The notes under the pieces are model-generated. The model made no database searches and was not told the DNA's origin. It saw only the letters and a list, made by a program, of their open reading frames with translations. Both the position numbers and the translations under genes were made by a program. A stretch of DNA of 64,000 bases from the NCBI GenBank assembly GCA_016785015.1, contig JADHTJ010000004.1, forward strand, positions 16,142 to 80,141, in the 5' to 3' direction. This stretch comes from Anaerolineales bacterium. Lineage in GTDB: Bacteria > Chloroflexota > Anaerolineae > Anaerolineales > UBA11858. This document shows, piece after piece, positions 1 through 64,000 of the stretch (positions are counted from its first letter, which is position 1; every line of letters begins with the position of its first letter).

Positions 1-469
1 CGCTCTGCGGAGTCAGGCCCAGGTGTCCCATCACTGGGATACCAGCCCCCACAATGGCACGGATCGCATCAACTCGCTCGCGACCACCCTCGAGCTTGAC
101 AGCGTCCATCCCAGCCTCTTGCAGGAATCGCCCGGCATTTCGCACGGCATCTGCCACATCCGCCTGATAGGACATAAAGGGCATATCTCCTACCAACAAT
201 GCAAATGTCGCGCCACGTGCCGCAGCCCGGCAGTGATGCAGCATATCTTCCATCGTGACAGGTAACGTATTCTCATACCCCAAAACGACCATACCCAATG
301 AATCGCCTACAAGAATGGAATCAATCTCCGCCTGGTCGATTGCCAGGGCGGTTGGATAATCATAAGCCGTCAGCATACTGATCGGCTCACCGCGCTCCTT
401 TTTCAAACGCAACGAACGCGAGGTTATTTTTTTACGTATTTGCGGGGAATCAGTCGGTATAGTGGACAA
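1..469 (-). CDS. panB: 3-methyl-2-oxobutanoate hydroxymethyltransferase (ketopantoate hydroxymethyltransferase); N-terminal part only, gene runs off the left edge
   Basis: Not in the ORF track because it has no stop inside the window. My reverse-strand translation from TTG (469-467), with AGGAGG 5 nt upstream, reads [86 protein letters not shown]...GDMPFMSYQ, which is the typical PanB N-terminal half. The + strand ORF 23..265 is its antisense shadow. Confidence 0.85.
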
Positions 470-593
470 GGTACCCTCCTTCTGGTAGGGGCCTGATACA
501 GTGAATGGTAATCAGAAAACAGTTTTCATTAATCCGTCCCGGTCGCGCGAAGCAATCCAGGCGGTGGAGTAATTATGCCGTAAAGGGGGTAAA

Positions 594-642
594 GTGACAA
601 GTTGCAAGTGACAAGTTGCAACTTGCAAGTTTGCAGGTGGCA
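594..642. repeat. heptanucleotide tandem array (GTGACAA GTTGCAA GTGACAA GTTGCAA CTTGCAA GTTTGCA GGTGGCA)
   Basis: Read directly from the sequence. It is a 14-mer duplicated exactly and then decaying, and it contains the perfect 14-nt palindrome caagttgcaacttg. It lies between the add stop and the panB start. Confidence 0.8.
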
Positions 643-665
643 AAAATCGCAAGGTTTGAGTAGGC

Positions 666-1661
666 TTATTTTTTCTTGGCGATCAATTCAGCTTTTTCCT
701 GCTCAGAGAGGAAGGCAACTTCGAGGGCGTTGCGCTGCGCCTGATGGATTTGTTCGACTGAAAGTCCCGCGGCTGGTGCAGCGACTTCGTATTCGTAAGG
801 CAGGTCGATATCACTGATGCCGGGGTCATCGGTATTAATCGTGGCCAGCAAGCCGTGTTCAATGAAGGCTTTCATAGGGTGACTGGGCAAATCTGCCACG
901 GTCATGGTTTGTACGTTACTGGTCAGGTTAGCTTCAATCCCTATGCGCTTTTCAGCTAAATAATCCATTAATTTTGGATCCTGGATGGCGCTGACCCCAT
1001 GACCAATGCGAGAGGCACCCAGTCCATCCAGGGCCTGCCAGATGCTCTCCGGTCCGGCTGATTCGCCCGCGTGAGCCGTGATTTGCCAACCAGCGTTGCG
1101 CGCCCGATTAATATGCTCGACAAATAATTCCCCCGGGAAATTGGCTTCATCGCCCGCAAGATCAAGCGCTACAATGTGATCCTTTTGAGATAGTAGTGCA
1201 TCCAATTCCTGTATACCCACCTCGGCTCCATAAGTCCGGCTTATGATGCCGATCAGATTTACCTTGAGATCAAATTCACGTCGTCCCTGCTGAATGCCTT
1301 CGACCACTGCCTCCACAACCCCAGCAGGATCCAGCTTCCCAGGCTCAGACATAAACCAGGGGCTGCAGCGCAACTCCACACAATCCAAGCCTTCGCGCAA
1401 AGCATCGGCGACATTTTCATAGGCAATGCGACGGCAGGCATCATAATCGACCAGCACACCAACCATCCACTCAAACTTCTCAAGAAAAGCCATTACACCT
1501 GGCTGGGGTTCCATGACTTGTACATGTGGACGCAAACCTTCCACATCCCAGGCTGGCAAGGGCAAGTTGTGCTGACGCCCAAGATCAAGGATGGTTTCTA
1601 GGCGAACGCTGCCATCGAGATGGCGATGTAAATCGATAAGAGGAAATTTCGGATCAATCAT
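666..1661 (-). CDS. add: adenosine deaminase
   Basis: 331-aa ORF with adenosine/AMP-deaminase metal-site motifs: DLHRHLDGS near the N-terminus, ITAHAGE, and [10 protein letters not shown] near the C-terminus. Confidence 0.9.
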
Positions 1662-1672
1662 AGTGCACTCAT

Positions 1673-3106
1673 TTATGGCAAATTGAATTTAGATGTCCAA
1701 TCATTCCCGATGATGATTTCAACATCAAAGGGATGCGCGGGGTCATATTTATAAGAAATATAACGCCCCTCAATTCCAAGAAGCGAAACTACATATTGAA
1801 CGGTATATGGGCGACCTGAATGATCGATCACCGTTGTATAAGTATGGCTTTCATTGGCATTGCGAACTTCAATGATTCGGGCTCCCTGAGAAGTTAGATA
1901 ATTTCCTGTGCGTCTGGCAATATTAGGATCGCTGCTGCCATTTTGTACTGAGATACTGGCGCCTTCTAATGACATACGCTCCTGATCGTTTCCTGGGGTG
2001 AGAGGGCCAAGCACGCCCGAAGTGGCAAATATCTCATCCCGCAAAACGCGAATCTTGTCAGGATACGGAACCAGAACGCTCAATTCATCAGGTGACCAAC
2101 CAAAAGCTACGTGTCGGATATCAATCACATCATTGACAATGCTTCCATCTGGAACCTGTGCTGCCAAGACGGCCAGTTTGATCAATTCATCCAACTGCAT
2201 ATTGGTATTGACGCCGCCGACAAGTTCACGGTAAAGGGCGGGTGCTTTCTCGATCAACGTGGGCAGCATCTCAAAATCGATGATACGGTCACGAATGCCC
2301 AATATAACCTGCTGCTGCCGGCGGGCACGGCCAAAATCACCATCTCCTGTGCTGCGATTTCGGGCATAGGCCAGCGCCAAATCTCCAGGTAAAGTTTGAA
2401 CACCGGGCCGGATGATTTTGTTCTCGTCTCCAATGGGATCGACTTCAATCTGATCGGGGATATCAAGTTTGACTCCACCTAATTCGTCAATGAAGCGCAC
2501 AAAAGCGCCAAAGTCAACTACGGCGTAATAGTGAATGGGCACACCGATGACCAACTCAACAGTTCTCACCGCTAAGCTCGGACCGCCGATAGCGTGTGCA
2601 GTATTGATCTTGGCATGAATATACCCGGGAATTCCCACCCAAAGATCTCGCGGTACCGAGAGCATCCCCGCCGTTTTGGTGACTGGATCTAAGGTCATCA
2701 ACATCATGGTATCAGAGCGAGCTGCACCTTCTCCGGCGATCCAATCGCGGTAATCCACACCCATCACCAAAATCGTGACACGCTCTTTGCCATCCCAGGA
2801 TGTTAGCGTCGCTTCTGGAAATTCAGTGCTCAACGGAGTCGGCAGAAAAGTAGGTTGACCAAGCTCCACTGTCAGAGATGGCACGCCTTCTATCGTTGCC
2901 GTTGGCGGTTGAAGAACGAGATCTGGGATCGATGTTGGTAAGGGCGGTGCCTGAAAAAGAACCAATTCCCTGGTAATCGCGAATAACGTCCCACCTACGA
3001 AAGCCATAACAATCAGTAATAGAATCCCCAGGATACAGCCTTGAATGATCTTCGGGCGCCCCCTGGGTGGTTTCGTAACTTCAGGATTCATTTTTTCGGA
3101 TTTCAT
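1673..3106 (-). CDS. LytR-CpsA-Psr (LCP) family glycopolymer-to-cell-wall phosphotransferase, membrane anchored, with LytR_C-like C-terminal domain
   Basis: 477 aa. It has an N-terminal TM anchor ([20 protein letters not shown]) and LCP core blocks ([67 protein letters not shown]). The C-terminal segment ([27 protein letters not shown]...) resembles LytR_C. Confidence 0.85.
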
Positions 3107-3109
3107 GAG

Positions 3110-4435
3110 CTAGGGTGTTGATGTCTCTGTGGGAATTTGGGTGAATGTCTCTGTGGGAGCCGGTATGGATGTAAAGGTATTCGTGGGCAGGGGAGTATAG
3201 GTTTCAGTTGGGGCAGGTGCAGATGTAAAAGTTTCTGTAGGAGAGGAAATGGTTGTTTCAGTCTCCGTAGGCGTTGGCGTTTCAGACGCCGCCAAAGTCG
3301 TTGGGGTTTCGCTTGGACCCGTGGTGAATGTCGCCGTTGGCAAGTTGGATGTGTTGGTTGGGGTAGGTGTACTCGTTAGCGAGGGGCCGATTGTGGGTGT
3401 AAATGTGATCGTTGCAGTGCCCGAAGGCGCGGGAGAAGGAGTAGGTGTCCAAGTTGGTGGTGAACAAATGTATGCGACTTGGGTGAGCGTTTGTGCCACT
3501 TCTTCCACTGGTCTGTATGCCAATGCCAGCTCATATTGAACTTGGGCCTCGCAATACATCTCCTCAGATGCCAATTGCTCTCCATAGTGAATTAACGACT
3601 GCCGATATCGCTCTCCAGCAGACCACCCCGAACCGTCGCGCAGGCCTGGTACCGCAGCCGCTATCTGGCCAAAATACCGCACCGCTTGTTCGGGGTAGGC
3701 TTCCCAATACCCTAAGGCTGAAAGGTAAAGCCTGGCCCAATCACGATAAACCGTAGCCTGATAATCTAACGGGCCAAACTTTTCAGACAGTGCGAGATCA
3801 TATATGCCCCCTTCCAAATCCCCTAAAATCAAGATCTTTTGTTCACCGCGATTTCGAAGCGCGGCAAACAAAACATCATCGACTTCAACAGCACGATAGT
3901 TTAATTCTTCATTACGCAGCACGACCAAGGCTTCGATGGCGCCATCCCAATCCCCAGCGCTCATCAGGGAACGAGCCCGGTTTAGGATCGAATCTGAACC
4001 ACTTAGATCCCTGGTTGGGGTGATTGTTATCGTTGGGGTGGGTGTAGATGTAGGAGGGATTGGAGTAAATGTCGCTGTTGCATTTTGAATAGCTAAAATC
4101 TCGCCCAACAGACTCCAAGCCAGGGGAAAATCATCGGGGGCAAAGGCTATCACATACTCAAATCGCTGCCGGGCAAGATCATAACGCCCAGCTTCGAAAT
4201 CTTGAACACCTAAGTCGAATTGCTCCTGAACGAGACTAGCCTCGCCCCCGCTCCCCCGTTCTGTTAGCTGCCGCTGGCCATCTTGGTATCCAGCCAGCGC
4301 GCCCAATGTTCCAGCAAAGGTCAAAAGCAGGGCAACAAGACAGCCATATAGCAATCGGATAGGAAAATCCTTTTTCACTGGCCGTCTTGGCTTAGGAGTT
4401 GGTTGGGTATCCATGAGAATTGATATTGCCTTCAA
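3110..4435 (-). CDS. membrane-anchored helical-repeat (TPR-like) protein with Thr/Pro-rich linker and tail; function unknown
   Basis: 441 aa. It has a basic N-terminus plus one TM (LLYGCLVALLLTFAGTLGALAG), a helical-repeat middle, a TPIPPTSTPTPTITITPT linker, and a ~110-aa C-terminal tail of degenerate PTETFTS/APAPTETYT repeats. No catalytic motif recognised. The start could be the internal Met at 4414. Confidence 0.6.
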   Translation of the reverse strand: MKAISILMDTQPTPKPRRPVKKDFPIRLLYGCLVALLLTFAGTLGALAGYQDGQRQLTERGSGGEASLVQEQFDLGVQDFEAGRYDLARQRFEYVIAFAPDDFPLAWSLLGEILAIQNATATFTPIPPTSTPTPTITITPTRDLSGSDSILNRARSLMSAGDWDGAIEALVVLRNEELNYRAVEVDDVLFAALRNRGEQKILILGDLEGGIYDLALSEKFGPLDYQATVYRDWARLYLSALGYWEAYPEQAVRYFGQIAAAVPGLRDGSGWSAGERYRQSLIHYGEQLASEEMYCEAQVQYELALAYRPVEEVAQTLTQVAYICSPPTWTPTPSPAPSGTATITFTPTIGPSLTSTPTPTNTSNLPTATFTTGPSETPTTLAASETPTPTETETTISSPTETFTSAPAPTETYTPLPTNTFTSIPAPTETFTQIPTETSTP

Positions 4436-4441
4436 TTGAAA

Positions 4442-4990
4442 TTATTTTTTACGTACGAACAGATGGACAACAGCACCTAAAACCGAGTACAAGATACCTA
4501 ATACAACAAAGATGAATTTGGGAGCCGCACACCAATAGGCGATCTGCGGCCAGGGATTAGCTGGCATATCAAACAGCATGACAACTAAAGCGATGTTTTC
4601 GACGACATCCAACAGGCCAGCGAGAAAAACCAACCAGGCCAGCGGCACTCCAACTGAAGCAAGTCCCCACCCTCTATCGAGTAACACCCCTAATGCCATA
4701 AGACATCCCAATGCAATCGCACCTGCATAGAATGGAATGAAGAGGAAGTCCAAGCCTTGCACAAAGGCAGCGCGTTCTCGCGCCACATTATCCCAACTGG
4801 CCAAGATCTTCTCCGCACCGGTCACATTCCCTGCAAATTCATAAGAGACAATGCCAGCAGGCGCGGCATCTGTAGTCAGAGGTATGCCAGCCAGATTCAA
4901 CGTAAGCATAATAAGTACAGTGAAAACAACCAAGGGCCAGAAATATCGACCTCGTCTTTCTCTCAGAATAGAAGAAAATGGATGATTCAT
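4442..4990 (-). CDS. small polytopic membrane protein, function unknown
   Basis: 182 aa with about 5 hydrophobic segments (e.g. FWPLVVFTVLIMLTLNLAGI, LDFLFIPFYAGAIALGCLMALGVLL, FIFVVLGILYSVLGAVVHLF). No family recognised. Confidence 0.6.
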   Translation of the reverse strand: MNHPFSSILRERRGRYFWPLVVFTVLIMLTLNLAGIPLTTDAAPAGIVSYEFAGNVTGAEKILASWDNVARERAAFVQGLDFLFIPFYAGAIALGCLMALGVLLDRGWGLASVGVPLAWLVFLAGLLDVVENIALVVMLFDMPANPWPQIAYWCAAPKFIFVVLGILYSVLGAVVHLFVRKK

Positions 4991-5060
4991 AAGTTTCTCT
5001 TCGCAAACTCAATTTGTCAATTATAATATCAAGTGCAAGCAATCAACGAATTATCAAAAA

Positions 5061-5169
5061 GGGTCTCTAGGAATCGCCGTGGTAAGGGGCCACATTTGGG
5101 GGTAGGGGCGTGCTCTGCACACCCCCTACCCCCAAATGTGAGGTCTCTCACGGTAATTCCCGTAGAACC
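5061..5169. repeat. palindromic intergenic repeat, family A copy 1 (~109 bp)
   Basis: gggtctctaggaatcgccgtggtaaggggccacatttgggggtaggggcgtgctctgcacaccccctacccccaaatgtgaggtctctcacggtaattcccgtagaacc. The inner stem is catttgggggtagggg / cccctacccccaaatg. The outer stem is ggaatcgccgtg / cacggtaattcc. It is about 90% identical to the reverse complement of 14903..15012. Confidence 0.85.
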
Positions 5170-5187
5170 ATCAAAAAGGAGAAATCT

Positions 5188-5400
5188 ATGAAGCGGGCTA
5201 TGAATTTTCTTTTTGGGTTTACCATCGGCGCTGTGGTCGGTGCAGCGATCTCTTTGTTGCTGACGCCATCATCGGGTGATCAGATACGCGACCAACTCCA
5301 GACACGCGTTCAGACGATCCAACAAGATGTCAAAACAGCTGCGGAAGCTCGCCGGGCCGAACTCGAGGAACAACTGGCAGCACTACGCCAAACCCAATAA
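5188..5400 (+). CDS. YtxH domain-containing protein
   Basis: I placed the start at ATG 5188 (MKRAMNFLFGFTIGAVVGAAISLLLTPSSGDQIRDQLQ...), preceded by AAAGGAG at 5175-5181. The hydrophobic N-terminal helix followed by a charged helical tail is the YtxH pattern. The track's longer start at 5110 lies inside repeat element A1 and is rejected. Confidence 0.75.
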   Translation: MKRAMNFLFGFTIGAVVGAAISLLLTPSSGDQIRDQLQTRVQTIQQDVKTAAEARRAELEEQLAALRQTQ

Positions 5401-5410
5401 GAATTCGATC

Positions 5411-5470
5411 AAACAAAAACATGACACACTCCGAATTTAATATTCTGGATGTGTCATGTTTGATTTATTT
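5411..5470. terminator. bidirectional intrinsic terminator between convergent ytxH-like gene and metallopeptidase gene
   Basis: aaacatgacacactccgaat ttaat attctggatgtgtcatgttt forms a ~19-bp stem with two single-nt bulges. It is flanked by an A-run (caaacaaaaac) upstream and a T-run (gatttattt) downstream, so it is U-tailed on both strands. Confidence 0.7.
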
Positions 5471-5487
5471 GGATAGAGTCTGTCTTT

Positions 5488-7569
5488 TTATTGGGTAATC
5501 TCAAAGCGGTAGGCAGCCTTCTGACGAGTATAGCGCGTTGTTCCCGTGACAACCAAAATTACTTCATCAACATCATCGCTAATTTCAAGAGGGATATCAG
5601 CCACATTGTCAGCACTCAGCTCAATGAATTCGACCTCTGTGCGATCGCCAACTTTGATCAAGGCTAATCGATAGGTCTGCGGCAAGATATTACGGATGCG
5701 TACAAAGCCAGCTGCCTCCCAGCCGCCAGAATCAGCTTCGAAGTCGGCAAAATAATCCACTTCAGAAACTGCAATATCATCAAGCAAGAGACCTTCCCCA
5801 TTGACTGCCGCATCAGTGATATATTCAAAGCGGAGCTGTACTTCTTGGCCGCTGTACTGAGATATATCCACGATTTCTTGAATCCAATGTCCATCTCCGC
5901 CTGAGAGGCCGTTGTAGCCCCAACCAAAACTATTCCCCGAGGGGTCTTCTGGTGTACCCGAAGGTGTGGTGAGAATTTGCCAATTCTCGCCATCGATTGA
6001 AGCCTCGAGATATACGTAATCATAATCTTCTTCGAGATCGTACCAGGTCCAGTAGGTCAGGGTTAGCGGACCAAGATGCTCACTGAAATCGAAGCTGCGG
6101 GTTAGAGTGATGTCTGATTCATCGCCTTTGTTAGACCAAAATGCGTACGCGCCTGAATAAGCTTCTTGGGGAAATACGCCCACTTGAACCGAGCCCTCGA
6201 AGTGCAAATTATATGTGCCAGCGCAGGCAATGCGAATGTAATCCACGCCGTATTGATGCACATCCCTGGTCAAAGATTCGGTCGGGCAGGAATAGATGCT
6301 CTCTGTGGGAGATGTGGTTGGAGATGCGGGATAGTTCTTGTAATTATAGCGACCATCCGCAACAGAGGGATCATCTATATAGGTAGCCAAGACCCAATCT
6401 AAGAATAAATCATCTGCCAGAATGGGCTTTCCAATCAAAGGGTCGGAGATATTCATTTCATTTAGCACGGCATCAACACTGGCCAGGCCATTTTCCGGGT
6501 GAGCGACCAAGGCTTTTGTGGCATCATCCCCAAAACGATCTAAGAAATAATCGACAAAGAGGAAAGACGCTCCGTAGTGAGGTGTGGTTGCTCCAGAATC
6601 ATTGGGCCAATCATTGAGCTGAATGTCAGGGTCACTGGTATACAAATAATCAAATCCGCCAACATCATAGCCATTGATATGCGATGCCAGCTCTGAGAAG
6701 CCTTCGTTTAGCCAGGAAGACTCATTACGATCGCCATACCAATGGATCATGTGTTGAAATTCGTGTGCCAGCACGCCGAGAGTGAATTCCCCAGTTAGAT
6801 GCAGATTATCAGAATTCAATACAAAAGCTTCGTGGGCATTGGAGTATTCATGAGCAAGGGGATGGTTCTCGTCTGCCGATGAGTAGTAGCCAGCCAACCC
6901 AAAACCCAGGTCATCGGCAAAGATAATATAGAGATGTGGATCGCCATCAACACCAGGGGACCATTCACTGCCGAAGAATTCGCGGTTGGTGGGGTAAATT
7001 TTCGCTTCGAAAGTCTCTACTAATTCAGCCAGATCATCTTTATCAAAAGAAATCCCATCTTCAATCCAAAAGTAAACATGGTCGGTGACATATTGCAGCG
7101 TGACATCAATCTGTGAATTCTCATTGGTGTCGACATTGGTAACCCACATGATATCTTTATCTCCCACCTGCAGAGGAAAAACTGGCGCGTCCACGGTGAG
7201 GGGGATATTCTCCCGGCCCTGAAGGCGTTTAGCCAAATCCCTAAGGTCATTTGGTGGAATGACTGCGTCTTCCAATGTGCGCAATGTATCCACTGGAACG
7301 GGGCCGTTTCCTGGGTATTCTACTTGAGGAGGAGTGCCATCTTCACCAACTGCAGGCTGTTCTGTAGGCTGAAGCGAAGGCCGTAAAACGATAGGGGTTT
7401 CTGTCGGTGGCCCAAGTTCCACATCCCAAGACACGTCGCCATCTTGAAAGAATTGAACAGCCAATCCCCCTGCAGCGACAAGCACAAAGCACATGCAACA
7501 ACATAGGAGCGTTGATACCAAAATAACCAAAATTACTATCAGAGTTTTATTCATATTCACTGTTTCCAA
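5488..7569 (-). CDS. membrane-anchored zinc metallopeptidase (gluzincin / peptidase-MA-like)
   Basis: 693 aa. It has an N-terminal TM (LIVILVILVSTLLCCCMCFVLVAAGG). The motif VLAHEFQHMIHWYGDRNESSWLNEGFSELA gives HExxH plus a downstream NEGF glutamate, as in MA-clan gluzincins. The large C-terminal region has no assigned family. Confidence 0.7.
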   Translation of the reverse strand: METVNMNKTLIVILVILVSTLLCCCMCFVLVAAGGLAVQFFQDGDVSWDVELGPPTETPIVLRPSLQPTEQPAVGEDGTPPQVEYPGNGPVPVDTLRTLEDAVIPPNDLRDLAKRLQGRENIPLTVDAPVFPLQVGDKDIMWVTNVDTNENSQIDVTLQYVTDHVYFWIEDGISFDKDDLAELVETFEAKIYPTNREFFGSEWSPGVDGDPHLYIIFADDLGFGLAGYYSSADENHPLAHEYSNAHEAFVLNSDNLHLTGEFTLGVLAHEFQHMIHWYGDRNESSWLNEGFSELASHINGYDVGGFDYLYTSDPDIQLNDWPNDSGATTPHYGASFLFVDYFLDRFGDDATKALVAHPENGLASVDAVLNEMNISDPLIGKPILADDLFLDWVLATYIDDPSVADGRYNYKNYPASPTTSPTESIYSCPTESLTRDVHQYGVDYIRIACAGTYNLHFEGSVQVGVFPQEAYSGAYAFWSNKGDESDITLTRSFDFSEHLGPLTLTYWTWYDLEEDYDYVYLEASIDGENWQILTTPSGTPEDPSGNSFGWGYNGLSGGDGHWIQEIVDISQYSGQEVQLRFEYITDAAVNGEGLLLDDIAVSEVDYFADFEADSGGWEAAGFVRIRNILPQTYRLALIKVGDRTEVEFIELSADNVADIPLEISDDVDEVILVVTGTTRYTRQKAAYRFEITQ

Positions 7570-7600
7570 TTATCAAAATTTTACTGTACACAAATTAGCG

Positions 7601-9232
7601 TTACTTTAGAAGTTCATTATGTATCAAAGCCAGCCCAAACTCATTTTGGTAGAAAATACTGTAACCATCCAACTGATTTTGATATGCATCCCCATAGAAT
7701 TGCTGCCAGGCAAGCATATCACCAGGATCAACAGCACTTTCAACAACATCGGGTTTGATAAACTCGATAACATAGGCCATCTCGAGCAAGAGCAAATCAG
7801 GCTGATGCTGGTTGACATAATCATACGATGCCAATTTCCACTTCATCAGAATATCATAATTGGGCTTTGGAGGCACATACGCGGTCGGGTCGCGGTAGAT
7901 TTTCAACGGTTGTTTGTCAATATTTTGTTCGACCAAAAGCTGCTCGATATCATGGTAGAAAGCGATACTCTCCGAGCGTTCTTCGCGATGTAGGATATCA
8001 GTATAGATTTGGATATCTTTCTGGATATAAATTCCAAATTGGATTAGAAGCAGGATCATCACACCAACTGGAAAGAGGAGCTGATTCACTTTTTGAAGAG
8101 TAAACTGTCTCCAAACATCTTTCCCAAAAGAAATGCGCTCTGGAAAGAGGTGCACTAAACTCGACCCGAGGGGGATTATCAATGGTAAAAAGTAGAGTGG
8201 CCTGATCGACGATGTGCCCACGGTAAAGAGATACGGCAAGATATACATCAAGATCATCACATTGAGCAATCTAAATCGAGGGCTAGTGATTCCTTTGACA
8301 AGTCCCAAGAGCATGATAATCAGCGTGAACCAATGAGCATAGAAGGGCCAGACAATACGATTGATCTTCTCAGCAGTCAAATTCCAGTCAGGATTGACTG
8401 TGTAATATCCTGTGCGAGTTTGCACAAACTGAAGTTGCTGAGTCGCAATTATCTCTGCTCTTTCCTGCGGCACAAGCAGCAAGGGATTTGAGATTACCAA
8501 ACCCAAGATCATTACGATGACGAAAGAAATCGCTAAGATAAATGCACGTTGAAGAACTATTTTTTTCGCAGCAACACCCCAAACGAGATATACAGGAATA
8601 GCTAAAACAAAAAATGCGCCCGAATACTTGACGCTAAAGGCAATTCCACAAATGAATGCAGCAATGTAGAAGCACTTTCCATAATTGAAAGCATCTTTGT
8701 CTATGAAGAAAAAGATCAGCACTACAAGGAGGATTGCTAAACTATCCGGGTGCCACCAAAAATTATTCTGAATCACCGCGGGGATGGCCAACAAAAATAA
8801 TACTGTCCCCAAAGCTTTGAAGAGAGATTTGCGCCTGGCCTGAAGTTCTACCATCAAGGCTACAGAAACGATCATCGGCAGCACGCTGACCAACTGTCGC
8901 AAAAGCAGCATGAGCACAGAGATATTATTGCCCCAATCGGCCCCTGCTAACAATCGATATGAAAACACCATTAACGCTGAAAAGAAATAGAATGGATAGC
9001 CGTAAAAATAATGCAGATAAACGAAGAAACGCCGTAGAGCATCATAAAGGGAATCTCCAGATTTCAACATGCGCACCACATGATTTATCTGAGCGAACTC
9101 ATCCTTCTCGAAGATGGATAACATGTTGATATCTTTCGCGCCAGTGAAATTGGGAAAAATCATCAATGTAAAATAGATGATCCCTATTACGACAATGCCG
9201 AGTAGTGCTTTTCTTTCAGTCGGTATTTTCAT
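7601..9232 (-). CDS. large polytopic membrane protein, GT-C (ArnT/PMT/YfhO-like) glycosyltransferase candidate
   Basis: About 543 aa from ATG 9232 (MKIPTERKALLGIVVIGIIYF...). The longer track start at 9340 would overlap the upstream gene by 125 nt. It has more than 10 hydrophobic segments, an acidic first loop (FEKDEFAQ) and a soluble C-terminal ~130 aa. The family call rests on architecture only. Confidence 0.45.
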   Translation of the reverse strand: MKIPTERKALLGIVVIGIIYFTLMIFPNFTGAKDINMLSIFEKDEFAQINHVVRMLKSGDSLYDALRRFFVYLHYFYGYPFYFFSALMVFSYRLLAGADWGNNISVLMLLLRQLVSVLPMIVSVALMVELQARRKSLFKALGTVLFLLAIPAVIQNNFWWHPDSLAILLVVLIFFFIDKDAFNYGKCFYIAAFICGIAFSVKYSGAFFVLAIPVYLVWGVAAKKIVLQRAFILAISFVIVMILGLVISNPLLLVPQERAEIIATQQLQFVQTRTGYYTVNPDWNLTAEKINRIVWPFYAHWFTLIIMLLGLVKGITSPRFRLLNVMILMYILPYLFTVGTSSIRPLYFLPLIIPLGSSLVHLFPERISFGKDVWRQFTLQKVNQLLFPVGVMILLLIQFGIYIQKDIQIYTDILHREERSESIAFYHDIEQLLVEQNIDKQPLKIYRDPTAYVPPKPNYDILMKWKLASYDYVNQHQPDLLLLEMAYVIEFIKPDVVESAVDPGDMLAWQQFYGDAYQNQLDGYSIFYQNEFGLALIHNELLK

Positions 9233-10667
9233 ACTCACTCGAGAGGATTGAGGGTCTTGAAAAAATCTGCGCACTGGCCGTGACCAATCCAAACAGTACC
9301 CACATGTTGGGGACAGCAAAAGAATCGACAGAAAAAGCAACCCCCAAGAAAACCACCAAACTCAAAAGGCCGGCTTGACCCAGATAACGTGCTTCAGGAT
9401 GAGGCGTCATAAAGAGGTAAAGTGCACAACCCAAAACCCCGACCAAAAATGCCAAAAACGCTGCTGTGCCCAATAATCCTGTTTCGGCTAAGATGCGCAC
9501 AAACATATTTTTGGGCACAACCACTCTGTTGCGACCGTCTGCTGGAGTGAACTTGAGCAGCAACTCTGGCGTGGGAAACAAGGGACGATCTGATAGTTTC
9601 TCTTCAAAATAAAAAGTGTAGTTCCCCAAGCCGATTCCCATCCAAGGATATTCATCGTAGATGCGGTAGGCGGTTTCCCAGTAGGCAATGCGCTGACTGA
9701 CGGCAATATATTGAATATACGAGCCAGCCGCGTTCTCATCGCTCCAATAATTCCACAGGCGTGAAAAATATCGATTGCGTGAACCAGCGATGAACACAAT
9801 CACGCCGATGGCAACAACCAAAACACCAACTTGCAATACTCGTTTGGCAATCATCCCCCAAGGTTTCCCCTTGTCAGTAACTTTGCGGGGTCTGAACATG
9901 AATGCCAAAACTAACTGCACCACCCAGAGTACGTAGCCTGTGCGCGAATAGGTATAGATCAACACCACAGAAGCCCAAACCAGGAGCAGCATCTCGACGG
10001 TCAGCCAGCGAAGACGCCAGCGGAAAGCTGTGTAGTTGGACAAAACCGCGGCGAACAACCAGGGCATTAGCAAAAATGAGATTTGCTCCGCGAACCAATT
10101 TGGTTCGTAGGTCATCCCAGATATGCGTGTTTCAAATAAACCCCGCACAGAGATAAAGCCCTGTAGGTGTTCAATGAAATCAAAATATTCGGGTGAATAG
10201 AAAAGAATATAACTAATCTGGATCGACCCCCACAACAAAGCCATCACAAAACCACCATACAACCAACGTAGAGAAAAGCGCATCTCATCTTTCGAAGATG
10301 GTGTTACAGCCACGGTGATATAGAATGCAATCCCTATTGCTAAGGTGACCAACATACGGAAGGTCCGCGAAGACACTGTGATGCCAATATCAGGGTCGAT
10401 ACCTTGGGTAAATGCAATGGTGGTGCTGGCAATGGCCGCTAACCCAAAAGCACCCAAAGGGAATGCGGTTTTAGGGATTGGTTTGCTAAGTAAGCGTGGG
10501 ATCGTTACAAGTATGACAAGAATGACCAAAGGATAAAGTGAAAGCGGCCGAACTTCAGTGCGTCCTCCCACACCGCCTGGGAAAAAGGGAAAGCTGGTCA
10601 CTGGCAGTGAAATAAGGAATATGGCCCAAACAATTTTCTGGGCAATTGGAAACCAAGATAGACGCAC
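9216..10667 (-). CDS. O-antigen ligase / polymerase-like (Wzy_C-type) polytopic membrane protein
   Basis: Multi-TM protein with the Wzy_C-like block LLLVWASVVLIYTYSRTGYVLWVVQLVLAF and a large loop before the last TMs. I chose the start at GTG 10667 because GGAGAG lies 7 nt upstream and it overlaps the upstream TAG by 1 nt. The track's TTG at 10715 is the alternative. Confidence 0.6.
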   Translation of the reverse strand: MRLSWFPIAQKIVWAIFLISLPVTSFPFFPGGVGGRTEVRPLSLYPLVILVILVTIPRLLSKPIPKTAFPLGAFGLAAIASTTIAFTQGIDPDIGITVSSRTFRMLVTLAIGIAFYITVAVTPSSKDEMRFSLRWLYGGFVMALLWGSIQISYILFYSPEYFDFIEHLQGFISVRGLFETRISGMTYEPNWFAEQISFLLMPWLFAAVLSNYTAFRWRLRWLTVEMLLLVWASVVLIYTYSRTGYVLWVVQLVLAFMFRPRKVTDKGKPWGMIAKRVLQVGVLVVAIGVIVFIAGSRNRYFSRLWNYWSDENAAGSYIQYIAVSQRIAYWETAYRIYDEYPWMGIGLGNYTFYFEEKLSDRPLFPTPELLLKFTPADGRNRVVVPKNMFVRILAETGLLGTAAFLAFLVGVLGCALYLFMTPHPEARYLGQAGLLSLVVFLGVAFSVDSFAVPNMWVLFGLVTASAQIFSRPSILSSEYENTD

Positions 10668-11725
10668 TATGCTTCTCTCCGCTGGGATATTCGAACTAGA
10701 CCAATCAACAGCCAAGCAGCGACTGCCAAGATCCCGCCTACTAACATCAATGTTCCCGAAGGGCGTACATCTTCGACTTGAGCGGATACCTCTTTCGATT
10801 TTTCTAAATCCATAGCCGCAGATAGTCCTAAGCTTTTCTCCGCCGCTTCAGCGTATTGTGAAGATAACGTGTCGTGTTGCTCTTCTAGAAATTCAATTCT
10901 TTCGGGCAAGATCTCAAGGTCGCTCTCAACCATAACAGTGGCGCGCTCCACCCAGGCCAGGTATTCAGCAGGAGATTCATCGGGGATAGGATAATCTTCG
11001 AGAAGTTCAGACCAACCCAGGTTCCAGTCCGCGGCTTGTGTAGTTTGAGACAATAAACGCCAATGGTCATAGGATCCCATGGGATCATCCAACGATGCAT
11101 CTTCCAATTCTCGTTTGGCTTCTTCTAATTCTGCCTTTATCTGCATCAGAGTCTGATATCGCACTAACTGGTATGTTAATTCATCCGCCGTTGCCACCAA
11201 GGAAGCGTCTAAGGCAACCATCTCGCGGGCGCTATTGATGCCAATATTCATGCGCTCATCGATCACTTCTGCCCAGGTATCAACTGCCTGAATTGCCAGT
11301 TCAGGCTGCGCTGCATCGGCGGCTAGATGCCAGCGGCCAGCATTACGCCACGAACCACGCAACTGATAAAAAATATCTTCAACGGTGACATCATTCCAGC
11401 TTTTGTCTGTTGATTGCAAACGCGTTAATGTATCAGACAGGAATTCATCGGTTAGCGATAAGCCGTTGATCTGTTCCATCTGCCAATTTTTGTAGTCATC
11501 AAGTTTGCGCAATTCATCTTGAACAATCTGAACGATATAGCGATCGCGCGGGCCGCGATAGGCGTTGATACCGACATATAAATCTAATTCTGCCCGATAT
11601 AAGGGAGGCATCAATCTGGATACTCCCCACCCCAAAACAGCGCCTACTAAAAAGCAGAGTGCAATGATATACCAGCGGTGTGTTAATGTAAAAACTACGT
11701 CGCGTAAGTTCCAATCGTTGTTCAT
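10667..11725 (-). CDS. Wzz-like polysaccharide chain-length determinant (PCP) protein
   Basis: 352 aa with the classical PCP topology. An N-terminal TM (WYIIALCFLVGAVLGWGVS) is followed by PPLYRAELDLYV. A long helical/coiled middle (LMQIKAELEEAKRELED...) follows, then a C-terminal TM (LMLVGGILAVAAWLLIGLV). Confidence 0.7.
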   Translation of the reverse strand: MNNDWNLRDVVFTLTHRWYIIALCFLVGAVLGWGVSRLMPPLYRAELDLYVGINAYRGPRDRYIVQIVQDELRKLDDYKNWQMEQINGLSLTDEFLSDTLTRLQSTDKSWNDVTVEDIFYQLRGSWRNAGRWHLAADAAQPELAIQAVDTWAEVIDERMNIGINSAREMVALDASLVATADELTYQLVRYQTLMQIKAELEEAKRELEDASLDDPMGSYDHWRLLSQTTQAADWNLGWSELLEDYPIPDESPAEYLAWVERATVMVESDLEILPERIEFLEEQHDTLSSQYAEAAEKSLGLSAAMDLEKSKEVSAQVEDVRPSGTLMLVGGILAVAAWLLIGLVRISQRREA

Positions 11726-11767
11726 AAATGTAATTCTTTCAAAAGAGATTGGGAAGATTCTACTCGA

Positions 11768-12898
11768 TTATAAAGATTCAAGTAGAACCTGATAAAGCTG
11801 CATCGTGAGGCGGTTGATCTTATAATGGGTGAACTTTTCCAGGATAAGTTTGCGTCCTTCAACCCCCATCTTCATTCGTAACGCGGGATTCAAAGCGAGC
11901 CGTTCTAAAGCATCTGCAAGAGCGATAGGGTCGTTTGGCGGGATCAACAAACCATTCACCTCATGCTGAACGATAGAGCGGCAGCCGGGCATATCTGTGG
12001 AAACCACGGGTCGGCCGCAAGCAGCAGCTTCAATGAGCGTACGCGGAACCCCTTCTCCATACATGGTGGGCAGCGCAACGATATTACTTTGGGCATAAAC
12101 ATGTTCCATATCGTTTTTCCACCCCCACCATTCGATCACTCCCTGCCGGTGCCATTCGTTGAGCATTTCTACTTTCAAAGATGTCGGGTTTCCGGGGTCG
12201 GGCTCTCCTACCAGCACCATACGCAAATCTAAACGATCACCTAATATTCGTGCAGCTTCCACAAACACCCCAACACCTTTATCCCACAAAGTTCGTGCAG
12301 CCATCATGACGACAACGGAACTTTTGTTAGGTTCAAGGGTCGGTGAAAATCGCCCGGGGTCTGCACCCACACTTTCAATAAGCTGCTGCTTATCTTTCGA
12401 TACGAAACCTGCATCCAAGAAGAAATCGCTATCAGACTGATTTTCAAAGATTACCATCGAGGAAATATTCCGCAAGACAGAACGATAAAACGGCCAAAGC
12501 AGCCTTCGGATCACTCGGGCTTTTAATTCTCTCCCCAGGAAAACATATCCACGCCCGGATATGGAGTTGACCACCCCAGGGATACCGCTAAGAAAGGCAG
12601 CTACAGAACCATACAGAACCGCTTTGATAGTATGGTGGTGCACAATATCCGGGCGCTCTCGGCGGTAAATTTTCGTTATATGATAAAGTGAGATTATTTC
12701 ACGCCAAAGAGCAACACTTCTTCGTTGAAGTTTCCAGGGATACCAAATGAAACCATCATCCAAAAAATGTTGAATAAACTCTCCGGGTGGGGAAACCAAT
12801 CGAACATCGAATCCTTTTTCTCTGAGATCATGGATTAAGGCGTAACGGAAGTTATATAAGAACCAGTCGGTGTTGGCTGTGAGGATGATCTTTGGCAT
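11768..12898 (-). CDS. glycosyltransferase, GT-B fold (GT4-like)
   Basis: C-terminal Glycos_transf_1 signature EGVPRTLIEAAACGRPVVSTDMPGCRSIV...NGLLIPPND. I set the start at ATG 12898 (MPKIILTANTDW...), since the track start at 12994 would overlap the upstream gene. Confidence 0.8.
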   Translation of the reverse strand: MPKIILTANTDWFLYNFRYALIHDLREKGFDVRLVSPPGEFIQHFLDDGFIWYPWKLQRRSVALWREIISLYHITKIYRRERPDIVHHHTIKAVLYGSVAAFLSGIPGVVNSISGRGYVFLGRELKARVIRRLLWPFYRSVLRNISSMVIFENQSDSDFFLDAGFVSKDKQQLIESVGADPGRFSPTLEPNKSSVVVMMAARTLWDKGVGVFVEAARILGDRLDLRMVLVGEPDPGNPTSLKVEMLNEWHRQGVIEWWGWKNDMEHVYAQSNIVALPTMYGEGVPRTLIEAAACGRPVVSTDMPGCRSIVQHEVNGLLIPPNDPIALADALERLALNPALRMKMGVEGRKLILEKFTHYKINRLTMQLYQVLLESL

Positions 12899-12942
12899 GG
12901 GGTAGCGGTTAGATACGCCTTCGGTGGATTGGATATTAGATT

Positions 12943-14082
12943 TTATCCCATATGACCATACAGATCGAGCAGGCGTTTTTTCATCTCTACCCAACTATAT
13001 TTGGTTTCATAAGCCCTACGGCCATTGGCTCCTAATTTGCGTCGCAACATCAAATCAGCATCCAATCTTAGCAATGAATCTCTTAGTTCAGTAATTCCCC
13101 CATATTCAATAACAAGGCCACAATTTTCGTCTAAGACGATGCTATCAATGTTGGTTTTCGCGGCAACAACAATGGGCTTACCCAACATCATAGCCTCGAA
13201 TAGTTTGTTAGGGCTGGCATAACGATGATTTGGCAACGCCGGATCATAAAGCGCCAGGATTACATCGGCACCATGGGTTAACTCCAAAGCTCGCTGATAT
13301 GGGATGCGGCCGTGCCATTGGACATTTTCCATTTTGCCAGCTTTTTCCAGAATTAACTCTTCATCGCCGCCGAAACCCGCCAAATCCAAATGCCAGTTTG
13401 GGTTTTCATTTAATATGGACAATATATCAAGCAGACCCCGTTCTACCTGGAGCAAACCTACATAAACAAGTTGTAATCCCCGCGAGGGGGAAGGTTGATC
13501 CTGTTTCCCAAAGAGATCGCTAGTATCCTGGGGGGTGTTATAGATTACCGCGCTATTTTTAGGAGCTTCAATGCTTATTTGTTCCCAGCGTGCATCGTCG
13601 GTAACGATTAGGCCATCCACATGGTTAATCACCCATAAATCTACAGCCCTGATGATGTTCTTAGTCCAATTCGGAGTAGCCCTTAGGTGATCGGCATAAA
13701 AGTCAAAAATATCGTAAATAACTTTTTTCCCAAACAGGCGCTTTACAATCATCCCTGCCAACACGGTGTCAAAGTCACAGGCGTGGATGAGATCATAATC
13801 GTTCTTGTGAATTATCAGCCAGCGAAAAAGCATCCACTGCCAGCGAAAAAGCGGTAGAAAATTTTCCATCCCTGAGCCATACTGCGCCTTTATCGGCAAC
13901 CGGGTGCAGGGAACGCCGTTCACCACCTCGCCAACGGGCAATCGTCCCGTGCGATCCCAACACAAGATTGCCACATTGTAGCCAGCTTCAGCTAAACTCT
14001 TAACAGTTTTCTCAACCCGCGGGTCCGGCACGATCGGGTTTGATCGACAAATCAGAATGCGTTGTTTTTTAAAATTGATCAC
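12943..14082 (-). CDS. glycosyltransferase, GT-B fold (GT4-like)
   Basis: 379 aa. The N-domain reads ILICRSNPIVPDPRVEKTVKSLAEAGYNVAILCWDR and the C-domain reads NKLFEAMMLGKPIVVAAKTNIDSIV...CGLVIEYG. Confidence 0.75.
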   Translation of the reverse strand: MINFKKQRILICRSNPIVPDPRVEKTVKSLAEAGYNVAILCWDRTGRLPVGEVVNGVPCTRLPIKAQYGSGMENFLPLFRWQWMLFRWLIIHKNDYDLIHACDFDTVLAGMIVKRLFGKKVIYDIFDFYADHLRATPNWTKNIIRAVDLWVINHVDGLIVTDDARWEQISIEAPKNSAVIYNTPQDTSDLFGKQDQPSPSRGLQLVYVGLLQVERGLLDILSILNENPNWHLDLAGFGGDEELILEKAGKMENVQWHGRIPYQRALELTHGADVILALYDPALPNHRYASPNKLFEAMMLGKPIVVAAKTNIDSIVLDENCGLVIEYGGITELRDSLLRLDADLMLRRKLGANGRRAYETKYSWVEMKKRLLDLYGHMG

Positions 14083-14093
14083 GCGGTTGGTTC

Positions 14094-14855
14094 TTACAAG
14101 GCTTGAAGATATTGGCCTACAACTGCTGACACTTTCCCTTGTGCGGCTACCTTTCCATCCTCCAGCCAGATAGCTCGCTCACAAAGCGCTTTCACTCTTT
14201 CCATGCTGTGCGAAACCAACACAATGGTTGTACCTTGTTCTCGAAAAGCGTTCATACGAGCCAAACACTTCTCCTGAAATTGCGTATCTCCAACGGACAG
14301 AACCTCGTCCACCAGCATAATATCCGGTCGCACGCTCGTCGCCACGGCAAAACCCAGGCGAGCCACCATCCCAGTGGAATAGGTTCGCAAAGGCGCGTTG
14401 ATGAATTCACCGATCTCAGAAAAAGCAACGATCTCATCAAAACGATGACCAACAGTCTTTTGGGTCAATCCGAGCAATGCACCGTTCAGGAAGATATTTT
14501 CCCGACCCGATAATTCAGGATGGAAACCCGCCCCAAGATCGAGCAGGGGGGCCGTTCTCCCCAAAATGACGACTCTTCCTAATGTCGGTTTGATGACCCG
14601 CGCCATTGTCTTCAGCAGAGTGCTCTTCCCCGCGCCATTGCGTCCAACAATCCCGAAGAATTCACCTCGCTGAATATCAAGAAAGACATCTTTCAGTGCC
14701 CAAAATTTCTTGTATTGCAAGCGATTCTGGAGCCAACGGATAACATACTCCTTGATCCCCGAGAGTTGTTCATGGGGTACCCGATATTGGACTGAGACGC
14801 TATCGACAAGAATTACGGGCTTTTGTTCCTGAGTGATATTGATATTCGACATCAA
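14094..14855 (-). CDS. wzt: polysaccharide/teichoic-acid ABC exporter ATP-binding protein (Wzt/TagH-like), nucleotide-binding domain only
   Basis: 253 aa with Walker A GRNGAGKST, signature-like YSTGMVARL and Walker B IMLVDEVLSVGD. The N-terminal region (VQYRVPHEQLSGIKEY) is typical of Wzt/TagH. No C-terminal carbohydrate-binding extension. Confidence 0.85.
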   Translation of the reverse strand: MMSNINITQEQKPVILVDSVSVQYRVPHEQLSGIKEYVIRWLQNRLQYKKFWALKDVFLDIQRGEFFGIVGRNGAGKSTLLKTMARVIKPTLGRVVILGRTAPLLDLGAGFHPELSGRENIFLNGALLGLTQKTVGHRFDEIVAFSEIGEFINAPLRTYSTGMVARLGFAVATSVRPDIMLVDEVLSVGDTQFQEKCLARMNAFREQGTTIVLVSHSMERVKALCERAIWLEDGKVAAQGKVSAVVGQYLQAL

Positions 14856-14902
14856 GATACTATTTTAGAACGAAATCCACGAAGAACACTAAGATTATTT
14901 TT

Positions 14903-15012
14903 GGTTCTATGGGAATTGCCGTGAGAGACCTCGCATTTGGGGGTATGGGGCGTGCTCTGCACGCTCCCTACCCCCAAATGTGGCCCCTTACCACGGCGAT
15001 TTCTAGAGACCC
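14903..15012. repeat. palindromic intergenic repeat, family A copy 2 (inverted flanks relative to copy 1), between wzm and wzt
   Basis: ggttctatgggaattgccgtgagagacctcgcatttgggggtatggggcgtgctctgcacgctccctacccccaaatgtggccccttaccacggcgatttctagagaccc. ORF 14852..15061 is only its translation. Confidence 0.85.
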
Positions 15013-15044
15013 TTATTTTTGTGTTCCTTCGTGAACTTCGTGGT

Positions 15045-15872
15045 TTACAGACGATACGCATATTCGCTAGATTTTGACGTAAAAACTAAACCGCCGATTA
15101 AGAAAGTTCCTAAGGCAAACGCCGTGGCTGGAAGCCAGATATCCCATCCAGGGATAGATCCTGACAACAGGGGTTCCCGAAACGCTTCCACGAAGTAATA
15201 AATTGGATTGATCCGAAACAACCAATGCCATTGCTGGGGGACAATCTCTAAGGGGTAAATTATGGGCGTAGCATACAACCAGATGGTCAGGAGAACATTG
15301 TAAACAGGCAGCATGTCAGCAAAATAGACAGTTGCCGTTGAGAGAAGCAAACCCAAACCCAGTGAAAAAAATGACAGCAGAATTATCACCACAACCCAGG
15401 ATAATATTGCAAGTCTCAAAGGGTTCCCTAACACCAACGCGATCAATAACAACGGCAGCAATGAGAGGATGAAATTAACTAAACCTGTTCCGATTGCCGC
15501 CACGGCAAAGACTGATTTTGGCACATAGATGCGTTTGATCAATTCGCCACTCCAAAGCATCTCCCCCATCGCTCCGCTTGTCGTCGTTGAGAAAAAGATC
15601 CACACCAACTGGCCGCTGAGAACATAAATTGGAAAGTTTTCAATTTGAATGCGGAAGAGCTGCGAGAAAACCACTGTAAGCACAATCATGGTTAATAAGG
15701 GATTGAGCATCGTCCACATCACGCCAAGCATCGAACGTTTATAGCGCGTCTTGATCGCCCGGGCGACAAACTGTACCACCAAACCACGGTACGCTTTCAG
15801 CGCCTGGAATTCTTCCACAAAGGGATGACCAGCACTGGATGAGTCATAAAATGTCATTGAAAATTTCTTCAT
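15045..15872 (-). CDS. wzm: ABC-2 type polysaccharide exporter permease (Wzm/TagG-like)
   Basis: 275 aa with 6 TM segments. The N-terminal block ARAIKTRYKRSMLGVMWTMLNPLLTMIVLTVVFS is the ABC-2 membrane-domain signature. It lies adjacent to the Wzt-like ATPase. Confidence 0.85.
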   Translation of the reverse strand: MKKFSMTFYDSSSAGHPFVEEFQALKAYRGLVVQFVARAIKTRYKRSMLGVMWTMLNPLLTMIVLTVVFSQLFRIQIENFPIYVLSGQLVWIFFSTTTSGAMGEMLWSGELIKRIYVPKSVFAVAAIGTGLVNFILSLLPLLLIALVLGNPLRLAILSWVVVIILLSFFSLGLGLLLSTATVYFADMLPVYNVLLTIWLYATPIIYPLEIVPQQWHWLFRINPIYYFVEAFREPLLSGSIPGWDIWLPATAFALGTFLIGGLVFTSKSSEYAYRL

Positions 15873-15885
15873 CTGGAATATCTTC

Positions 15886-17991
15886 CTACGGGGCTACGCG
15901 ATAAAGCTCAACGCCTTTCTGGTTATATTCTAAACGAGTATATCGTTCAAAGAAATCTTGATTTAGAGCTTGAGTTTTATAGATTTCCGGTCGGTGTTCT
16001 TGCTCTGGGGGATACACCAAGATGTAATCATAGTCTCCATCAAAAAGGTTTTGTGCCAATTCATCAGAGGTTCCTGCACTGTGAAGGGTTTGATAAGCAT
16101 CCTTTGAAAAGAATATCCCATAAATCTCGGATTTGGTATACAAGCGGAGTTCATTTCCCACAGAAAGTACTTTGAAACTTCCCTGCTGATCCAGGTACTC
16201 AAATGCTCCATACACTGGCAAGATTCGATCTACGAACGCCTCTTGAGATTCTTCTCCACGCCAAATTTGAAATGGGTATCTTTCAGGGATCTCCCACCAA
16301 CGGACAGTGAAGGATAACCTGGTTGAGAAGACATACACCAACCCAAGGAAAATGAAACTGATACCTAAAATTCTCCGTTGGTCAAATAAAAAACTTCCCA
16401 AAGATTCTACATTCAATGCTGCCAAAATACTGAGCAAAGGGAAAAGCGGCATCATATAACGAGCATGGGCACCAAAGCCAAAGAGCATTGCCATTGCCAA
16501 TAATGATGCCACGAATATCAGCAAATATCGTAAGCGCTCTTTATGCCAGCCATAAAACCATGGCAAGCTGAGCAATGGCAGAGCGCCCAAAACACCCCCC
16601 GGAGATTCGTGATAGTAATTGTGAGAGTCTGCGATCCCCAGCCAGGGAAAATAGAGAAACCGCTGCAGGGTGTTCAGCGTGGGCTGGAATACAAAGAAGT
16701 TTCGATCAAACCACTCAGGGCTTTGGAAGAGGGAGTTCAAATTTGGGAATATGGGATTGCCAGTCCACAGCCAGTCACGAATCAACCAGGGAAGCCCTAA
16801 TAAAAGCGCTGGAAAGATGATAAGTAGAGTTGATTTTTCTACCCGCTTGTTTTCCCGATAAAACGTAACTAATATCAGCCCCCAAAAAGGAATTAGTATC
16901 AAGAGTGCATTCAGTTTCGTTCCCAGCGCCAGACCAGAGAATATACCAACCACCAAAAGCCAGCGATTGTCATCGCTTTCCTTCCACAGTAGAGCGACCT
17001 GGAACGCAGAGGTGACAAAAAGTGCCAGAAAAATATCGATATACGTTGTGGCTGATTCAATGCCAATAATAGGCAGTGAAAATAAGAGCACAGCCGCGAT
17101 CCAACCCACCAGCTTATTCCCAATTCGCACCCCAAGGTAATAGGTTTGAATTACGAGAAGAATGCCCGCTGTAAAATTGATCAATCCCGGTAACGGCTGA
17201 TCTCCTAAGGCAAAGGCGATCACATAGAGCATTTCTCCATAATGAGCGAAATAGGTTTGGAAAGACTCAGGGAGTTCGAGCATCCGCCCCGCTTCGAGAA
17301 ATTTCACGGGGACGGCCAGATGATAGCTCACAGAATCATAACGTACCGCGGGTGCTAAAGCCCAGAAGAAGCTTCCGATAGCGATGATTAGGATCAGGCT
17401 CAAACCCAGTGCACCAATCCACGAATTTGGCACAATTTTCGGGCGCCATTGGGTCCAGCGTGGCCAATATCTCCAGGCTCCCCACAGAGAGATGATCACA
17501 AAGATGCCATAAAAAATCCATTTCGGGTATAAGCCCACGACTCCCAAGGCGAAAGTCGCCACAACCAGCACACCCCAACCCAAAACAACGTTCAAAACCG
17601 CCCCCTCACCAGCAGGAATCGCATCGGGCTTAGATATCCACAGAGAAAGCGTTTCTCCAACACACCAACTAACCCACAGAATCCACAACAATAGCAGGAT
17701 GCTTAAGGCAAGATATTTTGTTGTGAGTGCTACGAGTATCACCACCCCTGCAATCATCCAAACCGAAATTCCCAACCAACGGTATCGCTGAAAAATCAAA
17801 AGTAGGCCGATAAAAACAAAAAGGAGCAAATAGCCCAAAGCAATCAGCGAATCGTTTGGATATGAGACGTAGGGGAAATCTGGGTCAATGAATGTTGAGA
17901 GTGAAAACCAGATGCTGGCGCTTAAACTAAAAACGACCCCTGCTCCGCTTATTACGTTCCAAATGATTTGTTTAGACCTCACCATGCTCAC
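15886..17991 (-). CDS. GT-C family glycosyltransferase candidate (ArnT/PMT_2-like), polytopic membrane protein with soluble C-terminal domain
   Basis: 701 aa with more than 12 TM segments. The loop RYDSVSYHLAVPVKFLEAGRM...YFAHYGEMLY and following helices resemble PMT_2/ArnT-type enzymes. A soluble ~140-aa C-terminus is present. Confidence 0.5.
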   Translation of the reverse strand: MSMVRSKQIIWNVISGAGVVFSLSASIWFSLSTFIDPDFPYVSYPNDSLIALGYLLLFVFIGLLLIFQRYRWLGISVWMIAGVVILVALTTKYLALSILLLLWILWVSWCVGETLSLWISKPDAIPAGEGAVLNVVLGWGVLVVATFALGVVGLYPKWIFYGIFVIISLWGAWRYWPRWTQWRPKIVPNSWIGALGLSLILIIAIGSFFWALAPAVRYDSVSYHLAVPVKFLEAGRMLELPESFQTYFAHYGEMLYVIAFALGDQPLPGLINFTAGILLVIQTYYLGVRIGNKLVGWIAAVLLFSLPIIGIESATTYIDIFLALFVTSAFQVALLWKESDDNRWLLVVGIFSGLALGTKLNALLILIPFWGLILVTFYRENKRVEKSTLLIIFPALLLGLPWLIRDWLWTGNPIFPNLNSLFQSPEWFDRNFFVFQPTLNTLQRFLYFPWLGIADSHNYYHESPGGVLGALPLLSLPWFYGWHKERLRYLLIFVASLLAMAMLFGFGAHARYMMPLFPLLSILAALNVESLGSFLFDQRRILGISFIFLGLVYVFSTRLSFTVRWWEIPERYPFQIWRGEESQEAFVDRILPVYGAFEYLDQQGSFKVLSVGNELRLYTKSEIYGIFFSKDAYQTLHSAGTSDELAQNLFDGDYDYILVYPPEQEHRPEIYKTQALNQDFFERYTRLEYNQKGVELYRVAP

Positions 17992-20900
17992 GACTCAAGA
18001 GACGCTCGATTAAGGGGCTGGTTGTTTTCTCCCAAGATGCAGAAGAGATAAATTCCTGAATAGCCATATTCGATGAAATGGAATCTCTATTCGCTAAAGC
18101 GTGATCAAGTTGTTCGGCGAAAGTCTGCGGGGTGTCCGCAAAAAGAACGCCAGGCCAGTCATGGAGCTCATCTAAGGGCGTGGAGACAACGGGCTTTCCC
18201 ATCGCCAGATACTCCAGCACTTTGAGCGGGCGTACAGCATGGGTCATTGGATTGATGTTGAATGGCAATATGCCCACATCAAAACGCGCGATATGTTTCG
18301 GGATGTCATCATAATTCACAGCAGCTCGATGGGTAATATTGGGGAGCGAAAGTTGTTTGATATCAATCGAGACAGAACCAATCAATTCAAATTCATATTC
18401 AGATCGCAGTTTGGCGATATCGTGCAGCAATTCAACCTCGATCCAATCGGCGATCGCGCCATGAAAACCAATGCAAGGTTTCTCATTTGCAATTGGGGAA
18501 TCTTTTGACAGCCGAGAGGGGTCCGACTTGAAATGTTCCAAGTCGACTCCGTTGGGGATCAATTTCACATCGGCTCGTTGGGGCTTGATACGCTGATACA
18601 AAACTTGTGAAGATGTAATCACCAGGTCAGCTTCATCGAGCAAACGCTGATGATAATCTACTGCCCGTATTCCCTCGGGCAAGGTATCATCCGCCAACTT
18701 GTGAATGCTGACATCGTCCAAAATATCATACACGATGAATGGATCATCATAATGATCAAGTTTTGTATAATTAAAAGGGTAGTAAATGAACACCACCGGA
18801 CGAAGTAAATTAACATCTTCTTGAGGGCCAAGAATGTGCAGCAGTTCATGGGGGCTTGTCAAACGCTGAGTAGGGTTCTGCCAGAACGTCTCAATGCCCC
18901 CTTTTGCTAACTGCATGGCAAGATGATGTGGGCGCTGCTTTATTCCTTCCCATGGAATGCCTGGCGCAATGGGGAAAAAGGCGACTTGGGGATCGATCCG
19001 TTCTCTTTTTTCATCAATAATCAAATGCCGGATGAGTATCTCCTTCCACTGTGCTCGCCAACGATGGATGGAGAAAGATTCAGCGACTTCGCGGCCGCAC
19101 GTAGCCAACTGCTTTCGCAACGCCGGGTTTTCAATCAGTTTTTCGAGCGCGTCTCTAAGTGCTTCTGCGGTAACGTCGATTAAAAGACCATTGTGATCAT
19201 GCAGTATTAAATTTGGCAAACCGCCCACATTCGTGGCAATGACCGCGTTCCCTGATGCCAGCGCTTCCAAACAAGACAACGATGTCCCCTCACTATGCAT
19301 CGTAGGCACAAGGGTGATATGCGCCTGCTGATAAGCCTTGTGCATTTCATCAGGCGGCAAAACTTCCCAACGGATGCGATCGGGATAGCGCTTGATCATT
19401 TCACCGATGTGCTGCGCCTCTTTATCATCAGCTCTACCTACAAAATAGAATTCCACTTGGGGGTAGCGCTCGAGAATGTCAGGCAGCATTTCGGCAACCA
19501 GCCAAAACCCACGCGGTTTATAAAGGCGTCGCGGATAAAGCACAACAATCTTTTCATCTTCTACATCTGGGGCGGGACTGAAAATTTCAGTATCTACAAA
19601 ATTTGGAATATAAACAAATTTATCTACTACATCAAAGGCACTGGCACGCATCCAATTGATCGTGTTGGTATCCACAGAAATGATTGAATCAAGTTTTTGA
19701 GCGGCAGCGGTTATGGCCTGCATGGCATCTTGGTCTGCATGAATTGATGGGTGATCCCAATAAATGCCGTGGCTGATCCCCACCGCAGCACCTTCACCAA
19801 CTTGTGTCGCCAAAGAAAATGGGGAGTATGTTGTCAGCGCTGCAGCGCACTCAAATTTCTGGAACTCGGTCGCCAATCGCGTCGCTTCGCCGCGGACATC
19901 AATCCCTGTGACTCGCAAATCTTGATAGTAGCGCACCCAATAACCGTTTCCACACTGAACCACCTCGGGGTAATAACCCTGCTCGCGAATCAATTTTGCC
20001 AGCTCGAGCAAATAACGTTCCGCGCCGCCAAAGAACATATTCTCGCCATCAAAATCAAAAAAGGTGTATGAGAGCATCATCACTCTCCGATCAGGCGAGA
20101 CTGCGGGATGTCCCAGGCTAACCGGGGGTTGATAGGACACATCCGATGGAACTTGTACCTTGAAAATATGGCGAATCTTTTTTAGGATTTTTTTGAATCT
20201 GATCGCATAGGAAATCAAGCCTAGTTTTGTGAAGATGCGAATCAGGAACGCCTTGAACCGTTGACGAAGGCTCAGCGTGAGAGGCGCTCGAAGGGCATTG
20301 ACCTGCCTCCGAAGATGGTCAATTTCTTGAATTTTACCGACCAGCACCCCCGTATGATCATGTTCGATCTGCCTGATGACACCCGCATGGTCAATATCAC
20401 GCTGCTGTTCAAACTCCGCTATCCTGCCCGTCAAATCATCAAATTTCTTCTGTTCAATTTCCCGCAATTCGCGTCGTAATGCCCCTGCGCTTTTCTGCTC
20501 AAGTTCTTTTATTTGTGCAGCTAAACGCGCTTCATGGCTTTTTTCAATGGACTGAATTTTCTCCTCGATGACGGCAGAGCTCTGGCGCTGAATATCTTCG
20601 ACACGTTGAACCAGGTCAACCACATTGGTCTGTTCTAGCTGATGAAGCTTCGCTTTTAGGGTTTCTATTTCTGAAAGAATGCCCACCCTGAGAGAATCTG
20701 TTTCCCGCTCCTTGCTGACTTGCAAGGCCAAAGCATCGGCCAGTGCAGACGTTATGGTTTCTACTTCCATCCCAGATGTTCGTACAGAATCCCCCCAACC
20801 CATTGGTGAAGGAGTATCATCAATGCTACCTAAGCCAACCACCAAATAACTTGTTTGCGATTCTGAAAGTATCCCTGAGCGATGCACATTCAACAGCAAT

Positions 20901-21541
20901 TCACTAAGTTGTGGCGAAATCCCTTCTAAGCCGGTAATAAAACTTTCCGTCCAGGAACTTCCAACGTGAGATTTTCCAAGGTAATGCAACCCCGCAGCTT
21001 CGAAAACTTCTGCCAAATCCATAGATGGGATCTCTTTGCCGAACGGCCATAACCCCTGGCCAGATTTTTGAATTCGCCATATCCAATACCAATAATTTTG
21101 GAAATTGGGTACCAGTACGAGCACATATTTCTTACTTCGGCTGGCCATTCCTTGTAACATAGCCACTTGTTGCTCAAAAGAATAATGCTCTAAAACCCCG
21201 GCATTGAACACCAAGTCATATTCAGGTTTCCCCAGTTGCAAAGCATCTTCAATCAAAAAGCTTGCAGGCAAATTAGCATCCCCAAAAACCTGGCGCGCCT
21301 TCTTTATTGCCTCGGTAGAAAAATCAAGCAAAGTTAGATCGTATCGATTTGTTTTGGCTAAAGCCAAACTTTGTTCCCCAGCTCCGCTGCCAGCTTCAAG
21401 AATATGTCCACCATCAGGGAGCAACGCCGCGACCATTTCAATAACTTCTTCCCGGAAACGAAGGACATTATTGCCTTCATCTTCTATAGAGAGAGATGCA
21501 TAGTATCGATCCCATTTCTGGCGTTCTTGTTCAGGATTCAT
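17972..21541 (-). CDS. multidomain protein: SAM-dependent methyltransferase / helical 15-residue-repeat spacer / amphipathic helix / GT4 glycosyltransferase / second GT-B glycosyltransferase
   Basis: 1189 aa. Methyltransferase motif I is HILEAGSGAGEQSLAL. Residues ~262-420 are helical, with six 15-aa repeats starting IQSIEKSHEARLAAQ. A basic amphipathic helix follows (RQRFKAFLIRIFTKLGLISYAIRFKKILKKIRHIF). The GT4 block is HSEGTSLSCLEALASGNAVIATNVGGLPNLI and the second GT-B block is RPLKVLEYLAMGKPVVSTPL. Confidence 0.75.
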   Translation of the reverse strand: MNPEQERQKWDRYYASLSIEDEGNNVLRFREEVIEMVAALLPDGGHILEAGSGAGEQSLALAKTNRYDLTLLDFSTEAIKKARQVFGDANLPASFLIEDALQLGKPEYDLVFNAGVLEHYSFEQQVAMLQGMASRSKKYVLVLVPNFQNYWYWIWRIQKSGQGLWPFGKEIPSMDLAEVFEAAGLHYLGKSHVGSSWTESFITGLEGISPQLSELLLNVHRSGILSESQTSYLVVGLGSIDDTPSPMGWGDSVRTSGMEVETITSALADALALQVSKERETDSLRVGILSEIETLKAKLHQLEQTNVVDLVQRVEDIQRQSSAVIEEKIQSIEKSHEARLAAQIKELEQKSAGALRRELREIEQKKFDDLTGRIAEFEQQRDIDHAGVIRQIEHDHTGVLVGKIQEIDHLRRQVNALRAPLTLSLRQRFKAFLIRIFTKLGLISYAIRFKKILKKIRHIFKVQVPSDVSYQPPVSLGHPAVSPDRRVMMLSYTFFDFDGENMFFGGAERYLLELAKLIREQGYYPEVVQCGNGYWVRYYQDLRVTGIDVRGEATRLATEFQKFECAAALTTYSPFSLATQVGEGAAVGISHGIYWDHPSIHADQDAMQAITAAAQKLDSIISVDTNTINWMRASAFDVVDKFVYIPNFVDTEIFSPAPDVEDEKIVVLYPRRLYKPRGFWLVAEMLPDILERYPQVEFYFVGRADDKEAQHIGEMIKRYPDRIRWEVLPPDEMHKAYQQAHITLVPTMHSEGTSLSCLEALASGNAVIATNVGGLPNLILHDHNGLLIDVTAEALRDALEKLIENPALRKQLATCGREVAESFSIHRWRAQWKEILIRHLIIDEKRERIDPQVAFFPIAPGIPWEGIKQRPHHLAMQLAKGGIETFWQNPTQRLTSPHELLHILGPQEDVNLLRPVVFIYYPFNYTKLDHYDDPFIVYDILDDVSIHKLADDTLPEGIRAVDYHQRLLDEADLVITSSQVLYQRIKPQRADVKLIPNGVDLEHFKSDPSRLSKDSPIANEKPCIGFHGAIADWIEVELLHDIAKLRSEYEFELIGSVSIDIKQLSLPNITHRAAVNYDDIPKHIARFDVGILPFNINPMTHAVRPLKVLEYLAMGKPVVSTPLDELHDWPGVLFADTPQTFAEQLDHALANRDSISSNMAIQEFISSASWEKTTSPLIERLLSREHGEV

Positions 21542-21630
21542 AAAATCTTATTAAACACAAAGTTCATTGGCAACATAGCACTACTGACAATATTACCAAT
21601 GAACTCATGGTTACTGAAGTCCGTTCTGCT

Positions 21631-22416
21631 TCAGCGGAACATACCGCGTCGGCGCCAATTAATTATTGGAGCCAAAAGGCGGCGAATGAAGTATCGAAAA
21701 TAGATCCACGAAAACCAACTACCGCCCTCCCGGCGATGGATGCGCAGCATCTCCGGCCAGCAGTGTTCATCTGCAGCGATTGTCTTGGCATCATCGTGCA
21801 AGCGGAAATTTGCCCAAATGTGACCTGGGAGATATCGAATCTCGGAAACTTTGGATAATCGCACCCACAGATCGTAATCCATGGCGAAATAGAAACTTGG
21901 ATCCAACGGGCCAACTTCCCGCCACAAATCGGCTCGCCAAAAAGCTGCCTGCTGAGGGATATAGACTCCGCCCCTTCGCAGACGCGTGTAGCTAGTCTGC
22001 TGGGCGTTAAATTTACCAATCATCTGGTCATCGGCAGCGATGAAGTTCGCATCGCCATAAACCATGCCAATTTCGGAATTCACCTGTAAGAACTTCACCG
22101 CTTCAGAGATTGCTCCAGGCTGGTACGTATCGTCAGAATTCAGCCATGCCAGGATATCACCTTTGGCTTGCGCGAAACCCTTGTTGATGGCCGCCGTTTG
22201 GCCTTGATCCTCTTCGGATACCCACCAGGCGATCTGATCTTGATATTCTTGAATGATGCCAACACTACCATCGCTTGAACCGCCATCAATAACAATATAT
22301 TCTACGTGAGGGTAATCCTGCTGCAATATCGAGAGAATTGTCGCTTCTAGATATTTGGCCTGATTAAAGGATGGAGTAACAATAGAAACTAGCGGATGCT
22401 GATCCACTGATTCCAT
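21631..22416 (-). CDS. glycosyltransferase family 2 (GT-A fold)
   Basis: 261 aa with [44 protein letters not shown] and the DxD-type block AWLNSDDTY. It is a paralogue of the N-terminal domain of the next gene upstream. Confidence 0.85.
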
Positions 22417-24260
22417 TCCTCTTCAGAGTAGAATTTTTCGATCACATCCGCGGTCAGGTGCTTTACTCGGGCGATCTCATCTTCAGTAAGACGATGCATC
22501 CAATTGAACAAATTTTCCCGGCTATCTAGCTGCGTAGAAAATTCTTTCTGTCTTGGCTGCTCGGGAGGGTTCTTTGGGCGAGTAGATCGCATAATCGAAT
22601 GGCTAACCCAAGGGGTAAAAGAAAGCCCCAAGGCATCGTACATTTCATGGTATCCCTCTGTGGGTTGTAGTGAAATATCTTCATGCCTCACCACCACAAA
22701 ATCCGGATGTGTTTCTTTATATCGGTCCACGACACAATAAACCATGCGCCACAGAAGGGCACCCTGTCCGATAATATCATCATCCAAACCTAACATTCCT
22801 TCCATGTCTTCTTTGAAGGGTTGCAAGTGATCACGCATTAAGAGTGGTTGATCCAAGATATTCTGAAAATCGAAAGTCCATCCTAATCGTTTGAGGCTGC
22901 TGACGAAAGCTACTGGATGCCGCACAACGATAACAATTTTGCATCCCAAACGTTTTGCAAACCAAGGGCAGGAGAATACGGCAAATGGATCTTTAAGCAA
23001 TGGCCGCGCATCGGTAAGATTCCCCTGAAGAAAGCGCCACATATCCCGCAGCATGCGACCAAAATCCCGGGGCGAACGAATTGAGAGAATCTCGGTACTG
23101 AAGTGATAACGATATTCAACAGTTTCACTCAGGGCAGGGAGAAAATTGTTTTCGTTTTCGTCGCAGATATATTGGTACCAATGCTCGACCGGTTTGCGCA
23201 TCACCCCAGGCCGATGCCAAAGGTTAAGAGGTTCGCTGAGATAAATCACATCCTTGCTGGCAGCGATCATCTTGCCAACCCATGTCGTTCCAGAGCGATG
23301 TACACCCGTAATGAGTATTGGCGCACTGCGCCCCTCGATCCTTAGGCCTGGCCATGTTTTTAGGCGAGGATCATCACCCACATCCGGCCGAAAATGCACC
23401 ATCAAAGAGTAGTACCAATCCGCAGTGCCGCTCCAACCGAGAAGGCTCAAAAAGGCATAGATTATGCGGTGCCAATAGAATTTGAGCAAACGCGGGTTTC
23501 GGATAGTTGCCCGCCAGTAATCTCGCAATGCAGGGCCGGGCAATCCACCTTCAAGTAAATAACGTCCACTGATGCGGAAGGCGCCGCCTAATATTCTTCT
23601 CTTAAGTTTCTTTAGTGAGGGCTGTAATGAACTGCGGGTTTGCATCCAATCGAGGACATGAAAAACTTCGGTGCTGAATTCAGCCGCGCGAGCTACATTT
23701 TTCGCTTCTCGATGATGTCGAGCACCGGCCCAAATTTCGGGGATGTGCTTGACTTCTGAGATTTCAGCAATTCGCAGCCACAGATGATGATCAAGTAGAT
23801 AATGGTAATTAGAGTCTAGAAAACCAACCTTCTGAAGGGGGTCCCGCCGCATAAACACTGCAGGCTGACAAATAATGTTGTAACACATCAACTCATCCAA
23901 ACCCAAATCACCAAAGGTTTGATTGTGAAGAGGGTACCCATTAGCGTCCATCGAGATGGCATTGCCAAATACCATTCCTATATCCGGATTTTCGTCCAGC
24001 GCGCTAACCGCCTGTGATATAGCATCCGGGAAATAAATGTCATCAGAATTCAACCAGGCCACCACATCCCCCTGCGCCCTTTTCAACCCTTTATTGATCG
24101 CCTCTGCCTGACCTTTGTCTGATTCCGATACCCACCAGGCTAAATGATCAGCATACTTCTTGATGATATCCACACTTCCATCTGTTGACGCCCCATCGAC
24201 GATGATATATTCGATATTGGGATAATCTTGCGCCAACACCGAACGAATGGTATCTTCCAA
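22389..24260 (-). CDS. bifunctional GT2 glycosyltransferase / sulfotransferase fusion protein
   Basis: The N-terminal GT2 domain shows [17 protein letters not shown] and AWLNSDDIY. The C-terminal sulfotransferase domain shows a 5'-PSB-like [18 protein letters not shown] and a 3'-PB-like [12 protein letters not shown]. The track start (TTG 24260) cuts off the conserved first strand. The frame stays open upstream and encodes [15 protein letters not shown], so the true start may be non-canonical near 24323. Confidence 0.75.
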
Positions 24261-24331
24261 AAACTGCGCCTGGTTATAGGATGGAGTAATAATAGAAACG
24301 AGTGGTTGCTTTTTAGAATTCAGGATTTGCC

Positions 24332-25879
24332 TTACCTTTTGAGATTAAAAATAATATATCCGTCGCCCTCGGCGAATACTTCATAATTCGAGTAGAGTAT
24401 TTCTTTCAGTTCAGGGGTGTTATTCAATTCACCAATTTGGGTGGTCACAAAGTAATCATAATTATTGATGGCATCAAAACTGTTCTCCAACACATCTTTC
24501 TCTGATGCTCCTGCTAAAACTCGCAAATTTACATCACCAGGTCGAATCCAGGGATCGTTGGGAACCCAACCATAATAGCTGAGCGTGTGCCCGTAAGCCT
24601 GACTCATTGCAAGGACACGTGCTCCAGGTTCAATGAATTCGCCAACTTCTTCGTAGAAAGCCGCATCGCCACGATAGTCTGTGCGGATCAGATTTACGCG
24701 TACATCCCAAACCTTGAAGAAAGCTCCTGCAAATAGCAAAAGGACAACAATTGCTCGAACCCAGTTCCCTTTCTCAACAGAGGCGATGCGAGACAAAAAT
24801 TCAGAAGCAACAACAGTAATCGAGATAGCAACAATCAGAATCAGAGGAAGCTGATAATAATCGTGAGTCAGGGTGTGATAGGGGAATGTCATGCTATAAG
24901 CAAAATACCCCAACCAAAGGCCCCCTAGAAGTCCGCGTTTCCCTTTATCTGCTATCATGAAAATACTGGCAAGAGCCACTAGAACTGTGCCAAACCCGCT
25001 GATATTGGTGGCCATTTCCTGCCAGCGGATATAAAAAGCTGGATCCCGCCACATGGCTGGAAAAAAACGATAATCGAGCTGCTGCTGCAAAAATCCAGCA
25101 ATCCACAGTCCGAAAATATAGAATAGAGTCATTGGCAGTACCGTCAAAAACCCCATGACCCAAATCTGTTTATCGCGCAGTGCCTGACGAAAGCCTATGC
25201 CTAAAAGAATTAATCCAATAAACGCTCCACCAACAAAGAAGACAGCCACGCTCTTTACATATATTGCCAAGCCCCCAATGATCCCAGCTAGAATTGCCAT
25301 CCGAAATGATCTAATTTGATACCAACGGATCACAGCCAAAATCGACCAGGCAAATAGGGCGGTCATCAAAGGGTCTGGTTGAAATGTTCGAGTTGCATAA
25401 ATACTGTAGGGCAGGAACAGCAAATAAAACATTGCTACAAGGCCCCCGTCAAAGGTGGCTAAATCCCGTCCCAGCAACAAAACTGCTACGCCTGCACTGA
25501 TCCAGAAAAGAGAAGACAAGAGCCGCGGAATCCACAGATACTCTCCTCCTACAAGATGATACAACCACGCCGCTAATTGCTCCATCACCTGGGGTTCAAT
25601 GATCGCCTCTTTATTTGCCGATTCAAGTGCCGAATCTCGCTGCCAATCTGGTACGTGTTCTAGATTTTCATAGTACAGTCCACGCGCAATAATGGCGGCT
25701 CGAGTTTGACGGGTAGCATGAAAGTCAAAAGGCAAGTCAGTCAGATCATAAGCACGAATTCCCAAACCCAAAGTAAGTGCCAAAATCACGACGGTCCAAA
25801 AGAGCCATTGGGATATAAAGAATCGCTTCGATTGTAAATTCAATTCATTGTCGGTCATAATTACGAAAAAATTCGCCAA
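24332..25879 (-). CDS. GT-C family glycosyltransferase candidate (ArnT/GT39/GT83-like), tandem paralogue 1
   Basis: 515 aa and polytopic. N-terminal third: [15 protein letters not shown]...[47 protein letters not shown]...[10 protein letters not shown]. It is clearly homologous along its length to the next gene (e.g. [15 protein letters not shown] vs DADYFVVTAKNQLNN). Confidence 0.5.
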
Positions 25880-25882
25880 AGA

Positions 25883-27409
25883 TCAGGGGTTTAAATCGTA
25901 GACAATATAGCCCACACCCTGAGTGTATACAGGGTATGAAGCATCGAGATAATCCTTTAATTCATTGTTGAGTTGATTCTTTGCAGTGACGACAAAATAA
26001 TCTGCATCACCTGTGCGTTCAGAAAAGTTATTGCTGCCTGCCCCTTGAGGCCAAAGTTGAATCGTTCGCCAACCATAATACATCAGGCGGAAGCCATAAT
26101 CTTGGGTTACACCAATCAATTTCGCATCAGCTGGGATGGCTTCGCCAACTTCTGCCCAGTAGGATGGGTGATCACTGAAATCCTGTCCGATCAATATGGA
26201 TTGTCCGATGCGGGCATTATAAACTACAGCAACAACTGCAATACCTACAGATAAAACCTGAACGAATATTCCACGTTTTTGCACTATGGTGCTCACAAGC
26301 GCAACCAGAGCAGGCAAAGATAAAGACACAACAACCAACAAAGGAAGATGGTAATAATCATGCGTGGTGATATGATGCGGGAATGTAAGGCCATAAATGA
26401 AATAGCTGCCCCAAAATCCCCACAATAGTGCCCTGCTGCGGTGAGAAACCAAGAACGTTCCCACGAAAGAAGCCAAAACAACGCTGGGCTCCATCAGGCT
26501 GCTGACGCGGATCATCCAACGCATATAAAATGAGAGGTTGAGAACATCTCTCCAGCGAGATAAGATCGTCCAATTGACTAAGTAGGATGAAGAACTCTCA
26601 CCTGAGCCCAGCAGGTAATATGCTAAGGCTGGAGCGATCATCAAAGCAGCCATCACCCAAACATGTAGGTTTCGAAACCCAGATTTCAAGTTGCTGAGGC
26701 GCCATTTTGGAATCTCTTGTTTTTGAGAATCAATTTGCACACCCAGGGAGTAGATCACAACCCCAATCGCCATACCCCCCACAAAGAACGCGCCAATCAC
26801 CTTCACAAATGCCGCGGCACCCCCAAAAATTCCTGCACAGATCGCCCAGCGCCAGGATCGCACTTCTGACCAGCGGTTCAGCGCCCAACCGGTCAGAATC
26901 ACCAACATTATCATCCCCAGATCAGGCTGGAAGGAGCGGCTGGCTAAAATGCTAAATGGTACGAATAGAAAATAGCCAACACCAAAGAGAGCACCCAACC
27001 TAGAAGTCATCCGGCGGGACAGATCATACAGAGCAACAGATCCAATTACCCAGAAGGTGGTTGTGTAGATGCGCGCAACCCAAACATTCTCTGCACCCAT
27101 CAGCTGGTAGGTGGAAGCTACCAACCATTCCAATACAGATGGCTCGAGGCGTTCCATCATTTTCCAATGCGTTGTTGCTAATTGACGCTGCAAGCTGCCA
27201 TCATCGGGTTGATTTGAATAATAAATGCCTCGAGCTATGATCGCAGAGCGAAGTTGGCGGGTAGGATTAAACCCCAAAGGCGGATCCCTCAAATCGACCA
27301 TCCGAAGAAGGAAACCAATTCCGAGGAGAACTACCAGGATCCCAATCAATACCCAGCGGTATTTTCTAGTTTCTTGCTGATCAGCAATTAATAAAGGTGT
27401 GCTTTGCAA
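25883..27409 (-). CDS. GT-C family glycosyltransferase candidate (ArnT/GT39/GT83-like), tandem paralogue 2
   Basis: 508 aa with the same layout as 24332..25879 (TRQLRSAIIARGIYY...LEPSVLEWLVASTYQLMGAENVWVARIYTTTFWVIGSVALYDLSRRM...SRSFQPDLGM). Separated from its paralogue by 3 nt. Confidence 0.5.
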   Translation of the reverse strand: MQSTPLLIADQQETRKYRWVLIGILVVLLGIGFLLRMVDLRDPPLGFNPTRQLRSAIIARGIYYSNQPDDGSLQRQLATTHWKMMERLEPSVLEWLVASTYQLMGAENVWVARIYTTTFWVIGSVALYDLSRRMTSRLGALFGVGYFLFVPFSILASRSFQPDLGMIMLVILTGWALNRWSEVRSWRWAICAGIFGGAAAFVKVIGAFFVGGMAIGVVIYSLGVQIDSQKQEIPKWRLSNLKSGFRNLHVWVMAALMIAPALAYYLLGSGESSSSYLVNWTILSRWRDVLNLSFYMRWMIRVSSLMEPSVVLASFVGTFLVSHRSRALLWGFWGSYFIYGLTFPHHITTHDYYHLPLLVVVSLSLPALVALVSTIVQKRGIFVQVLSVGIAVVAVVYNARIGQSILIGQDFSDHPSYWAEVGEAIPADAKLIGVTQDYGFRLMYYGWRTIQLWPQGAGSNNFSERTGDADYFVVTAKNQLNNELKDYLDASYPVYTQGVGYIVYDLNP

Positions 27410-27467
27410 ATTTAATTTCTCTTGGATCCCACTTTTTAATTGGGATCCGGAAAGTATTTTAAATTCC

Positions 27468-27592
27468 TGTCATTCTGAACCCCGTCGCCGCAGGCGTGCA
27501 AAGCAAGGTGTGACACTTGCACCTGCGTTACAAGTACAGGTGAGAACCTCTGCCCTAAGGGCAGGAGACTCTTCGCTTTGCTCAGAGTGACA
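27468..27592. repeat. MITE-like palindromic intergenic repeat, family B copy 1 (TGTCAYTCTGARC termini)
   Basis: Termini are tgtcattctgaac ... gctcagagtgaca. Internal hairpins are cgcaggcgtgcaa/ttgcacctgcg and ctgccc taa gggcag. The first ~45 nt match 34376ff at roughly 80-85% by eye. Confidence 0.8.
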
Positions 27593-27620
27593 CATTTATT
27601 AGACACTTTCCGATAAATAC

Positions 27621-28445
27621 TTAGAAAAGTGAATCGTAATCTACTTTAGGAAACACGGTTAGTTGACCCCCAATTGTGGCATCGAGGACATTTCTCCCTG
27701 CGAACTCGAAAGCATTCTTTGCCATCCAGTAGCCTTGTTCAGATGTATCCAAGTCGGGGAGCTGCCAGCGGAAACCTTTGCCGAAGTAACCAGGGTCAAA
27801 ATGATTGGGGTCATCGCCGTCGGATACTACCGTTGTGTTGGGTTTCCCTTTGCTGGCAAAACTATGGTCAACACCAATCAATATGACTTGTTCAAAACCC
27901 ATGTGGAATGCTAATTGTAAACATGCATAAGTTACCGTAGCGCCTTCCCAAAGCCGCCCTGTCGCATCCTGAGCGAATCTCGGCCCAGTGTATGTCGTAA
28001 ATAAGAAATGAGTATTTTCATCAGGCCGGCCCTGAGGATACAATAACTTCTTCGATCTCCAAGAAAAGAATTTGGGAATCTCCAGCTTTTGGAAATCCTG
28101 GTAGCACTGCTCATTGACCAGGTCATTGACCGACACCAAATACGATGTATTAAATCCCCAATCAGGGAAAGCCAGGTAAATCCGATTCATCCCGAATGTA
28201 TATTCATCTTTCAGTTTGGAGACATCCGTGTTCTTCAGGCTGGGGCCATTGCCAATTATGAAACAGCGCTCGCCTCTGTGGACATCCTTGAGAGAAGCTA
28301 GCCGTTGAATACTCTCTCGCCGCCATGGATGCAAAACGGCTGCTGGCCACTGGGCAGCTCGTTGAAGTGCATAGCGCGTATTGCTGATGGGTTCCCACAC
28401 TGAAGCTGGAAACAATTTTTTAATTTTTTTTCGAATATCAGGCAT
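27621..28445 (-). CDS. DUF115 / MptE-like (Maf- and sialyltransferase-like) protein, candidate ulosonic-acid transferase
   Basis: 274 aa. CFIIGNGPSLKNTDVSKLKDEYTFGMNRIY matches the GNGPSL motif shared by Campylobacter Cst-II-type sialyltransferases and DUF115 Maf proteins. The later block FEQVILIGVDHSF is also shared. Confidence 0.5.
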   Translation of the reverse strand: MPDIRKKIKKLFPASVWEPISNTRYALQRAAQWPAAVLHPWRRESIQRLASLKDVHRGERCFIIGNGPSLKNTDVSKLKDEYTFGMNRIYLAFPDWGFNTSYLVSVNDLVNEQCYQDFQKLEIPKFFSWRSKKLLYPQGRPDENTHFLFTTYTGPRFAQDATGRLWEGATVTYACLQLAFHMGFEQVILIGVDHSFASKGKPNTTVVSDGDDPNHFDPGYFGKGFRWQLPDLDTSEQGYWMAKNAFEFAGRNVLDATIGGQLTVFPKVDYDSLF

Positions 28446-28484
28446 GTATTTATCGAATTGATGTTGAAAGTAAAATGTTTAACG

Positions 28485-29258
28485 TTATTCTGTGCTCAAC
28501 CGGGCGGTTGCTCCCCCATCTACGATCATGGCTTGACCTGTCATAAAGGATGATTGGTCGCTATCAGCAAGGAAGTAGATTGATTGAGCAATCTCATCAG
28601 GAGTACCAACTTTTCCACTAACTGTCTTTCGAGCCAGATTTTCCAAACGTTGTTGCACACTGCCAGCTCCAGCATGGTCACGGTTCATCCCTGCCCTCAG
28701 CATTGGGGTATCGACTGCACCAGGCAAAATGGCGTTCACACGAATATTGTCAGGTGCGAATTCAATGGCCATAGCGCGGGTCAACGCTAGCAAGCCGCCT
28801 TTACTGGCAGCGTAGGCGGAAATATCCTTAGAAGTCGCCACTGCATGAACGGAGGAGACATTCACTATCGCACCGCCACCATGATCCTCCAACAACGGAT
28901 AAGCCAGTTTGGCGCTCAAAAATACCGAACGCAAATTCGAAGCCATCACCGCATCCCATTCTTCGACACTAGTTTCCAAGAGCGGTTTGGTAATCTGATA
29001 AGCAGCGTTATTGATCAGCGCATCCAATGTGTCTGTGAAAGCTTGCGCCTTATCGAAAATCGATTCTAAGGCAGATGCATTTGAAATATCAGCTTGAATA
29101 AAAAGACCATTATCAGGGAAAGAGTCTCCATAAGAAGATCTGTCCACTCCAATCACCTGCCAACCTTTCTGGCTGAATAACTCTACAGTGGCGCGTCCAA
29201 TTCCCCCGGCTGCCCCAGTGATGAGCATCGTTCTTTTCAGTTTCTTAGATTTTTCCAT
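28485..29258 (-). CDS. short-chain dehydrogenase/reductase (SDR) family oxidoreductase
   Basis: 257 aa with TGAAGGIGRAT (TGxxxGxG), NNAA, and the catalytic S...YAASKGG (YxxxK). Confidence 0.85.
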   Translation of the reverse strand: MEKSKKLKRTMLITGAAGGIGRATVELFSQKGWQVIGVDRSSYGDSFPDNGLFIQADISNASALESIFDKAQAFTDTLDALINNAAYQITKPLLETSVEEWDAVMASNLRSVFLSAKLAYPLLEDHGGGAIVNVSSVHAVATSKDISAYAASKGGLLALTRAMAIEFAPDNIRVNAILPGAVDTPMLRAGMNRDHAGAGSVQQRLENLARKTVSGKVGTPDEIAQSIYFLADSDQSSFMTGQAMIVDGGATARLSTE

Positions 29259-29261
29259 TTG

Positions 29262-30224
29262 TTATTTTCTCGATTCCAAATCTGTTGAGTCAATCCCCAA
29301 GCCATCTAATAGATTGCGGATGGTATTCCAATGAACTCTCTCCCAAGCCATAGGACTGGAATTTGCATTATGCGGCGCAATCATGACATTATCCATCTGA
29401 CACAGCGGACTCCCTTTTGGGAGGGGTTCTTGTTCGAAAACATCCAGCGCCGCCCCAGCAATTGCCCCAGATTGAAGCGCCTCAACCAGGGCTGATTCAT
29501 CTACAATGGGACCACGGGCTGTGTTGATCACTACCGCCTCTGGTTTCATTGATGAAAGGGTTTCAGTATTAATTAAATGCTTACTCGTTGGGTTGAGATC
29601 GCAATTTACACTAATAAAATCGGCTCTTTGTAGTAGATCGGCAAGAGATGTCATCTCAAGGCGCATCTCGCGCACAAAATCTGGTCTGATATCTATTATG
29701 TCAGTTGCCAGGAGTTCCATGCCGAAAGCACTAGCCCTTCTGATGACCGCCTTACCAATATTGCCAACACCAATCACACCGAGCGTACATTCGCTCAAAG
29801 AACGGCCAGGTATCTTTTGCCACTGCCCAATTTTCATGGCGCGATTCATCCAGGGTTGTTGGCGTGCAAAGGCCAAAATATACCCCATCACGGTATCTGC
29901 CACAGGCAGCGTAAAAGCGTTCGGGGTGTTGCCAATCTTGATCCCTAATCGGTCGCTTGCATCTTGGTCAATTGAATCAATCCCCGTGCCCCATTTGGAT
30001 ATCACTTTCAAGCGCGGAGCACAGGCTTCCAGCACCTTCGCTGTATAATGATCATCTCCACAAATGGTGCCATCGAATTTGCCCGCAAATGTGAGTAATT
30101 CTTCGGCTTTGAGACGTTCTTCAACTTCAGGAACAATCAAATCCATCCCATGTGCTTCCAATACCGGGCGGAAGCGATCAAGAAATGGGATCATGTATGG
30201 TGCAGTGAATAAAATTTTAGGCAT
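29262..30224 (-). CDS. D-isomer-specific 2-hydroxyacid dehydrogenase family protein (phosphoglycerate-dehydrogenase-like)
   Basis: 320 aa with NAD site LGVIGVGNIGKAV, INTARGPIVDESALVEAL, and AGAALDVFEQEPLP...IAPHNA. Confidence 0.8.
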   Translation of the reverse strand: MPKILFTAPYMIPFLDRFRPVLEAHGMDLIVPEVEERLKAEELLTFAGKFDGTICGDDHYTAKVLEACAPRLKVISKWGTGIDSIDQDASDRLGIKIGNTPNAFTLPVADTVMGYILAFARQQPWMNRAMKIGQWQKIPGRSLSECTLGVIGVGNIGKAVIRRASAFGMELLATDIIDIRPDFVREMRLEMTSLADLLQRADFISVNCDLNPTSKHLINTETLSSMKPEAVVINTARGPIVDESALVEALQSGAIAGAALDVFEQEPLPKGSPLCQMDNVMIAPHNANSSPMAWERVHWNTIRNLLDGLGIDSTDLESRK

Positions 30225-30227
30225 TGT

Positions 30228-30899
30228 TTACTGGTTTGTTCTGCGGCTCATCAAAAAATCTACGATCGCGAAATCTAACTCTTCATCGATATCCCAGGCC
30301 TCGGCGGCGTCAATTTCAAACATCAGCGGCCGTTTGCCAAGACGATTTCGACGGGTTAATAAGGTATCTTTGGTGAAGATATAAATGCAGGAGTTTTCCT
30401 CGTAAGTTGGGGGCAAATCTTGCGTTTGGAGTAAATATGCCGGATTGTGATTGATCGCTCGGCCAAGTTGATCCCAGAGTCGCGTTTTTAGGCCGGTCAC
30501 AGAAAATAGGGAATCATGGGCCGGATATTTCTCAAGAAAAATTTGAATCGCTCTTGAAATCGTCTCGGCGCGCAAAAGCGGATTCGTGCTGTGAGTTTGT
30601 AAATAGAAATCGGCTTCGACTTGGGATGCATCATATGCCAAAACTTCATTCATTGGCACTTCATCGGGGCATAAATACTCTGGACGTTCCAGGACACGAA
30701 CATCAGGGAAATTTTTTGTCAAACCGTCCTTGATTTCAGAACTATCTGTATTGACAACTACTTCACTGATTTGGGGAACGTCAAGCAATCTCCCGATGAT
30801 GTAATGATAGAGCGGCTTTCCATCTAAAAAACGATAATTCTTTCCTGGAACCCGCTGCGAACAATGCCGCATAGGAACAAGAGCAACGATCTTCGTCAT
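30228..30899 (-). CDS. acylneuraminate-type cytidylyltransferase family protein (CMP-sugar synthetase-like)
   Basis: 223 aa. The N-terminal IVALVPMRHCSQRVPGKNYRFLDGKPL is a variant of the PARxxSxRxPxKN cytidylyltransferase motif. Substrate unknown. Confidence 0.65.
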   Translation of the reverse strand: MTKIVALVPMRHCSQRVPGKNYRFLDGKPLYHYIIGRLLDVPQISEVVVNTDSSEIKDGLTKNFPDVRVLERPEYLCPDEVPMNEVLAYDASQVEADFYLQTHSTNPLLRAETISRAIQIFLEKYPAHDSLFSVTGLKTRLWDQLGRAINHNPAYLLQTQDLPPTYEENSCIYIFTKDTLLTRRNRLGKRPLMFEIDAAEAWDIDEELDFAIVDFLMSRRTNQ

Positions 30900-30914
30900 A
30901 GCCAGATTATAAAC

Positions 30915-31886
30915 CTACTCTTCAACATCTCCATATTTAATTGGTTCGATTTTGCGTGGGGCAGGCGTTTTTTCTGAAAGAATCCCTGGGGGATAATAAA
31001 ATGCCCGATGAAGCTGCGCATCAATTTTTCCAGAGTACCGATACCCCTGATATGTACCCAGATATTGCAAAAACCGGAACCAAAAAATACTAGTCCAATG
31101 CTGTCCTAGTACATTTTCTCGTCGCGCTTGCAACAGATCAGAGTAAGTCATACTCAACCACAAGCGCAAAAAATTCCATAATGAAAAATCGCTCTCGGGA
31201 AGAATTTGCTTCATTGCAATGGCTTCGCGTCGATAGCGGTTATGAACTTGGGCGGGTGTTTCATCGTGAACATGCACAATTTCCGCCTCAGCCACATACG
31301 AAATGTCAAATCCTTCACCCATGGCCCAACTGCTCCAGGCCAAATCTTCTAGGCCAGTAACATGTTCATTGTAGGGATGTTTCTCCCATAGATCGCGACG
31401 AACTGCCGCGTTGGCGTTGTGGGAATAAGCGTGCCCTTGACGAGGCTGCGAGGTATCCGGAAAATATTGACGGAAAAACTGGTGCTCAGAATATTGATTG
31501 GTATCGGCGCCACGTTGCTTGCCGTAACTTACAGCCACCTGTTCATCAGCCAATGGATTCAGTAGCTGCTCTAGCCAATCGGGGTAAACGGGATAACAAT
31601 GCGCACTGATGATGACGATATACTTTCCCCCTGCCGCTTCGATGCCCCAATTCAAGGAACGCCCAAAAGTGAATTCTTCAGGCTGAATATTTACTATTTT
31701 TACTGGATAGCGAGAAGCAATCGCGACGGTTTCGTCGGTAGAACCAGAATCTACTAAAACGATTTCTACATCTTCGATAGTCTGCTGGGTGATACCTTCC
31801 AGCAAGCGGCCGATATGTTCAGCTTCGTTATACGCCCGGATCACCACCGAGCACAGTGGACGTTCACCAGTCATTTGTTCTTTCAT
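30915..31886 (-). CDS. glycosyltransferase family 2 (GT-A fold)
   Basis: 323 aa with CSVVIRAYNEAEHIGRLLEGITQQTIEDVEIVLVDSGSTDET. The start may be the Met at 31874. Confidence 0.8.
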   Translation of the reverse strand: MKEQMTGERPLCSVVIRAYNEAEHIGRLLEGITQQTIEDVEIVLVDSGSTDETVAIASRYPVKIVNIQPEEFTFGRSLNWGIEAAGGKYIVIISAHCYPVYPDWLEQLLNPLADEQVAVSYGKQRGADTNQYSEHQFFRQYFPDTSQPRQGHAYSHNANAAVRRDLWEKHPYNEHVTGLEDLAWSSWAMGEGFDISYVAEAEIVHVHDETPAQVHNRYRREAIAMKQILPESDFSLWNFLRLWLSMTYSDLLQARRENVLGQHWTSIFWFRFLQYLGTYQGYRYSGKIDAQLHRAFYYPPGILSEKTPAPRKIEPIKYGDVEE

Positions 31887-32715
31887 ATCCCAAACGTACC
31901 AACAAATCTCCAGTCGTCTCTTTGAATATTTTTTTATGTTCCTCGTTGAATGACTCGCACCATTTGCCTATTTTGCCACTTCTAAAGGTGGGGGATTTTT
32001 GGGGATCAATGGCGGACTCCAGTATATTAAGCGCTTCCTGTTCCCCTACTTGGACTGGGAAGCCGCGACCTCGGGCATGATTCAACACCTTGAGCAGAGT
32101 TACCTCTTTTTGGGTGATGAAATCTTCAAATTGCAAAATCAAAACTTCGGGACGTTCGAGCCAACCCAAATAAGGTTCAAGGCGCACGCAAATATCAGGG
32201 AAAGGGATCTCTAGCTCTGGTCTGCCAAGGATACTCGTTCTGAGACGTTCATCAAAATTATTCAATTCATAGCGATAATGCTGATGATGCACATGGTTCG
32301 GTTCCATCTCTGTTACATAATGCACATGAGAGACACAAACGTCACGCGGATCGCGCAGGATGAAAAAAGGCGCAACGCCATCTTGAGTAAAAAGTGAGAC
32401 AACTTCCGGGAGGGCGTGTAAATGGCCATACGCGATATCACCAGGGCGAAAGCGCTTCAAATCTTGAATAATGGCATGCATCGGCCGAGGTTGACCAGTT
32501 GGGCCGTCAAAAGTAACCACAGCAGGTAGGCCGCTATCGACCGCCGGACCAAGCTGAGTCAGCCCTTGTAAAACTTGGGTTAAGAGGTGAGTACCACTCT
32601 TGGGGAACGAATTGGCGAAAAAAATTGGGAATCCACGTAGAGAACCATATTGAGCGATTACTCTCATGCGACGGTATTGCCAGCGAGCTAGCTTGAGCCA
32701 GGTTCGATAACTCAC
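31864..32715 (-). CDS. sulfotransferase (PAPS-dependent)
   Basis: 283 aa with the 5'-PSB motif FPKSGTHLLTQVL and the 3'-PB motif ILRDPRDVCVSHV. Its ATG overlaps the upstream stop (ATGA). Confidence 0.8.
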   Translation of the reverse strand: MSYRTWLKLARWQYRRMRVIAQYGSLRGFPIFFANSFPKSGTHLLTQVLQGLTQLGPAVDSGLPAVVTFDGPTGQPRPMHAIIQDLKRFRPGDIAYGHLHALPEVVSLFTQDGVAPFFILRDPRDVCVSHVHYVTEMEPNHVHHQHYRYELNNFDERLRTSILGRPELEIPFPDICVRLEPYLGWLERPEVLILQFEDFITQKEVTLLKVLNHARGRGFPVQVGEQEALNILESAIDPQKSPTFRSGKIGKWCESFNEEHKKIFKETTGDLLVRLGYERTNDW

Positions 32716-34334
32716 TCAGCCTCCGGCAAATAAAAAGGCTTTTCGTGAACAATTCCATCCATGAGCACTTTCATAGTAGGAGAACGTTCAACAGTCAGAT
32801 CTTTCCAGGAAACAGGTTTGAGTTGGACATACCCGGGTGTGGGATGAGTTTCAAGGAATTCGCCGAATGGCAAAGATACCCGATAAAGCTGATAATACAA
32901 GAATCGCCTGGCATTGTATTTAAATTCATCAGGAACACGGAGTTCGTCTGCAGCCAAAAATTCTTCGGCAAGCTTGCGGTATTCCCTTTGAGTTTGAGGA
33001 AAGTGCACGATGGGATATTGCGTGAAACGGGCTTTCCCACCACACAAAACAGGAGTATCCAACAATGTTGCTTCCAACCCAATGGACGAGTTATACACCA
33101 TGACAAATTTCGCTCGTCGAATCAGGTCGTAAGAACTGAAATATTCACCCGAATCGATGAAGATCACATTAGGTTGTTGATCAACATCATTTTTACTCAC
33201 CCAATCGCTGACACTCTCGCGGCTTTGTTTGCGAGTTCCTGGACGCTTCTCGTCAGGATGAGCACGGATAACGAACAGCGTATCAGGATGCGTCTTGATA
33301 ATCTCGAGCACCAAAGCCAACCAGGCAAACATTTGAGGGAAAACGGTATTGGCGTGAACCTGACTGGTATCGAAAACAACATTGGTATAAACTGGCACAA
33401 TTTGCTCAAACTGCGCAGAGAATTTTAAAAACTCTTCATCTAAAGCGCTCATCTCAGGCCAAAAGCAGATCCCAGCCATGGTGAATTCGCCCTTGAAGCG
33501 CCGGCTGAGATACGCATCCAAGCGAGCGTTTTGAGAGGGAGATAATTCGAAGTCTTCGGGAATATCAATGGGGTATGCTGTAGCATCACCCTCTGAGAAA
33601 AATGCTGAGAAAGGCTGAAAGCTGACTTCATGGGTGATCGAACGGATGCCATGCTGGCGCGCCACCCAACGCGCCGTGGCCTCAGGGAATTGAAGACCAT
33701 TGAAAAGGACAACAGTTGCTGGTTGCACTTCTGTTAAAAATGCGTCGAACACTTCAACAATTCGAAAAGCCGAAAGAATGTACTCACGAAGTTGATACAG
33801 AGTTGCTTCGTCATCATCGAGATGATGCTTGCGCAATGCCCAACGGAGTGAGGGGAGAACAAGTTTGCCGAGGGGGATTGTGAATTGTGAATGGGGAGTT
33901 GTGAACTGATAATCGCTGAGTTCTTTCAGGTTTAGAGTTTCAATTTCCCTGGCGAGTTCTTTATTTGGCTCGTACTCAAACCAATGGGTACGTGTTGAAG
34001 CCAAAAATTTCTTGGACTGCGTGATACACGCATCACAGGGGGGAGAAACGGTGTGGTCATCGGGATTTGTCCCCAGTACACAACGGCTCATCCCTGCGCG
34101 GCAGGCAAAGTGAACAATCGGTACACCTTCGAGTTGCAATCCCCAAGAAGTCAATTGTGTAAATGCCGCGTTGAGACTCACTCCCCCTAACCGTGAAGAT
34201 GTATTGAAAAATACGACGGGTTTTTGATTGGTGCTTGGTTTGGAATTGGAAACAACCTGGCGTGAAATGCGCGATATGAGCAGATCTGTTCTCTTACGCA
34301 GCCAGACATTTCGAAAGCGTTGTGGAATTTTCAA
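32712..34334 (-). CDS. capsule-biosynthesis (KpsC/KpsS, Capsule_synth-like) glycosyltransferase candidate
   Basis: 540 aa. It has an N-terminal Cys cluster (CRAGMSRCVLG...PPCDACI). The C-terminal half has FVIRAHPDE (RxHP) followed ~60 aa later by VMVYNSSIGLEATLLDTPVLCGGKARF, a pattern I associate with KpsS/KpsC-type Kdo transferases. Weak, motif-level call. Confidence 0.4.
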   Translation of the reverse strand: MKIPQRFRNVWLRKRTDLLISRISRQVVSNSKPSTNQKPVVFFNTSSRLGGVSLNAAFTQLTSWGLQLEGVPIVHFACRAGMSRCVLGTNPDDHTVSPPCDACITQSKKFLASTRTHWFEYEPNKELAREIETLNLKELSDYQFTTPHSQFTIPLGKLVLPSLRWALRKHHLDDDEATLYQLREYILSAFRIVEVFDAFLTEVQPATVVLFNGLQFPEATARWVARQHGIRSITHEVSFQPFSAFFSEGDATAYPIDIPEDFELSPSQNARLDAYLSRRFKGEFTMAGICFWPEMSALDEEFLKFSAQFEQIVPVYTNVVFDTSQVHANTVFPQMFAWLALVLEIIKTHPDTLFVIRAHPDEKRPGTRKQSRESVSDWVSKNDVDQQPNVIFIDSGEYFSSYDLIRRAKFVMVYNSSIGLEATLLDTPVLCGGKARFTQYPIVHFPQTQREYRKLAEEFLAADELRVPDEFKYNARRFLYYQLYRVSLPFGEFLETHPTPGYVQLKPVSWKDLTVERSPTMKVLMDGIVHEKPFYLPEAE

Positions 34335-34374
34335 TGGAATTTATTTAACCTGATGTGCAAGTTTTCCAAATGAT

Positions 34375-34493
34375 CTGTCATTCTGAGCCCTGTCGCCAAA
34401 GGCGTGCAGAGCAAAGGGCGAAGCATGCCCTGAGCATGTCGAAGGGAATTTCTCCTAGCATAGTTCAGATCCTTCGCTTGCTCAGGATGACAG
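34375..34493. repeat. MITE-like palindromic intergenic repeat, family B copy 2
   Basis: Termini are ctgtcattctgagc ... gctcaggatgacag, in the same plus-strand orientation as copy 1. ORF 34331..34516 is only its translation. Confidence 0.8.
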
Positions 34494-34540
34494 TCAAATG
34501 AAAAATACTCGCACATGGCGTTATTTCGCTACTTGCTCAG

Positions 34541-36430
34541 TCAATCCTTGGCTGTCGCTTCGATATATGCGTCCGATAGCCTGTTAATAGCAACGATGAA
34601 TCCTTCACCGCCGCGCTGATGCCCACGCCATATCTCTGGGATCATTGTGCCGTGATAATCTTTGACAATTTTGAAGAACCTGACCCAATCAATATTGCCT
34701 TGGCCAACCTGCAACCCTTCTCCGTCTATTCCAGCCGCATCAGAAAGGTGCAAATGTGAGATATAAGGCAAAATGACTTCGACTTGCTCATAAAAATCTA
34801 CCTTAGCCCAATTGCAATACAGCTTATGGTGCGATGTATCATAGCAAGTCATCATGCCCATCGAATCAAGGAATTCCTTGATCTCATGAGTATCCATAAA
34901 AGCATTGGTCAACCACTGACCACCGAAATACCAGGGGTGAGGCGGCAAGTTTTCGATTAACACTTCTACGCCATCGCAGTCAAGTTCTTCTACGGAACGC
35001 TTAAGATTATCGTACAATCCTTGACGGTCCGTTATTGGGTTGTCAATGCTGGCCGCTCCAGGATGTACGACTACTTTCGGGGTACCCACAAAATGCGGGG
35101 CCATATCTCGAGTGACATTGATGGCCCTTTGCAGGATATTCACGGAAGCCCTGCGATGGTCATCATCAAAGGTGCATAAATCCACCAAATGGTTCGTCCA
35201 AAATTCAGGTGCATGGATAACTAATTGAACATCTAGATCATCCCCAGGGTAAGGTTCATCCAGGTCTTTATCTGTAAAATGGAATTCCAACAGAGGTGGA
35301 TCATACTTGAGCATATTTCTAAAATCATTGAAACGTACAACGAAGCCCCACTCCATAGGCAGGGTATGCTCCATATCGAGCGTCACCCGGCGACCGATAT
35401 CAACGGGCAAATATGGCTCGTCAGCTTCAATGTCTCGCACAGATACTCGGCCAATCAAATCAGTATAACGCTGCGGAGATAGCCCCTGGCCAGGACCCTT
35501 TACCGTCACCATTTCACGAGTAATCTCTTCCCCGGGCTTAATATGCCGTGTTGCCACCAAACTCTTGGCCAGAACTTCACGGTTGAGTATCTCGCCCATA
35601 GTAAAGAATTTCTCTTCACTAGTACCCATAGCAATTGATATCTGCCGGATATCTCGCACCATTTTCTTGAACCCATGGGGTTCGAGGCTCGAGGCATGAT
35701 CAGGCCCATCCATGGTGCGGTCGAGTGTAATATGGCGTTCAATAATACTGGCACCCAATGCGGCAGCCACTGTTGATACCGAGATCCCGCGTTCATGCCC
35801 TGAATATCCGACCGGTACACCATAGTCACGTAGGCGATCCATAAAACGCAAATTGATATCACCGAATGCCGCCGGATAGGCACTGTTACAATGCAATAGC
35901 GCGAATTCCGCATCGCGTTCCTTGAGAAACGCGACTGTCGTTTCAACTTCTTCCATGCGAGACATGCCCGTTGATACGATCAGCGGTTTGCCTTTGTCGA
36001 TGAGATAATCGATTAAGGGCAAATTGATCATATCTGCTGAGGCAACTTTGAATGCGGGCACCCCCAAAGATTCGATAAAATCGGCGCTATCCTGATCAAA
36101 GGCTGAACACATGAAGGTCACGCCCTTTTCACGGCAATAGTCAACGATTTTGTGATAGTCAGCATCCGAGAGTTCGACTTGCTGCAAAATGGGCAGCAAA
36201 TAATTTAAGTTCTTCTCACCGACATTGGCGTTATCGAGGTATTTTTTGGGGTACAGCTTTTCAAGATTGCGTTTCTGAAATTTAACTGCGTCTACTCCTG
36301 CATCAATTGAAGCATCTATCAATTCGAAAGCGTATTCCAAAATCCCATTATGGTTGACGCCAATTTCAGCAATGATATAAGCCGGATGTCCATCACCAAC
36401 AAGCTGGTCACCAATTTTTATCTCAGGCAT
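34541..36430 (-). CDS. NeuB-family (N-acylneuraminate/ulosonate) synthase with SAF domain fused to a xylose-isomerase-like TIM-barrel (AP_endonuc_2-type) domain
   Basis: 629 aa. The NeuB N-terminus is AYIIAEIGVNHNGILEYAFELIDASIDAGVDAVKFQK, plus LHCNSAYPA and SGHERG. The SAF-like segment is SLVATRHIKPGEEITREMVTVKGPGQG. The C-terminal ~265 aa (LEFHFTDKDL...VVHPGA...ENLPPH...SHLHLSDA) looks like a sugar-phosphate isomerase/epimerase TIM barrel. Confidence 0.7.
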   Translation of the reverse strand: MPEIKIGDQLVGDGHPAYIIAEIGVNHNGILEYAFELIDASIDAGVDAVKFQKRNLEKLYPKKYLDNANVGEKNLNYLLPILQQVELSDADYHKIVDYCREKGVTFMCSAFDQDSADFIESLGVPAFKVASADMINLPLIDYLIDKGKPLIVSTGMSRMEEVETTVAFLKERDAEFALLHCNSAYPAAFGDINLRFMDRLRDYGVPVGYSGHERGISVSTVAAALGASIIERHITLDRTMDGPDHASSLEPHGFKKMVRDIRQISIAMGTSEEKFFTMGEILNREVLAKSLVATRHIKPGEEITREMVTVKGPGQGLSPQRYTDLIGRVSVRDIEADEPYLPVDIGRRVTLDMEHTLPMEWGFVVRFNDFRNMLKYDPPLLEFHFTDKDLDEPYPGDDLDVQLVIHAPEFWTNHLVDLCTFDDDHRRASVNILQRAINVTRDMAPHFVGTPKVVVHPGAASIDNPITDRQGLYDNLKRSVEELDCDGVEVLIENLPPHPWYFGGQWLTNAFMDTHEIKEFLDSMGMMTCYDTSHHKLYCNWAKVDFYEQVEVILPYISHLHLSDAAGIDGEGLQVGQGNIDWVRFFKIVKDYHGTMIPEIWRGHQRGGEGFIVAINRLSDAYIEATAKD

Positions 36431-36449
36431 ATTTTTTCTCCATTACGAT

Positions 36450-37202
36450 CTAAAAATCTTCAATCGTAAATCCTAAATCGTCTATTGAAATCTCCCCATT
36501 AACTAATAATCTTTCCGCACGTTTCCAATCATCAGGCGAGTCGATATCTACCCACTCGCTGGGATCAATAATTAGGGGCAAGATATGATCACCTGTCATG
36601 GAATTCTTTTCAATGATGGTATCCACCCAGGCAGCATCCACATAGCCAGTCTGCCAGTAAATTTCTGGCAGCGCTTGACGGGGCTGATTGTAGGGTTCGT
36701 TTGGGATACCCAAATCTAATCCGATTGGCTGCATCAGACCATCTTGCCCAATGCGCCACATCTTGTATGGGTTTTGGAAGGGGATACAAACTGTGCGAAC
36801 GGCGTCAGCTTCTGGGTGCTCAATCAATCGCAGGACTGCCTGATCGATATGCCAAACCCGGCGAAATGGGGACGTCGGCCGCAGTTGAACAACGATGTCG
36901 GGCTTATAGCCCTCGTTAGCATCCAACCATTCCAAAGCGTGCTGGAATACCGGCAAATCTGGTGTCTGATCTCGGGCGTGTTCTTCGGGACGAGTGAAGG
37001 GGGTTTCTGCCCCATAGCGGCGGGAGATTTCGGCGATCTCATCATCATCGGTCGAAACAATCACTCGCGTGACAGTTTCCGCAGTCAGACCAGCCGCGAT
37101 GCTGTAGGCTATCAGGGGGTAACCGGCGAAATCAATTACGTTTTTTCGAGGAATGGATTTTGAGCCACCCCGGGCGGGGATAAGTGCGAGAACTTCAGTC
37201 AT
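36450..37202 (-). CDS. acylneuraminate cytidylyltransferase family protein (CMP-ulosonate synthetase, NeuA-like)
   Basis: 250 aa with the canonical N-terminus VLALIPARGGSKSIPRKNVIDFAGYPLIAYSI. Confidence 0.8.
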   Translation of the reverse strand: MTEVLALIPARGGSKSIPRKNVIDFAGYPLIAYSIAAGLTAETVTRVIVSTDDDEIAEISRRYGAETPFTRPEEHARDQTPDLPVFQHALEWLDANEGYKPDIVVQLRPTSPFRRVWHIDQAVLRLIEHPEADAVRTVCIPFQNPYKMWRIGQDGLMQPIGLDLGIPNEPYNQPRQALPEIYWQTGYVDAAWVDTIIEKNSMTGDHILPLIIDPSEWVDIDSPDDWKRAERLLVNGEISIDDLGFTIEDF

Positions 37203-37220
37203 ATTTCAGTTATCTGTAAA

Positions 37221-37248
37221 CAGTGTTCAGTGTTCAGTGTTCAGTACT
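37221..37248. repeat. heptanucleotide tandem array (CAGTGTT x3 + CAGTACT)
   Basis: cagtgttcagtgttcagtgttcagtact, read directly. It forms the left outer arm of the 37203-37429 intergenic palindrome. Confidence 0.85.
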
Positions 37249-37253
37249 TGTAC

Positions 37254-37367
37254 TGATGTTACGCAGCTCCCTGAGCGGAGAGCCTGGCGCGTTCTTCGAC
37301 TGCGCACATGCTCCGCTCAGAATTCTCCAGGCTCGCAGTCGAAGGGGCGAGGAAGTGCGTAACATCA
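37254..37367. repeat. palindromic intergenic element, family C copy 1 (TGATGTTACGCA / TGCGTAACATCA clamp)
   Basis: A 12-bp terminal clamp encloses three perfect complementary pairs arranged in crossing order: ctgagcggag(37271-80)/ctccgctcag(37311-20), gagcctgg(37280-87)/ccaggctc(37327-34), and cttcgactgcg(37294-304)/cgcagtcgaag(37334-44). Confidence 0.8.
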
Positions 37368-37400
37368 ATTAGTAAGTCAGTAAAGAGCTAGTTTACTGAC
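37367..37400 (-). terminator. candidate hairpin/terminator just downstream of the SDR gene
   Basis: The minus strand reads gtcagtaaa ctagctc tttactgac followed by ttactaatt. The stem is 9 bp, AT-rich, and the tail is only moderately U-rich. Confidence 0.3.
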
Positions 37401-37428
37401 AACTGTTCACTGATTACTGAATACTGGC
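37401..37428. repeat. degenerate heptanucleotide array (AACTGTT CACTGAT TACTGAA TACTGGC), inverted partner of 37221..37248
   Basis: Its reverse complement, gccagta ttcagta atcagtg aacagtt, has the same nnCAGTn period-7 pattern and pairs imperfectly (about 70% by eye) with the left array. Confidence 0.7.
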
Positions 37429-37429
37429 A

Positions 37430-38251
37430 CTACCAAGTCGTCCATCCACCATCGACGATGAGATTGGCGCCGGTCATGTATTTGGAAGCCTCAGATGCTA
37501 AAAACAACACTGCCCCATTCATCTCGTCTTTTTCAGCCATGCGCCCGATCACTGCGCGTGCCGAGTAAGCTTCGACAAATTCATCATTATGGTCATTAAA
37601 AACCCCACCAGGAGTCAATGCGTTAACGCGGATGCCCTTACCAGCATAGTAGGCCGAGAGATATTTAGTCATTCCCAACACTCCGGCTTTGGTGACCGTA
37701 TAATAAACTGGCTTGAATTGTGGGGGTTCTCCCTTACGCTGGTACATGCGTTGATCTGGCGCGGTTACTCCATAAATCGAAGAGACATTGATAATTACGC
37801 CACTCTCTTGATCCAACATGGGTTTGACAGCAACCTGACTACAAAGGAAAATTCCGGTCAGATTTACGTCAAGAGCCTGCTGCCACAATTCAAGCGGATA
37901 ATCTTCAAATGCACCCGAATGGGATTTCTTTGATTGGGGATCGAACTTGGGATCTAATGCCGCGCTGTTGACCAGGATGTCAAGTCGGTTGAAGTTCTTC
38001 AGGGACGAATCCACCATTGCTTGGGCAGAATCAGCATTGGTCACGTCTGTCTCAATCCCCAGGGCATGGAATCCGCTTTGGGACAGAGAAGCCGCTAAAT
38101 CCATGGCGGCCTCCCCATTCAAATCTGCTATGACCACGACAGCACCTGCTTGAGCCAGGGTCCAACAAAATTCTGCCCCCAACAACCCTGCTCCGCCTGT
38201 TACAACTGCTACACGACCTGTTAAATCAAATAGATCTGGGAGTTCGGGCAT
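37430..38251 (-). CDS. short-chain dehydrogenase/reductase (SDR) family oxidoreductase
   Basis: 273 aa with VAVVTGGAGLLGAEF, NSAA, and S...YTVTKAG (YxxxK). Confidence 0.8.
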   Translation of the reverse strand: MPELPDLFDLTGRVAVVTGGAGLLGAEFCWTLAQAGAVVVIADLNGEAAMDLAASLSQSGFHALGIETDVTNADSAQAMVDSSLKNFNRLDILVNSAALDPKFDPQSKKSHSGAFEDYPLELWQQALDVNLTGIFLCSQVAVKPMLDQESGVIINVSSIYGVTAPDQRMYQRKGEPPQFKPVYYTVTKAGVLGMTKYLSAYYAGKGIRVNALTPGGVFNDHNDEFVEAYSARAVIGRMAEKDEMNGAVLFLASEASKYMTGANLIVDGGWTTW

Positions 38252-38261
38252 TCTCTAATTC

Positions 38262-39986
<1,725 letters not shown>

Positions 39987-40005
39987 TTATATTTTCCTTA
40001 CTTAT

Positions 40006-40102
40006 TGATGTTACGCAACCTAAAGAAAAATATCCCTAAAAATAGGGGGGCGAAGTCCCCCCCCTATTTTTAGGACTTTCCCGCTACGTGTGCGTAACAT
40101 GA
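40006..40102. repeat. palindromic intergenic element, family C-like copy 2 (same terminal clamp, different interior)
   Basis: Termini are tgatgttacgca(40006-17) ... tgcgtaacat(40091-100). The interior is a 16-bp hairpin, cctaaaaatagggggg cgaagt(cc)cccccctatttttagg. Confidence 0.7.
40021..40074 (-). terminator. candidate intrinsic terminator downstream of the GerMN lipoprotein gene (embedded in repeat C2)
   Basis: On the minus strand the 16-bp hairpin (40035-40074) is followed by atatttttcttt. A weaker hairpin plus T-run lies at 40127-40153 (cgccg gctttgtggt cggcg ttttcgtt). Confidence 0.45.
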
Positions 40103-40220
40103 GTTACTTAGTCTCAAATTGTTACAACGAAAACGCCGACCACAAAGCCGGCGGCCCAAAATCATATCATGCTTTGAGAAAAATTGCTTGTGAAATTTCC
40201 TTCAAAATAGGCGGCTTTTG

Positions 40221-41150
40221 TCACCAACCAGTTACCAATAGATCACCAAGTAAGGCATTATGTACTCGAATCACGGCATGTTGTACATCTGGGAACTGGA
40301 TTTCAATCGTCTCCCACACTTGGGCGCGCATACGCAAACTATCGCATTTATCCTTGGGTTTGGCAAAATCACCTCGCAACCAAACTGTAGTCTCACCTTC
40401 TGCAGGTCCAGGCTCTACATCTTCAACACGCAGCGATGATGCATGCATAGGGTTATACAGACCATTGTAATACTGGTAGTTGTTAGAAAATAATGCATTC
40501 AATGCATTGGTGATATCCACTTCTAATACACCAGTTCGCTCAATGCCTGGAGCAATATACAGGAGACTATCCCCGCATCCGAAAGGGCCACCCGTATTTT
40601 CGGCAACCATGAAATAATAGATCCCGTCTCCACCTATATTGGAAGCTGGTTCTCCGGTTGGCGTTGGTGGTGGGGTTAGTACAGGTACACCGGTCACATT
40701 GCCACCGACAGTTACAACATTGTCCGAAATCCAGCAGGTCTTGTCACCTTCCGCTATATAGATTAACCACCACAGTAAATCGCCTTCCACAACACCTTCA
40801 ATTGCTGGAGCATCTCCAATCGATAAATAACCAATAATCGGGTAATTGGTTCCTGGGCCGGTTCGGCAAACTGCATTCTGATCCACTAGCATGGCTGGCG
40901 GGATTGGCGTTGGCGTTTGAGTTGGCGTGCTAGTCGATGTCTTTGTAGGTGGGATTTGGGTTGCCGTTTGTGTCTCGGTTGGTGGGATGAGCGTATCTGT
41001 CACCGTTAGAGTCCAAGTCGCTGTGGGGGCTTTTATTGTCGCTGATGGCGGCACTGGGCTAGAGGTAGGCTCTGAATTGACTGGAAAAACACAACTTGCT
41101 AAAGCAATTGATAGCGCAATAAAGGGCAGTAATTTTCTAATACTTTTCAT
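40221..41150 (-). CDS. lipoprotein with Thr/Pro-rich linker, SH3b-like domain and GerMN-like C-terminal domain
   Basis: I set the start at ATG 41150 (MKSIRKLLPFIALSIALASCVF, a signal peptide with an LASC lipobox). A PT-rich stretch follows (IPPTETQTATQIPPTKTSTSTPTQTPTPIPP). Then comes the SH3b-like NAVCRTGPGTNYPIIGYLSIGD. The C-terminus (YYFMVAENTGGPFGCGDSLL...VWLRGDF) resembles GerMN. Confidence 0.6.
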   Translation of the reverse strand: MKSIRKLLPFIALSIALASCVFPVNSEPTSSPVPPSATIKAPTATWTLTVTDTLIPPTETQTATQIPPTKTSTSTPTQTPTPIPPAMLVDQNAVCRTGPGTNYPIIGYLSIGDAPAIEGVVEGDLLWWLIYIAEGDKTCWISDNVVTVGGNVTGVPVLTPPPTPTGEPASNIGGDGIYYFMVAENTGGPFGCGDSLLYIAPGIERTGVLEVDITNALNALFSNNYQYYNGLYNPMHASSLRVEDVEPGPAEGETTVWLRGDFAKPKDKCDSLRMRAQVWETIEIQFPDVQHAVIRVHNALLGDLLVTGW

Positions 41151-41212
41151 GGGCTTACTTCTTATTTGTAAATCTACTGGATGGTATATAATTTGGCACA
41201 TTCGAATAGAAA

Positions 41213-42820
41213 ATGGGTATAGCCTTTATGAACTCTCTCAAGAAAAACTGGCTCATTGTTTCGTTATTAATTGTTTATTTCATTTACGCAGGCCTATATA
41301 TCTATCAGACCAGCTTCATTTCTGATGGCACTCGATATTTCGTTCTTTTTGACGATGCCATGATTTCAATGCGTTACGCCAAGAATTTCGCAGATGGTTA
41401 TGGGTTGGTTTGGAACCCTGGCGAAACGCCCGTCGAGGGGTATACAAATCCCTTATGGGTGATGTTCATGGCGTTCTTTCATTTGTTCCCACTTCCCACA
41501 GAAAAAATCAGCCTGGCAATTCAAATAAGTGGGGCAATCTTTTTAGGTGCAAATCTGATATTGGTCAAGAAGATCACCAATTTGATTTCTTCGAGTTTTC
41601 TATTGCCCCTCTTCGCAATACTGCTAACTGCCTTTTATACACCCCTGAACAACTGGGGCTTACAAGGCATGGAAGTCAGCATTTTGGTACTCCTGCTCAG
41701 TGTTGCCGTCTGGAAATTGCTGGTAGATTTCAACGACGACAAGTTTTCCCCATGGCCCTATCTTCTACTTGGTTTTGGAACGTTTGTCAGAGTTGATATG
41801 GCTGTGGCCTATCTTGTGCTGATAGGTTTTAGCGTTGTCTTTATTCCTAAATATCGCTGGCGGCATTTGCTGTGGGGTGTTGGATTGCTTGTTGCATTTC
41901 TTGCCAGCCAAACTCTTTTCCGGATTTGGTATTATGGCGATCCTTTGCCAAATACCTATTATCTAAAAATGAGCGGAATACCTCTCCTCACCCGTGTCAA
42001 ACGTGGTTTATATGTGCTCTACCAATTCGTATGGGAAATGAACTGGGTCTTACTCGCTCTCCCCTTCGCCTATTTAGTATTCAAACGAGACCGCAAAACG
42101 ATCCTGCTTGCATTGTTGGTACTTGGTCAACTTGCCTACAGCGTTTACGTTGGTGGAGATGCCTGGGAACATAAAGGTGGTGCCAACCGTTATATTGCTT
42201 TAGCAATGCCGATGTTCTTCATTCTATTCGTTTATTCAATCGACCAGATACTTCAAGCAATAAAATCCTCGAGCGCAATTCCAAACACCCCAATTTCAAC
42301 ACAAACCATGGTAAATATGGCGCTCGTAACAGCAATACTCGCAAGCCTCATAAATTTCAACTTCATCCAAAAAGATATTCGATACTTAGAACGCTGGTTG
42401 CTGCTCAGGCCGCCAATCTTCATCGAGGGCAATAAAGAAGCGGTACGTATCGCATCAGCGGTTCGAAAAGTCACCACTTCAGATGCTGAAATTGGCGTCG
42501 TCACTGCTGGGGCAATTCCATATTTCGCTGACCGCCTTTCTCTCGATCTACTGGGGAAAAATGACGCATATATTGCCCATTTACCCAGTCACATCGCTTC
42601 GTCATTGGATGACATCCGTCCTGGACATATGAAATGGGATTACGACTATTCGATTGGCCAACTCAAGCCGGATATGATCCTGCAATTGTGGGGCGATAAA
42701 ACAATCGCCTATGACTATATTGAACAGTACTACACTGTGATCGAGGTTGATGGGATGTTATTCTCTGCCCGGAGTGATTCTCCATATATTTTGTGGGATC
42801 GCGTCGATTCAACCCCTTAG
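41213..42820 (+). CDS. polytopic membrane protein, GT-C-like glycosyltransferase candidate; only plus-strand gene in the cluster
   Basis: 535 aa. First loop: [38 protein letters not shown], an Asp-rich first extracytoplasmic loop as in GT-C enzymes. It has more than 10 TM segments and a soluble C-terminal ~130 aa. The start could be ATG 41228. Confidence 0.45.
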
Positions 42821-43821
42821 TAGGTCACTGCATCCCAGGCAACTACTCTTCCTGAAGATGCCGAATCGTGGGCAGCCATCGCCAACTTTTGCGCCCAAAT
42901 CCCATCATCTAATGTACAGACCGGCTCTTCCTCGCCGTGCATCACTGCCAGTAAATGCGCCATCTGATCCTCGAACATGGTATTGCGCTCAAATCCTTCT
43001 GGCGATGAGTACACTTCCCACTCATCAGCAGACGCCCTGTAAACTCGCAGGTCGTTTTCTTTAATATCAACACAAATGCTCCCCTGGGTGCCAACAATTA
43101 TAATATCATGTGTGTACGGGCGTTGGATAAAACTCAGATGCACAGACCCTAAGGCGCCATTGGCGAAACGCAATCCAATTTCGGCGACTGATTCGACATC
43201 AATTTCCAATTCCTTGACTGGATTAGAAAAGGCCCACAAAGCTTCCACATCACCCATCAGCCAACGCAAATAATCCAAAGGATGAGTAGTTAGAGTTAAG
43301 ATAACTCCGCCGCCCAAATCCGTACGAGCGCTAAATCCTTTGCGGTAATCTTCCCACGGATGCCAGCCGGGCAAATATTCTCCCCAATGCACGCGCGCGG
43401 ATACCGGGCGTCCTATGGCTTCATCCGCAATCAGAGCTGCGGTTTTTCTCAAAAGGGGATGATAGCGAAACTGGAACCCAACCAACACCTGCCCGCCGCC
43501 CTTAGAAACCGCAGCATTCAATTCATCGACTCGCTCCATCGAGTGAGAGATCGGCTTCTCAAGCAAAAGATGGCAGCCTGCCTCTGCTGCCGGGATCGCC
43601 ACATCCAAATGCACTGATGTTGGATTTGAAACAATCACAGCATCTGGCTCATACGCTAAGGCAGATGCTAAATCAGTTTCGACAGGCCTATCAGCAATTT
43701 CTTCATCGGGCAAGGTGCCACGCTTACTACGCAAGAATACGAAATCGCGTTCCCCTAAGGCATAAAGATTACGAAAATGGCGGCGTCCAATGGATCCAAA
43801 TCCGGCAATGAGAAATTTCAT
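42817..43821 (-). CDS. Gfo/Idh/MocA family NAD(P)-dependent oxidoreductase
   Basis: 334 aa with the N-terminal Rossmann [19 protein letters not shown], then LLEKPISHS and a C-terminal alpha/beta domain typical of the family. Confidence 0.8.
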
Positions 43822-43824
43822 AGG

Positions 43825-44868
43825 CTACCAATCCAAATCTTTTTCATAACCCCAATCCTGAAGTGTTCTTCCCGCAATCTCTTTGAAAATCTGTTTATCG
43901 CGCTTCGTAAATAGATCACGCCAAGAGCCAGATTTACCTTTCTTCAATGGCTCGACTAACTCGCCAGCTTTCTGACGCTGCCATTGAGCATCGGGGTTGC
44001 TGCCCAACTCTTTCTCTAATATTTCTGGCAAATCAGCTTTTTTTGTTTCAACACCCAAAAATTTCCAGAGGCGTTTCATTTGCTCCCAAGAATTCTTCAG
44101 CAAATCTTCATAACGAACAGATATATATTGTTGATCTCCAAATAATTCTTGACCCATCCGGTTGGTTTCAGTCACATTGCGAACCCAACTTTCTGCAGAA
44201 CGGCGAATCCCCGACTGGGTATATATTGATCGCTCACCATTCATAAATGGTTCAGGGTTCTTTTCGAAATCTTTGCGAATAGCCCAATCTTGCTTGGTGA
44301 GATGCTGCTGCGCATCAATAAACTGCTGGAAGCGGTGTGAAATTACTGCATCACGTCCATCTCGCACAATAAAGATCAATTTGCCCTCAGGGTAAATTTT
44401 CACCATCCTACGTACAGCTTCACCATTGAGTAAACCATTAGGGCTTTTATCCCCCACAACCGTAGCTCCCACCTGCCGGGCTTCGCGTTCCATGACAAAC
44501 TCAACCGCAGCGCGCATCACTACAGGAGAAAGGTCGCCACCGCGATTCCAGCGGTTGCTGCGTCGTGTCAACCAGGATTCAATTGCTTTGCTGTCAACCA
44601 GCCCATCCATTGTAGGTTTGCGAGTGAAAAAATGTCCTTGATAATTACAATGAGCAGCGGGATGGAGACGAATCAAGCGGGTAAGCAGGGTTGTGCCCGA
44701 ACGGGCATGGCCGAAAATAAAAAACTTGTCCAGAGGAAAAAAAACTTTAAATTCAGCTACATCATCAGGTGTGAGGGCAGGGATCTCGCCTCTCGGCTCA
44801 GTTCTTATTTCCCCGGTAAAAAACACTCGGGCTGCTAATTGGATGCGCTTGGAAATTTTGGTAATCAT
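43825..44868 (-). CDS. sulfotransferase (PAPS-dependent)
   Basis: I set the start at ATG 44868 (MITKISKR...), 4 nt after the upstream stop. The track start at 45084 would overlap the upstream gene by 212 nt. The 5'-PSB motif is FIFGHARSGTTLLTRLI and the 3'-PB motif is FIVRDGRDAVISHRF. Confidence 0.8.
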   Translation of the reverse strand: MITKISKRIQLAARVFFTGEIRTEPRGEIPALTPDDVAEFKVFFPLDKFFIFGHARSGTTLLTRLIRLHPAAHCNYQGHFFTRKPTMDGLVDSKAIESWLTRRSNRWNRGGDLSPVVMRAAVEFVMEREARQVGATVVGDKSPNGLLNGEAVRRMVKIYPEGKLIFIVRDGRDAVISHRFQQFIDAQQHLTKQDWAIRKDFEKNPEPFMNGERSIYTQSGIRRSAESWVRNVTETNRMGQELFGDQQYISVRYEDLLKNSWEQMKRLWKFLGVETKKADLPEILEKELGSNPDAQWQRQKAGELVEPLKKGKSGSWRDLFTKRDKQIFKEIAGRTLQDWGYEKDLDW

Positions 44869-44872
44869 ATTT

Positions 44873-46303
44873 TCAATTGAGTAGCGCCAGCAAATATTCC
44901 GCAGTGCGAACCCCAGCTTTGCCATCCGTGAACGTACATTCGCGAGTGATGAAATCTTTCCTGGCATGCTGATCGGCAGCAGAGTCATCCAAATAACGGT
45001 TGATCGCAGCCTGCAACTCAATTTCGTTTTGGGCCTCGCGTCCTGCGTTCGATTCTCTGTACCGCTCGTGGGTAGGCCAGCCACCGATCTTTGTCAGTGG
45101 CAAGGTGAATTTTCCTGGCCAACCTTCAGGAGCATCAATGCATAAACTAATCACCGGCGTTCCATGGAGCGAAGCTTCTACCACCATCGTCGAATAAACC
45201 GTTACCATCACATCAGAATAAGCCATCATTGATGATTTCTCGGGCATATCTTCACCGGAGTAATAACTCATCCCACCTTCTCCCAATGGCACAGGCTCAA
45301 CTACATGAACATGGGGCAATTCCGCAGCAAGCTCTCTAACCCTCTCGCGCTCGGCAGCAAAACGAGGTGTTTCCATGAAATGTGTGGGGTGCAAACGGAT
45401 CAGCAGTTGCGAGGGCAGCGATAACTTTTCTTCAGATACCAATCTCGCTAATGCTTCTACATTCTGGATATTCGGTGAAAAAGTAATAAAGCTGCTGGCG
45501 TAGGAGATCAGTTTTCGATTCGGATCCAGGTTGTGTAGCCTGAAATATTCATCTCGTGCCATCAGCCATTCGCCGCGCACATAGCCATCGTAAGAAGGGA
45601 TGCCCCCAATATTCACGCGTTCGGGAGGCCAGTCCGCACCGAGAACAAGTTCCTCTTTTTGTAGTTCCGACCAACACGATATCCAGTCCACGGGAGCGCC
45701 TGGTAAACTGTAACTGCTGGAGTTATCCCATCCGACGATCACAGCCGCTGTTTCCAAACCGCGTGCAGCAGCTTCTCGGAGCAAGTAACGATCGTAGCGC
45801 CATCCCGGTGTGCTGGCAATCACCAAGTCCGGAGAATATTTCTCAAACAAATCCGCGTAAAGATTGGGATTGAAACGGTTCTGATATCGGACTAACCACC
45901 GACGTATTAGCCAGGAATTTCGCAAGATCTTGATCACCATTCTCATCAAAGGGAACAATGCCTTGCGCTTGGCGTGGGCATCATCTTCGACTTGACCAAT
46001 AAAGCCATCCACAGCTTCCAGGTTGATGCGGTTTGAGGCCCCAGCGCGCCGCAAGAAATGCAGCCACCATTGTAAAGACGGTCTCTCAGTACGTTCATAA
46101 GCCTTGGCTTGTTCCAGACGCAGGCCTTCGACTACCAATCCTTGGCGCCCAAAACGCTGCTGTATCTGATCGATAAGTGCATCATCCGTAAGCAAAACAA
46201 CCTCGACACCAGCTTCAATGAGTGTTGCAATAACATCGCTCTGAAGAAAATAAATTGCTGCTAACCCATGGTCTGCGCAAACAAATATACGCTTTGATGA
46301 CAT
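44873..46303 (-). CDS. GT-B-like glycosyl/glycerophospho-transferase candidate (Capsule_synth/TagF-like layout), function uncertain
   Basis: 476 aa with PDLVIASTPGWRYDRYLLREAAARGLETAAVIVGWDNSSS, then LLIRLHPTHF (RxHP), then ~70 aa later DVMVTVYSTMVVEASLHGTPVISL. No family assigned with confidence. Confidence 0.35.
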   Translation of the reverse strand: MSSKRIFVCADHGLAAIYFLQSDVIATLIEAGVEVVLLTDDALIDQIQQRFGRQGLVVEGLRLEQAKAYERTERPSLQWWLHFLRRAGASNRINLEAVDGFIGQVEDDAHAKRKALFPLMRMVIKILRNSWLIRRWLVRYQNRFNPNLYADLFEKYSPDLVIASTPGWRYDRYLLREAAARGLETAAVIVGWDNSSSYSLPGAPVDWISCWSELQKEELVLGADWPPERVNIGGIPSYDGYVRGEWLMARDEYFRLHNLDPNRKLISYASSFITFSPNIQNVEALARLVSEEKLSLPSQLLIRLHPTHFMETPRFAAERERVRELAAELPHVHVVEPVPLGEGGMSYYSGEDMPEKSSMMAYSDVMVTVYSTMVVEASLHGTPVISLCIDAPEGWPGKFTLPLTKIGGWPTHERYRESNAGREAQNEIELQAAINRYLDDSAADQHARKDFITRECTFTDGKAGVRTAEYLLALLN

Positions 46304-46306
46304 AAA

Positions 46307-47155
46307 TTATTTCTTTGTATAAACTACCTGATAACCCGTTGGAGCTAAACTAAAAGCTTCGTACGGGGATTTGATATGACCAGCGCCTATTACAGGCTCC
46401 ATCAGAAAAGCTAAAAAGCGAACTCCTGCCAACAATATGCGTCCGACATACTGACGCCAACCGCGCATCTTGCGCAAAATGGGCCATTGGATATTCCTGA
46501 TGCCTTCCCCCAAAAAAAACATGGGATCGTAAAAACCTTCAAGTCTTTCAATTTCCAGCCCGTTATCCTTTCCTAATTGTTCTAAGGCAAAATGAGTGTA
46601 ACGGAAATAATCTAAAGGAATTTGATGCATCTTGACCATGAATGGGATGGCTAACAAAAGCTTTCCGCCGGGCTTGAGAATCTCTGCGACGGATTTGAAT
46701 AAGCCTTGTGAATCAAATACATGCTCTAATACGTTTAGCACCAATGCTGCATCGAAACTCTCCGGTCTAAAAGGATTGGTTTTTGTCAGATCACAGACAA
46801 TATCGATCTCGGGGTAAGGATAAACATCCAATGCAACGAAGTTTTTCCCTTTCAGGGCTTCCAAAAAGTCTCCTCTCCCCGCGCCTACATCGAGAATCAA
46901 ACATTCCGGGTCTTGAGCTTTCAGCCAATCGGCCAAAAATTCCCAATTAGCCTGCCGCCATGGCGTGCCAATATCTGGGCCGCGAATTTCTTTTTCAGAT
47001 GGCTGGATGCCTTCAGGGATTTCGGTGAACATGGGGATGCTATCGCGTTGTGGAACTATATTTTCACACTTCTCACACTGAAGAGCATTCTCACCACTCA
47101 TTTGGAAGCCCCCACCACAAATTTCGCACTTCAATATTTCGAGTAGTTTTTTCAT
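46307..47155 (-). CDS. class I SAM-dependent methyltransferase with N-terminal zinc-ribbon
   Basis: I set the start at ATG 47155 (MKKLLEILKCEICGGGFQMSGENALQCEKCENIVPQ, a CxxC...CxxC ribbon). Motif I is LILDVGAGRGDF, and the post-I region is VLNVLEHV. Confidence 0.8.
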   Translation of the reverse strand: MKKLLEILKCEICGGGFQMSGENALQCEKCENIVPQRDSIPMFTEIPEGIQPSEKEIRGPDIGTPWRQANWEFLADWLKAQDPECLILDVGAGRGDFLEALKGKNFVALDVYPYPEIDIVCDLTKTNPFRPESFDAALVLNVLEHVFDSQGLFKSVAEILKPGGKLLLAIPFMVKMHQIPLDYFRYTHFALEQLGKDNGLEIERLEGFYDPMFFLGEGIRNIQWPILRKMRGWRQYVGRILLAGVRFLAFLMEPVIGAGHIKSPYEAFSLAPTGYQVVYTKK

Positions 47156-47163
47156 ATTTGTTA

Positions 47164-48123
47164 TTAGCGATGCAGGAACTCGAAGATGCGGTGATAAATC
47201 CAATAGAGAAAATCTTCGGCAAGCTGCCAGTGCAAAATTCTGGGCCGGTTGCGTTCTCTTCCTTTTAGGTTGGTCAGTGCTCCTCTGGCATTAAATCCGT
47301 TCTCAGAGAGTCGATTACCTAAATGCTGCACCCACCATTCTGGTGTGGAGAGACGCAGATAACCCTTCTCGTTGATTGCGACATCCAATAGACGAACTTG
47401 CCCCATGGGGCGTTCATTGGGAATTGGCAAAACGCTTTGGAAAGCTCTCTTAAATCCCACAAATTGGAAATGTCCAGCACCGACATAGTAGTGCTCGCCT
47501 TGATAAGTCAAGCGAATGTCTTCAACGTCCGCGAAAAACTCGCGCACTTTCTGCTCGTCCCCACCCAAACTTCGGGCATGCCGCCAGTGTTCTTCCCAAG
47601 TCAAGAATTCCCCTCTCTCAATCTCTGCATCAGGATTATTCACAGCCCATTGTACAGTACTGGTGGAGAACTCTGCTGGGCTCCACATGGGAATACCGGT
47701 AACCATACCGACATTAGGGAATTTTTCAAGAACATCTAACTGGGCTGTGAGCCAACCAGGATAATAATACACATCACTGTCAGCGTAGGCAATTACTTCC
47801 CCAGGAGCAGCGCCAAAAATAACATTCCAAGCACCAGCCTTCCCTATGTTCTCCTCTGAGAGCAGCAAATATTGAATTTTGCCTTTTTCCTGCATTTTCA
47901 GAAGGTATTGCCTGACTTCAGGACAACTGGCATTATCAAACACCATCAAATCATAAGACTCATCCGTATGATCCCAAATGCTATTTAGACAAATCTTGAG
48001 AACATCCAAACTCTGCTCAAAATATCCGCTTAACAGCGGAATGTACACCACTGTCGCAACGGTCACTCTTGCAGGTTGAGGAACTTCTTGAATGAATTTC
48101 GCCGGATTCTGACCTACGCGCAC
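47164..48123 (-). CDS. GT2-like (GT-A fold) glycosyltransferase, paralogue 1 of 3 (MR[VI]GxNPxK family)
   Basis: 319 aa with MRVGQNPAKFIQEVPQPARVTVATVVYIPLLSGYFEQSLDVLKICLNSIWDHTDESYDLMVFDNAS and the DxD-like AYADSDVYY. Homologous to 50365..51399 and 51433..52386. Confidence 0.65.
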   Translation of the reverse strand: MRVGQNPAKFIQEVPQPARVTVATVVYIPLLSGYFEQSLDVLKICLNSIWDHTDESYDLMVFDNASCPEVRQYLLKMQEKGKIQYLLLSEENIGKAGAWNVIFGAAPGEVIAYADSDVYYYPGWLTAQLDVLEKFPNVGMVTGIPMWSPAEFSTSTVQWAVNNPDAEIERGEFLTWEEHWRHARSLGGDEQKVREFFADVEDIRLTYQGEHYYVGAGHFQFVGFKRAFQSVLPIPNERPMGQVRLLDVAINEKGYLRLSTPEWWVQHLGNRLSENGFNARGALTNLKGRERNRPRILHWQLAEDFLYWIYHRIFEFLHR

Positions 48124-48126
48124 AGG

Positions 48127-50352
48127 TTATTTCTCCAATACTTGTTGTGATTTATGGCTCATTTTCCAGGGGTAAAGCTCCCCGCTGGCCAGTTGATCTA
48201 GCAGAAGTGCAAGAGTCATCCAGCCCATCAGTCTGAGTTGTATCCCAATTGGAATTGCATGACGCTCAACCTCGATAGGGTTACCATGCCAAATAATGAA
48301 CATCAATGGGTAAAGGCTGACAAGCAAGACAGCGACAACGATCCAAGGTGATTGCATTTGATTTTTATCCAAAAGATACCGAAACACTCCTAATAAAGCA
48401 ACACCAATAAAAATGAAAAGTAGCATTAAATTGCGCGGATAAAAGCGCTGCGTTAGCGTTTTCAACCAAAGCGGCACTGTTGGAACTGCATAAAGGGGTT
48501 GATGGTATTCAAGGTTATCGCCACTAAATAGCGTTGGGAGATGGTGGAAAGGTTCAATCAGCGATTCTATCGGATTTGAGAGAAGATACATCATATAGGT
48601 AGACATACCATCCGAATTAATCCACTCTCGAACCGAGGCCATTTCCGGGTCGTTTAACAGGTAATCGTGGAATTCATGACCAAGCATATCTTTGATTCCG
48701 AATAAACTTTCACTTAGTGGCATTCCAGCAGCAGCGAAATATTCTAGAGCGTCTTGGTTCGGCAGAATGCGATGAGCTAAATGATCGAACAAATGAATTT
48801 GCCAAAGATTACTAATATTGAACGAAGCATTCTTTAAGAAAACGATGCCAACAAACAAAACCAAGTATGCTAAGTAATAAACTCTACTCCATTTCGGTGT
48901 TTTCCCGAAAAAATTGGCAATCACAAAAATAATAGCTCCAAAAATAACGAAATATTGATTGCTCTCGCGAGAGAAAACATATAAGATTGTGAAAAGGATT
49001 GTTAAAGTTAGATACCCAAACTGAGTAATATGACTAGGCTGTTTATGGGATGTCGCATTCCATGCTACCCACGCTGCAATGAGCAGAGCAAACAAGGAGA
49101 ATGAGGTTGATTCGGAAAGTATCAAACTGTCCCAAATAGATATCTCCAAATTTATACTGAAATATAATACGAACACAAAAACGAAAGGCTTGAGCCACAG
49201 TGCGCGCATTCGTAAAGAAAAGGCTACTGCAAGAGTTGTCCAAGCAAAGATCGAGAACCAGTATTGGAACTGAACCAAATCGAAATATTGCTCAATTTCT
49301 GTATAGTTTTCTATTGTGATGCCAAAGTATTTCAGAGTTAATGGATATGTGAAAGGGCGAATCCCTGCCCAAAAATCCAGCGTATCTAATGGTTCATCGG
49401 CTGTTTTCACGTACCATTCTGTATCGCGGAAAATTCTCTCTGTGCTAAATTCCATGTAGGAAAATTTGGCATCTATAAATAATGCGAATATTCCCACATA
49501 TAACAAAGCCAATATCACTTTAATAATCGGTGAACTGGGCCACCGAGCATCTACAATATATCCAACTAAAGAAAATATTGTGAACAGAGAAATAAAGTGA
49601 AGTACTAGAAGAAGTGAAATCAACAAAGTATTCGCGATTGTTGAAGAGCCATCACTAATTACACGTTCCGCAGAGATACTCTTGGGGGCAAAGAGATCAA
49701 ATTCTGTTGGTTCTTCATCCCAGACGATGGCAACTTGGCCAGCATTTTCGTTAAAACGGAATTGAAGTACAACTCCACCTGGCATCCGGCTCTTTAACTC
49801 AGCAACAGAGTTTGATTGCCTCCCTATGGAGATCAAAGTTTCGCCAACAATTTGCCAATCTCCCGATAACTCAAATTCATTCATTGGAACTGGGCTGCCA
49901 TCAAGATAGCTGAGTTTGCGAATCTCAACAACTGTACCTACTGATTGCGCATTTTTAACCCCTGTTGAGATGATCTGCAAATTACGCTGCTCTGAGAAAT
50001 CAGGCTGAGCCAGAGGGAATAAAATCAGTGTCAAAATTGAAACTGCGGCGCTAGTCAGAAGCAAAAAGCGTATCTCGCTCTTAGATATCTCTTTTAGCAA
50101 AGGAAAAATAATGTATTTTCCCAGCAAAGCCACAATAAAAAAAATAACGGGAAGAAGAATAATGCTTTTGGAAAAGGCGCGTATTGAATAAACCCCATAT
50201 TGGTTTCCAAAGTATAGGGATATCGCCAGCAGCCACCAAGCAATCGTGATCACTGTCAATGATAAAAGATATAGCAGAACGTCTTTGGTTGTTTGATGCG
50301 GTTTAGAAAAAGGAGGGAAAAAACTCTGGAGCATGTTTAAATTATTGTCCAA
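48127..50352 (-). CDS. large AT-rich polytopic membrane protein with an N-proximal soluble (beta-rich) insert; function unknown (polymerase-like candidate)
   Basis: 741 aa. About 3 TMs are followed by a ~120-aa non-hydrophobic segment (NLQIISTGVKNAQSVGTVVEIRKLSYLDGSPV...VLQFRFNENAGQVAIVWDEEPTEF), then more than 12 TM segments. No family recognised. Confidence 0.5.
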   Translation of the reverse strand: MDNNLNMLQSFFPPFSKPHQTTKDVLLYLLSLTVITIAWWLLAISLYFGNQYGVYSIRAFSKSIILLPVIFFIVALLGKYIIFPLLKEISKSEIRFLLLTSAAVSILTLILFPLAQPDFSEQRNLQIISTGVKNAQSVGTVVEIRKLSYLDGSPVPMNEFELSGDWQIVGETLISIGRQSNSVAELKSRMPGGVVLQFRFNENAGQVAIVWDEEPTEFDLFAPKSISAERVISDGSSTIANTLLISLLLVLHFISLFTIFSLVGYIVDARWPSSPIIKVILALLYVGIFALFIDAKFSYMEFSTERIFRDTEWYVKTADEPLDTLDFWAGIRPFTYPLTLKYFGITIENYTEIEQYFDLVQFQYWFSIFAWTTLAVAFSLRMRALWLKPFVFVFVLYFSINLEISIWDSLILSESTSFSLFALLIAAWVAWNATSHKQPSHITQFGYLTLTILFTILYVFSRESNQYFVIFGAIIFVIANFFGKTPKWSRVYYLAYLVLFVGIVFLKNASFNISNLWQIHLFDHLAHRILPNQDALEYFAAAGMPLSESLFGIKDMLGHEFHDYLLNDPEMASVREWINSDGMSTYMMYLLSNPIESLIEPFHHLPTLFSGDNLEYHQPLYAVPTVPLWLKTLTQRFYPRNLMLLFIFIGVALLGVFRYLLDKNQMQSPWIVVAVLLVSLYPLMFIIWHGNPIEVERHAIPIGIQLRLMGWMTLALLLDQLASGELYPWKMSHKSQQVLEK

Positions 50353-50364
50353 TTATCAATAAAG

Positions 50365-51399
50365 CTACTTGGAATCACTATAGAGAACATCAAATAAGAG
50401 AGAGTATATTCGTTGGATAAATCGGTTTATGGTTGAACTTCGTGCAGCTGCCTTGGATAGCAATGTCTTCAAGAATCCATCTCGTCGGATACTCGTTTCG
50501 GTGGAATCAGTAATATTCAAAGATGTTACGCCTTTGAGCCGCACTTGATCAACCTCAGCAGTATTTCGTCCCTTCAACGAATTGCCAAGATGATAGACAA
50601 GCGGATCTGGGAGCGAAAGCTGTAAATACCCTAATGCTTCCATTCGACGATTGATATCAAAGTCATCTGCTGGATCCAATGCCATGGTTGCTGGAAGAGG
50701 AACTAACTTTCGAGCCAACTCCCTACGAAGCATAAATTGCATATGTGTTGTCCCAACAACAGCACCCACTCCAGACGTCTGGTTTGTTGCTACTTTCAAG
50801 CGATTCTGCAATAAACGCTGGTATACATCATCTGAAGCACCAATGCCGTCACAGTATTCAGCTAAAATTCCAGGATCTGGCTGCTCATCTGAAATTTGAA
50901 CTGCTTTATTTTCTGCTAACTGTTTTGCCGCTTCAGCTACACCGGGAATGCCATCGAAAAATGCCGGTTGTGCGCTGACGATGCCAACTTGATCAAATGA
51001 ATCAAAGATCTCCAAACTGCGCTGCATCCACCCCGGGCGAAAGAGAACATCACTGTCTGTAAACACGATGAACTCGTTGGGCATTGCTGAAAAAATCCAG
51101 TTCAATGCACCGGTTTTTCCCAGATTTTGTTTAGAGAGAAACAGCCAATCAATAACCCCCGAATGGTGCTGTGTTGTTAGGAATTCTTTTAGCTCATCGC
51201 AACTGCCATTATCAAAAACAAGCAAATCTATATCTTCAGCAACCGTTTGTCGAAGGCTGTGGAGATGCACATCGATGACGTCCAATGCTTCCTTGAAGTA
51301 CCCATCTAGGAAAGGGACGAAGGTGATCGACGCCACTCCAATACGCTTTGGAGAATATGCTTGTAATCGTTTTTTTACAGGATTTGAACCAATGCGCAT
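50365..51399 (-). CDS. GT2-like (GT-A fold) glycosyltransferase, paralogue 2 of 3
   Basis: 344 aa with MRIGSNPVKKRLQAYSPKRIGVASITFVPFLDGYFKEALDVIDVHLHSLRQTVAEDIDLLVFDNGS and VFTDSDVLF. Confidence 0.65.
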   Translation of the reverse strand: MRIGSNPVKKRLQAYSPKRIGVASITFVPFLDGYFKEALDVIDVHLHSLRQTVAEDIDLLVFDNGSCDELKEFLTTQHHSGVIDWLFLSKQNLGKTGALNWIFSAMPNEFIVFTDSDVLFRPGWMQRSLEIFDSFDQVGIVSAQPAFFDGIPGVAEAAKQLAENKAVQISDEQPDPGILAEYCDGIGASDDVYQRLLQNRLKVATNQTSGVGAVVGTTHMQFMLRRELARKLVPLPATMALDPADDFDINRRMEALGYLQLSLPDPLVYHLGNSLKGRNTAEVDQVRLKGVTSLNITDSTETSIRRDGFLKTLLSKAAARSSTINRFIQRIYSLLFDVLYSDSK

Positions 51400-51432
51400 A
51401 GTGTCAATTAGGACAGATGAGACAAACTTAAT

Positions 51433-52386
51433 TTATTTGGTGCTGAAGTAAATTTGAAATATTCGGTTGTAGAAATAGAGCAGCATTTTTTTCAATGGAG
51501 GCCATTTCCACAAAGTGTTGCGAGTTTTTTGAATGTAATCGATTGATGCTGACACTTCTGCCTGAGCAGGCATCACATTGCCCATATGCACAACCAAAGG
51601 ATCACTTATCATCAATCGCAGGTAACCCTTCTCATTGAGGTTTTCGTCCAGGGTTCTAACCTGCCCCATAGGTTTATCCATCTCAAAAGGTAGCAAGGAT
51701 GCAAGAACATTCTTCTTCGCGACAAATTGAAAGTGAGCCGCTCCTGCATAGGCGGTCAGACTTCCAAATGATAGTCGGTAGTCGTAGCTAGTTTGGAACC
51801 ACTCTTCAGTCTGCTCCAAAGAAACGCCGCAGCTCAATGAATGTGCGCTGAAAACATGCCAGGGTAGGAACTGACCTTTTTCTACGCCAACCCCATCAGT
51901 CTGCTCAGCCCAATTCAAAGTTGCGGAGAAATATTTCTCTTTGCTGCGTAAAGGACGTCCGGTCACCATGCCGACCTTGGGAAAGCTTTCCAAAATTTCC
52001 AATGATTGCGAAAGCCAGCCTTCACGGAATAGGATATCGCTGTCTGCATAGGCAACGATGTCTCCAGGTGCAGCACTAAATACAAAATTCCAGGCGCCAC
52101 CCTTCCCTAGATTTTGTTCAGAGAGAGTTAGAAATTGGATATTGCCTTTCGAATACTCATCTCGAAGGTATGATTGCGTTTCTTCCCCGCTGCCATTATC
52201 AAAAACTAATAAGTCGTACGATTCGGTTGTGTTTGCTCTCAAGCTACGTAGGCTGAGCTTGAGCACATCCAAACTTTGCGCGTAATATCCACTCAAGAAA
52301 GGGATATAGGTAACAACAGCTACCGTTACTCTTTTCGGTTTCGACACTTGCTGCAGGGATTTAGCGGGATTCTGGCCAACACGCAT
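51433..52386 (-). CDS. GT2-like (GT-A fold) glycosyltransferase, paralogue 3 of 3
   Basis: 317 aa with MRVGQNPAKSLQQVSKPKRVTVAVVTYIPFLSGYYAQSLDVLKLSLRSLRANTTESYDLLVFDNGS and AYADSDILF. Confidence 0.65.
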   Translation of the reverse strand: MRVGQNPAKSLQQVSKPKRVTVAVVTYIPFLSGYYAQSLDVLKLSLRSLRANTTESYDLLVFDNGSGEETQSYLRDEYSKGNIQFLTLSEQNLGKGGAWNFVFSAAPGDIVAYADSDILFREGWLSQSLEILESFPKVGMVTGRPLRSKEKYFSATLNWAEQTDGVGVEKGQFLPWHVFSAHSLSCGVSLEQTEEWFQTSYDYRLSFGSLTAYAGAAHFQFVAKKNVLASLLPFEMDKPMGQVRTLDENLNEKGYLRLMISDPLVVHMGNVMPAQAEVSASIDYIQKTRNTLWKWPPLKKMLLYFYNRIFQIYFSTK

Positions 52387-52392
52387 TTTTGA

Positions 52393-53271
52393 TTACTTGA
52401 TCGGCACCCAGGCCTTATGAGGAAAAAGTTTTTGTAGGATTCGCCGCCAAAGCAGACCAAAACGCCGTTTCAGTGCAACATTGCGCTCAGGTTTTACTTG
52501 AAATCGAACTTGTCCGTGCTCACGGGGTTTCGCCAAAACAGTCAAATAAAGTGGCAATATTCTTGAACGTGGGTGCCCATGTTGCTTTAAAACAACGATT
52601 TGAAAACCAGCCTTATCGAGCACTTGTCCAAGGGAATGTGCGCTGAAGCTTGTCATGTGTGCTATTTCGAAACTATCATGGGAGAATAGATTTGGCACCT
52701 CGATCAGCAACCACCCCGAGGGAGTCAGGTAATCCTTTCTCATATCTGCGAGGTAACCAACGGGATCAGGCAGATGCTCCAAGACATGCGCCATGCTGAT
52801 CAAATCAAAATCAGGTTTTTCTGTATCTTCCAAATCACTGATATCCGCATAAACCGTGAGACCTTGTTTTTGAGCATGATTTCGATACGCGTCCCCTGGC
52901 TCTATCCCGATGGCTTCGCATCCAAAGTGATCTCGGAAGCGCTGCAACAAGATACCGCTTGAACAGCCAATATCAAGGTATCGAGTTGGAGTGACTTGTT
53001 GTTGAGCTAAAATCTCCATCAACGCATCGGCGCGCCCATTTTGTACGAAGAGATCTTTCTTCGTCGGGCCTTCTTCACCCTGGTAAACCTGGCGGTATTC
53101 TCGGGCATAGAAGGCATCCAATTCGTCCGCTGTCATGCGCGGAGATTGAAACACCAAGCCGCAGTTTTCACAAATACAGTTGACAACCTGATGCTCGCGA
53201 AACTGACGCTGATCAAAGAGTGAATTTTTATCGCTTAGGCAAAGGGGGCATTGATTGATTTCTTGGGGCAT
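52393..53271 (-). CDS. class I SAM-dependent methyltransferase with N-terminal zinc-ribbon
   Basis: 292 aa with CPLCLSDKNSLF...CENCGLVFQSP, motif I YLDIGCSSGILL, and SMAHVLEHLPDP. Confidence 0.8.
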   Translation of the reverse strand: MPQEINQCPLCLSDKNSLFDQRQFREHQVVNCICENCGLVFQSPRMTADELDAFYAREYRQVYQGEEGPTKKDLFVQNGRADALMEILAQQQVTPTRYLDIGCSSGILLQRFRDHFGCEAIGIEPGDAYRNHAQKQGLTVYADISDLEDTEKPDFDLISMAHVLEHLPDPVGYLADMRKDYLTPSGWLLIEVPNLFSHDSFEIAHMTSFSAHSLGQVLDKAGFQIVVLKQHGHPRSRILPLYLTVLAKPREHGQVRFQVKPERNVALKRRFGLLWRRILQKLFPHKAWVPIK

Positions 53272-53279
53272 AAATGTTC

Positions 53280-54173
53280 TTAGTTTGAAACTAGCTTTCG
53301 TCGCAGGCGACGTAGTTGACGGATCAGCAACCAGCGCAAGCCTCGCTGATCTGGAGAGTAAACAATTCGTTCAAGCTTGCGCACAAAACGGGCGGGATGA
53401 AATCCTACGGGACGAATGCTTTCTCCAATAAATTCATGACTGGCGTCTAAGACCATATACATGTTTTGCATGCCGCCCCCCAATTCGGCATTGATTTGTG
53501 TTTCTTCGAGGTCGTAATGCATCTGGCCGCCAGGAAGATGAGCATAGTCATGGTTCTGGTGAATCACCACCAATGATTCGGTCGCATCAACCACGGACCA
53601 TTTTTTCTGCAATCCCTGGTAGATCATCCAGTTATCCCAACCAGCCCGGCCAATGGCAAAATCGGGAATATCGGCAAATATCGTGCGTGGAAAGATAAAG
53701 TAGTCACTGCCCGCAGGGGCATGTAAAATACCGTTGGTTTGTACGCTATTTCGAAGTTCAGACACCCAGTTATCGTCAAATGACAACTGCTCATTGAGAT
53801 CTAAATCCCAACGCCGCCCAACAATCAGAAATTCCTTAGATTGTTCAACAGTTATACGGGCAACATTCACAAATTCTGGCATCAAAAGCATATCGGCGTT
53901 GACATATGCTAATACAGGGGCCTTGCTTGCTTCTCGAGCCAGGCTAAAAATAGAACTCACAAGGGGCGTCCCCCACTCATTCCTGGCAACATCTGGCAAA
54001 TGCTTCAGGCTATACTCCTGAGCGACCTCTGCCAGCCCATCCTCTTCACCAATTAATAACACTTCGACATCATCACCCAAATGCTGCCAAGATTGAATAG
54101 CATTGCGTTGGATTGTATCGATATGGGTATCCAAGAATGGCTTTGGGGCTGTAAAAATTGTCAGGAAGGTCAT
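53280..54173 (-). CDS. uncharacterised protein, possible GT-A-like glycosyltransferase
   Basis: 297 aa. FLTIFTAPKPFLDTHIDTIQRNAIQSWQHLGDDVEVLLIGEEDG, AYVNADMLL (in the DxD position), GRAGWDNWMI and HQNHDY. The assignment rests on the beta-alpha-beta start and acidic motif only. Confidence 0.35.
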   Translation of the reverse strand: MTFLTIFTAPKPFLDTHIDTIQRNAIQSWQHLGDDVEVLLIGEEDGLAEVAQEYSLKHLPDVARNEWGTPLVSSIFSLAREASKAPVLAYVNADMLLMPEFVNVARITVEQSKEFLIVGRRWDLDLNEQLSFDDNWVSELRNSVQTNGILHAPAGSDYFIFPRTIFADIPDFAIGRAGWDNWMIYQGLQKKWSVVDATESLVVIHQNHDYAHLPGGQMHYDLEETQINAELGGGMQNMYMVLDASHEFIGESIRPVGFHPARFVRKLERIVYSPDQRGLRWLLIRQLRRLRRKLVSN

Positions 54174-54176
54174 TTG

Positions 54177-55037
54177 TTAGCGTTGGCGATCATCAACATC
54201 CAAGTGGGTTTTATGCTGAATATCTGCATTGATCTGCATAATTTCCGGTTCTCTTTCCAAAAGGGCTAATACATCCAACCAGGCAAATTGATCCTTGGGG
54301 AGGCGTGATGCAACTTCCCGAACGAAGGCCAAGTCTTCAGGCGTATCGACTGTCCAACGATGATGACCTAGCTCTTCATCGTGGTGCAGCAATCCAACCT
54401 TAAATCCAAGAGGGGATATAGATTTTCCCAGAGGAATTTTGTCCGATGAAAACTGCAAATCTTCAACGGGCACACCTTCATAAAAGTATGGCGTGACATG
54501 TTCGCGCTGGTGCAATTCTTTGGCTTGCTGCCATGCCTGTTCGAGTGCTACAAAAGTGAACACTTCAGTGTCTAGCCCAATAGGGTAGGATCGCCACCAG
54601 GGTTTTGGAAGGCGGTTTGTGACAAAATCCCAGTGGACAGTGGTCAGTGGACAGTGATCAGAATCTATCACTTCACTTGGAGATGTAAACAAACCACACA
54701 CAGCCTGATCTAAAAGTTCTGGATCGATAAATGGGCAATCGGCTGTGATGCGTACGACTACATCGGCTTTGAATTCTTTGGCAGCCTGATAGTAGCGATC
54801 GAGTACATCGTGAATGCTCCCACGGGAATAGGCAATATTTTGTGACCTGCAGAAATCCACAACAGTATCATCGGATGGGTCAGTCGTTGTTGCAACAACC
54901 ACCTGACTGATTGTTCTTGCCTTTCGTGTTCGTTCCACGACCCATTGAAGCATTGGTCGCCCGGCAATATCCAAGAGCACTTTACTTGGGAGGCGAGATG
55001 CGCTCATTCTAGCCTGGATAATGGCAATAATATTCAT
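54177..55037 (-). CDS. cytidylyltransferase family protein (SpsF/FlmC-like, CMP-sugar synthetase-type)
   Basis: 286 aa with NIIAIIQARMSASRLPSKVLLDIAGRPMLQWVVER, plus DFVTNRLP...SYPIGLDTEVF, both typical of SpsF-like proteins. Confidence 0.7.
   Translation of the reverse strand: MNIIAIIQARMSASRLPSKVLLDIAGRPMLQWVVERTRKARTISQVVVATTTDPSDDTVVDFCRSQNIAYSRGSIHDVLDRYYQAAKEFKADVVVRITADCPFIDPELLDQAVCGLFTSPSEVIDSDHCPLTTVHWDFVTNRLPKPWWRSYPIGLDTEVFTFVALEQAWQQAKELHQREHVTPYFYEGVPVEDLQFSSDKIPLGKSISPLGFKVGLLHHDEELGHHRWTVDTPEDLAFVREVASRLPKDQFAWLDVLALLEREPEIMQINADIQHKTHLDVDDRQR
54631..54658. repeat. heptanucleotide array inside a coding region (CAGTGGA CAGTGGT CAGTGGA CAGTGAT)
   Basis: Read directly. It lies within CDS 54177..55037 and encodes SDHCPLTTVHW on the minus strand. 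Confidence 0.75.
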
Positions 55038-56350
55038 GCAGATTGCGCCTCACTGGGAATTGGCAATGCTTCCACAAAACCCTTCTGGCGGAATTTTTCT
55101 ACATATTCGCGAACGATCCAATAATCTAAACCCACTTCTTCAGCGATATCAAAAATGCTGTGCTGCCCTTCAAGGCTCATCATGATTTTTTCAAAAGACC
55201 GGTTCAAAATGAAATTATCTCTCCAATCTACCCAGAGATCATTGCCCGACAAGAAAAGTGGACCGCGAAATTTCCTTTTGGGAATGTAATTTGTTCCAAA
55301 GATACGTACAATTTCCTCGACGACATCCGCAGCATCTTGAAGCATATCTTCATGGATGATATCTGGGTTGTCATCTGTGGTGTGATACTCATCATACGGC
55401 CAACGATTGACCGAAATACAGGGCACATTGACGCCTGGTCCGTTGATGACGCGTTCGTCATTGGGAGGAAAGTCGGCGAAGTTACGCTCTAGGTGATCTC
55501 GCTCACGCAAAACATAATTTGTGATTCGATCCAACAGATGATCGTGTTGACGCGTGCGGTGCCAGGCAATGGTATTTTTGTTGCCGGTCATCTCTACAAA
55601 AATGCCACCTTTCATCTGGGGGATCAACGCCTCGTTGTGAGCCAGGTAAGCAATCGTGCCAATTGTTTCAGGGCCAAACCAAAAGCGCACACTCATCGAA
55701 CCTGCGGGCAATGGATTCTCCTCCAGCCGCTGGGCAACTTCAACCGCTGTGACCACTCCGGCGGTGTCATCGTTAGCTTGCATGGGATGGCAGATATGAG
55801 AGGAAATCAAGATTTCACCAGCCTCGGGAACAAAACCATCCTCTGGGTGCTGTACCCCAAACCCTACGCGAAAACCACCATCCTTGGGATCAGGGAGAAA
55901 CTCCGAGCGGATCACGGCCCTATAACGCACATCCCGCGGCAGGTCATCAAAATCATTCTTTGAAAGACAAAATCCCCAATCTCGCTGATAGAACTTGAAA
56001 TGCCAAGGGATAGCCCGAGGGCGTTTTTCGTTATAAAAAAGATGCGGCTCCAATTCATCCCAGGTGAGCATCCGATCAATGGGCAGAGAGTAGGAAACAA
56101 TGTGAAGAGGGTTATCTGCAAAATCTACTACCCGCTCCCCGGACTCCGTTTCAAGATAGGCTTCATGCACCACGTAACGTTCGGGAACTTGCCACGTCCA
56201 TATCGCATCACCCGGAGTATAGATTTCGATGGTGTAATTCGCTGAAGGAGGCAGGGCATCGCCAACAATGTGCAATGCTTCATCCATGCCCTCTGATGCC
56301 AACGTTCGGTGAAGTGGATAGATTTTTTCGAGGAGCGGCTTTAATTGCAT
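55034..56350 (-). CDS. aminopeptidase-like (M28-fold, DUF2172/DUF4910-type) protein of polysaccharide clusters, with C-terminal winged-helix-like segment
   Basis: 438 aa. LHRTLASEGMDEALHIVGD...WTWQVPERYVV...SSHICHPMQANDDTAGV matches my recollection of the 'polysaccharide biosynthesis protein with aminopeptidase-like domain' family. Its ATG overlaps the upstream... downstream neighbour's start region by 4 nt (55034-55037). Confidence 0.5.
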   Translation of the reverse strand: MQLKPLLEKIYPLHRTLASEGMDEALHIVGDALPPSANYTIEIYTPGDAIWTWQVPERYVVHEAYLETESGERVVDFADNPLHIVSYSLPIDRMLTWDELEPHLFYNEKRPRAIPWHFKFYQRDWGFCLSKNDFDDLPRDVRYRAVIRSEFLPDPKDGGFRVGFGVQHPEDGFVPEAGEILISSHICHPMQANDDTAGVVTAVEVAQRLEENPLPAGSMSVRFWFGPETIGTIAYLAHNEALIPQMKGGIFVEMTGNKNTIAWHRTRQHDHLLDRITNYVLRERDHLERNFADFPPNDERVINGPGVNVPCISVNRWPYDEYHTTDDNPDIIHEDMLQDAADVVEEIVRIFGTNYIPKRKFRGPLFLSGNDLWVDWRDNFILNRSFEKIMMSLEGQHSIFDIAEEVGLDYWIVREYVEKFRQKGFVEALPIPSEAQSA

Positions 56351-56361
56351 AGAGCAGTTAT

Positions 56362-57117
56362 TTAATCACCCTTGATTTTATAGAGCAATCGAGGGACTTT
56401 TCTCATTTCTCTGGCAGTGAACTTATAGATATCATTGGCCTTCATCAGCTTGACGTCAGCTTCACCGATCTTCCGACCTTTGATGATACCTTTTTCCTCG
56501 GCTAAATTGCCCATAGGGTCAACCATGGTTTCTACACCTTGTTCGACATCGCGTACTAACATCTGAAAAGAGTCTTCATAGGTATTCCCATTCTCATCGG
56601 TGACCATACCCGTAAAGGTTTTCAGGTAGCGGTAATCGACACCTTCAAGTTCTTCTACATGGTGGAAAAATGTCATACTATCGTTGTAACTCAAACCGAT
56701 GACCATGATCTTGCCATCCAATTCACACAATTTACCAAAAACCGAATTGCGTTCATAGCTGCTCTTATAGCGATCTTTGGTCAGGAATTCTGCCTGCTTA
56801 CCAATAATTGAGAAAGAGTAAATGGGGTGAAAAACTCGTTGGCTGCGAGGATCTTTGCGCACAAGTTCGGTGATGATCCCCATATGGGAGGGCGATTCAC
56901 TCACATCCCAGGGCTCACCTTTACAAAAATCAAAGTTGAAGGCTGGCATGATCAATGTACCCTCATCCCCAAGAACTTTTAATAAGGCATCGATGATTGT
57001 TTGTGGCCCGCCATCGACACCGCCAAAGGACTTGTATGAACTGTGAACCAACAAGGTATCACCAGATTCAACGCCAATTGCTTGAAATCCACTTACGAGA
57101 TCTTCGAATGAAAGCAT
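56362..57117 (-). CDS. AAC(3)-family N-acetyltransferase-like protein
   Basis: 251 aa. The N-terminus GVESGDTLLVHSSYKSFGGVDGGPQTIIDALLKVLGDEGTLIMPAFNF is the hallmark start of aminoglycoside 3-N-acetyltransferase-fold proteins. Confidence 0.7.
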   Translation of the reverse strand: MLSFEDLVSGFQAIGVESGDTLLVHSSYKSFGGVDGGPQTIIDALLKVLGDEGTLIMPAFNFDFCKGEPWDVSESPSHMGIITELVRKDPRSQRVFHPIYSFSIIGKQAEFLTKDRYKSSYERNSVFGKLCELDGKIMVIGLSYNDSMTFFHHVEELEGVDYRYLKTFTGMVTDENGNTYEDSFQMLVRDVEQGVETMVDPMGNLAEEKGIIKGRKIGEADVKLMKANDIYKFTAREMRKVPRLLYKIKGD

Positions 57118-57135
57118 AGAACATCTCCCGTAGTA

Positions 57136-57366
57136 CTAGTTCTGCTTGCTACCAGTATAAATAAACCCCTTCTTGATCATTTTGATGTGGGCGCCTTTAT
57201 CAATGCCGATTTCCTTACCACATGAGCATAAAATTTTGTCGCCTTGACGTTGATATTCATATTCTCGATCGATGCGACTCTTATAACACCGCAGCACTTC
57301 ACCCTTGCCAATCTTCTGGTATTTCCAAAGTTTGCGTTTACAGGCTGCGCACTTGATGGTTAGCAT
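57136..57366 (-). CDS. small Cys-rich (zinc-ribbon-like) protein, function unknown
   Basis: 76 aa with CAACKRKLWKY...RC...CSCGKEIG. It fills the gap between two co-oriented genes. No obvious Shine-Dalgarno, so coding status is not certain. Confidence 0.45.
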   Translation of the reverse strand: MLTIKCAACKRKLWKYQKIGKGEVLRCYKSRIDREYEYQRQGDKILCSCGKEIGIDKGAHIKMIKKGFIYTGSKQN

Positions 57367-57421
57367 GATTCAAATTTGGAGAGTAGAGATTGGAAATCGG
57401 CAATGGTTACAACACTCAATA

Positions 57422-58267
57422 TCATTTGGAAGCTAAGACACCAAAAGCATCCGGCTGAGGCACAACCCGTGAGAAGCCAGCTTTTTTCAAGCGCTGGACA
57501 ACACCGCGTGTCACGCGACTGCCAGATTTACTCTCGGGATTGCCGATATAGTGAAACATCCTTCCACGAGATTTCAACACTCTGTAAGCCTGCTCATAGA
57601 AAGCTAGCGAATACAACTCACCAGCCAGGCTGAACATCGGTGGATCGTGAATGATCCCGTTGAAGAATCCATCTGCAAAGGTCTCGATTTCATCGTTGCT
57701 ATCGCCGATGATCTGCGTGATCTTGGGGTTGTCAAACAGTGCTCGAGACCAGGGGTTGCACCGAGCAATTATCTGGGCCGCAGGATCGAGTTCGACAGTA
57801 GTTACTCGGGCTTCCCGCTCAGCGGCCAAAATGGCCGTATAGCCTAACCCGGTGGTTGTGTCCAAGATGTGCCCCGAAATCCGCCCTAGGGTTTTGATTT
57901 TACTTTGGGAATCCCGCCAGGGGTCAATTCCTTTGATGCGGTGCATGGGGATGCCTGACACCAACATCGTTGGGGCTGACGCAGTGGGGAATAATGTATA
58001 GACTCTTTCGAACGTTTCAGAGAATGCCCGAACAATCGTGGCGCTCCCGTTATCGATAATGAAGCAATTATTCTCGTTTTCGGCAATCTCGGCGACGACA
58101 TCCCAAGAAAGTTTTTCATCCGCAGAAAAGGTCACATCTCCATCTGTTAGCTCTACTGCGATCTTCGACAAGCCTAAATCGGGGGAAATCTGAACTGTAG
58201 ATTCACTGCCCTTTGCCTCAGTCAGTTGGATTGCTTGATAGTGAGAAAGAACGATTTGCGATGGCAT
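57422..58267 (-). CDS. SAM-dependent methyltransferase (DPPxF-motif class)
   Basis: I set the start at ATG 58267, which overlaps the upstream TGA by 1 nt (TGATG). Motif I is [16 protein letters not shown], followed by [16 protein letters not shown] (a DPP[YF]-type motif IV). Confidence 0.65.
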
Positions 58268-59376
58268 CAACTCAGAGCTATCTGATAGGCCTCGAATAAT
58301 TGGGGGAAATTCTTTTCCCAATTTGCGCGTGATTCAGCTAATCGACGGGCTGTCTGCCCCATGGCAGGTAACTGTTCCCGAAGATCTACAGCCCGAAGGA
58401 TTCCTTCGACGAGGGAATCCACATCCCCATCGCGAAACAACCAACCGACGTCACCCTGAGATGTAATCCATTCCTGGTTCCCAGGGATATCAGTCAACAG
58501 GACAGGCGTGCCGCACCCTAAGGATTCCAACAACGAGATTGAAGTGCCATCACTATGAGATGTGCTGATATATAAATCTGCCGCGCGATAAAAATTTGGC
58601 AAATCGTTCTGGTTGACTTGCCCCGGGAAGTGCACCCGATCGAGCACATCCGCCTGCATGAAAATCTGCCGAATTTTGGGCGCTAGTGGGCCATTCCCCA
58701 ACATCAACAGACGCAGTTCTGGTCGCTGACGGGCTGCTCTGACAAAAGCACGCGCCAGATCATCGACACCGTAAATTGGCGCCCATCCCCGGGTAGACAA
58801 CAACACAAATGTATCATTGCCCCAACCAAGACGTTCACGCAAGCCACCGTCATCTCCTGGAGAATACTTATCGATATTCGCCCCCCAAGGGAAGGTCACG
58901 ATACGATCCCCCGCCATGCCATACTTCACGGCGAGGTTTCGGATGGTATCGCAATCCCCAACCAGGGCATCAGTTCTTCGAAGGGTGTATCGTGTCGCCC
59001 ATTCCCACCAACGGTCTCGATTCACATCCATCAGCAGGTCGTACCCCCAAGACATACTTACCAAAGGATGAAAACCCGATAACGCTGCCAAGAATGCCGA
59101 ACGCTGCAAAGGGCCAGCCTGAACTAAATCCGGATTGAATTCTCGGATAACTTTCTGTAATCCAAGTAGTAAACTCAAGCCATTTCGCAACTTTGCAGGT
59201 GACTTCCCCCCTGCCCATGGGATTAGTTCGATATCAGGTGGTAAGGGTCTGTCTTCAAGGTCATGGCCGCGCTTTTCCAAACGCAGAAATCCCACCTGAT
59301 GTTCGGTCGTAGCTAATGCGGAAAGGTAACGATGATCGTGGGTTGTGTAATCACGCGAGAAGTAGAGTATTCTCAT
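58267..59376 (-). CDS. glycosyltransferase, GT-B fold (GT4-like)
   Basis: 369 aa with [18 protein letters not shown] and the C-domain [32 protein letters not shown] (ExxxxxxE). Confidence 0.8.
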
Positions 59377-59391
59377 TTCAATCGTTGGCGG

Positions 59392-59440
59392 GTTGAACGT
59401 TCAACGTTTAAACGTTCAGACGTGTAAACGCTAAACGCCG
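59392..59440. repeat. heptanucleotide array with overlapping perfect palindromes (GTTGAAC GTTCAAC GTTTAAA CGTTCAG ACGTGTA AACGCTA AACGCCG)
   Basis: gttgaacgttcaac and aacgtttaaacgtt are both perfect 14-nt palindromes. The array runs into the stop codon of the NeuB-family gene (59431-59433). Confidence 0.75.
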
Positions 59441-60513
59441 ACATTCTCCCAACGCAGATCCATGCCATACGGCATATCGACCAGCGCTTTCTTACCAACC
59501 AGGTCATCCAACTCCCAGGGCATAATGGCTCCAGAAGCCGCGGGACGCAGGGGTTCTACCATTTCGGCGGTGAGAGTTTCTCCAGCCTTGATATCCCGGG
59601 CAGCGCGCAGGCAGCGGCGTTGGAGCACGTATGTTTCCTTTTCACTTCCGGTAACAAATTTATCGTACGAACCCAGTGATCGTTCCAAAGTGCGAACTTG
59701 ATGAACCATCTCAGCCCAATTTTCGGGGTTCATGGCAAATTTGTGATCAGGGCCTTCGCGATCGTTACTGTCGGTGAAATGCCGCTCAATGACGCGGGCG
59801 CCTAAAGCCACTGCCCCAACAACCGGCGCCGGGCTATGCGTGTGGTCAGAGAGCCCGAGCACTACATCACGGAACATGGCGGCGTAGGTTTTGAGCACAT
59901 TAATATTTAAATTATCATAATTCGAATCTGCTGCGGTGTAATTTGTGTTGCACTGCAAGAGCACAATTTGGTCATTGACAGCCTGCACAGCTCGCATGGC
60001 TCGGACGACATCTCCAATGTCGGCAGCGCCAGTCGCCATCAAGAAGGGTTTGCCCATGCTGGCCATACGCACAAGCACCTCTGGCCAGGACATCAATCCA
60101 GAACCTGCCTTGAAGGCTGGCACATAAGGATCGAGCATCTCGATGGCTTCATAATCATATGGAGAAGAGTAGTAGTGGATGCCAACTTTGTCGCACTCTT
60201 CTTTGAGAATCGGAGTCCACTCGAAAGGCACTGAGGCAGCGTCATAAACTTCGAAGACAGTTTTACTCCATTCTGCCTGATGTGATTGCTGCCCGCCGAG
60301 AGCTTTGAAACCATAATCTGAAACAATTTTTGGGGCGCGGAAATTCTGGAATTTAGCGGCCTCAGCCCCAGCATCTTTTGCCAGTTTGATAAGCGTTTTA
60401 GCACGCTCCAAATCACCATCGTGGTTTGCTGCAATATCAGCAATAAAATATGTTGGGTGGTTGAGGCCAACCTTGCGATTATCAATAGTAATTTCAGGAG
60501 ATGGTGTTTTCAT
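59431..60513 (-). CDS. NeuB-family ulosonic-acid synthase (NeuB/PseI/LegI-like) with SAF domain
   Basis: Start at ATG 60513 (MKTPSPEITIDNRKVG...); the alternative is ATG 60537. Motifs: TYFIADIAANHDGDLERAKTLIKLAKDAGAEAAKFQNF, LLQCNTNYTA, LSDHT. The SAF-like C-terminus is RAARDIKAGETLTAEMVEPLRP. Confidence 0.8.
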   Translation of the reverse strand: MKTPSPEITIDNRKVGLNHPTYFIADIAANHDGDLERAKTLIKLAKDAGAEAAKFQNFRAPKIVSDYGFKALGGQQSHQAEWSKTVFEVYDAASVPFEWTPILKEECDKVGIHYYSSPYDYEAIEMLDPYVPAFKAGSGLMSWPEVLVRMASMGKPFLMATGAADIGDVVRAMRAVQAVNDQIVLLQCNTNYTAADSNYDNLNINVLKTYAAMFRDVVLGLSDHTHSPAPVVGAVALGARVIERHFTDSNDREGPDHKFAMNPENWAEMVHQVRTLERSLGSYDKFVTGSEKETYVLQRRCLRAARDIKAGETLTAEMVEPLRPAASGAIMPWELDDLVGKKALVDMPYGMDLRWENVGV

Positions 60514-60566
60514 AGTTGCACCTCTGTCTTTGAGCATAGCTACGGATGCAGAATTATTCTTTGGTC

Positions 60567-61487
60567 TTAGCTATCAATACACAAAGATTGAACAGTTTGT
60601 GGATAACCTTGTTGATAAAGTGTATAAAACCGGTCTATTGCTGGGGATATACCTGGAGGAACTATGCCCAAATCGTGGATAAGTTTATCAACTTTCAGAG
60701 TAAGCTGTGGAGAGCGAACTGCTTTCAGTCCAGATTGGGTCACTGACATTGGGGTAATGAGATCGACATCAAAGCCAAATCTGTTTGCAATCGCAACAGC
60801 AAAATCGTACTTATTAATGCTTTCACTGCCAACCACATGATAAAGCCCGCTGAGGCCCTTCTCAAGCATCTGGAAAAATATGCCGGCAAGGTCGTTTACC
60901 AAAATGGGGCAGAAATATACATCCGTAAAGCCCCTCATCTGATTGCCTGCATCAAAATTATTGAAGAAAAATTCAGCCAAGCTCCGTTTACCAGTGGGAC
61001 TCCACCCAAAAATATTGATGCGTGCTACGATTGCCTGAGGTGCTTCTTCCAAGACAGCATATTCACCATCTAGCTTTGTTTTTGCATAAACATTTACAGG
61101 ATTTGGTAGGTCATTCTCCGAATATTCACCCTTATGGCCATCAAAGACTGCGTCTGTAGAAACGTGGAGCAGGCGCGCTCCGCCCCTGGCGACAAGCTGT
61201 GCCAGTTTTCGCGGCATTTCTGTATTCAACTCCCGGGCATTTTCTGGATCGTGCTCGCACGCATCTACATTTGCCTGAGCAGCGCAATGGATCACCCAAT
61301 CAGGCTGAGTTTCATCAAGGATACGTTCCATCACGCCCGGGTCTAGCAAATCGGCCACAACTGGTGTGAAGGCCTCTGTTTTCTGTGGGCAACTCCGAGC
61401 AACCCCGAAAACAGTGTGGGCACTGGCAGCTTCCAAAGCTAAATTACTACCTAACAAGCCACCCGTACCAGTAATAAGTATTCGCAT
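60567..61487 (-). CDS. RmlD-like (dTDP-4-dehydrorhamnose reductase family) NAD(P)-dependent sugar reductase
   Basis: Start at ATG 61487 (MRILITGTGGLLGSNLALEA). Also HCAAQANVDACE and YAKTKLDGE (YxxxK). Length is ~306 aa. Confidence 0.7.
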   Translation of the reverse strand: MRILITGTGGLLGSNLALEAASAHTVFGVARSCPQKTEAFTPVVADLLDPGVMERILDETQPDWVIHCAAQANVDACEHDPENARELNTEMPRKLAQLVARGGARLLHVSTDAVFDGHKGEYSENDLPNPVNVYAKTKLDGEYAVLEEAPQAIVARINIFGWSPTGKRSLAEFFFNNFDAGNQMRGFTDVYFCPILVNDLAGIFFQMLEKGLSGLYHVVGSESINKYDFAVAIANRFGFDVDLITPMSVTQSGLKAVRSPQLTLKVDKLIHDLGIVPPGISPAIDRFYTLYQQGYPQTVQSLCIDS

Positions 61488-61550
61488 TATCTTTACCCTG
61501 TATTCTCTGCTTACGCTAAGCACAGATAAACAAAGAATACAAGGCAAACA

Positions 61551-62576
61551 TCATAAGGTTAGTTTTCCTTGTGCGAATGTAATTTCAAAAGGTTCCACAA
61601 TCTCGCGAATTTGGTCAACATCAAGCCACTCCGGATTCTCTGCACTGGAGTAGCGGAATCCATCGGAAACAGGTTTCCCCTTCTCTTTCCACCTCCCACC
61701 AAACCAAAAGGCTTCTGCGGGCTGAACAACAAACATATCATCCAGTTCAATGGTAGTGCGTGACTCATCCCGAGAAATCAACATCTCATGTAATTTCTCG
61801 CCAGGACGAATACCAATAATTTCCAAATCTGCATCTGGAGCCATTGCTTTGGCAAGATCAACCACTTTCATACTGGGGATCTTGGGAACAAAGACCTCCC
61901 CACCCTGCATATTTTCAATATTTTTAATCACAAATCGGACACCCTGCTCAAGAGACAGCCAGAAGCGTGTCATACGCTCATCCGTTATCGTCAGCTTGCC
62001 ATTAGTAGCCTTTTGGCGAAGGAACACTGGCACAACGCTTCCACGACTACCAACAACATTGCCATATCGCACGCAGCTCAAACGAGTTTCATACTTACCC
62101 GCATATGCGTTGCTCTGTACGACCAGCTTTTCCGCAGCGAGCTTTGTGGCTCCGTAGAGGTTTACGGGATTCACGGCTTTATCAGTGCTCAAAGCCAAAA
62201 CTTTTTTGACCCCAGTATCCAGGGCGGCATCGACTACGTTGCTGCTTCCAAGGATATTCGTTTTTACTGCTTCCATGGGATTATATTCACACGCTGGAAC
62301 CTGCTTGAGAGCGGCTGCATGAACAACAATATCCACTGACTGCATCGCCCGTTTGAGGCGCTCTAAGTCGCGCACATCGCCAATAAAATAACGCAAATTG
62401 GGGTGATCGAATCCAGCCACGCGCATTTCATGCTGTTTCAATTCATCTCGACTAAACACAATTACTTTTGCCGGCTGGAACTCATCCAGCATGATTTTCG
62501 CAAATGCTTTTCCAAAGGAACCGGTTCCTCCGGTAACCAAAATTACTTTATCTTTCCAGTTCATATCTAACTCCAT
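61551..62576 (-). CDS. UDP-GlcNAc 4,6-dehydratase family protein (PseB/FlaA1/CapE/WbvB-like, Polysacc_synt_2)
   Basis: 341 aa. KVILVTGGTGSFGKAF...VFSRDELKQHEMR...RYFIGDVRDLERL...VVHAAALKQVPACEYNPMEAVKTNILGS...YGATKLAAE...RYGNVVGSRGSVVP...MTRFW is closely colinear with Helicobacter FlaA1/PseB as I remember it. Confidence 0.8.
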   Translation of the reverse strand: MELDMNWKDKVILVTGGTGSFGKAFAKIMLDEFQPAKVIVFSRDELKQHEMRVAGFDHPNLRYFIGDVRDLERLKRAMQSVDIVVHAAALKQVPACEYNPMEAVKTNILGSSNVVDAALDTGVKKVLALSTDKAVNPVNLYGATKLAAEKLVVQSNAYAGKYETRLSCVRYGNVVGSRGSVVPVFLRQKATNGKLTITDERMTRFWLSLEQGVRFVIKNIENMQGGEVFVPKIPSMKVVDLAKAMAPDADLEIIGIRPGEKLHEMLISRDESRTTIELDDMFVVQPAEAFWFGGRWKEKGKPVSDGFRYSSAENPEWLDVDQIREIVEPFEITFAQGKLTL

Positions 62577-62599
62577 AATGGTGTATAAAAATCAAATTT

Positions 62600-63466
62600 C
62601 TAGGATTTTCGGATGACAAACATTGGGTATTGACCCTTCTCACCAAAGAAATGCGGGAACAAATCTTCTAACCAAAACAATAATCGTAGTAAAAGACGTC
62701 CACCAAATCCCTGATGGATGAAGGTCCGTAAATGCTTGACGCTAACTCCTCGCCAGACATATATCTCAAAATGCATCAAAGGAGTTAGTTGGCTTTTCAA
62801 CCAAGTAGCGCCATACTTACGCACAAAAGTGCTTTTGGGTTTGTTTTCCTCGGCATCTGTCTTGGGTTTGGCTGGATGCACCGGTGGTGCAATGCCGAAT
62901 ACACGTCGCAAGATGCCAATGCCGCGATTTGTCCACCGCATAGGGGCAGCCAATAATTGAGGGATTAGGGCCTCGCCCCAACCATTGACTACAACTACCT
63001 GACATTCTTTGGCTAACACCCGGTACAATTCCTGATAAGCTGAGATATGTTCATCTGAAGGCAAATGATGGATAGTGTGCAATGAGACAATCCCTTCAAA
63101 AACACCCGGCTTGAAGGGGAGATTTGCCACATCTGCCACGACACATAGACCATGCTCGCCAGTGCGTTTGCAAGCGTCTTTCAAGGCGACGTGGGAGATA
63201 TCCGCACATACACGAAATTTATACCCTTTTGAGTATTCCAGATATTCAGGATATTGGATTGGACCGCTGCCCGCATCCAATAGATATTTCCCTTCTGCCT
63301 TCAAATGGCGGAGCACGCGCATATGACAGCGATGGATATATTCATGCGATACTGGCCTTAAATCTTCATAACGTGCATTCTGATAAATCCCCTCGCTGAC
63401 CTCTTGCCAGCCAACCTTATCATAGAATTCGCGCACATTCTGTTTAATTTCTGTTTCAGTCGTCAT
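62600..63466 (-). CDS. class I SAM-dependent methyltransferase
   Basis: 288 aa with motif I YLLDAGSGPIQY, then CADISHVAL and VSLHTIHHLP. Confidence 0.7.
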   Translation of the reverse strand: MTTETEIKQNVREFYDKVGWQEVSEGIYQNARYEDLRPVSHEYIHRCHMRVLRHLKAEGKYLLDAGSGPIQYPEYLEYSKGYKFRVCADISHVALKDACKRTGEHGLCVVADVANLPFKPGVFEGIVSLHTIHHLPSDEHISAYQELYRVLAKECQVVVVNGWGEALIPQLLAAPMRWTNRGIGILRRVFGIAPPVHPAKPKTDAEENKPKSTFVRKYGATWLKSQLTPLMHFEIYVWRGVSVKHLRTFIHQGFGGRLLLRLLFWLEDLFPHFFGEKGQYPMFVIRKS

Positions 63467-63480
63467 ACTAAATCAAACTT

Positions 63481-64000
63481 TTACTCCACCCCATAGATAT
63501 CTATGGGATCTATGTTTTTCAACGCATCTCGATAAAAACTGAGATACCCTCGTAATATCAACAAACTTGTCAATAAGGACCAATGAGTTTCAGCCGGATA
63601 GCCCAGATCGCTCATGGGTTTCTTAGCAATCTGCTCGATGATCTGGACATCTCTCGCTGGTATTTCAGTTTTCCATCGGCCAATTGGCTTTGAGCTAATC
63701 TCAGAAAACTTCTCTGAGAAAGTTGAATTCGCCTTCCATGGCTCTCCCATCAATGAGGGAACTCTGAGAATTTGATGATCTGTAATGCCTAAGAATTCAG
63801 CCAATTGATGCATGGTTCCTTCCAGATCATTTACCAATTGTTCATAATTGATCAGCAGATAGCGATCTTTTCCAAAGACTTTTTGGTTTTCTAAACCCTT
63901 CTCAACACTGCGTGCCCAACGTAGGGAAAACTTTCTCGCAAGAACATTCCGTCTTCTTGGCTGATAGGATGCAAAAACGTCGCGAGGATCTCGCACCAGA
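63481..64000 (-). CDS. sulfotransferase, C-terminal part; gene runs off the right edge
   Basis: The frame is open to position 64000. The first visible residues include RDPRDVFAS (3'-PB motif), then YEQLVNDLEGTMHQLAEFLG, typical of the sulfotransferase C-terminal half. The 5'-PSB motif would lie outside the window. Confidence 0.65.
   Translation of the reverse strand, partial: LVRDPRDVFASYQPRRRNVLARKFSLRWARSVEKGLENQKVFGKDRYLLINYEQLVNDLEGTMHQLAEFLGITDHQILRVPSLMGEPWKANSTFSEKFSEISSKPIGRWKTEIPARDVQIIEQIAKKPMSDLGYPAETHWSLLTSLLILRGYLSFYRDALKNIDPIDIYGVE

What the first reader, a model, noticed from the sequence alone, without database searches (positions are those of the whole stretch)
7601..64000. 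At least 56-kb one-orientation glycan cluster with its own PAPS supply, four sulfotransferases, five methyltransferases and two ulosonic-acid modules
Seen in sequence:
- There are 47 consecutive genes, 46 on the minus strand, most separated by fewer than 15 nt or overlapping (ATGA at 32712-32715 and 55034-55037; TGATG at 58265-58269).
- Sulfation genes: a Sat-CysC fusion (38262..39986) and four domains with 5'-PSB/3'-PB sulfotransferase motifs (C-terminus of 22389..24260, 31864..32715, 43825..44868, 63481..>64000).
- Five SAM-methyltransferase domains.
- Two NeuB-family synthases and three CMP-sugar-type cytidylyltransferases.
- A DUF115/sialyltransferase-like protein.
- About 15 GT-A/GT-B domains and five GT-C-like membrane proteins.
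- A Wzm/Wzt exporter, a Wzz-like protein and a ligase-like protein, with an LCP ligase 5 kb further left.

Established knowledge: sulfated bacterial glycans are uncommon. Known examples are rhizobial Nod factors and surface polysaccharides, mycobacterial sulfolipids and some cyanobacterial exopolysaccharides. PAPS is the universal sulfate donor for such transferases.

Inference: the locus builds a heavily sulfated, O-methylated, ulosonic-acid-containing wall- or surface-linked polymer. I do not know of a described system with this combination and size.
Basis: partly seen in the sequence, partly recalled or inferred. Interest (0 to 1): 0.85.

Follow-up and report, generated by a model that had tools for sequence, protein, structure and literature searches.

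The report
Giant sulfated surface-sugar gene cluster
An uncultured Anaerolineales (Chloroflexota) bacterium carries a roughly 65-kb block of genes that should build sulfated, methylated surface sugar chains containing sialic-acid-like sugars; all the parts are known enzyme types, but this combination has not been described in this poorly understood phylum.

Summary
Profile searches confirm a Sat-CysC PAPS synthase and four sulfotransferases with intact PAPS-binding motifs. They also confirm five methyltransferase domains, two NeuB synthases, three CMP-type cytidylyltransferases, a DUF115 protein, about 15 GT-A/GT-B domains, Wzm/Wzt, Wzy_C, a weak Wzz and a nearby LCP.

Corrections:
- There are six GT-C-like proteins, not five.
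- One quoted overlap is GTGA, not ATGA.
- The locus continues about 8 kb past the window end. There it has a MarR-type regulator, Gmd, an Fcl-like gene, a second Wzm/Wzt with a Wzt_C domain, and a third KpsC/S-like gene.

The host is an uncultured Anaerolineales lineage. The central block is syntenic in at least 12 species genomes. A smaller ulosonic-acid core cassette occurs in dozens of more distant metagenome contigs that lack the sulfation genes in the stretch fetched. Sulfation therefore looks like a clade-specific add-on.

The locus is not one operon. It has two exporters, one opposite-strand gene and a strong terminator-like hairpin upstream of Sat-CysC. The identity of the ulosonic acids is unresolved, because no aminotransferase, NeuC or PseG homologue is present.

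A Vibrio capsule locus with its own PAPS genes, sulfotransferases and ABC export is already published. I rate this a new variant of a known kind, of moderate interest.

The parts
1673..3106 (-). LCP (LytR-CpsA-Psr) ligase in the left flank. Candidate enzyme for attaching the glycan to peptidoglycan.
   Evidence: Pfam LytR_cpsA_psr 134.7 bits and LytR_C 36.9 bits. Linkage to the cluster in relatives was not tested.
7601..9340 (-). GT-C-like membrane protein 1; last gene at the left end of the cluster.
   Evidence: PMT_2 24.8 bits, just below the cutoff of 26.1. About 11 hydrophobic segments.
9216..10715 (-). Wzy_C-domain protein (O-antigen-ligase or O-oligosaccharyltransferase type).
   Evidence: Wzy_C 53.4 bits. 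Homologues at 30-37% lie next to GT2a in tier-2 loci.
10667..11725 (-). Wzz/PCP-like protein.
   Evidence: Wzz 23.2 bits, below the cutoff of 25.5. N- and C-terminal transmembrane segments.
11768..12994 (-). GT4 glycosyltransferase a.
   Evidence: Glycos_transf_1 99.8 bits.
12943..14082 (-). GT4 glycosyltransferase b.
   Evidence: Glycos_transf_1 46.6 bits.
14094..14855 (-). Wzt, the ABC ATPase of exporter 1. It has no carbohydrate-binding domain.
   Evidence: ABC_tran 66.9 bits. 42% identical to Wzt2.
15045..15872 (-). Wzm, the ABC-2 permease of exporter 1.
   Evidence: ABC2_membrane 76 bits.
15886..17991 (-). GT-C-like membrane glycosyltransferase 2.
   Evidence: PMT 35.2 bits and PMT_2 30.2 bits.
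17972..21541 (-). 1189-aa fusion of a SAM methyltransferase with two GT4 domains. Candidate chain builder and modifier.
   Evidence: Methyltransf_25 54.9 bits; Glyco_trans_1_4 116.9 bits in 2 stretches.
21631..22416 (-). GT2 glycosyltransferase a; part of the widely conserved core.
   Evidence: Glycos_transf_2 100.4 bits. Conserved at 53-74% in related loci.
22389..24260 (-). GT2-sulfotransferase fusion (ST1).
   Evidence: Glycos_transf_2 90.8 bits; Sulfotransfer_3 37.9 bits over aa 314-549. HRSGTT and RHPVAFVSS motifs. The fused architecture is rare: 2 of the top 150 representatives.
24332..25879 (-). GT-C-like membrane glycosyltransferase 3; part of the core.
   Evidence: PMT_2 37.5 bits. 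Conserved in the core cassette.
25883..27409 (-). GT-C-like membrane glycosyltransferase 4; paralogue of protein 3.
   Evidence: PMT_2 57.8 bits. 33% identical to 24332-25879.
27621..28445 (-). MptE-like/DUF115 protein. Candidate CMP-ulosonic-acid transferase.
   Evidence: MptE-like 52.9 bits. Weak N-terminal similarity to CstII sialyltransferases. Conserved at 57-87%.
28485..29258 (-). Short-chain dehydrogenase SDR1; part of the core.
   Evidence: adh_short_C2 191 bits.
29262..30224 (-). D-2-hydroxyacid dehydrogenase family oxidoreductase; part of the core.
   Evidence: 2-Hacid_dh_C 202 bits.
30228..30899 (-). Cytidylyltransferase CTP1; part of the core.
   Evidence: CTP_transf_3 95.1 bits. 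PseF-like at 65 bits, below cutoff.
30915..31886 (-). GT2 glycosyltransferase b.
   Evidence: Glycos_transf_2 93.8 bits.
31864..32715 (-). Sulfotransferase ST2, sitting inside the ulosonic-acid cassette.
   Evidence: Sulfotransfer_1 34.5 bits. PKSGTH and RDPRDVCVS motifs. Absent from tier-3 loci.
32712..34334 (-). KpsC/KpsS-like (Capsule_synth) GT-B protein. Candidate ulosonic-acid transferase.
   Evidence: Capsule_synth 32.6 bits. BFO_1060_trans 39.6 bits. Invariant IRAHPDE motif. Best PDB hit for its profile is KpsC 6mgd at E=0.051.
34541..36430 (-). Fusion of NeuB, SAF and a xylose-isomerase-like TIM barrel (ulosonic-acid synthase 1).
   Evidence: NeuB 278 bits, SAF 40.5 bits, AP_endonuc_2 95.9 bits. 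NeuB_NnaB 345.9 bits, below the cutoff of 399.65. PDB hits to SiaC and PseI.
36450..37202 (-). Cytidylyltransferase CTP2.
   Evidence: CTP_transf_3 69.1 bits. PseF 155.3 bits, below the cutoff of 205.7.
37430..38251 (-). Short-chain dehydrogenase SDR2.
   Evidence: adh_short_C2 165 bits.
38262..39986 (-). Sat-CysC fusion (ATP sulfurylase plus APS kinase): the PAPS supply.
   Evidence: Pfam. Embedded in the same cluster in at least 12 species genomes. An orthologue at 79% identity lies outside any glycan locus in L029.
40034..40153 (-). Two terminator-like hairpins in the 234-nt gap upstream of Sat-CysC. Likely boundary of a transcription unit.
   Evidence: A 17-bp stem with 8 GC pairs at 40075-40034 and an 8-bp stem at 40153-40134. 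No Rfam family matches.
40221..41201 (-). Unknown protein with one N-terminal transmembrane segment.
   Evidence: Only a faint SH3_3 hit, E=0.003. Conserved at 51-76% in close relatives.
41213..42820 (+). GT-C-like membrane protein 5; the only plus-strand gene.
   Evidence: No Pfam hit of its own. About 11 hydrophobic segments. 2931 homologues, some carrying PMT_2 or named arabinofuranosyltransferase by JGI.
42817..43821 (-). GFO/IDH/MocA oxidoreductase.
   Evidence: Pfam. Directly abuts SDR2 in tier-3 loci.
43825..45084 (-). Sulfotransferase ST3. The true start is probably near 44925.
   Evidence: Sulfotransfer_3 81.1 bits. ARSGTT and RDGRDAVIS motifs. The public gene call is 366 aa.
44873..46303 (-). 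BFO_1060/TagB-like GT-B protein. Candidate ulosonic-acid transferase.
   Evidence: NCBIfam BFO_1060_trans 49.6 bits. Faint Glyphos_transf hit. IRLHP motif.
46307..47203 (-). SAM methyltransferase MT2.
   Evidence: Methyltransf_11 47.4 bits.
47164..48123 (-). GT2 glycosyltransferase c.
   Evidence: Glycos_transf_2 55.4 bits.
48127..50352 (-). Lineage-restricted GT-C-like membrane protein 6, with a beta-sandwich insert.
   Evidence: No Pfam hit. Only 18 homologues. AF2 model with pLDDT 82.5. The top Foldseek hits are all GT-C enzymes (STT3, AglB, PMT, DPY19, AftB, ArnT) at probability about 1 and TM about 0.3.
50365..51399 (-). GT2 glycosyltransferase d.
   Evidence: Glycos_transf_2 43.7 bits.
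51433..52386 (-). GT2 glycosyltransferase e.
   Evidence: Glycos_transf_2 59 bits. 46% identical to GT2c.
52393..53271 (-). SAM methyltransferase MT3.
   Evidence: Methyltransf_23 76.9 bits.
53280..54173 (-). GT-A-fold glycosyltransferase with no Pfam hit.
   Evidence: AF2 pLDDT 89.7. Foldseek hits to GT2-type glycosyltransferases at probability 1.0. NCBI names the identical protein 'GT family 2'.
54177..55037 (-). Cytidylyltransferase CTP3.
   Evidence: CTP_transf_3 123.9 bits. KdsB-like hits of 87 bits, below cutoff.
55034..56350 (-). DUF4910/DUF2172 metallopeptidase-like protein.
   Evidence: Pfam. The family is linked by gene neighbourhood to modified-sugar synthesis (PMC4000134).
56362..57117 (-). 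AAC(3)-like N-acetyltransferase.
   Evidence: Antibiotic_NAT 161.4 bits.
57136..57366 (-). Conserved 76-aa Cys-rich small ORF, uncalled in public records.
   Evidence: 75% identical over its full length in L028:85-312.
57422..58321 (-). Weak methyltransferase. The likely start is ATG at 58267, in the TGATG overlap.
   Evidence: MTS 25.4 bits. Overlap checked. The public gene call is 281 aa.
58267..59376 (-). GT4 glycosyltransferase c.
   Evidence: Glycos_transf_1 99.2 bits.
59431..60537 (-). NeuB plus SAF (ulosonic-acid synthase 2).
   Evidence: NeuB 210.9 bits. NeuB_NnaB 247 bits and PseI 232 bits, both below cutoff.
60567..61547 (-). RmlD-like 4-reductase.
   Evidence: RmlD_sub_bind 203 bits. 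rmlD 187.7 bits, below the cutoff of 224.
61551..62576 (-). PseB: UDP-GlcNAc 4,6-dehydratase (inverting).
   Evidence: NCBIfam PseB 498.7 bits, above the cutoff of 407.75.
62600..63466 (-). SAM methyltransferase MT5.
   Evidence: Methyltransf_11 48.3 bits.
63481..64000 (-). 3' part of sulfotransferase ST4, cut by the window end. The locus continues beyond it.
   Evidence: Sulfotransfer_3 41.2 bits. The full 334-aa gene in L006 scores 111 bits and has PRSGTS and RDPRDVFAS motifs. L006 matches the end of the window exactly over the two 200-base stretches tested.

Best explanation
This is a composite cell-envelope glycan locus of an uncultured Anaerolineales bacterium. It spans about 65 kb and about 55 genes, and about 8 kb of it lies beyond the window.

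Core cassette. The centre is a cassette that is widespread in related lineages: (GFO)-SDR2-CTP2-NeuB-KpsC/S-like-GT2b-CTP1-2HADH-SDR1-DUF115-GT2-GT-C-GT2a. NeuB makes a 2-keto-3-deoxy (ulosonic) acid from PEP and an aldose, and CTP2 activates it as a CMP-sugar. By analogy with EpaA/EpaB, the trio CTP1-2HADH-SDR1 probably re-tailors and re-activates it. HP-motif GT-B proteins and the DUF115 protein then transfer it.

Sulfation layer. In this clade a sulfation layer appears to have been added onto that cassette. Sat-CysC makes PAPS in the cytoplasm. Soluble sulfotransferases, one of them fused to the core GT2, sulfate the growing lipid-linked glycan before export. Five SAM methyltransferases act at the same stage.

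Second module. A second module runs through PseB, an RmlD-like reductase, NeuB2 and CTP3, and continues beyond the window with Gmd, an Fcl-like gene, a third KpsC/S-like gene, ST4 and MT5. It sits next to a second Wzm/Wzt whose ATPase carries a Wzt_C carbohydrate-binding domain. That arrangement suggests a chain whose non-reducing end is capped and then recognised for export.

After export. Six GT-C-like enzymes probably add sugars from polyprenyl-phosphate donors. The Wzy_C protein and/or the LCP enzyme attach the product to a membrane, protein or peptidoglycan acceptor.

Shown: the family assignments, the motifs, the synteny, and the absence of sulfation genes in the sampled distant relatives. 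Inferred: every substrate, the order of the steps, capping, and the acceptor.
For: - Domain assignments for all ORFs.
- PAPS-binding motifs in all four sulfotransferases, and no transmembrane segments in the sulfotransferases or methyltransferases, so they are probably cytoplasmic.
- The host is Anaerolineales.
- The block hyp476-ST3-GFO-(GT-C)-(hyp326)-SatCysC-SDR2-CTP2-NeuB fusion-KpsCS-ST2-GT2b-CTP1-2HADH-SDR1-DUF115 is syntenic in at least 12 species-representative genomes, at 55-95% amino-acid identity.
- The left part, as far as Wzm, is syntenic in L042 and L043.
- About 30 of 43 longer metagenome loci keep the core cassette.
- In tier-3 loci the GT2 has no sulfotransferase domain, no ST2 or ST3 is found, and GFO abuts SDR2 with no Sat-CysC between them.
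- A Sat-CysC orthologue at 79% identity in L029 sits between housekeeping genes, next to a TauE/SafE gene.
- KpsCS, KpsCS2 and hyp476 share an I-R-x-H-P motif. All three hit the NCBIfam model built around the Tannerella forsythia Pse/Leg transferase.
- EpaA (CTP_transf_3 plus reductase) and EpaB (SDR) are shown by NMR to convert Pse to 8-epi-Pse (PMC12053666).
- The extension beyond the window has MarR_EPS, Gmd (506 bits, cutoff 415), Wzm2, Wzt2 with Wzt_C, KpsCS2 and ST4.
- GT-C assignments.
- Chloroflexota lack BAM and LPS pathways, and their outer layers are thought to be polysaccharide or protein (cited in PMC13319060).
Against: - There is no chemistry, expression or genetics. Everything rests on homology and gene context in metagenome-assembled genomes.
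- No initiating polyprenyl-phosphate glycosyltransferase (Bac_transf or MraY-like) is present in the roughly 76 kb examined.
- No CysQ-type PAP phosphatase and no recognisable sulfate transporter is present.
- The NeuB substrates are unknown, because no aminotransferase, NeuC or PseG homologue is present.
- The KpsC/S-like assignments are weak: 25-50 bits, and PDB E=0.051.
- The analogy between CTP1-2HADH-SDR1 and EpaA/EpaB rests on domain types, not orthology.
- 'Sulfation is an add-on' rests on windows of 10 kb either side. Tier-3 genomes could carry the sulfation genes elsewhere.
- The 80 loci kept by the metagenome scan are the best-scoring ones, not a random sample.
Confidence: 0.7

Rival explanations
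1. One reading: one co-transcribed cluster makes one heavily sulfated, methylated, ulosonic-acid-containing polymer.
For: - 46 of 47 genes lie on one strand, and most gaps are under 15 nt or are overlaps.
- The central 20 kb is conserved as a unit.
Against: - There are two diverged ABC exporters (together).
- The plus-strand gene 41213-42820 overlaps the 3' end of GFO by 4 nt, in convergent orientation.
- A strong terminator-like hairpin lies at 40034-40075.
- There are six gaps of about 190-300 nt.
- The flanks are co-oriented too, so strand bias is not evidence for an operon.
- Modules are gained and lost among relatives. For example, GT2d, GT2e and the 741-aa GT-C are missing in L020 and L028. 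MT-GT4x2 and GT-C 2 are missing in tier-2 loci.
Confidence: 0.15
2. The product is mainly a protein-linked O-glycan (on an S-layer, sheath or surface protein) rather than a wall-linked polysaccharide. In this reading the Wzy_C protein acts as an O-oligosaccharyltransferase, and the DUF115 and BFO_1060-like proteins add terminal ulosonic acids. This would resemble the Tannerella forsythia and Geobacillus S-layer glycan systems.
For: - Wzy_C domain.
- DUF115 (Maf family) and BFO_1060-family hits.
- A methyltransferase-GT multidomain protein combined with ABC export resembles the Geobacillus stearothermophilus slg locus (my own knowledge).
- Chloroflexota lack lipid A, so a WaaL role is unlikely.
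- The compact 13-kb core in L097 looks more like an oligosaccharide system than a polymer system.
Against: - An LCP ligase lies 5 kb away.
- A Wzz-like protein and a Wzt_C domain point to long chains.
- No candidate acceptor protein was identified.
- Wzy_C proteins also ligate teichoic acid to glycolipid, as TacL does in pneumococci (my own knowledge).
Confidence: 0.3
3. The sulfation genes are not glycan-directed. Sat-CysC serves ordinary sulfur assimilation, and the sulfotransferases modify lipids or small molecules that merely happen to be encoded here.
For: - Sat-CysC orthologues in other Chloroflexota sit outside glycan loci.
- No acceptor can be read from a sulfotransferase sequence.
- This sulfotransferase family is large and uncharacterised: 849 representative clusters at E<=1e-30.
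Against: - One sulfotransferase is covalently fused to the core GT2.
- ST2 sits between the KpsC/S-like gene and GT2b, and its coding region overlaps both.
- Sulfotransferases and Sat-CysC co-occur with the cassette in at least 12 species, and all are missing together in tier-3 loci.
- No cysH or sulfite reductase is nearby.
Confidence: 0.07

Closest known systems
Vibrio sp. KMM 8419 sulfated capsule locus (PMC11641403)
   Same: - A large locus (80 genes).
- It combines nucleotide-sugar genes, glycosyltransferases, an ABC (Kps) exporter and KpsS/C.
- It has its own second copies of the PAPS-synthesis genes and three sulfotransferases.
- The sulfated product is chemically proven.
   Different: - It belongs to a Gram-negative host with KpsD/E.
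- PAPS synthesis uses cysD/N/C rather than a Sat-CysC fusion.
- The sulfated sugar is rhamnose.
- The paper passages I read do not mention NeuB modules, GT-C enzymes, a GT2-sulfotransferase fusion or an LCP.
Synechocystis xss (synechan) cluster (PMC8205485)
   Same: A dedicated exopolysaccharide locus with two sulfotransferases and eight glycosyltransferases, shown genetically to make a sulfated polysaccharide.
   Different: - It uses the Wzx/Wzy/PCP pathway.
- The paper mentions no PAPS genes (0 occurrences of 'PAPS').
- It has no ulosonic-acid genes.
- It is a plasmid-borne cyanobacterial system.
ABC-transporter-dependent O-polysaccharide systems with terminal capping (E. coli O9a WbdD/Wzt-CBM; Klebsiella O12 or Raoultella WbbB beta-Kdo cap). 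From my own knowledge.
   Same: - A Wzm/Wzt pair, with a Wzt_C domain on the second exporter.
- Multidomain methyltransferase/GT4 proteins.
- A Kdo-transferase-like GT-B and modifying enzymes lie directly beside the ATPase that carries the carbohydrate-binding domain.
   Different: - This host is presumably monoderm, so there is no lipid A-core acceptor.
- The cap chemistry is unknown.
- Sulfotransferases are not known components of those systems.
Tannerella forsythia general O-glycosylation with terminal Pse or Leg derivatives (PMC5420450)
   Same: A terminal nonulosonic acid is added by a GT-B/TagB-like transferase with an HP motif. Three proteins here hit the NCBIfam model named after BFO_1060. 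Methylated sugars are also involved.
   Different: The hits are far below the family cutoff (29-50 bits against 200). T. forsythia has the full Pse or Leg pathways and no sulfation.
EpaA/EpaB conversion of pseudaminic acid in Acinetobacter (PMC12053666)
   Same: A second CTP_transf_3 enzyme plus oxidoreductases re-tailor an already made nonulosonic acid. The domain logic matches CTP1-2HADH-SDR1.
   Different: EpaA carries an aldo-keto reductase domain, not a 2-hydroxyacid dehydrogenase. Orthology was not tested. EpaA/EpaB are phage-borne genes in a proteobacterium.
Rhizobial NodPQ/NodH and LpsS sulfation. From my own knowledge.
   Same: A dedicated ATP sulfurylase/APS kinase is encoded next to a carbohydrate sulfotransferase, providing a private PAPS supply.
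   Different: The substrates are lipo-chitooligosaccharide or LPS. The loci are small, and there is no link to ulosonic-acid or GT-C genes.

Membership tests
PAPS-dependent carbohydrate sulfation module | ATP sulfurylase plus APS kinase encoded in the locus | tested here: met
   38262-39986: ATP-sulfurylase 279 bits and APS_kinase 213 bits.
PAPS-dependent carbohydrate sulfation module | Sulfotransferase fold with 5'-PSB and 3'-PB PAPS-binding motifs | tested here: met
   Four proteins are above the Pfam cutoffs, and the motifs are present in all four.
PAPS-dependent carbohydrate sulfation module | A sulfated glycan product | not testable with these tools
   This needs chemistry on biomass or an enrichment.
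PAPS-dependent carbohydrate sulfation module | PAP removal (CysQ) and sulfate uptake encoded alongside | tested here: not met
   No Inositol_P/CysQ or known sulfate-permease family was found among the ORFs of the window or the L006 extension. These could be encoded elsewhere.
ABC-transporter-dependent glycan assembly (O-PS, WTA or SCWP type) | Wzm (ABC-2 permease) and Wzt (ATPase) pair | tested here: met
   14094-14855 and 15045-15872. A second pair is present in L006.
ABC-transporter-dependent glycan assembly (O-PS, WTA or SCWP type) | Carbohydrate-binding Wzt_C domain that recognises a chain cap | tested here: met
   Wzt2 in L006:6045-7370 carries PF14524 Wzt_C, from a precomputed hit. It lies outside the window. 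The cap itself is inferred.
ABC-transporter-dependent glycan assembly (O-PS, WTA or SCWP type) | Initiating polyprenyl-phosphate glycosyltransferase (WecA/TagO or WbaP type) | tested here: not met
   No Glycos_transf_4 or Bac_transf hit in any ORF. Such enzymes are often encoded elsewhere.
ABC-transporter-dependent glycan assembly (O-PS, WTA or SCWP type) | Ligase to the final acceptor | tested here: inconclusive
   Wzy_C (53.4 bits) and LCP (134.7 bits) are both present. The acceptor is unknown.
Canonical pseudaminic acid pathway (PseB, C, H, G, I, F) | PseB | tested here: met
   61551-62576 scores 498.7 bits, above the cutoff of 407.75.
Canonical pseudaminic acid pathway (PseB, C, H, G, I, F) | PseC aminotransferase (DegT family) | tested here: not met
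   No aminotransferase family was found in any ORF of the window or the extension. An RmlD-like reductase follows PseB instead.
Canonical pseudaminic acid pathway (PseB, C, H, G, I, F) | PseG UDP-sugar hydrolase and PseH acetyltransferase | tested here: not met
   No GT28-like or GNAT PseH hit was found. Only an AAC(3)-like acetyltransferase is present.
Canonical pseudaminic acid pathway (PseB, C, H, G, I, F) | PseI and PseF at equivalog level | tested here: inconclusive
   PseI scores 231.7 and 246 bits against a cutoff of 340.25. PseF scores 155.3 bits against a cutoff of 205.7.
Sialic acid pathway (NeuC, NeuB, NeuA) | NeuB at equivalog level, plus a NeuC hydrolysing 2-epimerase | tested here: not met
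   NeuB_NnaB scores 345.9 and 247.3 bits against a cutoff of 399.65. No Epimerase_2 hit was found.
KpsC/KpsS beta-Kdo transferases (group 2 capsule linker) | Capsule_synth domain | tested here: met
   32.6 bits (32712-34334) and 25.3 bits (L006 copy), against a cutoff of 20. The PDB KpsC hit is only E=0.051.
KpsC/KpsS beta-Kdo transferases (group 2 capsule linker) | CMP-Kdo supply (KdsA and KdsB) and a lyso-phosphatidylglycerol acceptor | tested here: not met
   No DAHP_synth_1 (KdsA) hit. CTP3 is only KdsB-like at 87 bits, against cutoffs of 193-255. The acceptor is not testable.
Maf flagellin nonulosonic-acid transferases | DUF115/MptE-like domain in a full-length Maf protein next to flagellin genes | tested here: not met
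   The domain is present at 52.9 bits. The protein is only 274 aa, and no flagellar genes occur in the window or flanks.
GT-C membrane glycosyltransferases | Multi-pass membrane protein with PMT/ArnT/STT3-type fold | tested here: met
   Three proteins are above the PMT_2 or PMT cutoffs and one is just below. 41213-42820 is assigned through homologues carrying PMT_2. 48127-50352 is assigned through its AF2 model and Foldseek (TM-scores are low, about 0.3).

The most novel reading that the evidence does not exclude
Sulfate is placed on, or next to, a new kind of nonulosonic acid. One candidate is a 5-acetamido-7-hydroxy-9-deoxy sugar made by PseB plus a 4-reductase instead of an aminotransferase. 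The sulfated or methylated ulosonic-acid end would act as the chain-terminating cap that the Wzt_C-bearing exporter recognises. That would be a sulfate-containing export signal on a Chloroflexota envelope polymer. The NeuB-TIM-barrel fusion would supply an unusual aldose substrate.
Probability: 0.1. Interest if true: 0.8.

Novelty: new variant of a known kind. Interest (0 to 1): 0.5.

Why it matters
The outer envelope layers of Chloroflexota are chemically almost unknown. They lack LPS and are thought to be polysaccharide or protein.

Separately, sulfated and sialic-acid-like polymers are measured in sludge exopolymers. The genes behind them are largely unidentified, and BLAST with reference sulfotransferases finds little (PMC10483923).

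This locus and its wider family give concrete, conserved candidate genes that link PAPS supply, sulfotransferases and ulosonic-acid synthesis in an abundant uncultured lineage. The relatives that carry the cassette with and without sulfation genes form a natural comparison for experiments. The GT2-sulfotransferase fusion and the large stand-alone sulfotransferase family (at least 849 clusters) are also leads for enzymatic polysaccharide sulfation.

Tried and rejected
- Rfam, gathering thresholds, whole window: no hit. The long leader upstream of Sat-CysC is therefore not a known riboswitch.
- Sigma-70 promoter scan: the counts (39, 41 and 33 sites) sit only 1.1-2.1 standard deviations above the shuffle means (30.1, 29.6 and 27.5). 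I did not use them. Only the 40034-40075 hairpin stands out among the terminators.
- PDB sequence searches with 32712-34334 and 44873-46303 as single sequences: nothing. A profile of 32712-34334 gives only KpsC at E=0.051.
- hhalign of the KpsC/S-like profile against the hyp476 profile: probability 7%, E=0.005. Common ancestry is not shown beyond the shared R-x-H-P motif and the shared NCBIfam hit.
- Naming the ulosonic acids from NCBIfam equivalogs: both NeuB proteins and all three cytidylyltransferases fall below every cutoff.
- Search for an aminotransferase, NeuC, PseG, an initiating phosphoglycosyltransferase, Wzx, CysQ or a sulfate permease: none in the window or the extension.
- NCBIfam on the GT2, GT4, GT-C and Wzy_C proteins: only generic sub-threshold hits.
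- Considered and rejected:
  - Flagellin glycosylation island: no flagellar genes, and the DUF115 protein is short.
  - LPS O-antigen: the phylum lacks lipid A pathways.
  - Recent internal duplication: the paralogues are only 22-46% identical.
- Literature searches for Anaerolineae combined with sulfotransferase or nonulosonic acid: no paper on such a locus.

Full report
**What is in the window**

The window has 51 ORFs of at least 100 aa that tile it almost without gaps. All are on the minus strand except 41213-42820. I scanned every one against Pfam and the sugar-related ones against NCBIfam.

- Sat-CysC fusion, 38262-39986: PUA_2, ATP-sulfurylase and APS_kinase, at 151, 279 and 213 bits.
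- Four sulfotransferases: the C-terminal half of 22389-24260, 31864-32715, 43825-45084, and the truncated 63481-64000.
- Five SAM-methyltransferase domains.
- Two NeuB synthases: 34541-36430 and 59431-60537.
- Three CTP_transf_3 cytidylyltransferases: 30228-30899, 36450-37202 and 54177-55037.
- An MptE-like/DUF115 protein: 27621-28445.
- Six GT2 and five GT4 domains.
- Wzt and Wzm: 14094-14855 and 15045-15872.
- Wzy_C: 9216-10715.
- A weak Wzz-like protein: 10667-11725.
- LCP at 1673-3106.

All four sulfotransferases have a 5'-phosphosulfate-binding loop (HRSGTT, PKSGTH, ARSGTT, PRSGTS) and a 3'-phosphate-binding motif. Neither the sulfotransferases nor the methyltransferases have membrane segments. 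They should therefore act in the cytoplasm, where PAPS and SAM are.

**Corrections to the observation**

- 32712-32715 is GTGA, not ATGA. The other two quoted overlaps are right.
Public gene calls miss it, but it is 75% identical over its full length in a relative whose other proteins are 43-83% identical.
- There are six GT-C-like proteins, not five.
  - Four have PMT/PMT_2 hits, one of them just below cutoff.
  - 41213-42820 has 2931 homologues, some carrying PMT_2.
  - 48127-50352 has only 18 homologues. Its AlphaFold model (pLDDT 82.5) matches only GT-C enzymes at high Foldseek probability, although with low TM-scores.
- 53280-54173 is a GT-A-fold glycosyltransferase.
- 44873-46303 is a GT-B/TagB-like protein. 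It hits the NCBIfam BFO_1060 model, as do the two KpsC/S-like proteins.
- Co-orientation extends into the flanks, so it is not evidence for an operon on its own.

**Origin and true extent**

Identical proteins occur in NCBI MAGs labelled Anaerolineales bacterium and in several ENA and Logan metagenome assemblies. The closest species-representative genomes are uncultured Anaerolineales, at up to 95% identity on Sat-CysC.

A contig from the same strain (L006) matches the window end exactly over the two 200-base stretches tested. It shows that the locus continues upstream of transcription. In order, it carries:
- full-length ST4 (334 aa);
- a third KpsC/S-like gene;
- a second Wzt that carries a Wzt_C carbohydrate-binding domain;
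- a small 23S_rRNA_IVP gene;
- a second Wzm;
- an Fcl-like gene, Gmd (506 bits, cutoff 415) and a GalE-like gene;
- a MarR_EPS-like regulator, followed by a divergent gene.

The whole locus is therefore about 65 kb and about 55 genes.

**Conservation**

Using Sat-CysC as the probe, 12 species genomes keep it embedded in the same gene order, at 55-95% identity. That order is hyp476-ST3-GFO-(GT-C)-(hyp326)-SatCysC-SDR2-CTP2-NeuB fusion-KpsCS-ST2-GT2b-CTP1-2HADH-SDR1-DUF115. More distant Sat-CysC homologues are not in glycan loci. In L029 (79% identity) the gene sits between aconitase and a TauE/SafE permease.

Using the GT2-sulfotransferase fusion as the probe in metagenomes, 575 stretches encode relatives. 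Among the 43 longer loci I see three tiers.
- Tier 1 (about 77% identity) keeps the left half as far as Wzm.
- Tier 2 (about 50-58% identity) keeps the GT2 with its sulfotransferase domain. Some loci also have ST2- or ST3-like genes, and two (L055, L071) show the NeuB-TIM-barrel fusion.
- Tier 3 (about 45-50% identity on the GT2 part only) includes a 3.0-Mb contig.
  - It keeps the cassette (GFO)-SDR2-CTP2-NeuB-KpsCS-GT2b-CTP1-2HADH-SDR1-DUF115-GT2-GT-C-GT2a.
  - Its NeuB is short and its GT2 has no sulfotransferase domain.
  - It has no sulfotransferase genes, and GFO lies directly next to SDR2.

Pfam on the L097 example confirms this. It also shows that the cassette ends next to a Mur ligase gene.

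The simplest reading is that a widespread ulosonic-acid glycan cassette acquired sulfation at three insertion points in this clade. Two limits apply. Only 10 kb on either side was visible, and the loci kept are the top-scoring ones.

**Architecture and likely mechanism**

The locus is not one operon, for these reasons:
- It has two exporters whose subunits are only 42% and 30% identical.
- It has one convergent, opposite-strand gene.
- A 17-bp GC-rich hairpin with T-runs on both strands lies at 40034-40075. A second hairpin lies at 40134-40153. Both fall in the 234-nt gap before Sat-CysC.
- Five further gaps measure 190-300 nt.

I propose the following sequence. Every substrate, and the order of the steps, is inferred.
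1. Glycans are assembled in the cytoplasm on a lipid carrier by the GT2, GT4 and GT-A enzymes.
2. NeuB enzymes make ulosonic acids, which the CTP_transf_3 enzymes activate.
3. CTP1-2HADH-SDR1 re-tailor the first acid. This follows the analogy of EpaA (CTP_transf_3 plus reductase) and EpaB (SDR), which convert Pse into 8-epi-Pse.
4. The acids are transferred by the three R-x-H-P-motif GT-B proteins and the DUF115 protein. The HP motif is one of the conserved motifs of the T. forsythia Pse/Leg transferases.
5. PAPS-dependent sulfation and SAM-dependent methylation occur before export. The GT2-sulfotransferase fusion argues that at least one sulfate goes onto the sugar that the GT2 adds, or onto its neighbour.
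6. Export goes through the two ABC transporters. The second exporter, which has Wzt_C, lies directly beside a KpsC/S-like transferase, ST4 and MT5. These are the enzyme types that make chain-terminating caps in the E. coli O9a and Klebsiella O12 type systems (my own knowledge).
7. The six GT-C enzymes decorate the product outside the membrane.
8. The product is attached by Wzy_C and/or LCP. Chloroflexota lack LPS and BAM pathways. Wzy_C is therefore more likely to be a protein or glycolipid ligase than a WaaL.

**What cannot be said**

The ulosonic acids cannot be named. PseB is a confident equivalog (498.7 bits against a cutoff of 407.75). It is followed by an RmlD-like reductase, and no aminotransferase, PseG, PseH or NeuC homologue exists in the roughly 76 kb examined. 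Both NeuB proteins and all three cytidylyltransferases are below every NCBIfam cutoff.

The PseB/RmlD-like pair could equally make a 6-deoxy-hexosamine building block. The DUF4910 plus AAC(3)-like pair belongs to a neighbourhood already linked to modified-sugar synthesis (PMC4000134). Its chemistry is unknown.

No initiating transferase, CysQ or sulfate transporter is encoded here.

**Comparison with known systems and novelty**

All the parts belong to known families. Placing PAPS-synthesis genes and sulfotransferases inside a polysaccharide locus with ABC export and KpsS/C is already published for Vibrio sp. KMM 8419, with a solved sulfated capsule. Sulfotransferase-bearing exopolysaccharide loci are established in cyanobacteria.

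The sulfotransferase family of the fusion protein is large. It has 849 representative clusters at E<=1e-30, nearly all stand-alone proteins of about 310 aa. Only 2 of the top 150 are GT2 fusions.

What I could not find described is the following:
- such a locus in Chloroflexota;
- its coupling to two NeuB modules and six GT-C enzymes;
- the GT2-sulfotransferase and NeuB-TIM-barrel fusions;
- the relatives that carry the same cassette with and without sulfation genes.

I therefore rate it a new variant of a known kind. Interest is moderate (0.5). It is useful for two open problems: the chemistry of the Chloroflexota envelope, and the genetic basis of the sulfated and sialylated polymers measured in sludge exopolymers. 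It remains entirely predictive.

Noticed in passing
window 57136-57366 (-): A 76-aa ORF with CxxC...CxC spacing (zinc-ribbon-like) lies in the 304-nt gap between the weak methyltransferase and the AAC(3)-like acetyltransferase. Public gene calls do not include it. It is 75% identical over its full length in L028:85-312.
   Followed up: partly
window 40034-40153: Two terminator-like hairpins lie in the Sat-CysC leader. One is a 17-bp stem with a G8/C-run and T-tracts on both strands. No Rfam family matches. It could be a bidirectional terminator or an unknown regulatory leader.
   Followed up: partly
L006:5686-6048: A 120-aa 23S_rRNA_IVP (four-helix-bundle) gene is wedged between the second Wzm and the second Wzt, and overlaps the start of Wzt. 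Its function here is unknown.
   Followed up: no
window about 8418-8525 (inside 7601-9340): In metagenome sample ERZ24794647 the 68-kb cluster contig and the 20-kb flank contig have the same coverage (about 123.7x). By my coordinate calculation they end within about 100 nt of each other, inside the leftmost GT-C-like gene. Flank contigs from other samples end at similar points. This may reflect a repeat or strain-variable site.
   Followed up: no
window 5488-7569 and 3110-4990 (-): Three genes lie between the cluster and the LCP gene: an InhA-like metalloprotease with a MAM domain, a TPR protein with one membrane segment, and a 182-aa multi-pass membrane protein with no Pfam hit. LCP, the TPR protein and the 182-aa protein are packed 3-11 nt apart. 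Whether any of them belongs to the glycan system is unknown.
   Followed up: no
L097:4-870 and L097:5257-7323: In the non-sulfating relative, the ORF that matches CTP2 carries a HAD (Hydrolase_3) segment. This hints at a phosphorylated ulosonic-acid intermediate. An extra 688-aa protein with no Pfam hit sits between CTP1 and the 2-hydroxyacid dehydrogenase.
   Followed up: no
L029:11775-12590: Where Sat-CysC lies outside a glycan locus (Anaerolineaceae MAG), it is followed by a TauE/SafE-family permease, a possible sulfate or sulfite carrier. No such gene accompanies Sat-CysC in the window.
   Followed up: no
window 48127-50352 (-), aa 121-233: The lineage-restricted GT-C-like protein has a predicted all-beta sandwich inserted after the third helix. 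The insert is probably extracytoplasmic and could be a carbohydrate-binding module.
   Followed up: no

What the first reader, a model, noticed from the sequence alone, without database searches (positions are those of the whole stretch)
7601..42820. Five GT-C-like polytopic membrane proteins in one locus
Seen in sequence: 7601..9232, 15886..17991, 24332..25879, 25883..27409 and 41213..42820 each encode 500-700 aa proteins. Each has more than 10 TM segments, an acidic first loop (e.g. [17 protein letters not shown]) and a soluble C-terminal domain.

Established knowledge: GT-C enzymes (ArnT, PMT, PglB, EmbC, YfhO and others) act on the outer face of the membrane using polyprenyl-phosphate-linked donors.

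Inference: the exported polymer, or proteins, would receive several distinct extracytoplasmic glycosyl decorations. Such a density of GT-C genes is otherwise typical of mycobacterial arabinogalactan/LAM loci, not of ABC-type O-antigen-like loci.
Basis: partly seen in the sequence, partly recalled or inferred. Interest (0 to 1): 0.55.

Follow-up and report, generated by a model that had tools for sequence, protein, structure and literature searches.

The report
Six membrane glycosyltransferases in one glycan locus
The five membrane proteins are real and all belong to the GT-C class of outward-facing sugar-adding enzymes (a sixth was missed), sitting in a roughly 70 kb cell-surface sugar-polymer gene cluster conserved across Anaerolineae bacteria; this is a sound but largely expected annotation, not a new kind of system.

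Summary
All five ORFs exist at the stated coordinates and encode polytopic membrane proteins with 112-150 aa soluble C-terminal tails.

- **Assignments.** Three pass Pfam's threshold for PMT_2 or PMT (15886, 24332, 25883). The fourth (7601) scores just below it, but 22 of 32 family members hit PMT_2. The fifth (41228-42820, no Pfam hit) is a distant AftB relative by family profile and by an AlphaFold model (pLDDT 89). Its D43 and R188 align with AftB's catalytic D62 and R221.
- **A sixth candidate.** An orphan protein (48127-50334) has only 18 homologues. Its model matches only GT-C structures, and only weakly.
- **Context.** The source is an uncultured Anaerolineales (Chloroflexota). The locus combines two ABC exporters, nonulosonic-acid synthesis, PAPS synthesis and sulfotransferases, methyltransferases, a Wzy_C ligase-like protein and an LCP ligase. 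Gene order around the P3/P4-type and P5-type genes is conserved across Anaerolineae.
- **What is missing.** No lipid-linked-sugar donor synthase or flippase lies in about 85 kb, so donors and acceptors remain inferred.
- **An anomaly.** The window's 25883 protein has lost a near-invariant first-loop aspartate.

Verdict: new members of a known kind, of moderate interest.

The parts
7601..9232 (-). P1: PMT_2-like GT-C, 543 aa, immediately downstream of the Wzy_C gene
   Evidence: PMT_2 scores 24.8 bits, just below the 26.1 gathering threshold. 22 of 32 family members hit PMT_2, 7 hit PMT and 3 hit GT87. The family profile matches the P3/P4 profile with hhalign probability 89%, E 2.4e-6. D44 and E45 are invariant.
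15886..17991 (-). P2: PMT/ArnT-like GT-C, 701 aa, with an extra N-terminal block of about 6 TM segments, directly upstream of Wzm/Wzt
   Evidence: Pfam PMT 35.2 bits and PMT_2 30.2 bits, both above threshold. The family profile hits ArnT 5ezm at E 1.1e-4. Most homologues are about 880 aa and carry a C-terminal carbohydrate-binding module that this copy lacks. D219 is invariant.
24332..25879 (-). P3: PMT_2 GT-C, tandem paralogue of P4, retains the family's loop-1 aspartates
   Evidence: PMT_2 37.5 bits. 33% identical to P4 over the full length. Motif [14 protein letters not shown].
25883..27409 (-). P4: PMT_2 GT-C, core member of the module conserved across Anaerolineae; D46 is replaced by G in this clade
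   Evidence: PMT_2 57.8 bits. 471 relatives were found, with conserved synteny. The D46G change is shared with orthologues of 68% identity or more.
41228..42820 (+). P5: AftB-like GT-C, 530 aa, the only + strand gene in the locus
   Evidence: More than 2,900 homologues. The family profile hits AftB 9dlf at E 3.9e-5, with D43 aligned to D62 and R188 to R221 (PMC12041299). AlphaFold pLDDT 89, pTM 0.91. Foldseek's top hit is AftB 9dlh at E 4e-7. 12 of 35 members hit PMT_2.
48127..50334 (-). P6: orphan 735 aa polytopic protein, probable sixth and very divergent GT-C, with a beta-sandwich insert at residues 114-227
   Evidence: Only 18 homologues. No Pfam, NCBIfam or PDB profile hit. AlphaFold pLDDT 80.7. 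The top 21 Foldseek hits are all GT-C, but E is only 1e-3 to 0.09 and TM about 0.3. D304 is invariant.
9216..10715 (-). Wzy_C (O-antigen ligase / O-oligosaccharyltransferase-type) membrane protein
   Evidence: Pfam Wzy_C 53.4 bits.
14094..15872 (-). Wzt (14094-14855) and Wzm (15045-15872), an ABC-2 glycan exporter
   Evidence: Pfam ABC_tran and ABC2_membrane.
1673..3106 (-). LytR-CpsA-Psr (LCP) glycopolymer-to-peptidoglycan ligase; last gene of the locus
   Evidence: Pfam LytR_cpsA_psr 134.7 bits. Unrelated pantothenate genes follow.
17972..24260 (-). Cytoplasmic chain-building enzymes: a methyltransferase fused to two GT4 domains (1189 aa), a GT2, and a GT2-sulfotransferase fusion
   Evidence: Pfam. 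The GT2s resemble chondroitin/heparosan synthase and TuaG, not lipid-sugar synthases.
27621..39986 (-). Nonulosonic-acid and sulfation module: MptE-like protein, SDRs, 2-hydroxyacid dehydrogenase, CMP-transferases, GT2, sulfotransferase, Capsule_synth protein, NeuB fusion, PAPS synthase
   Evidence: Pfam. Gene order is conserved in related loci.
42817..63466 (-). Second half of the locus: GFO oxidoreductase, sulfotransferase, BFO_1060-like GT, methyltransferases, three GT2 paralogues flanking P6, CMP-transferase, DUF4910, N-acetyltransferase, GT4, NeuB, and sugar dehydratase/reductase genes
   Evidence: Pfam and NCBIfam. Paralogy of the three GT2s at 32-46% identity. The locus continues about 10 kb past the window to a second Wzm/Wzt pair.

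Best explanation
**Shown.** The five ORFs are GT-C-fold membrane glycosyltransferase homologues from at least three lineages.

- P1, P3 and P4 are PMT_2/ArnT-like.
- P2 is PMT/ArnT-like, with an N-terminal TM extension.
- P5 is a distant AftB-like enzyme that keeps the catalytic Asp and a phosphate-binding Arg.
- A sixth, orphan protein (P6) probably has the same fold.
- All sit in one glycan-assembly locus of about 70 kb, nearly all on one strand, in an uncultured Anaerolineales bacterium. Its core is conserved across Anaerolineae.

**Inferred.**

1. One or two polymers are built in the cytoplasm on a polyprenyl carrier by GT2 and GT4 enzymes. They would be rich in nonulosonic acid, sulfated and methylated.
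2. Two Wzm/Wzt ABC transporters export them.
3. On the outer face, the GT-C enzymes add branch or cap sugars from polyprenyl-phosphate-linked donors.
4. The product is then fixed to peptidoglycan by the LCP enzyme, or to another acceptor by the Wzy_C protein.

This is the logic of mycobacterial arabinogalactan assembly. The donor synthases and flippases must lie elsewhere in the genome.
For: - **Fold and family.** Searches support the GT-C assignments.
- **Catalytic residues.** Invariant loop-1 acids are seen. P5 D43 aligns with AftB D62 and R188 with R221 (read against PMC12041299).
- **Glycan acceptor.** Most P2-family homologues carry an extracytoplasmic carbohydrate-binding module. EmbC, AftD and GT136 enzymes do the same (PMC11127046).
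- **Locus content.** ABC exporters, Wzy_C, LCP, GT2/GT4, NeuB, CMP-transferases, PAPS synthase and sulfotransferases are all present.
- **Functional linkage from synteny.**
  - 96 of 120 P3/P4-family genes lie next to a GT2 or GT2-sulfotransferase homologue.
  - P5 keeps a fixed position in 17 of 30 long loci.
  - P6 keeps its three flanking GT2 paralogues at 47% identity.
  - P1, P5 and P6 homologues list the same longest-contig lengths in several relatives.
Against: - No GT2 in the window has the C-terminal TM helices of GtrB/ArnC/Dpm1-type lipid-sugar synthases. Their best matches are chain-building GT2s.
- No UbiA/DprE-type or GtrA/SMR/MATE-type gene lies in the window or about 20 kb of flanks.
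- The window's P4 lacks the near-invariant Asp of the PPLDF motif and may be inactive.
- Structural support for P6 is weak (TM about 0.3).
- The P1 and P3/P4 profiles do not reach any solved GT-C structure by sequence.
- No chemistry, donor or acceptor has been measured.
Confidence: 0.6

Rival explanations
1. Some or all of these GT-C proteins glycosylate proteins rather than a polymer. They could act as PMT-type O-mannosyltransferases on Pro/Thr-rich secreted proteins. Alternatively they could be oligosaccharyltransferases that move the finished lipid-linked glycan en bloc onto surface proteins, as in S-layer protein glycosylation.
For: - Pfam's best families are the protein mannosyltransferase families PMT and PMT_2.
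- The Foldseek hits for P5 and P6 include PglB, AglB and STT3 oligosaccharyltransferases.
- Two secreted proteins with long Pro/Thr-rich tracts are encoded in the locus. These are 3110-4435, and 40221-41201, which has a lipobox.
- A Wzy_C protein is present, the family that also includes O-oligosaccharyltransferases (my knowledge).
- A distant P1 homologue sits alone beside a 2616 aa surface protein and a sortase.
Against: - P2-family members usually carry a carbohydrate-binding module.
- P5's closest relative, AftB, acts on a polysaccharide.
- The P3/P4 and P5 genes are embedded among sugar-nucleotide and sulfation genes, not next to a conserved protein substrate.
- An LCP ligase closes the locus.
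Confidence: 0.22
2. Several of the proteins keep the GT-C fold but are not transferases. They would serve as non-catalytic partners, scaffolds, or carrier-lipid or flippase-associated proteins. P4 (Asp lost) and P6 are the candidates.
For: - The D46G change in P4 is conserved in its clade, while the tandem paralogue P3 keeps the Asp.
- P2 has a weak NCBIfam hit to the 'flippase activity-associated protein Agl23'.
- P6 matches no sequence family.
Against: - P4 keeps every other family-invariant residue, and two further loop-1 aspartates, D39 and D42.
- P6 has an invariant Asp (D304) just before a short helix that follows a TM helix, the usual place for a GT-C catalytic residue.
- The other four have intact acidic motifs.
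Confidence: 0.1
3. The clustering is incidental. These are general housekeeping GT-C enzymes of a GT-C-rich phylum that merely lie near a glycan locus.
For: Distant homologues of P1 (39-44% identity) and P6 (43%) occur in unrelated neighbourhoods. The genome-wide GT-C count for this organism could not be measured.
Against: - Position and orientation of the P3/P4 and P5 genes are conserved inside the same modules across deep divergence.
- All but P5 are co-directional, with short or overlapping intergenic gaps.
- P1, P2, P5 and P6 stay with the locus in closer relatives.
Confidence: 0.05

Closest known systems
Mycobacterial AftB (terminal beta-1,2-arabinofuranosyltransferase; structures 9dlf and 9dlh) and the arabinogalactan/LAM GT-C set (AftA, AftC, AftD, EmbA/B/C)
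   Same: P5 matches AftB best by both profile and fold. The DD motif (D43 = D62) and R188 = R221 are conserved. The locus logic is also the same: cytoplasmic synthesis, Wzm/Wzt export, several extracytoplasmic GT-C enzymes, and an LCP ligase.
   Different: - Only about 17% identity to AftB.
- A different phylum (Chloroflexota).
- No decaprenyl-phospho-arabinose pathway genes (UbiA-type synthase, DprE1/2) in about 85 kb.
- The polymer appears to carry nonulosonic acids, sulfate and methyl groups rather than being an arabinogalactan.
ArnT (GT83) and the bacterial PMT_2 / PMT (GT39) families
   Same: P1-P4 hit PMT_2 or PMT. The P2 family profile aligns to ArnT 5ezm. All have a loop-1 acidic motif followed by a polytopic core and a soluble C-terminal domain.
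   Different: - No lipid A or Ara4N pathway is present.
- No MIR domains.
- P2 has an extra N-terminal TM block.
- P1 scores below Pfam's threshold.
- P4 lacks one conserved Asp.
Three-component extracytoplasmic glycosylation systems (GtrA/GtrB/Gtr*, Klebsiella gmlABC, Citrobacter GT136 system; PMC11127046)
   Same: GT-C enzymes sit inside a glycan locus, including ABC-transporter-dependent ones, and modify the polymer after export. A CBM-bearing GT-C architecture is seen in the P2 family.
   Different: The other two components, a lipid-sugar synthase and a flippase, are not encoded in or near this locus. There are five or six GT-C genes rather than one.
S-layer glycan (slg) clusters of Geobacillus and Paenibacillus (WsaE, WsaB, Wzm/Wzt); comparison from my own knowledge
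   Same: ABC-dependent synthesis, a large methyltransferase plus double-GT protein (17972-21541), and a Wzy_C-type transferase.
   Different: Those clusters are not known to contain multiple GT-C enzymes, nonulosonic-acid synthesis or sulfation genes. No S-layer protein has been identified here.

Membership tests
GT-C superfamily (GT-C_A fold) | Polytopic membrane core of 7-13 TM helices plus an extracytoplasmic domain | tested here: met
   Hydropathy gives 8-15 segments and 112-150 aa C-terminal tails for all five. The P5 model has the expected helix pattern.
GT-C superfamily (GT-C_A fold) | Conserved acidic catalytic residue at the tip of the first juxtamembrane helix, in loop 1 | tested here: met
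   - P5: D42 and D43 invariant, at the start of helix 42-55.
- P1: D44 and E45 invariant.
- P2: D219 invariant.
- P3: has the family's D38, D41 and D45.
- P4 is an exception. It has G at the position of the near-invariant D, though D39 and D42 remain.
GT-C superfamily (GT-C_A fold) | Structural similarity to solved GT-C enzymes | tested here: met
   - P5: the top 34 Foldseek hits are all GT-C, the best being AftB (E 4e-7, TM 0.58).
- P6: the top 21 hits are all GT-C but weak, so inconclusive for P6.
They rest on Pfam and profile evidence.
GT-C superfamily (GT-C_A fold) | Uses a polyprenyl-phosphate(-diphosphate)-linked donor on the outer face of the membrane | not testable with these tools
   This needs biochemistry. 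Topology and donor are inferred from the family.
AftB family (P5) | DD motif with a catalytic nucleophile (D62), plus R221 and R372 | tested here: met
   The HMM alignment places P5 D43 on D62 and R188 on R221 (residue roles from PMC12041299). R372 lies outside the aligned region and was not tested.
AftB family (P5) | Significant sequence similarity over the whole enzyme | tested here: inconclusive
   The profile hit has E 3.9e-5 but covers only residues 41-248. Foldseek aligns 574 columns at 17% identity.
AftB family (P5) | Co-occurring decaprenyl-phospho-arabinose pathway (UbiA-type PRPP transferase, DprE1/DprE2) | tested here: not met
   No such gene is present in the 64 kb window or about 20 kb of flanks. 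The rest of the genome is unavailable.
Pfam PMT_2 (PF13231) | Score at or above the gathering threshold of 26.1 bits | tested here: met
   | Protein | PMT_2 result |
|---|---|
| P4 | 57.8 bits |
| P3 | 37.5 bits |
| P2 | 30.2 bits |
| P1 | 24.8 bits, not met individually; 22 of 32 relatives match |
| P5 | none individually; 12 of 35 relatives match |
Protein O-mannosyltransferase PMT (GT39) | Pfam PMT above threshold, plus a protein acceptor (Ser/Thr-rich) | tested here: inconclusive
   P2 scores 35.2 bits on PMT against a threshold of 22.7. However, P2-family members carry carbohydrate-binding modules. The acceptor cannot be tested here.
Gtr-type three-component glycosylation system | Adjacent GT2 polyprenyl-phosphate sugar synthase with C-terminal TM helices | tested here: not met
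   None of the seven GT2-type proteins has a TM segment. Their best NCBIfam and PDB matches are TuaG and chondroitin/heparosan synthase.
Gtr-type three-component glycosylation system | Adjacent small flippase (GtrA, SMR or MATE) | tested here: not met
   No such Pfam hit was found. The only small multi-TM ORF (4442-4990, 4 TM) matches nothing.
YfhO family | Pfam or NCBIfam YfhO match | tested here: not met
   No YfhO hit for any of the six proteins.

The most novel reading that the evidence does not exclude
The locus, conserved across Anaerolineae, would build a peptidoglycan-anchored heteropolysaccharide that is sulfated and bears nonulosonic acids. This polymer would form the enigmatic outer layers of the Chloroflexota envelope. 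It would be assembled by an arabinogalactan-like route in which an AftB-type retaining GT-C (P5), several ArnT/PMT_2-like GT-Cs and a previously unrecognised GT-C lineage (P6) extend the exported chain outside the cell from lipid-linked donors. That would be an independent or anciently shared counterpart of the mycobacterial cell-wall assembly line.
Probability: 0.2. Interest if true: 0.7.

Novelty: new member of a known kind. Interest (0 to 1): 0.4.

Why it matters
Chloroflexota envelopes have extra layers of unknown composition, suggested to be polysaccharide or protein (PMC13319060, citing Sutcliffe 2011). This locus is a concrete, widely conserved candidate for making such a layer. P3/P4-type relatives were found in 471 species-representative genomes, and the 80 best listed are all Chloroflexota.

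It names testable enzymes:
- an AftB-like family with more than 2,900 members and no Pfam model of its own;
- a PMT_2-like family tightly linked to GT2-sulfotransferase fusions;
- an 18-member orphan family that may be a new GT-C lineage.

It also extends the 'export first, then decorate with GT-C enzymes' strategy beyond Actinobacteria and Gram-negative O antigens. For the scan itself, the result is mainly a validated annotation.

Tried and rejected
- **Single-sequence PDB searches.** P5, P4 and P2 gave nothing relevant.
- **Family-profile PDB searches.** P1, P3/P4 and P6 reached no GT-C structure. Only the P5 and P2 profiles did.
- **NCBIfam.** Nothing useful for any of the six.
- **hhalign.**
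  - P6 family against the P1 and P5 families: no relationship.
  - P5 against P1: only 23% probability.
  - P3/P4 against P5: none.
- **Donor synthase in the locus.** I looked for a polyprenyl-phosphate sugar synthase among the GT2s by TM scan, NCBIfam and PDB. I rejected the idea because they look like chain-building GT2s.
- **Flanks.** Up to 10 kb examined beyond each window end held no UbiA, DprE, GtrA or GtrB gene.
- **Transporter reading.** Rejected, on the profile and fold matches.
- **Chance clustering.** Rejected, on synteny.
- **Literature.** Searches found no description of this locus or of GT-C enzymes in Chloroflexota.
- **Not done.**
  - P1-P4 could not be modelled, because both AlphaFold jobs went to P5 and P6.
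  - The organism's genome-wide GT-C count could not be measured, so no enrichment statistic is given.

Full report
**1. The observation**

The window is almost entirely one minus-strand gene array.

| Label | Coordinates | Length | Note |
|---|---|---|---|
| P1 | 7601-9232(-) | 543 aa | The mechanical ORF runs to 9340. Homologues of 543 aa with 100% coverage support the ATG at 9232. |
| P2 | 15886-17991(-) | 701 aa | |
| P3 | 24332-25879(-) | 515 aa | |
| P4 | 25883-27409(-) | 508 aa | |
| P5 | 41213-42820(+) | 530 aa | The identical database protein starts at 41228, MNSLKK. |

- **TM segments.** A crude hydropathy count gives about 11-12 for P1, 13-15 for P2, 9-10 for P3, 8-10 for P4 and 11 for P5.
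- **Tails.** Each has a soluble C-terminal tail of 112-150 aa.
- **Acidic first loops.** These are real and conserved.
  - D42 and D43 of P5 are invariant in 35 homologues.
  - D44 and E45 of P1 are invariant in 32.
  - D219 of P2 is invariant in 38.
  - The P3/P4 family shares R..DLTDPPLDFHPTRQ.

**2. What the proteins are**

- **P2, P3, P4.** Pfam places all three in PMT or PMT_2 above the curated thresholds.
- **P1.** It scores 24.8 bits against a threshold of 26.1. Even so, 22 of 32 family members match PMT_2, 7 match PMT and 3 match GT87. The P1 family profile also aligns to the P3/P4 profile over 341 columns (hhalign probability 89%, E 2.4e-6).
- **P3 and P4.** They are tandem paralogues, 33% identical over their full length.
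- **P2 family.**
  - The family is large: 8,465 representatives at E below 1e-3.
  - Its profile reaches ArnT (5ezm, E 1.1e-4).
  - Most members are about 880 aa, because they carry a C-terminal carbohydrate-binding module (CBM structures, E about 5e-7). The window's copy lacks it.
  - A CBM on a GT-C enzyme argues for a glycan acceptor, as in EmbC, AftD and the GT136 enzyme (PMC11127046).
- **P5.** It has no Pfam or NCBIfam hit of its own.
  - It belongs to a very large, strongly conserved family: more than 2,900 hits, many at 55-60% identity, almost all unnamed.
  - A 35-member profile hits one solved family, mycobacterial AftB (9dlf, E 3.9e-5). In that alignment P5 D43 falls on AftB D62 and R188 on R221.
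  - The AftB structure paper identifies D62 as the catalytic nucleophile of a DD motif, and R221 as a phosphate-stabilising residue essential for activity (PMC12041299).
  - The AlphaFold model is confident (pLDDT 89.2, pTM 0.91).
  - Its best Foldseek match is donor-analogue-bound AftB (E 4e-7, TM 0.58). PglB, ArnT, ALG12, STT3, AglB, ALG9 and AftA follow, so the first 34 hits are all GT-C.
  - Twelve of 35 family members also reach PMT_2.

**3. A sixth candidate**

- It has about 12-14 TM segments and a beta-sandwich insert at residues 114-227.
- It has only 18 homologues among 5.8 billion clusters.
- It has no Pfam, NCBIfam or PDB-profile hit.
- Its profile shows no similarity to the P1 or P5 families.
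- Its model is decent (pLDDT 80.7, pTM 0.81). The 21 best Foldseek hits are all GT-C enzymes (STT3, AglB, DPY19, Emb, AftB, Pmt4). E-values are only 1e-3 to 0.09 and TM-scores about 0.3.
- An invariant D304 lies just before a short helix that follows a TM helix, the canonical position of the GT-C catalytic residue.

I regard it as a probable, very divergent GT-C.

**4. Context**

The exact P5 sequence is deposited from a metagenome-assembled Anaerolineales bacterium, phylum Chloroflexota. Reading the window from high to low coordinates, the locus contains the following.

- Sugar-nucleotide genes, including two NeuB synthases and four CMP-transferase-type (CTP_transf_3) proteins.
- Methyltransferases, and GT4 and GT2 enzymes.
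- A bifunctional PAPS synthase, two stand-alone sulfotransferases and a GT2-sulfotransferase fusion.
- Two Capsule_synth/BFO_1060-type transferases.
- An MptE-like protein.
- A 1189 aa methyltransferase plus double-GT4 protein.
- Wzm/Wzt, a Wzz-like protein and a Wzy_C protein.
- An LCP ligase as the last gene.

Beyond the window's high end lie a further sulfotransferase, a Capsule_synth gene, a second Wzm/Wzt pair with a Wzt_C domain, three epimerase/dehydratase genes and a MarR gene. The locus therefore spans about 70 kb. Beyond the LCP gene come unrelated pantothenate genes.

**5. Conservation**

- **P3/P4 family.**
  - A scan of species-representative genomes found 471 relatives. The 80 best are all Chloroflexota.
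  - In these 80 loci the order CMP-transferase, 2-hydroxyacid dehydrogenase, SDR, MptE-like, GT-C, GT2-sulfotransferase, (GT-C), GT2 is kept almost without exception.
  - 96 of 120 family genes directly abut a GT2 or GT2-sulfotransferase homologue, and 61 abut the MptE-like gene.
  - Half the loci have two copies.
- **P5 family.** In 17 of 30 long loci the gene sits between the PAPS synthase and the GFO oxidoreductase/sulfotransferase pair. That is its position in the window, with the same inverted orientation, down to about 46-59% identity.
- **P6.** It keeps its three flanking GT2 paralogues in a relative at 47% identity. These paralogues are 32-46% identical to one another.
- **Stand-alone homologues.** More distant homologues of P1 and P6 sit alone.
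- **Lineage-specific insertion.** The P6 block is missing from other versions of the locus, and G+C there drops to 0.41-0.43. It looks like a lineage-specific addition.

Chance clustering is excluded.

**6. Mechanism**

*Shown:* fold, family, conserved catalytic-type residues, locus composition and synteny.

*Inferred from the biology of GT-C enzymes, Wzm/Wzt pathways and LCP ligases:*

1. One or two polymers are made on a polyprenyl carrier in the cytoplasm and exported by the ABC transporters.
2. Outside the cell, the GT-C enzymes extend or branch them from polyprenyl-phosphate sugars.
3. The LCP enzyme then attaches them to peptidoglycan, or the Wzy_C protein attaches them to another acceptor.

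*The main gap:* the donor side.

- None of the GT2 proteins has TM helices.
- Their best matches are chain-building enzymes such as TuaG and chondroitin or heparosan synthases.
- No UbiA, DprE, GtrA, SMR or MATE gene is present in about 85 kb.

*A second caveat:* the window's P4 and its orthologues of 68% identity or more carry Gly in place of the Asp of PPLDF. That Asp is present in 112 of 122 family members, and P3 retains it. P4 may therefore be catalytically altered, or a non-catalytic partner of P3. This is inference.

**7. Rivals**

- **Protein glycosylation.** PMT-type O-glycosylation, or en bloc oligosaccharyl transfer onto Pro/Thr-rich surface proteins. Two such proteins are encoded in the locus. 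This remains plausible for some members. The P2-family CBM, the AftB affinity of P5 and the LCP ligase argue against it as the main role.
- **Non-catalytic roles.** Possible for P4 and P6.
- **Transporter function or incidental clustering.** Not supported.

**8. Comparison with known systems, and novelty**

Multi-GT-C extracytoplasmic glycan elaboration is well known in Corynebacteriales. Single GT-C side-chain systems are known in O-antigen loci, ABC-dependent ones included (PMC11127046).

- P1-P4 are new members of PMT_2/ArnT-like families.
- P5 founds, or belongs to, an uncharacterised AftB-like family that is widespread in Chloroflexota.
- P6 may be a new lineage.
- Automated pipelines already label some homologues 'arabinofuranosyltransferase' or 'Ara4N transferase-like'.
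- I found no paper describing this locus.

The finding is correct and useful, but not surprising to a glycobiologist. Its wider value is as an entry point to the unknown chemistry of Chloroflexota envelope layers (PMC13319060).

Noticed in passing
window 48127-50334 (-), with 47164-48123, 50365-51399 and 51433-52386: An orphan 735 aa polytopic protein (18 homologues in 5.8 billion clusters) has a beta-sandwich insert and weak GT-C-only fold matches. Three GT2 paralogues (32-46% identical) flank it, and the same arrangement holds in a relative at 47% identity. G+C drops to 0.41-0.43 here. The block is absent from other versions of the locus, so it looks like a lineage-specific insertion.
   Followed up: partly
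window 25883-27409 (-), residue 46: The near-invariant Asp of the family motif PPLDFxPTRQ (112 of 122 members) is Gly in this protein and in its orthologues of 68% identity or more. The tandem paralogue 24332-25879 keeps it. This protein may be an inactive or altered enzyme.
   Followed up: partly
window 22389-24334 (-): A GT2-sulfotransferase fusion protein. The conserved GT2 N-terminus ([12 protein letters not shown]) is in frame upstream of the first ATG/GTG/TTG. The real start is therefore probably a non-canonical codon (ATC or CTG near 24315-24318). Homologues of this fusion alternate with P3/P4-type GT-C genes across Anaerolineae.
   Followed up: partly
window 34541-36430 (-): A NeuB-type nonulosonic-acid synthase is fused to a xylose-isomerase-like TIM-barrel (AP_endonuc_2) domain, 629 aa in all. 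The fusion is conserved in a distant relative (L001).
   Followed up: no
window 38262-39986, 31864-32715, 43825-45084, 22389-24260: A bifunctional ATP-sulfurylase/APS-kinase (PAPS synthase) and three sulfotransferase domains lie inside the glycan locus. This implies a sulfated surface glycan in an Anaerolineales bacterium. The GT2s' best structural matches are chondroitin and heparosan synthases.
   Followed up: no
window 41228-42820 (+): This is the only gene on the + strand. Its 3' end overlaps the convergent oxidoreductase gene by 4 bases. The inverted orientation between the PAPS synthase and the oxidoreductase is conserved down to about 46-59% identity.
   Followed up: yes
window 40221-41201 (-) and 3110-4435 (-): Two secreted proteins with long Pro/Thr-rich tracts lie inside the locus. 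The first has a lipobox (LASC) after its second Met, so it is probably a lipoprotein starting near 41150. Both are possible O-glycosylation substrates.
   Followed up: no
window 17972-21541 (-): An 1189 aa protein with an N-terminal methyltransferase domain and two GT4 domains overlaps the start of the P2 gene. From my own knowledge, the architecture recalls chain-terminating or polymerising enzymes of ABC-dependent pathways (WsaE, WbdD).
   Followed up: no
L084 1-10000 (about 10 kb beyond the window's high end): The locus continues outside the window with a sulfotransferase, a second Capsule_synth gene, a second Wzm/Wzt pair (Wzt with a Wzt_C glycan-binding domain), three epimerase/dehydratase genes and a MarR regulator. 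Two exporters suggest two polymers.
   Followed up: partly
window 15886-17991 (-) versus homologues P0261-P0283: Most P2-family homologues are about 880 aa, with a C-terminal carbohydrate-binding module (CBM structures, E about 5e-7). The window's copy ends at 701 aa without it.
   Followed up: partly
window 27621-28445 (-): A 274 aa MptE-like (DUF115) protein lies directly upstream of P4. It is next to a P3/P4-family gene in 61 of 120 cases. From my own knowledge, this domain occurs in Maf-type nonulosonic-acid transferases.
   Followed up: no
window 55034-57117 (-): A DUF4910/M28-peptidase-like protein and an aminoglycoside-3-N-acetyltransferase-like protein form a conserved pair inside the locus and in many related loci. 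Their role in sugar modification is unknown.
   Followed up: no

Follow-up and report, generated by a model that had tools for sequence, protein, structure and literature searches.

Repeated loss of the ATG start codon and probable non-canonical initiation in a GT2-sulfotransferase gene of marine Anaerolineales

Introduction

Where does translation begin in a gene whose reading frame encodes the first strand of its catalytic domain upstream of every canonical start codon? This question is raised by a gene in a stretch of 64,000 nucleotides (hereafter the window; positions are counted from its first letter) from an uncultured marine Anaerolineales bacterium. An earlier note on this DNA had described a GT2 glycosyltransferase and a sulfotransferase joined in one open reading frame (ORF), and had proposed that translation starts at a CTG or an ATC upstream of TTG 24260, where the first canonical start is found, or otherwise that the start has been lost and a truncated GT-A domain is made. 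Comparison with orthologues reveals that an ancestral ATG was lost, that the sequence is genuine, and that the intact ORF is conserved, as is a block containing the CTG. With a probability of about 0.6, we consider this to be an intact, selectively maintained gene that gives rise to a full-length enzyme from a non-canonical start, most likely the CTG and in second place the AAG that has replaced the ATG. From the comparison we infer both the codon that is used and the actual production of the protein.

Results

On the minus strand, the frame of the GT2-sulfotransferase gene follows an in-frame TAA at 24347-24345 (coordinates rechecked), after which the codons TCT CAA AAG GTA AGG CAA lead to ATC (24326-24324) and CTG (24323-24321); AAT TCT AAA separate the CTG from an AAG (24311-24309), and the frame continues with CAA CCA CTC GTT TCT ATT ATT ACT CCA and on to TTT and TTG (24260-24258) (Table 1). 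The positions that the earlier note had assigned to the stop, TTG, CTG and ATC all match on this strand, and its statement that no ATG, GTG or TTG lies upstream of TTG 24260 was borne out over the 27 codons from TAA 24347 to this TTG. Given the trinucleotide frequencies of the window, the absence of canonical starts over 27 codons has a probability of about 0.16 by chance. Such a gap is not unusual, and the significance of the finding rests on homology and on the orthologue comparison rather than on the gap itself. The protein P0126 is identical to the 623-aa product of TTG 24260, and the gene comprises 640 codons if counted from the AAG. The order of an upstream PMT_2 gene followed by the GT2-sulfotransferase gene is common to all orthologous loci.

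Table 1. Features of the GT2-sulfotransferase locus, and the PAPS synthase gene of the same window
Feature	Position	Strand	Remarks and basis
Upstream PMT_2 (GT-C-like) membrane protein gene	24332..25879	-	Stop TAA 24334-24332, 8 nt before CTG
AAGGTAAGG, purine-rich, SD-like stretch	24330..24338	-	Holds TAA 24334-24332 of the upstream gene; 6 nt before CTG
ATC, near-cognate codon named by the earlier note	24324..24326	-	Not conserved
CTG, in-frame near-cognate codon, candidate initiation codon	24321..24323	-	In frame across lineages; 8 nt after upstream stop
CTGAATTC, 8-nt block	24316..24323	-	Invariant in eight aligned lineages
AAG, codon at the orthologue ATG position (lost canonical start)	24309..24311	-	Orthologue alignments
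Strand beta-1 (VSIITPS) and TPSYN loop codons (GT-A fold)	24273..24299	-	Upstream of any canonical start
TTG, first canonical start	24258..24260	-	Choice of gene callers (623-aa model); residue 22, inside helix alpha-1 (AF2 model)
GT2-sulfotransferase gene, candidate CTG to stop TAG 22391-22389	22389..24323	-	644 codons; translation, Pfam, orthologues
GT2 (GT-A) domain	23634..24305	-	Residues about 7-230 from CTG; Pfam, Foldseek
Sulfotransferase domain	22392..23321	-	Residues 335-644; Pfam PF13469, PF00685
Downstream GT2 paralogue	21631..22416	-	28-nt overlap with the 3' end of the fusion gene
PAPS synthase gene (ATP sulfurylase-APS kinase fusion)	38262..39986	-	Pfam PF01747, PF01583, PF14306

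The domain composition that had been noted for this ORF was confirmed, as both domains scored above the Pfam cut-offs, the first with Glycos_transf_2 (PF00535; 111.2 bits, cut-off 23.3) and the second with Sulfotransfer_3 (37.7, cut-off 27) and Sulfotransfer_1 (30, cut-off 22). As predicted from its sequence, the gene product is a GT2 glycosyltransferase combined with a PAPS-dependent sulfotransferase. The GT2 catalytic Asp residues D43, D94, D95 and D178 are present in the window and invariant in 47 homologues, and the same homologues share G340, H342, R343, T346 and W348 of the sulfotransferase motif HRSGTTW as well as R468, H469, P470 and S476 of RHPVAFVSS, two motifs that we take to be the 5'-phosphosulfate-binding loop and the 3'-phosphate-binding motif, respectively. 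None of the NCBIfam equivalog models was reached (best TuaG with 89.8 bits, cut-off 400), and a sequence search among solved structures returned no sulfotransferase at E <= 0.01. Fusions of this kind are common in Anaerolineales; a published GT2-sulfotransferase fusion was not found in our literature search. The coupling of glycosyl addition and sulfation at a single residue, as the earlier note suggested, is a speculative role for the fusion, and at least one orthologue (L022) has the GT2 part but lacks the sulfotransferase domain.

Several lines of evidence place the N-terminus of the enzyme upstream of the TTG. Position 1 of the GT2 profile aligned to SIITPSYN, i.e. upstream of the TTG, and the Pfam and PDB alignments begin at residues 3-10 if the CTG is taken as residue 1. 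In the AF2 model (pLDDT 88) a strand (E9-15) is followed by a helix (H19-30), and Foldseek matched this model to WrtF, K4CP and SpsA with E-values of about 1e-14; the best 50 matches were all GT-A proteins with no sulfotransferase among them. SpsA (1qg8), K4CP (2z86) and WrtF (9omh) show the same order of beta-1, TPSYN loop and alpha-1, and the Asp of VDGxS, the DD of NSDD and LLDHH are all conserved in the window protein, which differs from them in that its GT2 domain is followed at the C-terminal end by a fused sulfotransferase, with a helical linker of ~100 residues in between. Likewise, the downstream GT2 paralogue is 48% identical over 214 residues in an alignment that begins upstream of TTG 24260, in line with the earlier remark that the N-terminal stretch matches the first beta-strand of this paralogue. 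Because the beta-1 and TPSYN codons are conserved, belong to the GT-A core and lie upstream of the TTG, the start of the full-length protein should be located within 24326-24309.

The orthologues, which are 639-640 aa in length, share the N-terminus MKPLVSI(V/I)TPSYNQAQF. Their alignment, which had been suggested as a check, placed their starts not at the equivalent of TTG 24260 but 17 codons upstream of it, and agrees with the earlier view of where the true N-terminus lies. At the position of the orthologue ATG the window carries AAG, as is evident from the comparison of TCT AAA ATG AAA CCG in L174 with TCT AAA AAG CAA CCA in the window. Within a shallow clade the ATG was replaced four times independently, by AAG in the window, by ATT in its closest relative (L011) and twice by ATA; the tree and the L174 sequence both point to a separate single-step change from ATG in each case. 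The ATT variant is present on 20 contigs from many samples. A scan of metagenome contigs added, among the matches listed, only duplicates of L008, L009 and L010 and no new close relatives. Three proteins considered as further start-less homologues (P0145, P0066 and P0090) were rejected, as their DNA has a canonical ATG or TTG that the gene caller had skipped. The correspondence of AAG 24311-24309 to the orthologue ATG, and the four losses of this ATG, had been missed by the earlier note.

The missing start could in principle stem from an assembly error, a doubt raised before, or the upstream PMT_2 gene could contribute the N-terminus by programmed frameshifting or stop-codon readthrough, given that the two ORFs are only 8-20 nt apart and offset by -1 in the window. 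Both possibilities appear extremely remote. The AAG start region is identical in three independent assemblies (L164, L165 and L166, with coverages of 45x, 6.8x and 5.3x), which excludes an assembly error. The frame relation to PMT_2 varies, since a 1-nt insertion in L011 puts both genes into one frame, and in-frame stops located directly before the ATC-CTG position in L001, L006, L174 and L172 oppose a fusion with PMT_2. Moreover, there is no slippery heptamer (X XXY YYZ). A frameshift or readthrough fusion was therefore rejected on the inconsistency of the frame between lineages.

The loss of the ATG was not accompanied by decay of the gene. The ORF of 640 codons is intact in all four ATG-less lineages, and whole-gene dN/dS values were 0.057 (window versus L011), 0.037 (L005 versus L003) and 0.035 (L001 versus L006). 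That the start was lost only recently and the window lineage carries a young pseudogene that yields little or no protein would be compatible with two poor start codons, AAG and CTG, and with the clonality of the AAG lineage, which leaves room for a short time since the loss. However, the possible substitutions comprise 261 nonsense changes versus 7 changes to a non-canonical start codon, and under random inactivation the finding that 4 of 4 changes hit the start codon, with no other lesion in 640 codons, has a probability of about 5e-7. Furthermore, the ratio of synonymous to non-synonymous changes on the window branch (59 to 23) resembles that of the ATG-bearing L003 (58 to 16), and the wide occurrence of the ATT variant likewise argues against a pseudogene, which we regard as improbable. 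Each ATG-less lineage is clonal inside, with 0 synonymous differences, so that the between-lineage dN/dS values are not direct proof of purifying selection after the loss of the ATG, and within-lineage diversity was uninformative for dating this loss.

The TTG, as the first canonical start, might provide the only product, in which case the GT-A domain would be crippled without beta-1 and TPSYN and the protein would be a sulfotransferase alone. The slightly lower dN/dS of the sulfotransferase domain (0.044, compared to 0.088 for GT2; window versus L011) would be consistent with such a scenario, but a value of 0.088 still denotes strong constraint on a GT2 domain with intact catalytic Asp residues, and in the comparison with L011 the 15 codons that precede the TTG (codons 3-17) differ at 6 synonymous and 0 non-synonymous sites. 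In L005 the TTG is replaced by CTA and the next canonical start would drop 46 residues, yet the dN/dS of this lineage is as low as given above. The start context of TTG 24260 is also unremarkable (score -0.8). We judge it very improbable that the TTG product is the only one. The earlier alternative of a lost start and a truncated GT-A domain is unlikely because the beta-1 codons are under purifying selection.

With respect to the codon itself, the earlier choice between CTG and ATC falls in favor of the CTG. This codon, four codons upstream of the AAG, is the only near-cognate that stays in frame in every lineage of the clade examined (the window, L011, L174, L003/4/7, L005, L001, L006, L172 and L022), and L009 carries TTG at the same -4 codon position, whereas the counterparts of ATC 24326 are ACC in L011, ATT in L172 and GTC in L022. 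In the eight lineages that share the invariant CTGAATTC block, the proportion of invariant positions is only 6.4% at four-fold sites and 17.7% at third codon positions, and invariant runs of at least 8 nt occur only 11 times in the 1920-nt coding sequence. The motif TCCTGAATT was also detected at the gene junction in a clade that is only 49% identical (L176/L177). RNA around the start forms no stable fold (single-sequence z = +1.4, less structured than shuffled sequences), and an RNA structure behind the conserved block was rejected in view of a weak consensus fold (-7.5 kcal/mol, covariation term +0.8). Two observations speak against the CTG: its context score of 0.19 is only the median of true starts, and CTGAATT is an old junction motif from which a distant clade reads the upstream stop TGA, followed 1 nt later by a TTG start. 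Since the motif is read in another frame there, its conservation could reflect a role other than that of a CTG codon. The chance that CTG 24323-24321 is the main initiation codon lies, in our estimate, a little below even.

The earlier note had also supported the CTG by a Shine-Dalgarno (SD) argument. The location of AAGGTAAGG upstream of the CTG is correct, but its weight as an SD sequence did not hold up, as gene starts in the window show no enrichment of SD pairing (median -2.9 kcal/mol versus -3.3 kcal/mol at random positions) and AAGGTAAGG itself comes no higher than the top 18% of the background. The predicted anti-SD duplex energy is -6.1 kcal/mol in the window and ranges from -7.5 to -13.6 kcal/mol in the orthologues. 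AAAGGT (24339-24334) is invariant in the eight lineages, and in all eight the upstream gene has AGG immediately before its stop, although AGG accounts for only 5.1% of Arg codons. Because SD pairing at starts does not exceed the background, SD spacing cannot choose between CTG and AAG.

Initiation might instead have stayed, as weak near-cognate initiation, at the ancestral position (AAG in the window, ATT or ATA in its sisters) in the A/T-rich, SD-independent context typical of this genome, with the ATG losses reflecting selection for lower expression. The AAG position has the most genome-typical context of all candidates (score 3.46, top 2% of the background and above 77% of true starts, according to a weak matrix derived from 30 ATG starts of the window), genes of the window do not rely on SD sequences, and all replacement codons but AAG (ATA, ATA and ATT) belong to the better near-cognates of E. 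coli. However, AAG is mismatched at the second codon position and falls into a class of 57 codons with 0.01-1% of AUG activity in E. coli (bioRxiv 10.1101/063800), its context was worsened in the window lineage by the change of the next codon from AAA to CAA, and the four replacements include neither GTG nor TTG, the codons to be expected if start competence were preserved at the ATG site. In addition, termination-reinitiation declines sharply as the distance grows, with almost none left at about 20 nt (PMC10666635); the AAG is 20 nt from the upstream stop, as compared to 8 nt for the CTG, and a start at AAG leaves the invariant CTGAATTC block unexplained. We therefore regard persistent initiation at the ancestral position as unlikely.

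Discussion

In summary, the conservation of the beta-1 codons and the position of the orthologue starts make it likely that initiation is non-canonical and occurs upstream of beta-1. In the mechanism that we favor, the ancestral ATG, which is kept in sister lineages, would have mutated to AAG (24311-24309), and ribosomes would initiate at the CTG within an unstructured, A/T-rich stretch, 8 nt past the upstream stop and 6 nt past the SD-like stretch. The downstream ATG may have been dispensable, or initiation there may have been deliberately weakened, which would explain its four replacements (AAG, ATT, ATA and ATA) without other damage to the gene. Low expression would be expected from a near-cognate start, as near-cognate codons in E. 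coli reach roughly 0.02-3% of AUG, with CUG, AUA, AUC and AUU initiating better than the other 57 codons (bioRxiv 10.1101/063800).

More tentatively, CUG could be a stable initiation codon in at least ten Anaerolineales lineages, embedded in an old TCCTGAATT junction element that drives initiation just past the preceding stop and makes the ATG dispensable, while the enzyme may help to build a sulfated, nonulosonic-acid-containing surface glycan of Chloroflexota. If true, the gene would represent a conserved case of CUG initiation in an SD-poor bacterium. The 64-kb island harbors, besides the PAPS synthase, three sulfotransferase domains, two NeuB genes and several cytidylyltransferases. The PAPS synthase would supply the sulfate donor, and the predicted gene content of the island points to a capacity of marine Anaerolineales for making sulfated surface glycans. 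To our knowledge, Chloroflexota are not known to make sulfated glycans. In a study of a mat metagenome, two Chloroflexi MAGs had no sulfotransferase gene and contained genes for the degradation of sulfated polysaccharides instead (PMC9723792).

The repeated, start-codon-specific loss of an ATG under strong purifying selection provides a clean natural case for asking whether near-cognate initiation is tolerated or selected in bacteria with little SD pairing. It also has a practical side. Gene callers restricted to ATG, GTG and TTG truncate the protein, and none of the public models of the orthologue group (623, 616, 594 and 539 aa) includes the first strand of the catalytic domain, an error that is inherited by glycosyltransferase surveys built on such models.

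The AUU codon of infC is the classic near-cognate start in bacteria, and CUG, AUU, AUC and AUA are permitted as starts in translation table 11. The window gene shares with genes of this type the lack of a canonical start, a near-cognate codon conserved across relatives and the expectation of low efficiency. In contrast to infC, where the start serves an autoregulatory logic, we know of no such logic for the window gene. A further difference is that the ATG was here lost repeatedly in a shallow clade, instead of a non-canonical start having been fixed anciently, and that the organism shows little SD use. Among sulfated-polysaccharide loci, the synechan xss cluster of Synechocystis encodes carbohydrate sulfotransferases (PMC8205485), and the window resembles such loci in its glycosyltransferases, exporters and nearby PAPS synthase, with both PAPS-binding motifs kept; however, its host belongs to the Chloroflexota rather than the cyanobacteria, and its sulfotransferase is fused to a GT2 domain. 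Finally, the co-directional arrangement with PMT_2 is similar to that of gene pairs linked by termination-reinitiation coupling (Huber et al., PMC6728339, PMC10666635). Typical coupled pairs have a 4- or 1-nt overlap and canonical starts, whereas a putative coupling in the window would bridge an 8-nt gap to a CTG; distant relatives have starts 1-4 nt past the upstream stop, as in TCC TGA A TTG and TCC TGA T ATG.

Results

The 623-aa ORF of the GT2-sulfotransferase fusion gene that begins at TTG 24260 is open further upstream to a TAA at 24347-24345, and the codons preceding the TTG encode S, Q, K, V, R, Q, I (ATC), L (CTG), N, S, K and K (AAG), followed by the beta-1 stretch. None of the 27 codons between the TAA and the TTG is ATG, GTG or TTG. 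Since a gap of this length is expected by chance with P of about 0.16 and is thus not unusual, the argument for a missing start rests on homology. Pfam searches of the fusion protein returned Glycos_transf_2 (111 bits), Sulfotransfer_3 (37.7 bits) and Sulfotransfer_1 (30 bits), each of which passes its curated cut-off, and together with the reading frame they bear out the description in the earlier note of a fusion without a canonical start upstream of the TTG. The GT2 profile begins at SIITPSYN, upstream of the TTG, and alignments to solved GT2 structures begin at residues 3-10 (counted from the CTG). AlphaFold2 modelling from 47 homologues (mean pLDDT 88.3) placed strand beta-1 at residues 9-15 and helix alpha-1 at residues 19-30. 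As the TTG is residue 22 and lies beyond beta-1, a TTG-initiated product would be devoid of this strand and of the TPSYN loop, and the missing strand is predicted to belong to the GT-A fold. The 623-aa form would accordingly be expected to have no glycosyltransferase activity. Foldseek grouped the N-terminal domain with WrtF, the chondroitin polymerase K4CP and SpsA. Residues P7, L8, T13, P14 and S15, the acidic residues D43, D94, D95 and D178, and the sulfotransferase motifs HRSGTTW and RHPxxxxxS are invariant, while V9 and N17 are nearly so. The fusion protein reached no NCBIfam equivalog, and a sequence search of solved structures found no sulfotransferase. An assembly error was rejected, the start region being identical in three separate ENA assemblies (45x, 6.8x and 5.3x coverage), one of which represents a strain that differs by an M-to-I change at another site.

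Positions of the fusion gene, its junction with the upstream PMT_2-type gene, related loci and island genes
Feature	Sequence	Positions	Strand	Remark
Fusion gene, TTG-initiated ORF	window	22389-24260	minus	623 aa
TTG codon	window	24260-24258	minus	residue 22
AAG codon	window	24311-24309	minus	site of orthologues' ATG
CTG codon	window	24323-24321	minus	candidate start
ATC codon	window	24326-24324	minus	
AAGGTAAGG	window	24338-24330	minus	SD-like, 6 nt ahead of CTG; contains PMT_2 stop
PMT_2-type gene	window	24332-25879	minus	stop TAA 24334-24332
TCCTGAATT junction motif	window	24316-24339		
TCCTGAATT junction motif	L176	540-570		
TCCTGAATT junction motif	L177	540-570		
TCCTGAATT junction motif	L012	about 1250-1300		
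Junction insert	L008	2930-3000		about 75 nt
Junction insert	L010	1935-2005		about 75 nt
Junction insert	L171	700-760		about 75 nt
GT2-only orthologue	L022	3015-4060		333 codons
Downstream GT2 paralogue	window	21631-22416	minus	
Overlap, fusion gene and paralogue	window	22389-22416		28 nt
Sulfotransferase	window	31864-32715		in island
PAPS synthase	window	38262-39986		in island
Sulfotransferase	window	43825-45084		in island
Other highlighted part	window	34541-36430		in island
Other highlighted part	window	59431-60537		in island

The same two-domain architecture was found in more than 100 Anaerolineales/Chloroflexota cluster representatives, and the closest orthologues (77-87% identity, 639-640 aa) begin with MKPLVS(I/V). 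In their DNA, the ATG aligns to the AAG of the window. An ATG occupies this position at the orthologous loci L003/L004/L007, L006, L172, L174, L022, L009 and L008/L010/L171, while ATA is present in L001/L002, whose 99.5% identical sister L006 has ATG, and in L005, whose sisters L003/L007 have ATG. The closest relative, L011 (93.6%), has ATT on 20 contigs from many samples. The start region of L174 reads TCT AAA ATG AAA CCG, a state from which the ATT of L011 and the AAG of the window are each one step away, and this state together with the tree indicates four independent losses of the ATG within a clade of at least 83% identity. None of the four replacing codons is GTG or TTG, and the codon after the old start changed from AAA to CAA in the window lineage, which suggests that the old start position was apparently not kept competent.

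The ORF does not resemble that of a dying gene. Nei-Gojobori estimates for the window versus L011 gave dS 0.67, dN 0.038 and dN/dS 0.057 over the whole gene (0.088 in the GT2 domain, 0.044 in the sulfotransferase domain), and dN/dS was 0.037 for L005 versus L003 and 0.035 for L001 versus L006. The 15 codons from the lost ATG to the TTG carry six synonymous and no non-synonymous differences between the window and L011. Outgroup-polarised ratios of synonymous to non-synonymous changes on the ATG-less branches (window 59:23, L011 36:12, L005 44:16) are similar to that on the ATG branch of L003 (58:16). Within the ORF, 261 single-nucleotide routes lead to a stop codon, compared to 7 from ATG to a non-canonical codon; since random inactivation would place all four changes on the start codon with P of only about 5e-7, the changes are specific to that codon. 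Either another start exists, which made the losses neutral, or they were selected for lower expression. As the sequences inside each ATG-less lineage are clonal, they give no date for selection following the loss.

The comparative data thus support in general the proposal of the earlier note that translation begins at a non-canonical codon, and CTG is the best candidate, with a probability of roughly 0.45. ATC, which had been proposed beside it, is unlikely, as it is replaced by ACC, ATT or GTC in relatives. All lineages of the clade, and also L022, have the CTG in frame four codons 5' of the site of the orthologues' ATG, and the orthologue at L009 has TTG at this place. The block that contains the CTG, CTGAATTC, does not vary among the eight aligned lineages. 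In the same lineages just 17.7% of third codon positions and 6.4% of four-fold sites are without variation, and the 1920-nt coding sequence as a whole has no more than 11 invariant runs of at least 8 nt. The leader carries a single indel, of 1 nt in L011, which falls 5' of the CTG. Initiation at the AAG, the site of the orthologues' ATG, is an unlikelier reading, perhaps half as probable. When candidate starts were scored with a context matrix derived from 30 ATG starts in the window, the AAG position came first (3.46, top 2% of background), while the CTG obtained 0.19, the median of true starts, which counts against it. However, the AAG lies 20 nt from the upstream stop, a distance at which reinitiation after termination is nearly abolished (PMC10666635), compared to 8 nt for the CTG. 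Moreover, initiation in Escherichia coli reaches about 1-2% of the AUG level with CUG, AUA, AUC and AUU, or 0.02-3% in a second assay, compared to 0.01-1% with the 57 other codons, to which AAG belongs (bioRxiv 10.1101/063800). We rank CTG above AAG; both codons may be used, and either start yields a product with the full GT-A domain, 644 aa long if translation begins at the CTG. The start region has less structure than shuffled controls, which favours the CTG, and an explanation by RNA structure was rejected.

The Shine-Dalgarno (SD) support claimed for the start proved weak. Predicted pairing at the starts of 49 minus-strand ORFs in the window does not exceed the background level (medians of -2.9 and -3.3 kcal/mol, respectively), and the organism appears to make very little use of SD pairing. 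The SD-like stretch of the window (-6.1 kcal/mol) is unremarkable, and those of the orthologues range from -7.5 to -13.6 kcal/mol. In each of the eight lineages PMT_2 has AGG as its final sense codon, even though just 5.1% of Arg codons are AGG, which hints at constraint on the stretch but falls short of proving an SD function. Leaders of genes in the window are A/T-rich, and A is favoured at +4 and +8/+9.

The history of the junction bears on how the conserved leader is read. The clade of L176, L177 and L019, at just 49% protein identity, has CGC GTA AGG TTG GAT TCC TGA A TTG at the junction, with the PMT_2 stop being the TGA within TCCTGAATT and the fusion gene beginning at a TTG 1 nt on (MSPRSASPLVS). 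L012 has TCC TGA T ATG, and other relatives have an ATG 2-4 nt beyond the PMT_2 stop. In the clade of the window, GTAAGG came to be read as a TAA stop through an insertion of 2 nt just before it, which shortened PMT_2 by about four residues. The old TTG became TTC, the leader shrank by 8 nt, and a new ATG arose downstream, the one later lost four times. On this history, TCCTGAATT is an old junction element that is still conserved as non-coding or leader sequence. Its conservation fits a role in initiation but, given this origin, does not speak specifically for the CTG codon. A frameshift or readthrough fusion with PMT_2 was rejected, as the frame relation varies among lineages and several have in-frame stops directly before ATC-CTG. 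In a sister clade (L008, L010, L171), an insert at the junction carries an inverted repeat (GGAAGTAGGGAGTAGGGAGTAG ... CTTACTCCCCTACCCC) directly ahead of the ATG, which is kept in all three.

Discussion

The fusion gene lies within a 64-kb island, almost all on the minus strand and spanning nearly the whole window, which contains a PAPS synthase and three sulfotransferase domains in total. It also encodes two NeuB proteins, one fused to a xylose-isomerase-like TIM barrel, three CTP_transf_3 cytidylyltransferases, PseB-like and RmlD-like enzymes, a Capsule_synth protein, an MptE-like protein, an ABC-2 exporter pair, a Wzy_C protein, a LytR-CpsA-Psr protein, three GT-C-like membrane proteins and many GT1/GT2/GT4 glycosyltransferases. 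This gene content suggests that the island product in this Chloroflexota bacterium is a sulfated surface glycan with nonulosonic acid. The GT2-sulfotransferase fusion may couple the two steps. The fusion is not universal among close relatives, since the orthologue L022, 72% identical over residues 1-342, consists of the GT2 part only; a second GT2 gene directly follows it. Some homologues (P0096-P0100) begin with the sulfotransferase P-loop (PILVTGAHRTGTSW), yet have GT2 Pfam matches, which indicates that part of the family has its domains in another order, or in reverse. The ATG of the downstream GT2 paralogue sits within the conserved EEW codons (GAA TGG) of the fusion gene, and some gene callers pick a GTG three codons later (258 aa versus 261).

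Since ATA, ATT, AAG and CTG are not available to gene callers as starts, the orthologue group appears in public databases with six different N-termini, including products of 623 aa (P0002, P0122, P0124, P0126, P0133), 616 aa (P0129, P0134), 594 aa (P0123, P0125), 539 aa (P0128) and 646 aa (P0127 and P0132, starting at a lineage-specific TTG). NCBI MBC8507450.1 (P0121) is the same protein, cut by a contig end. P0145, P0066 and P0090 were rejected as further start-less homologues, their apparent truncation being a gene-caller artefact. The practical consequence is that the N-terminus is missing from public gene models of the fusion protein. In summary, the gene adds a further case to a known phenomenon, and its comparative signature is unusually clear.
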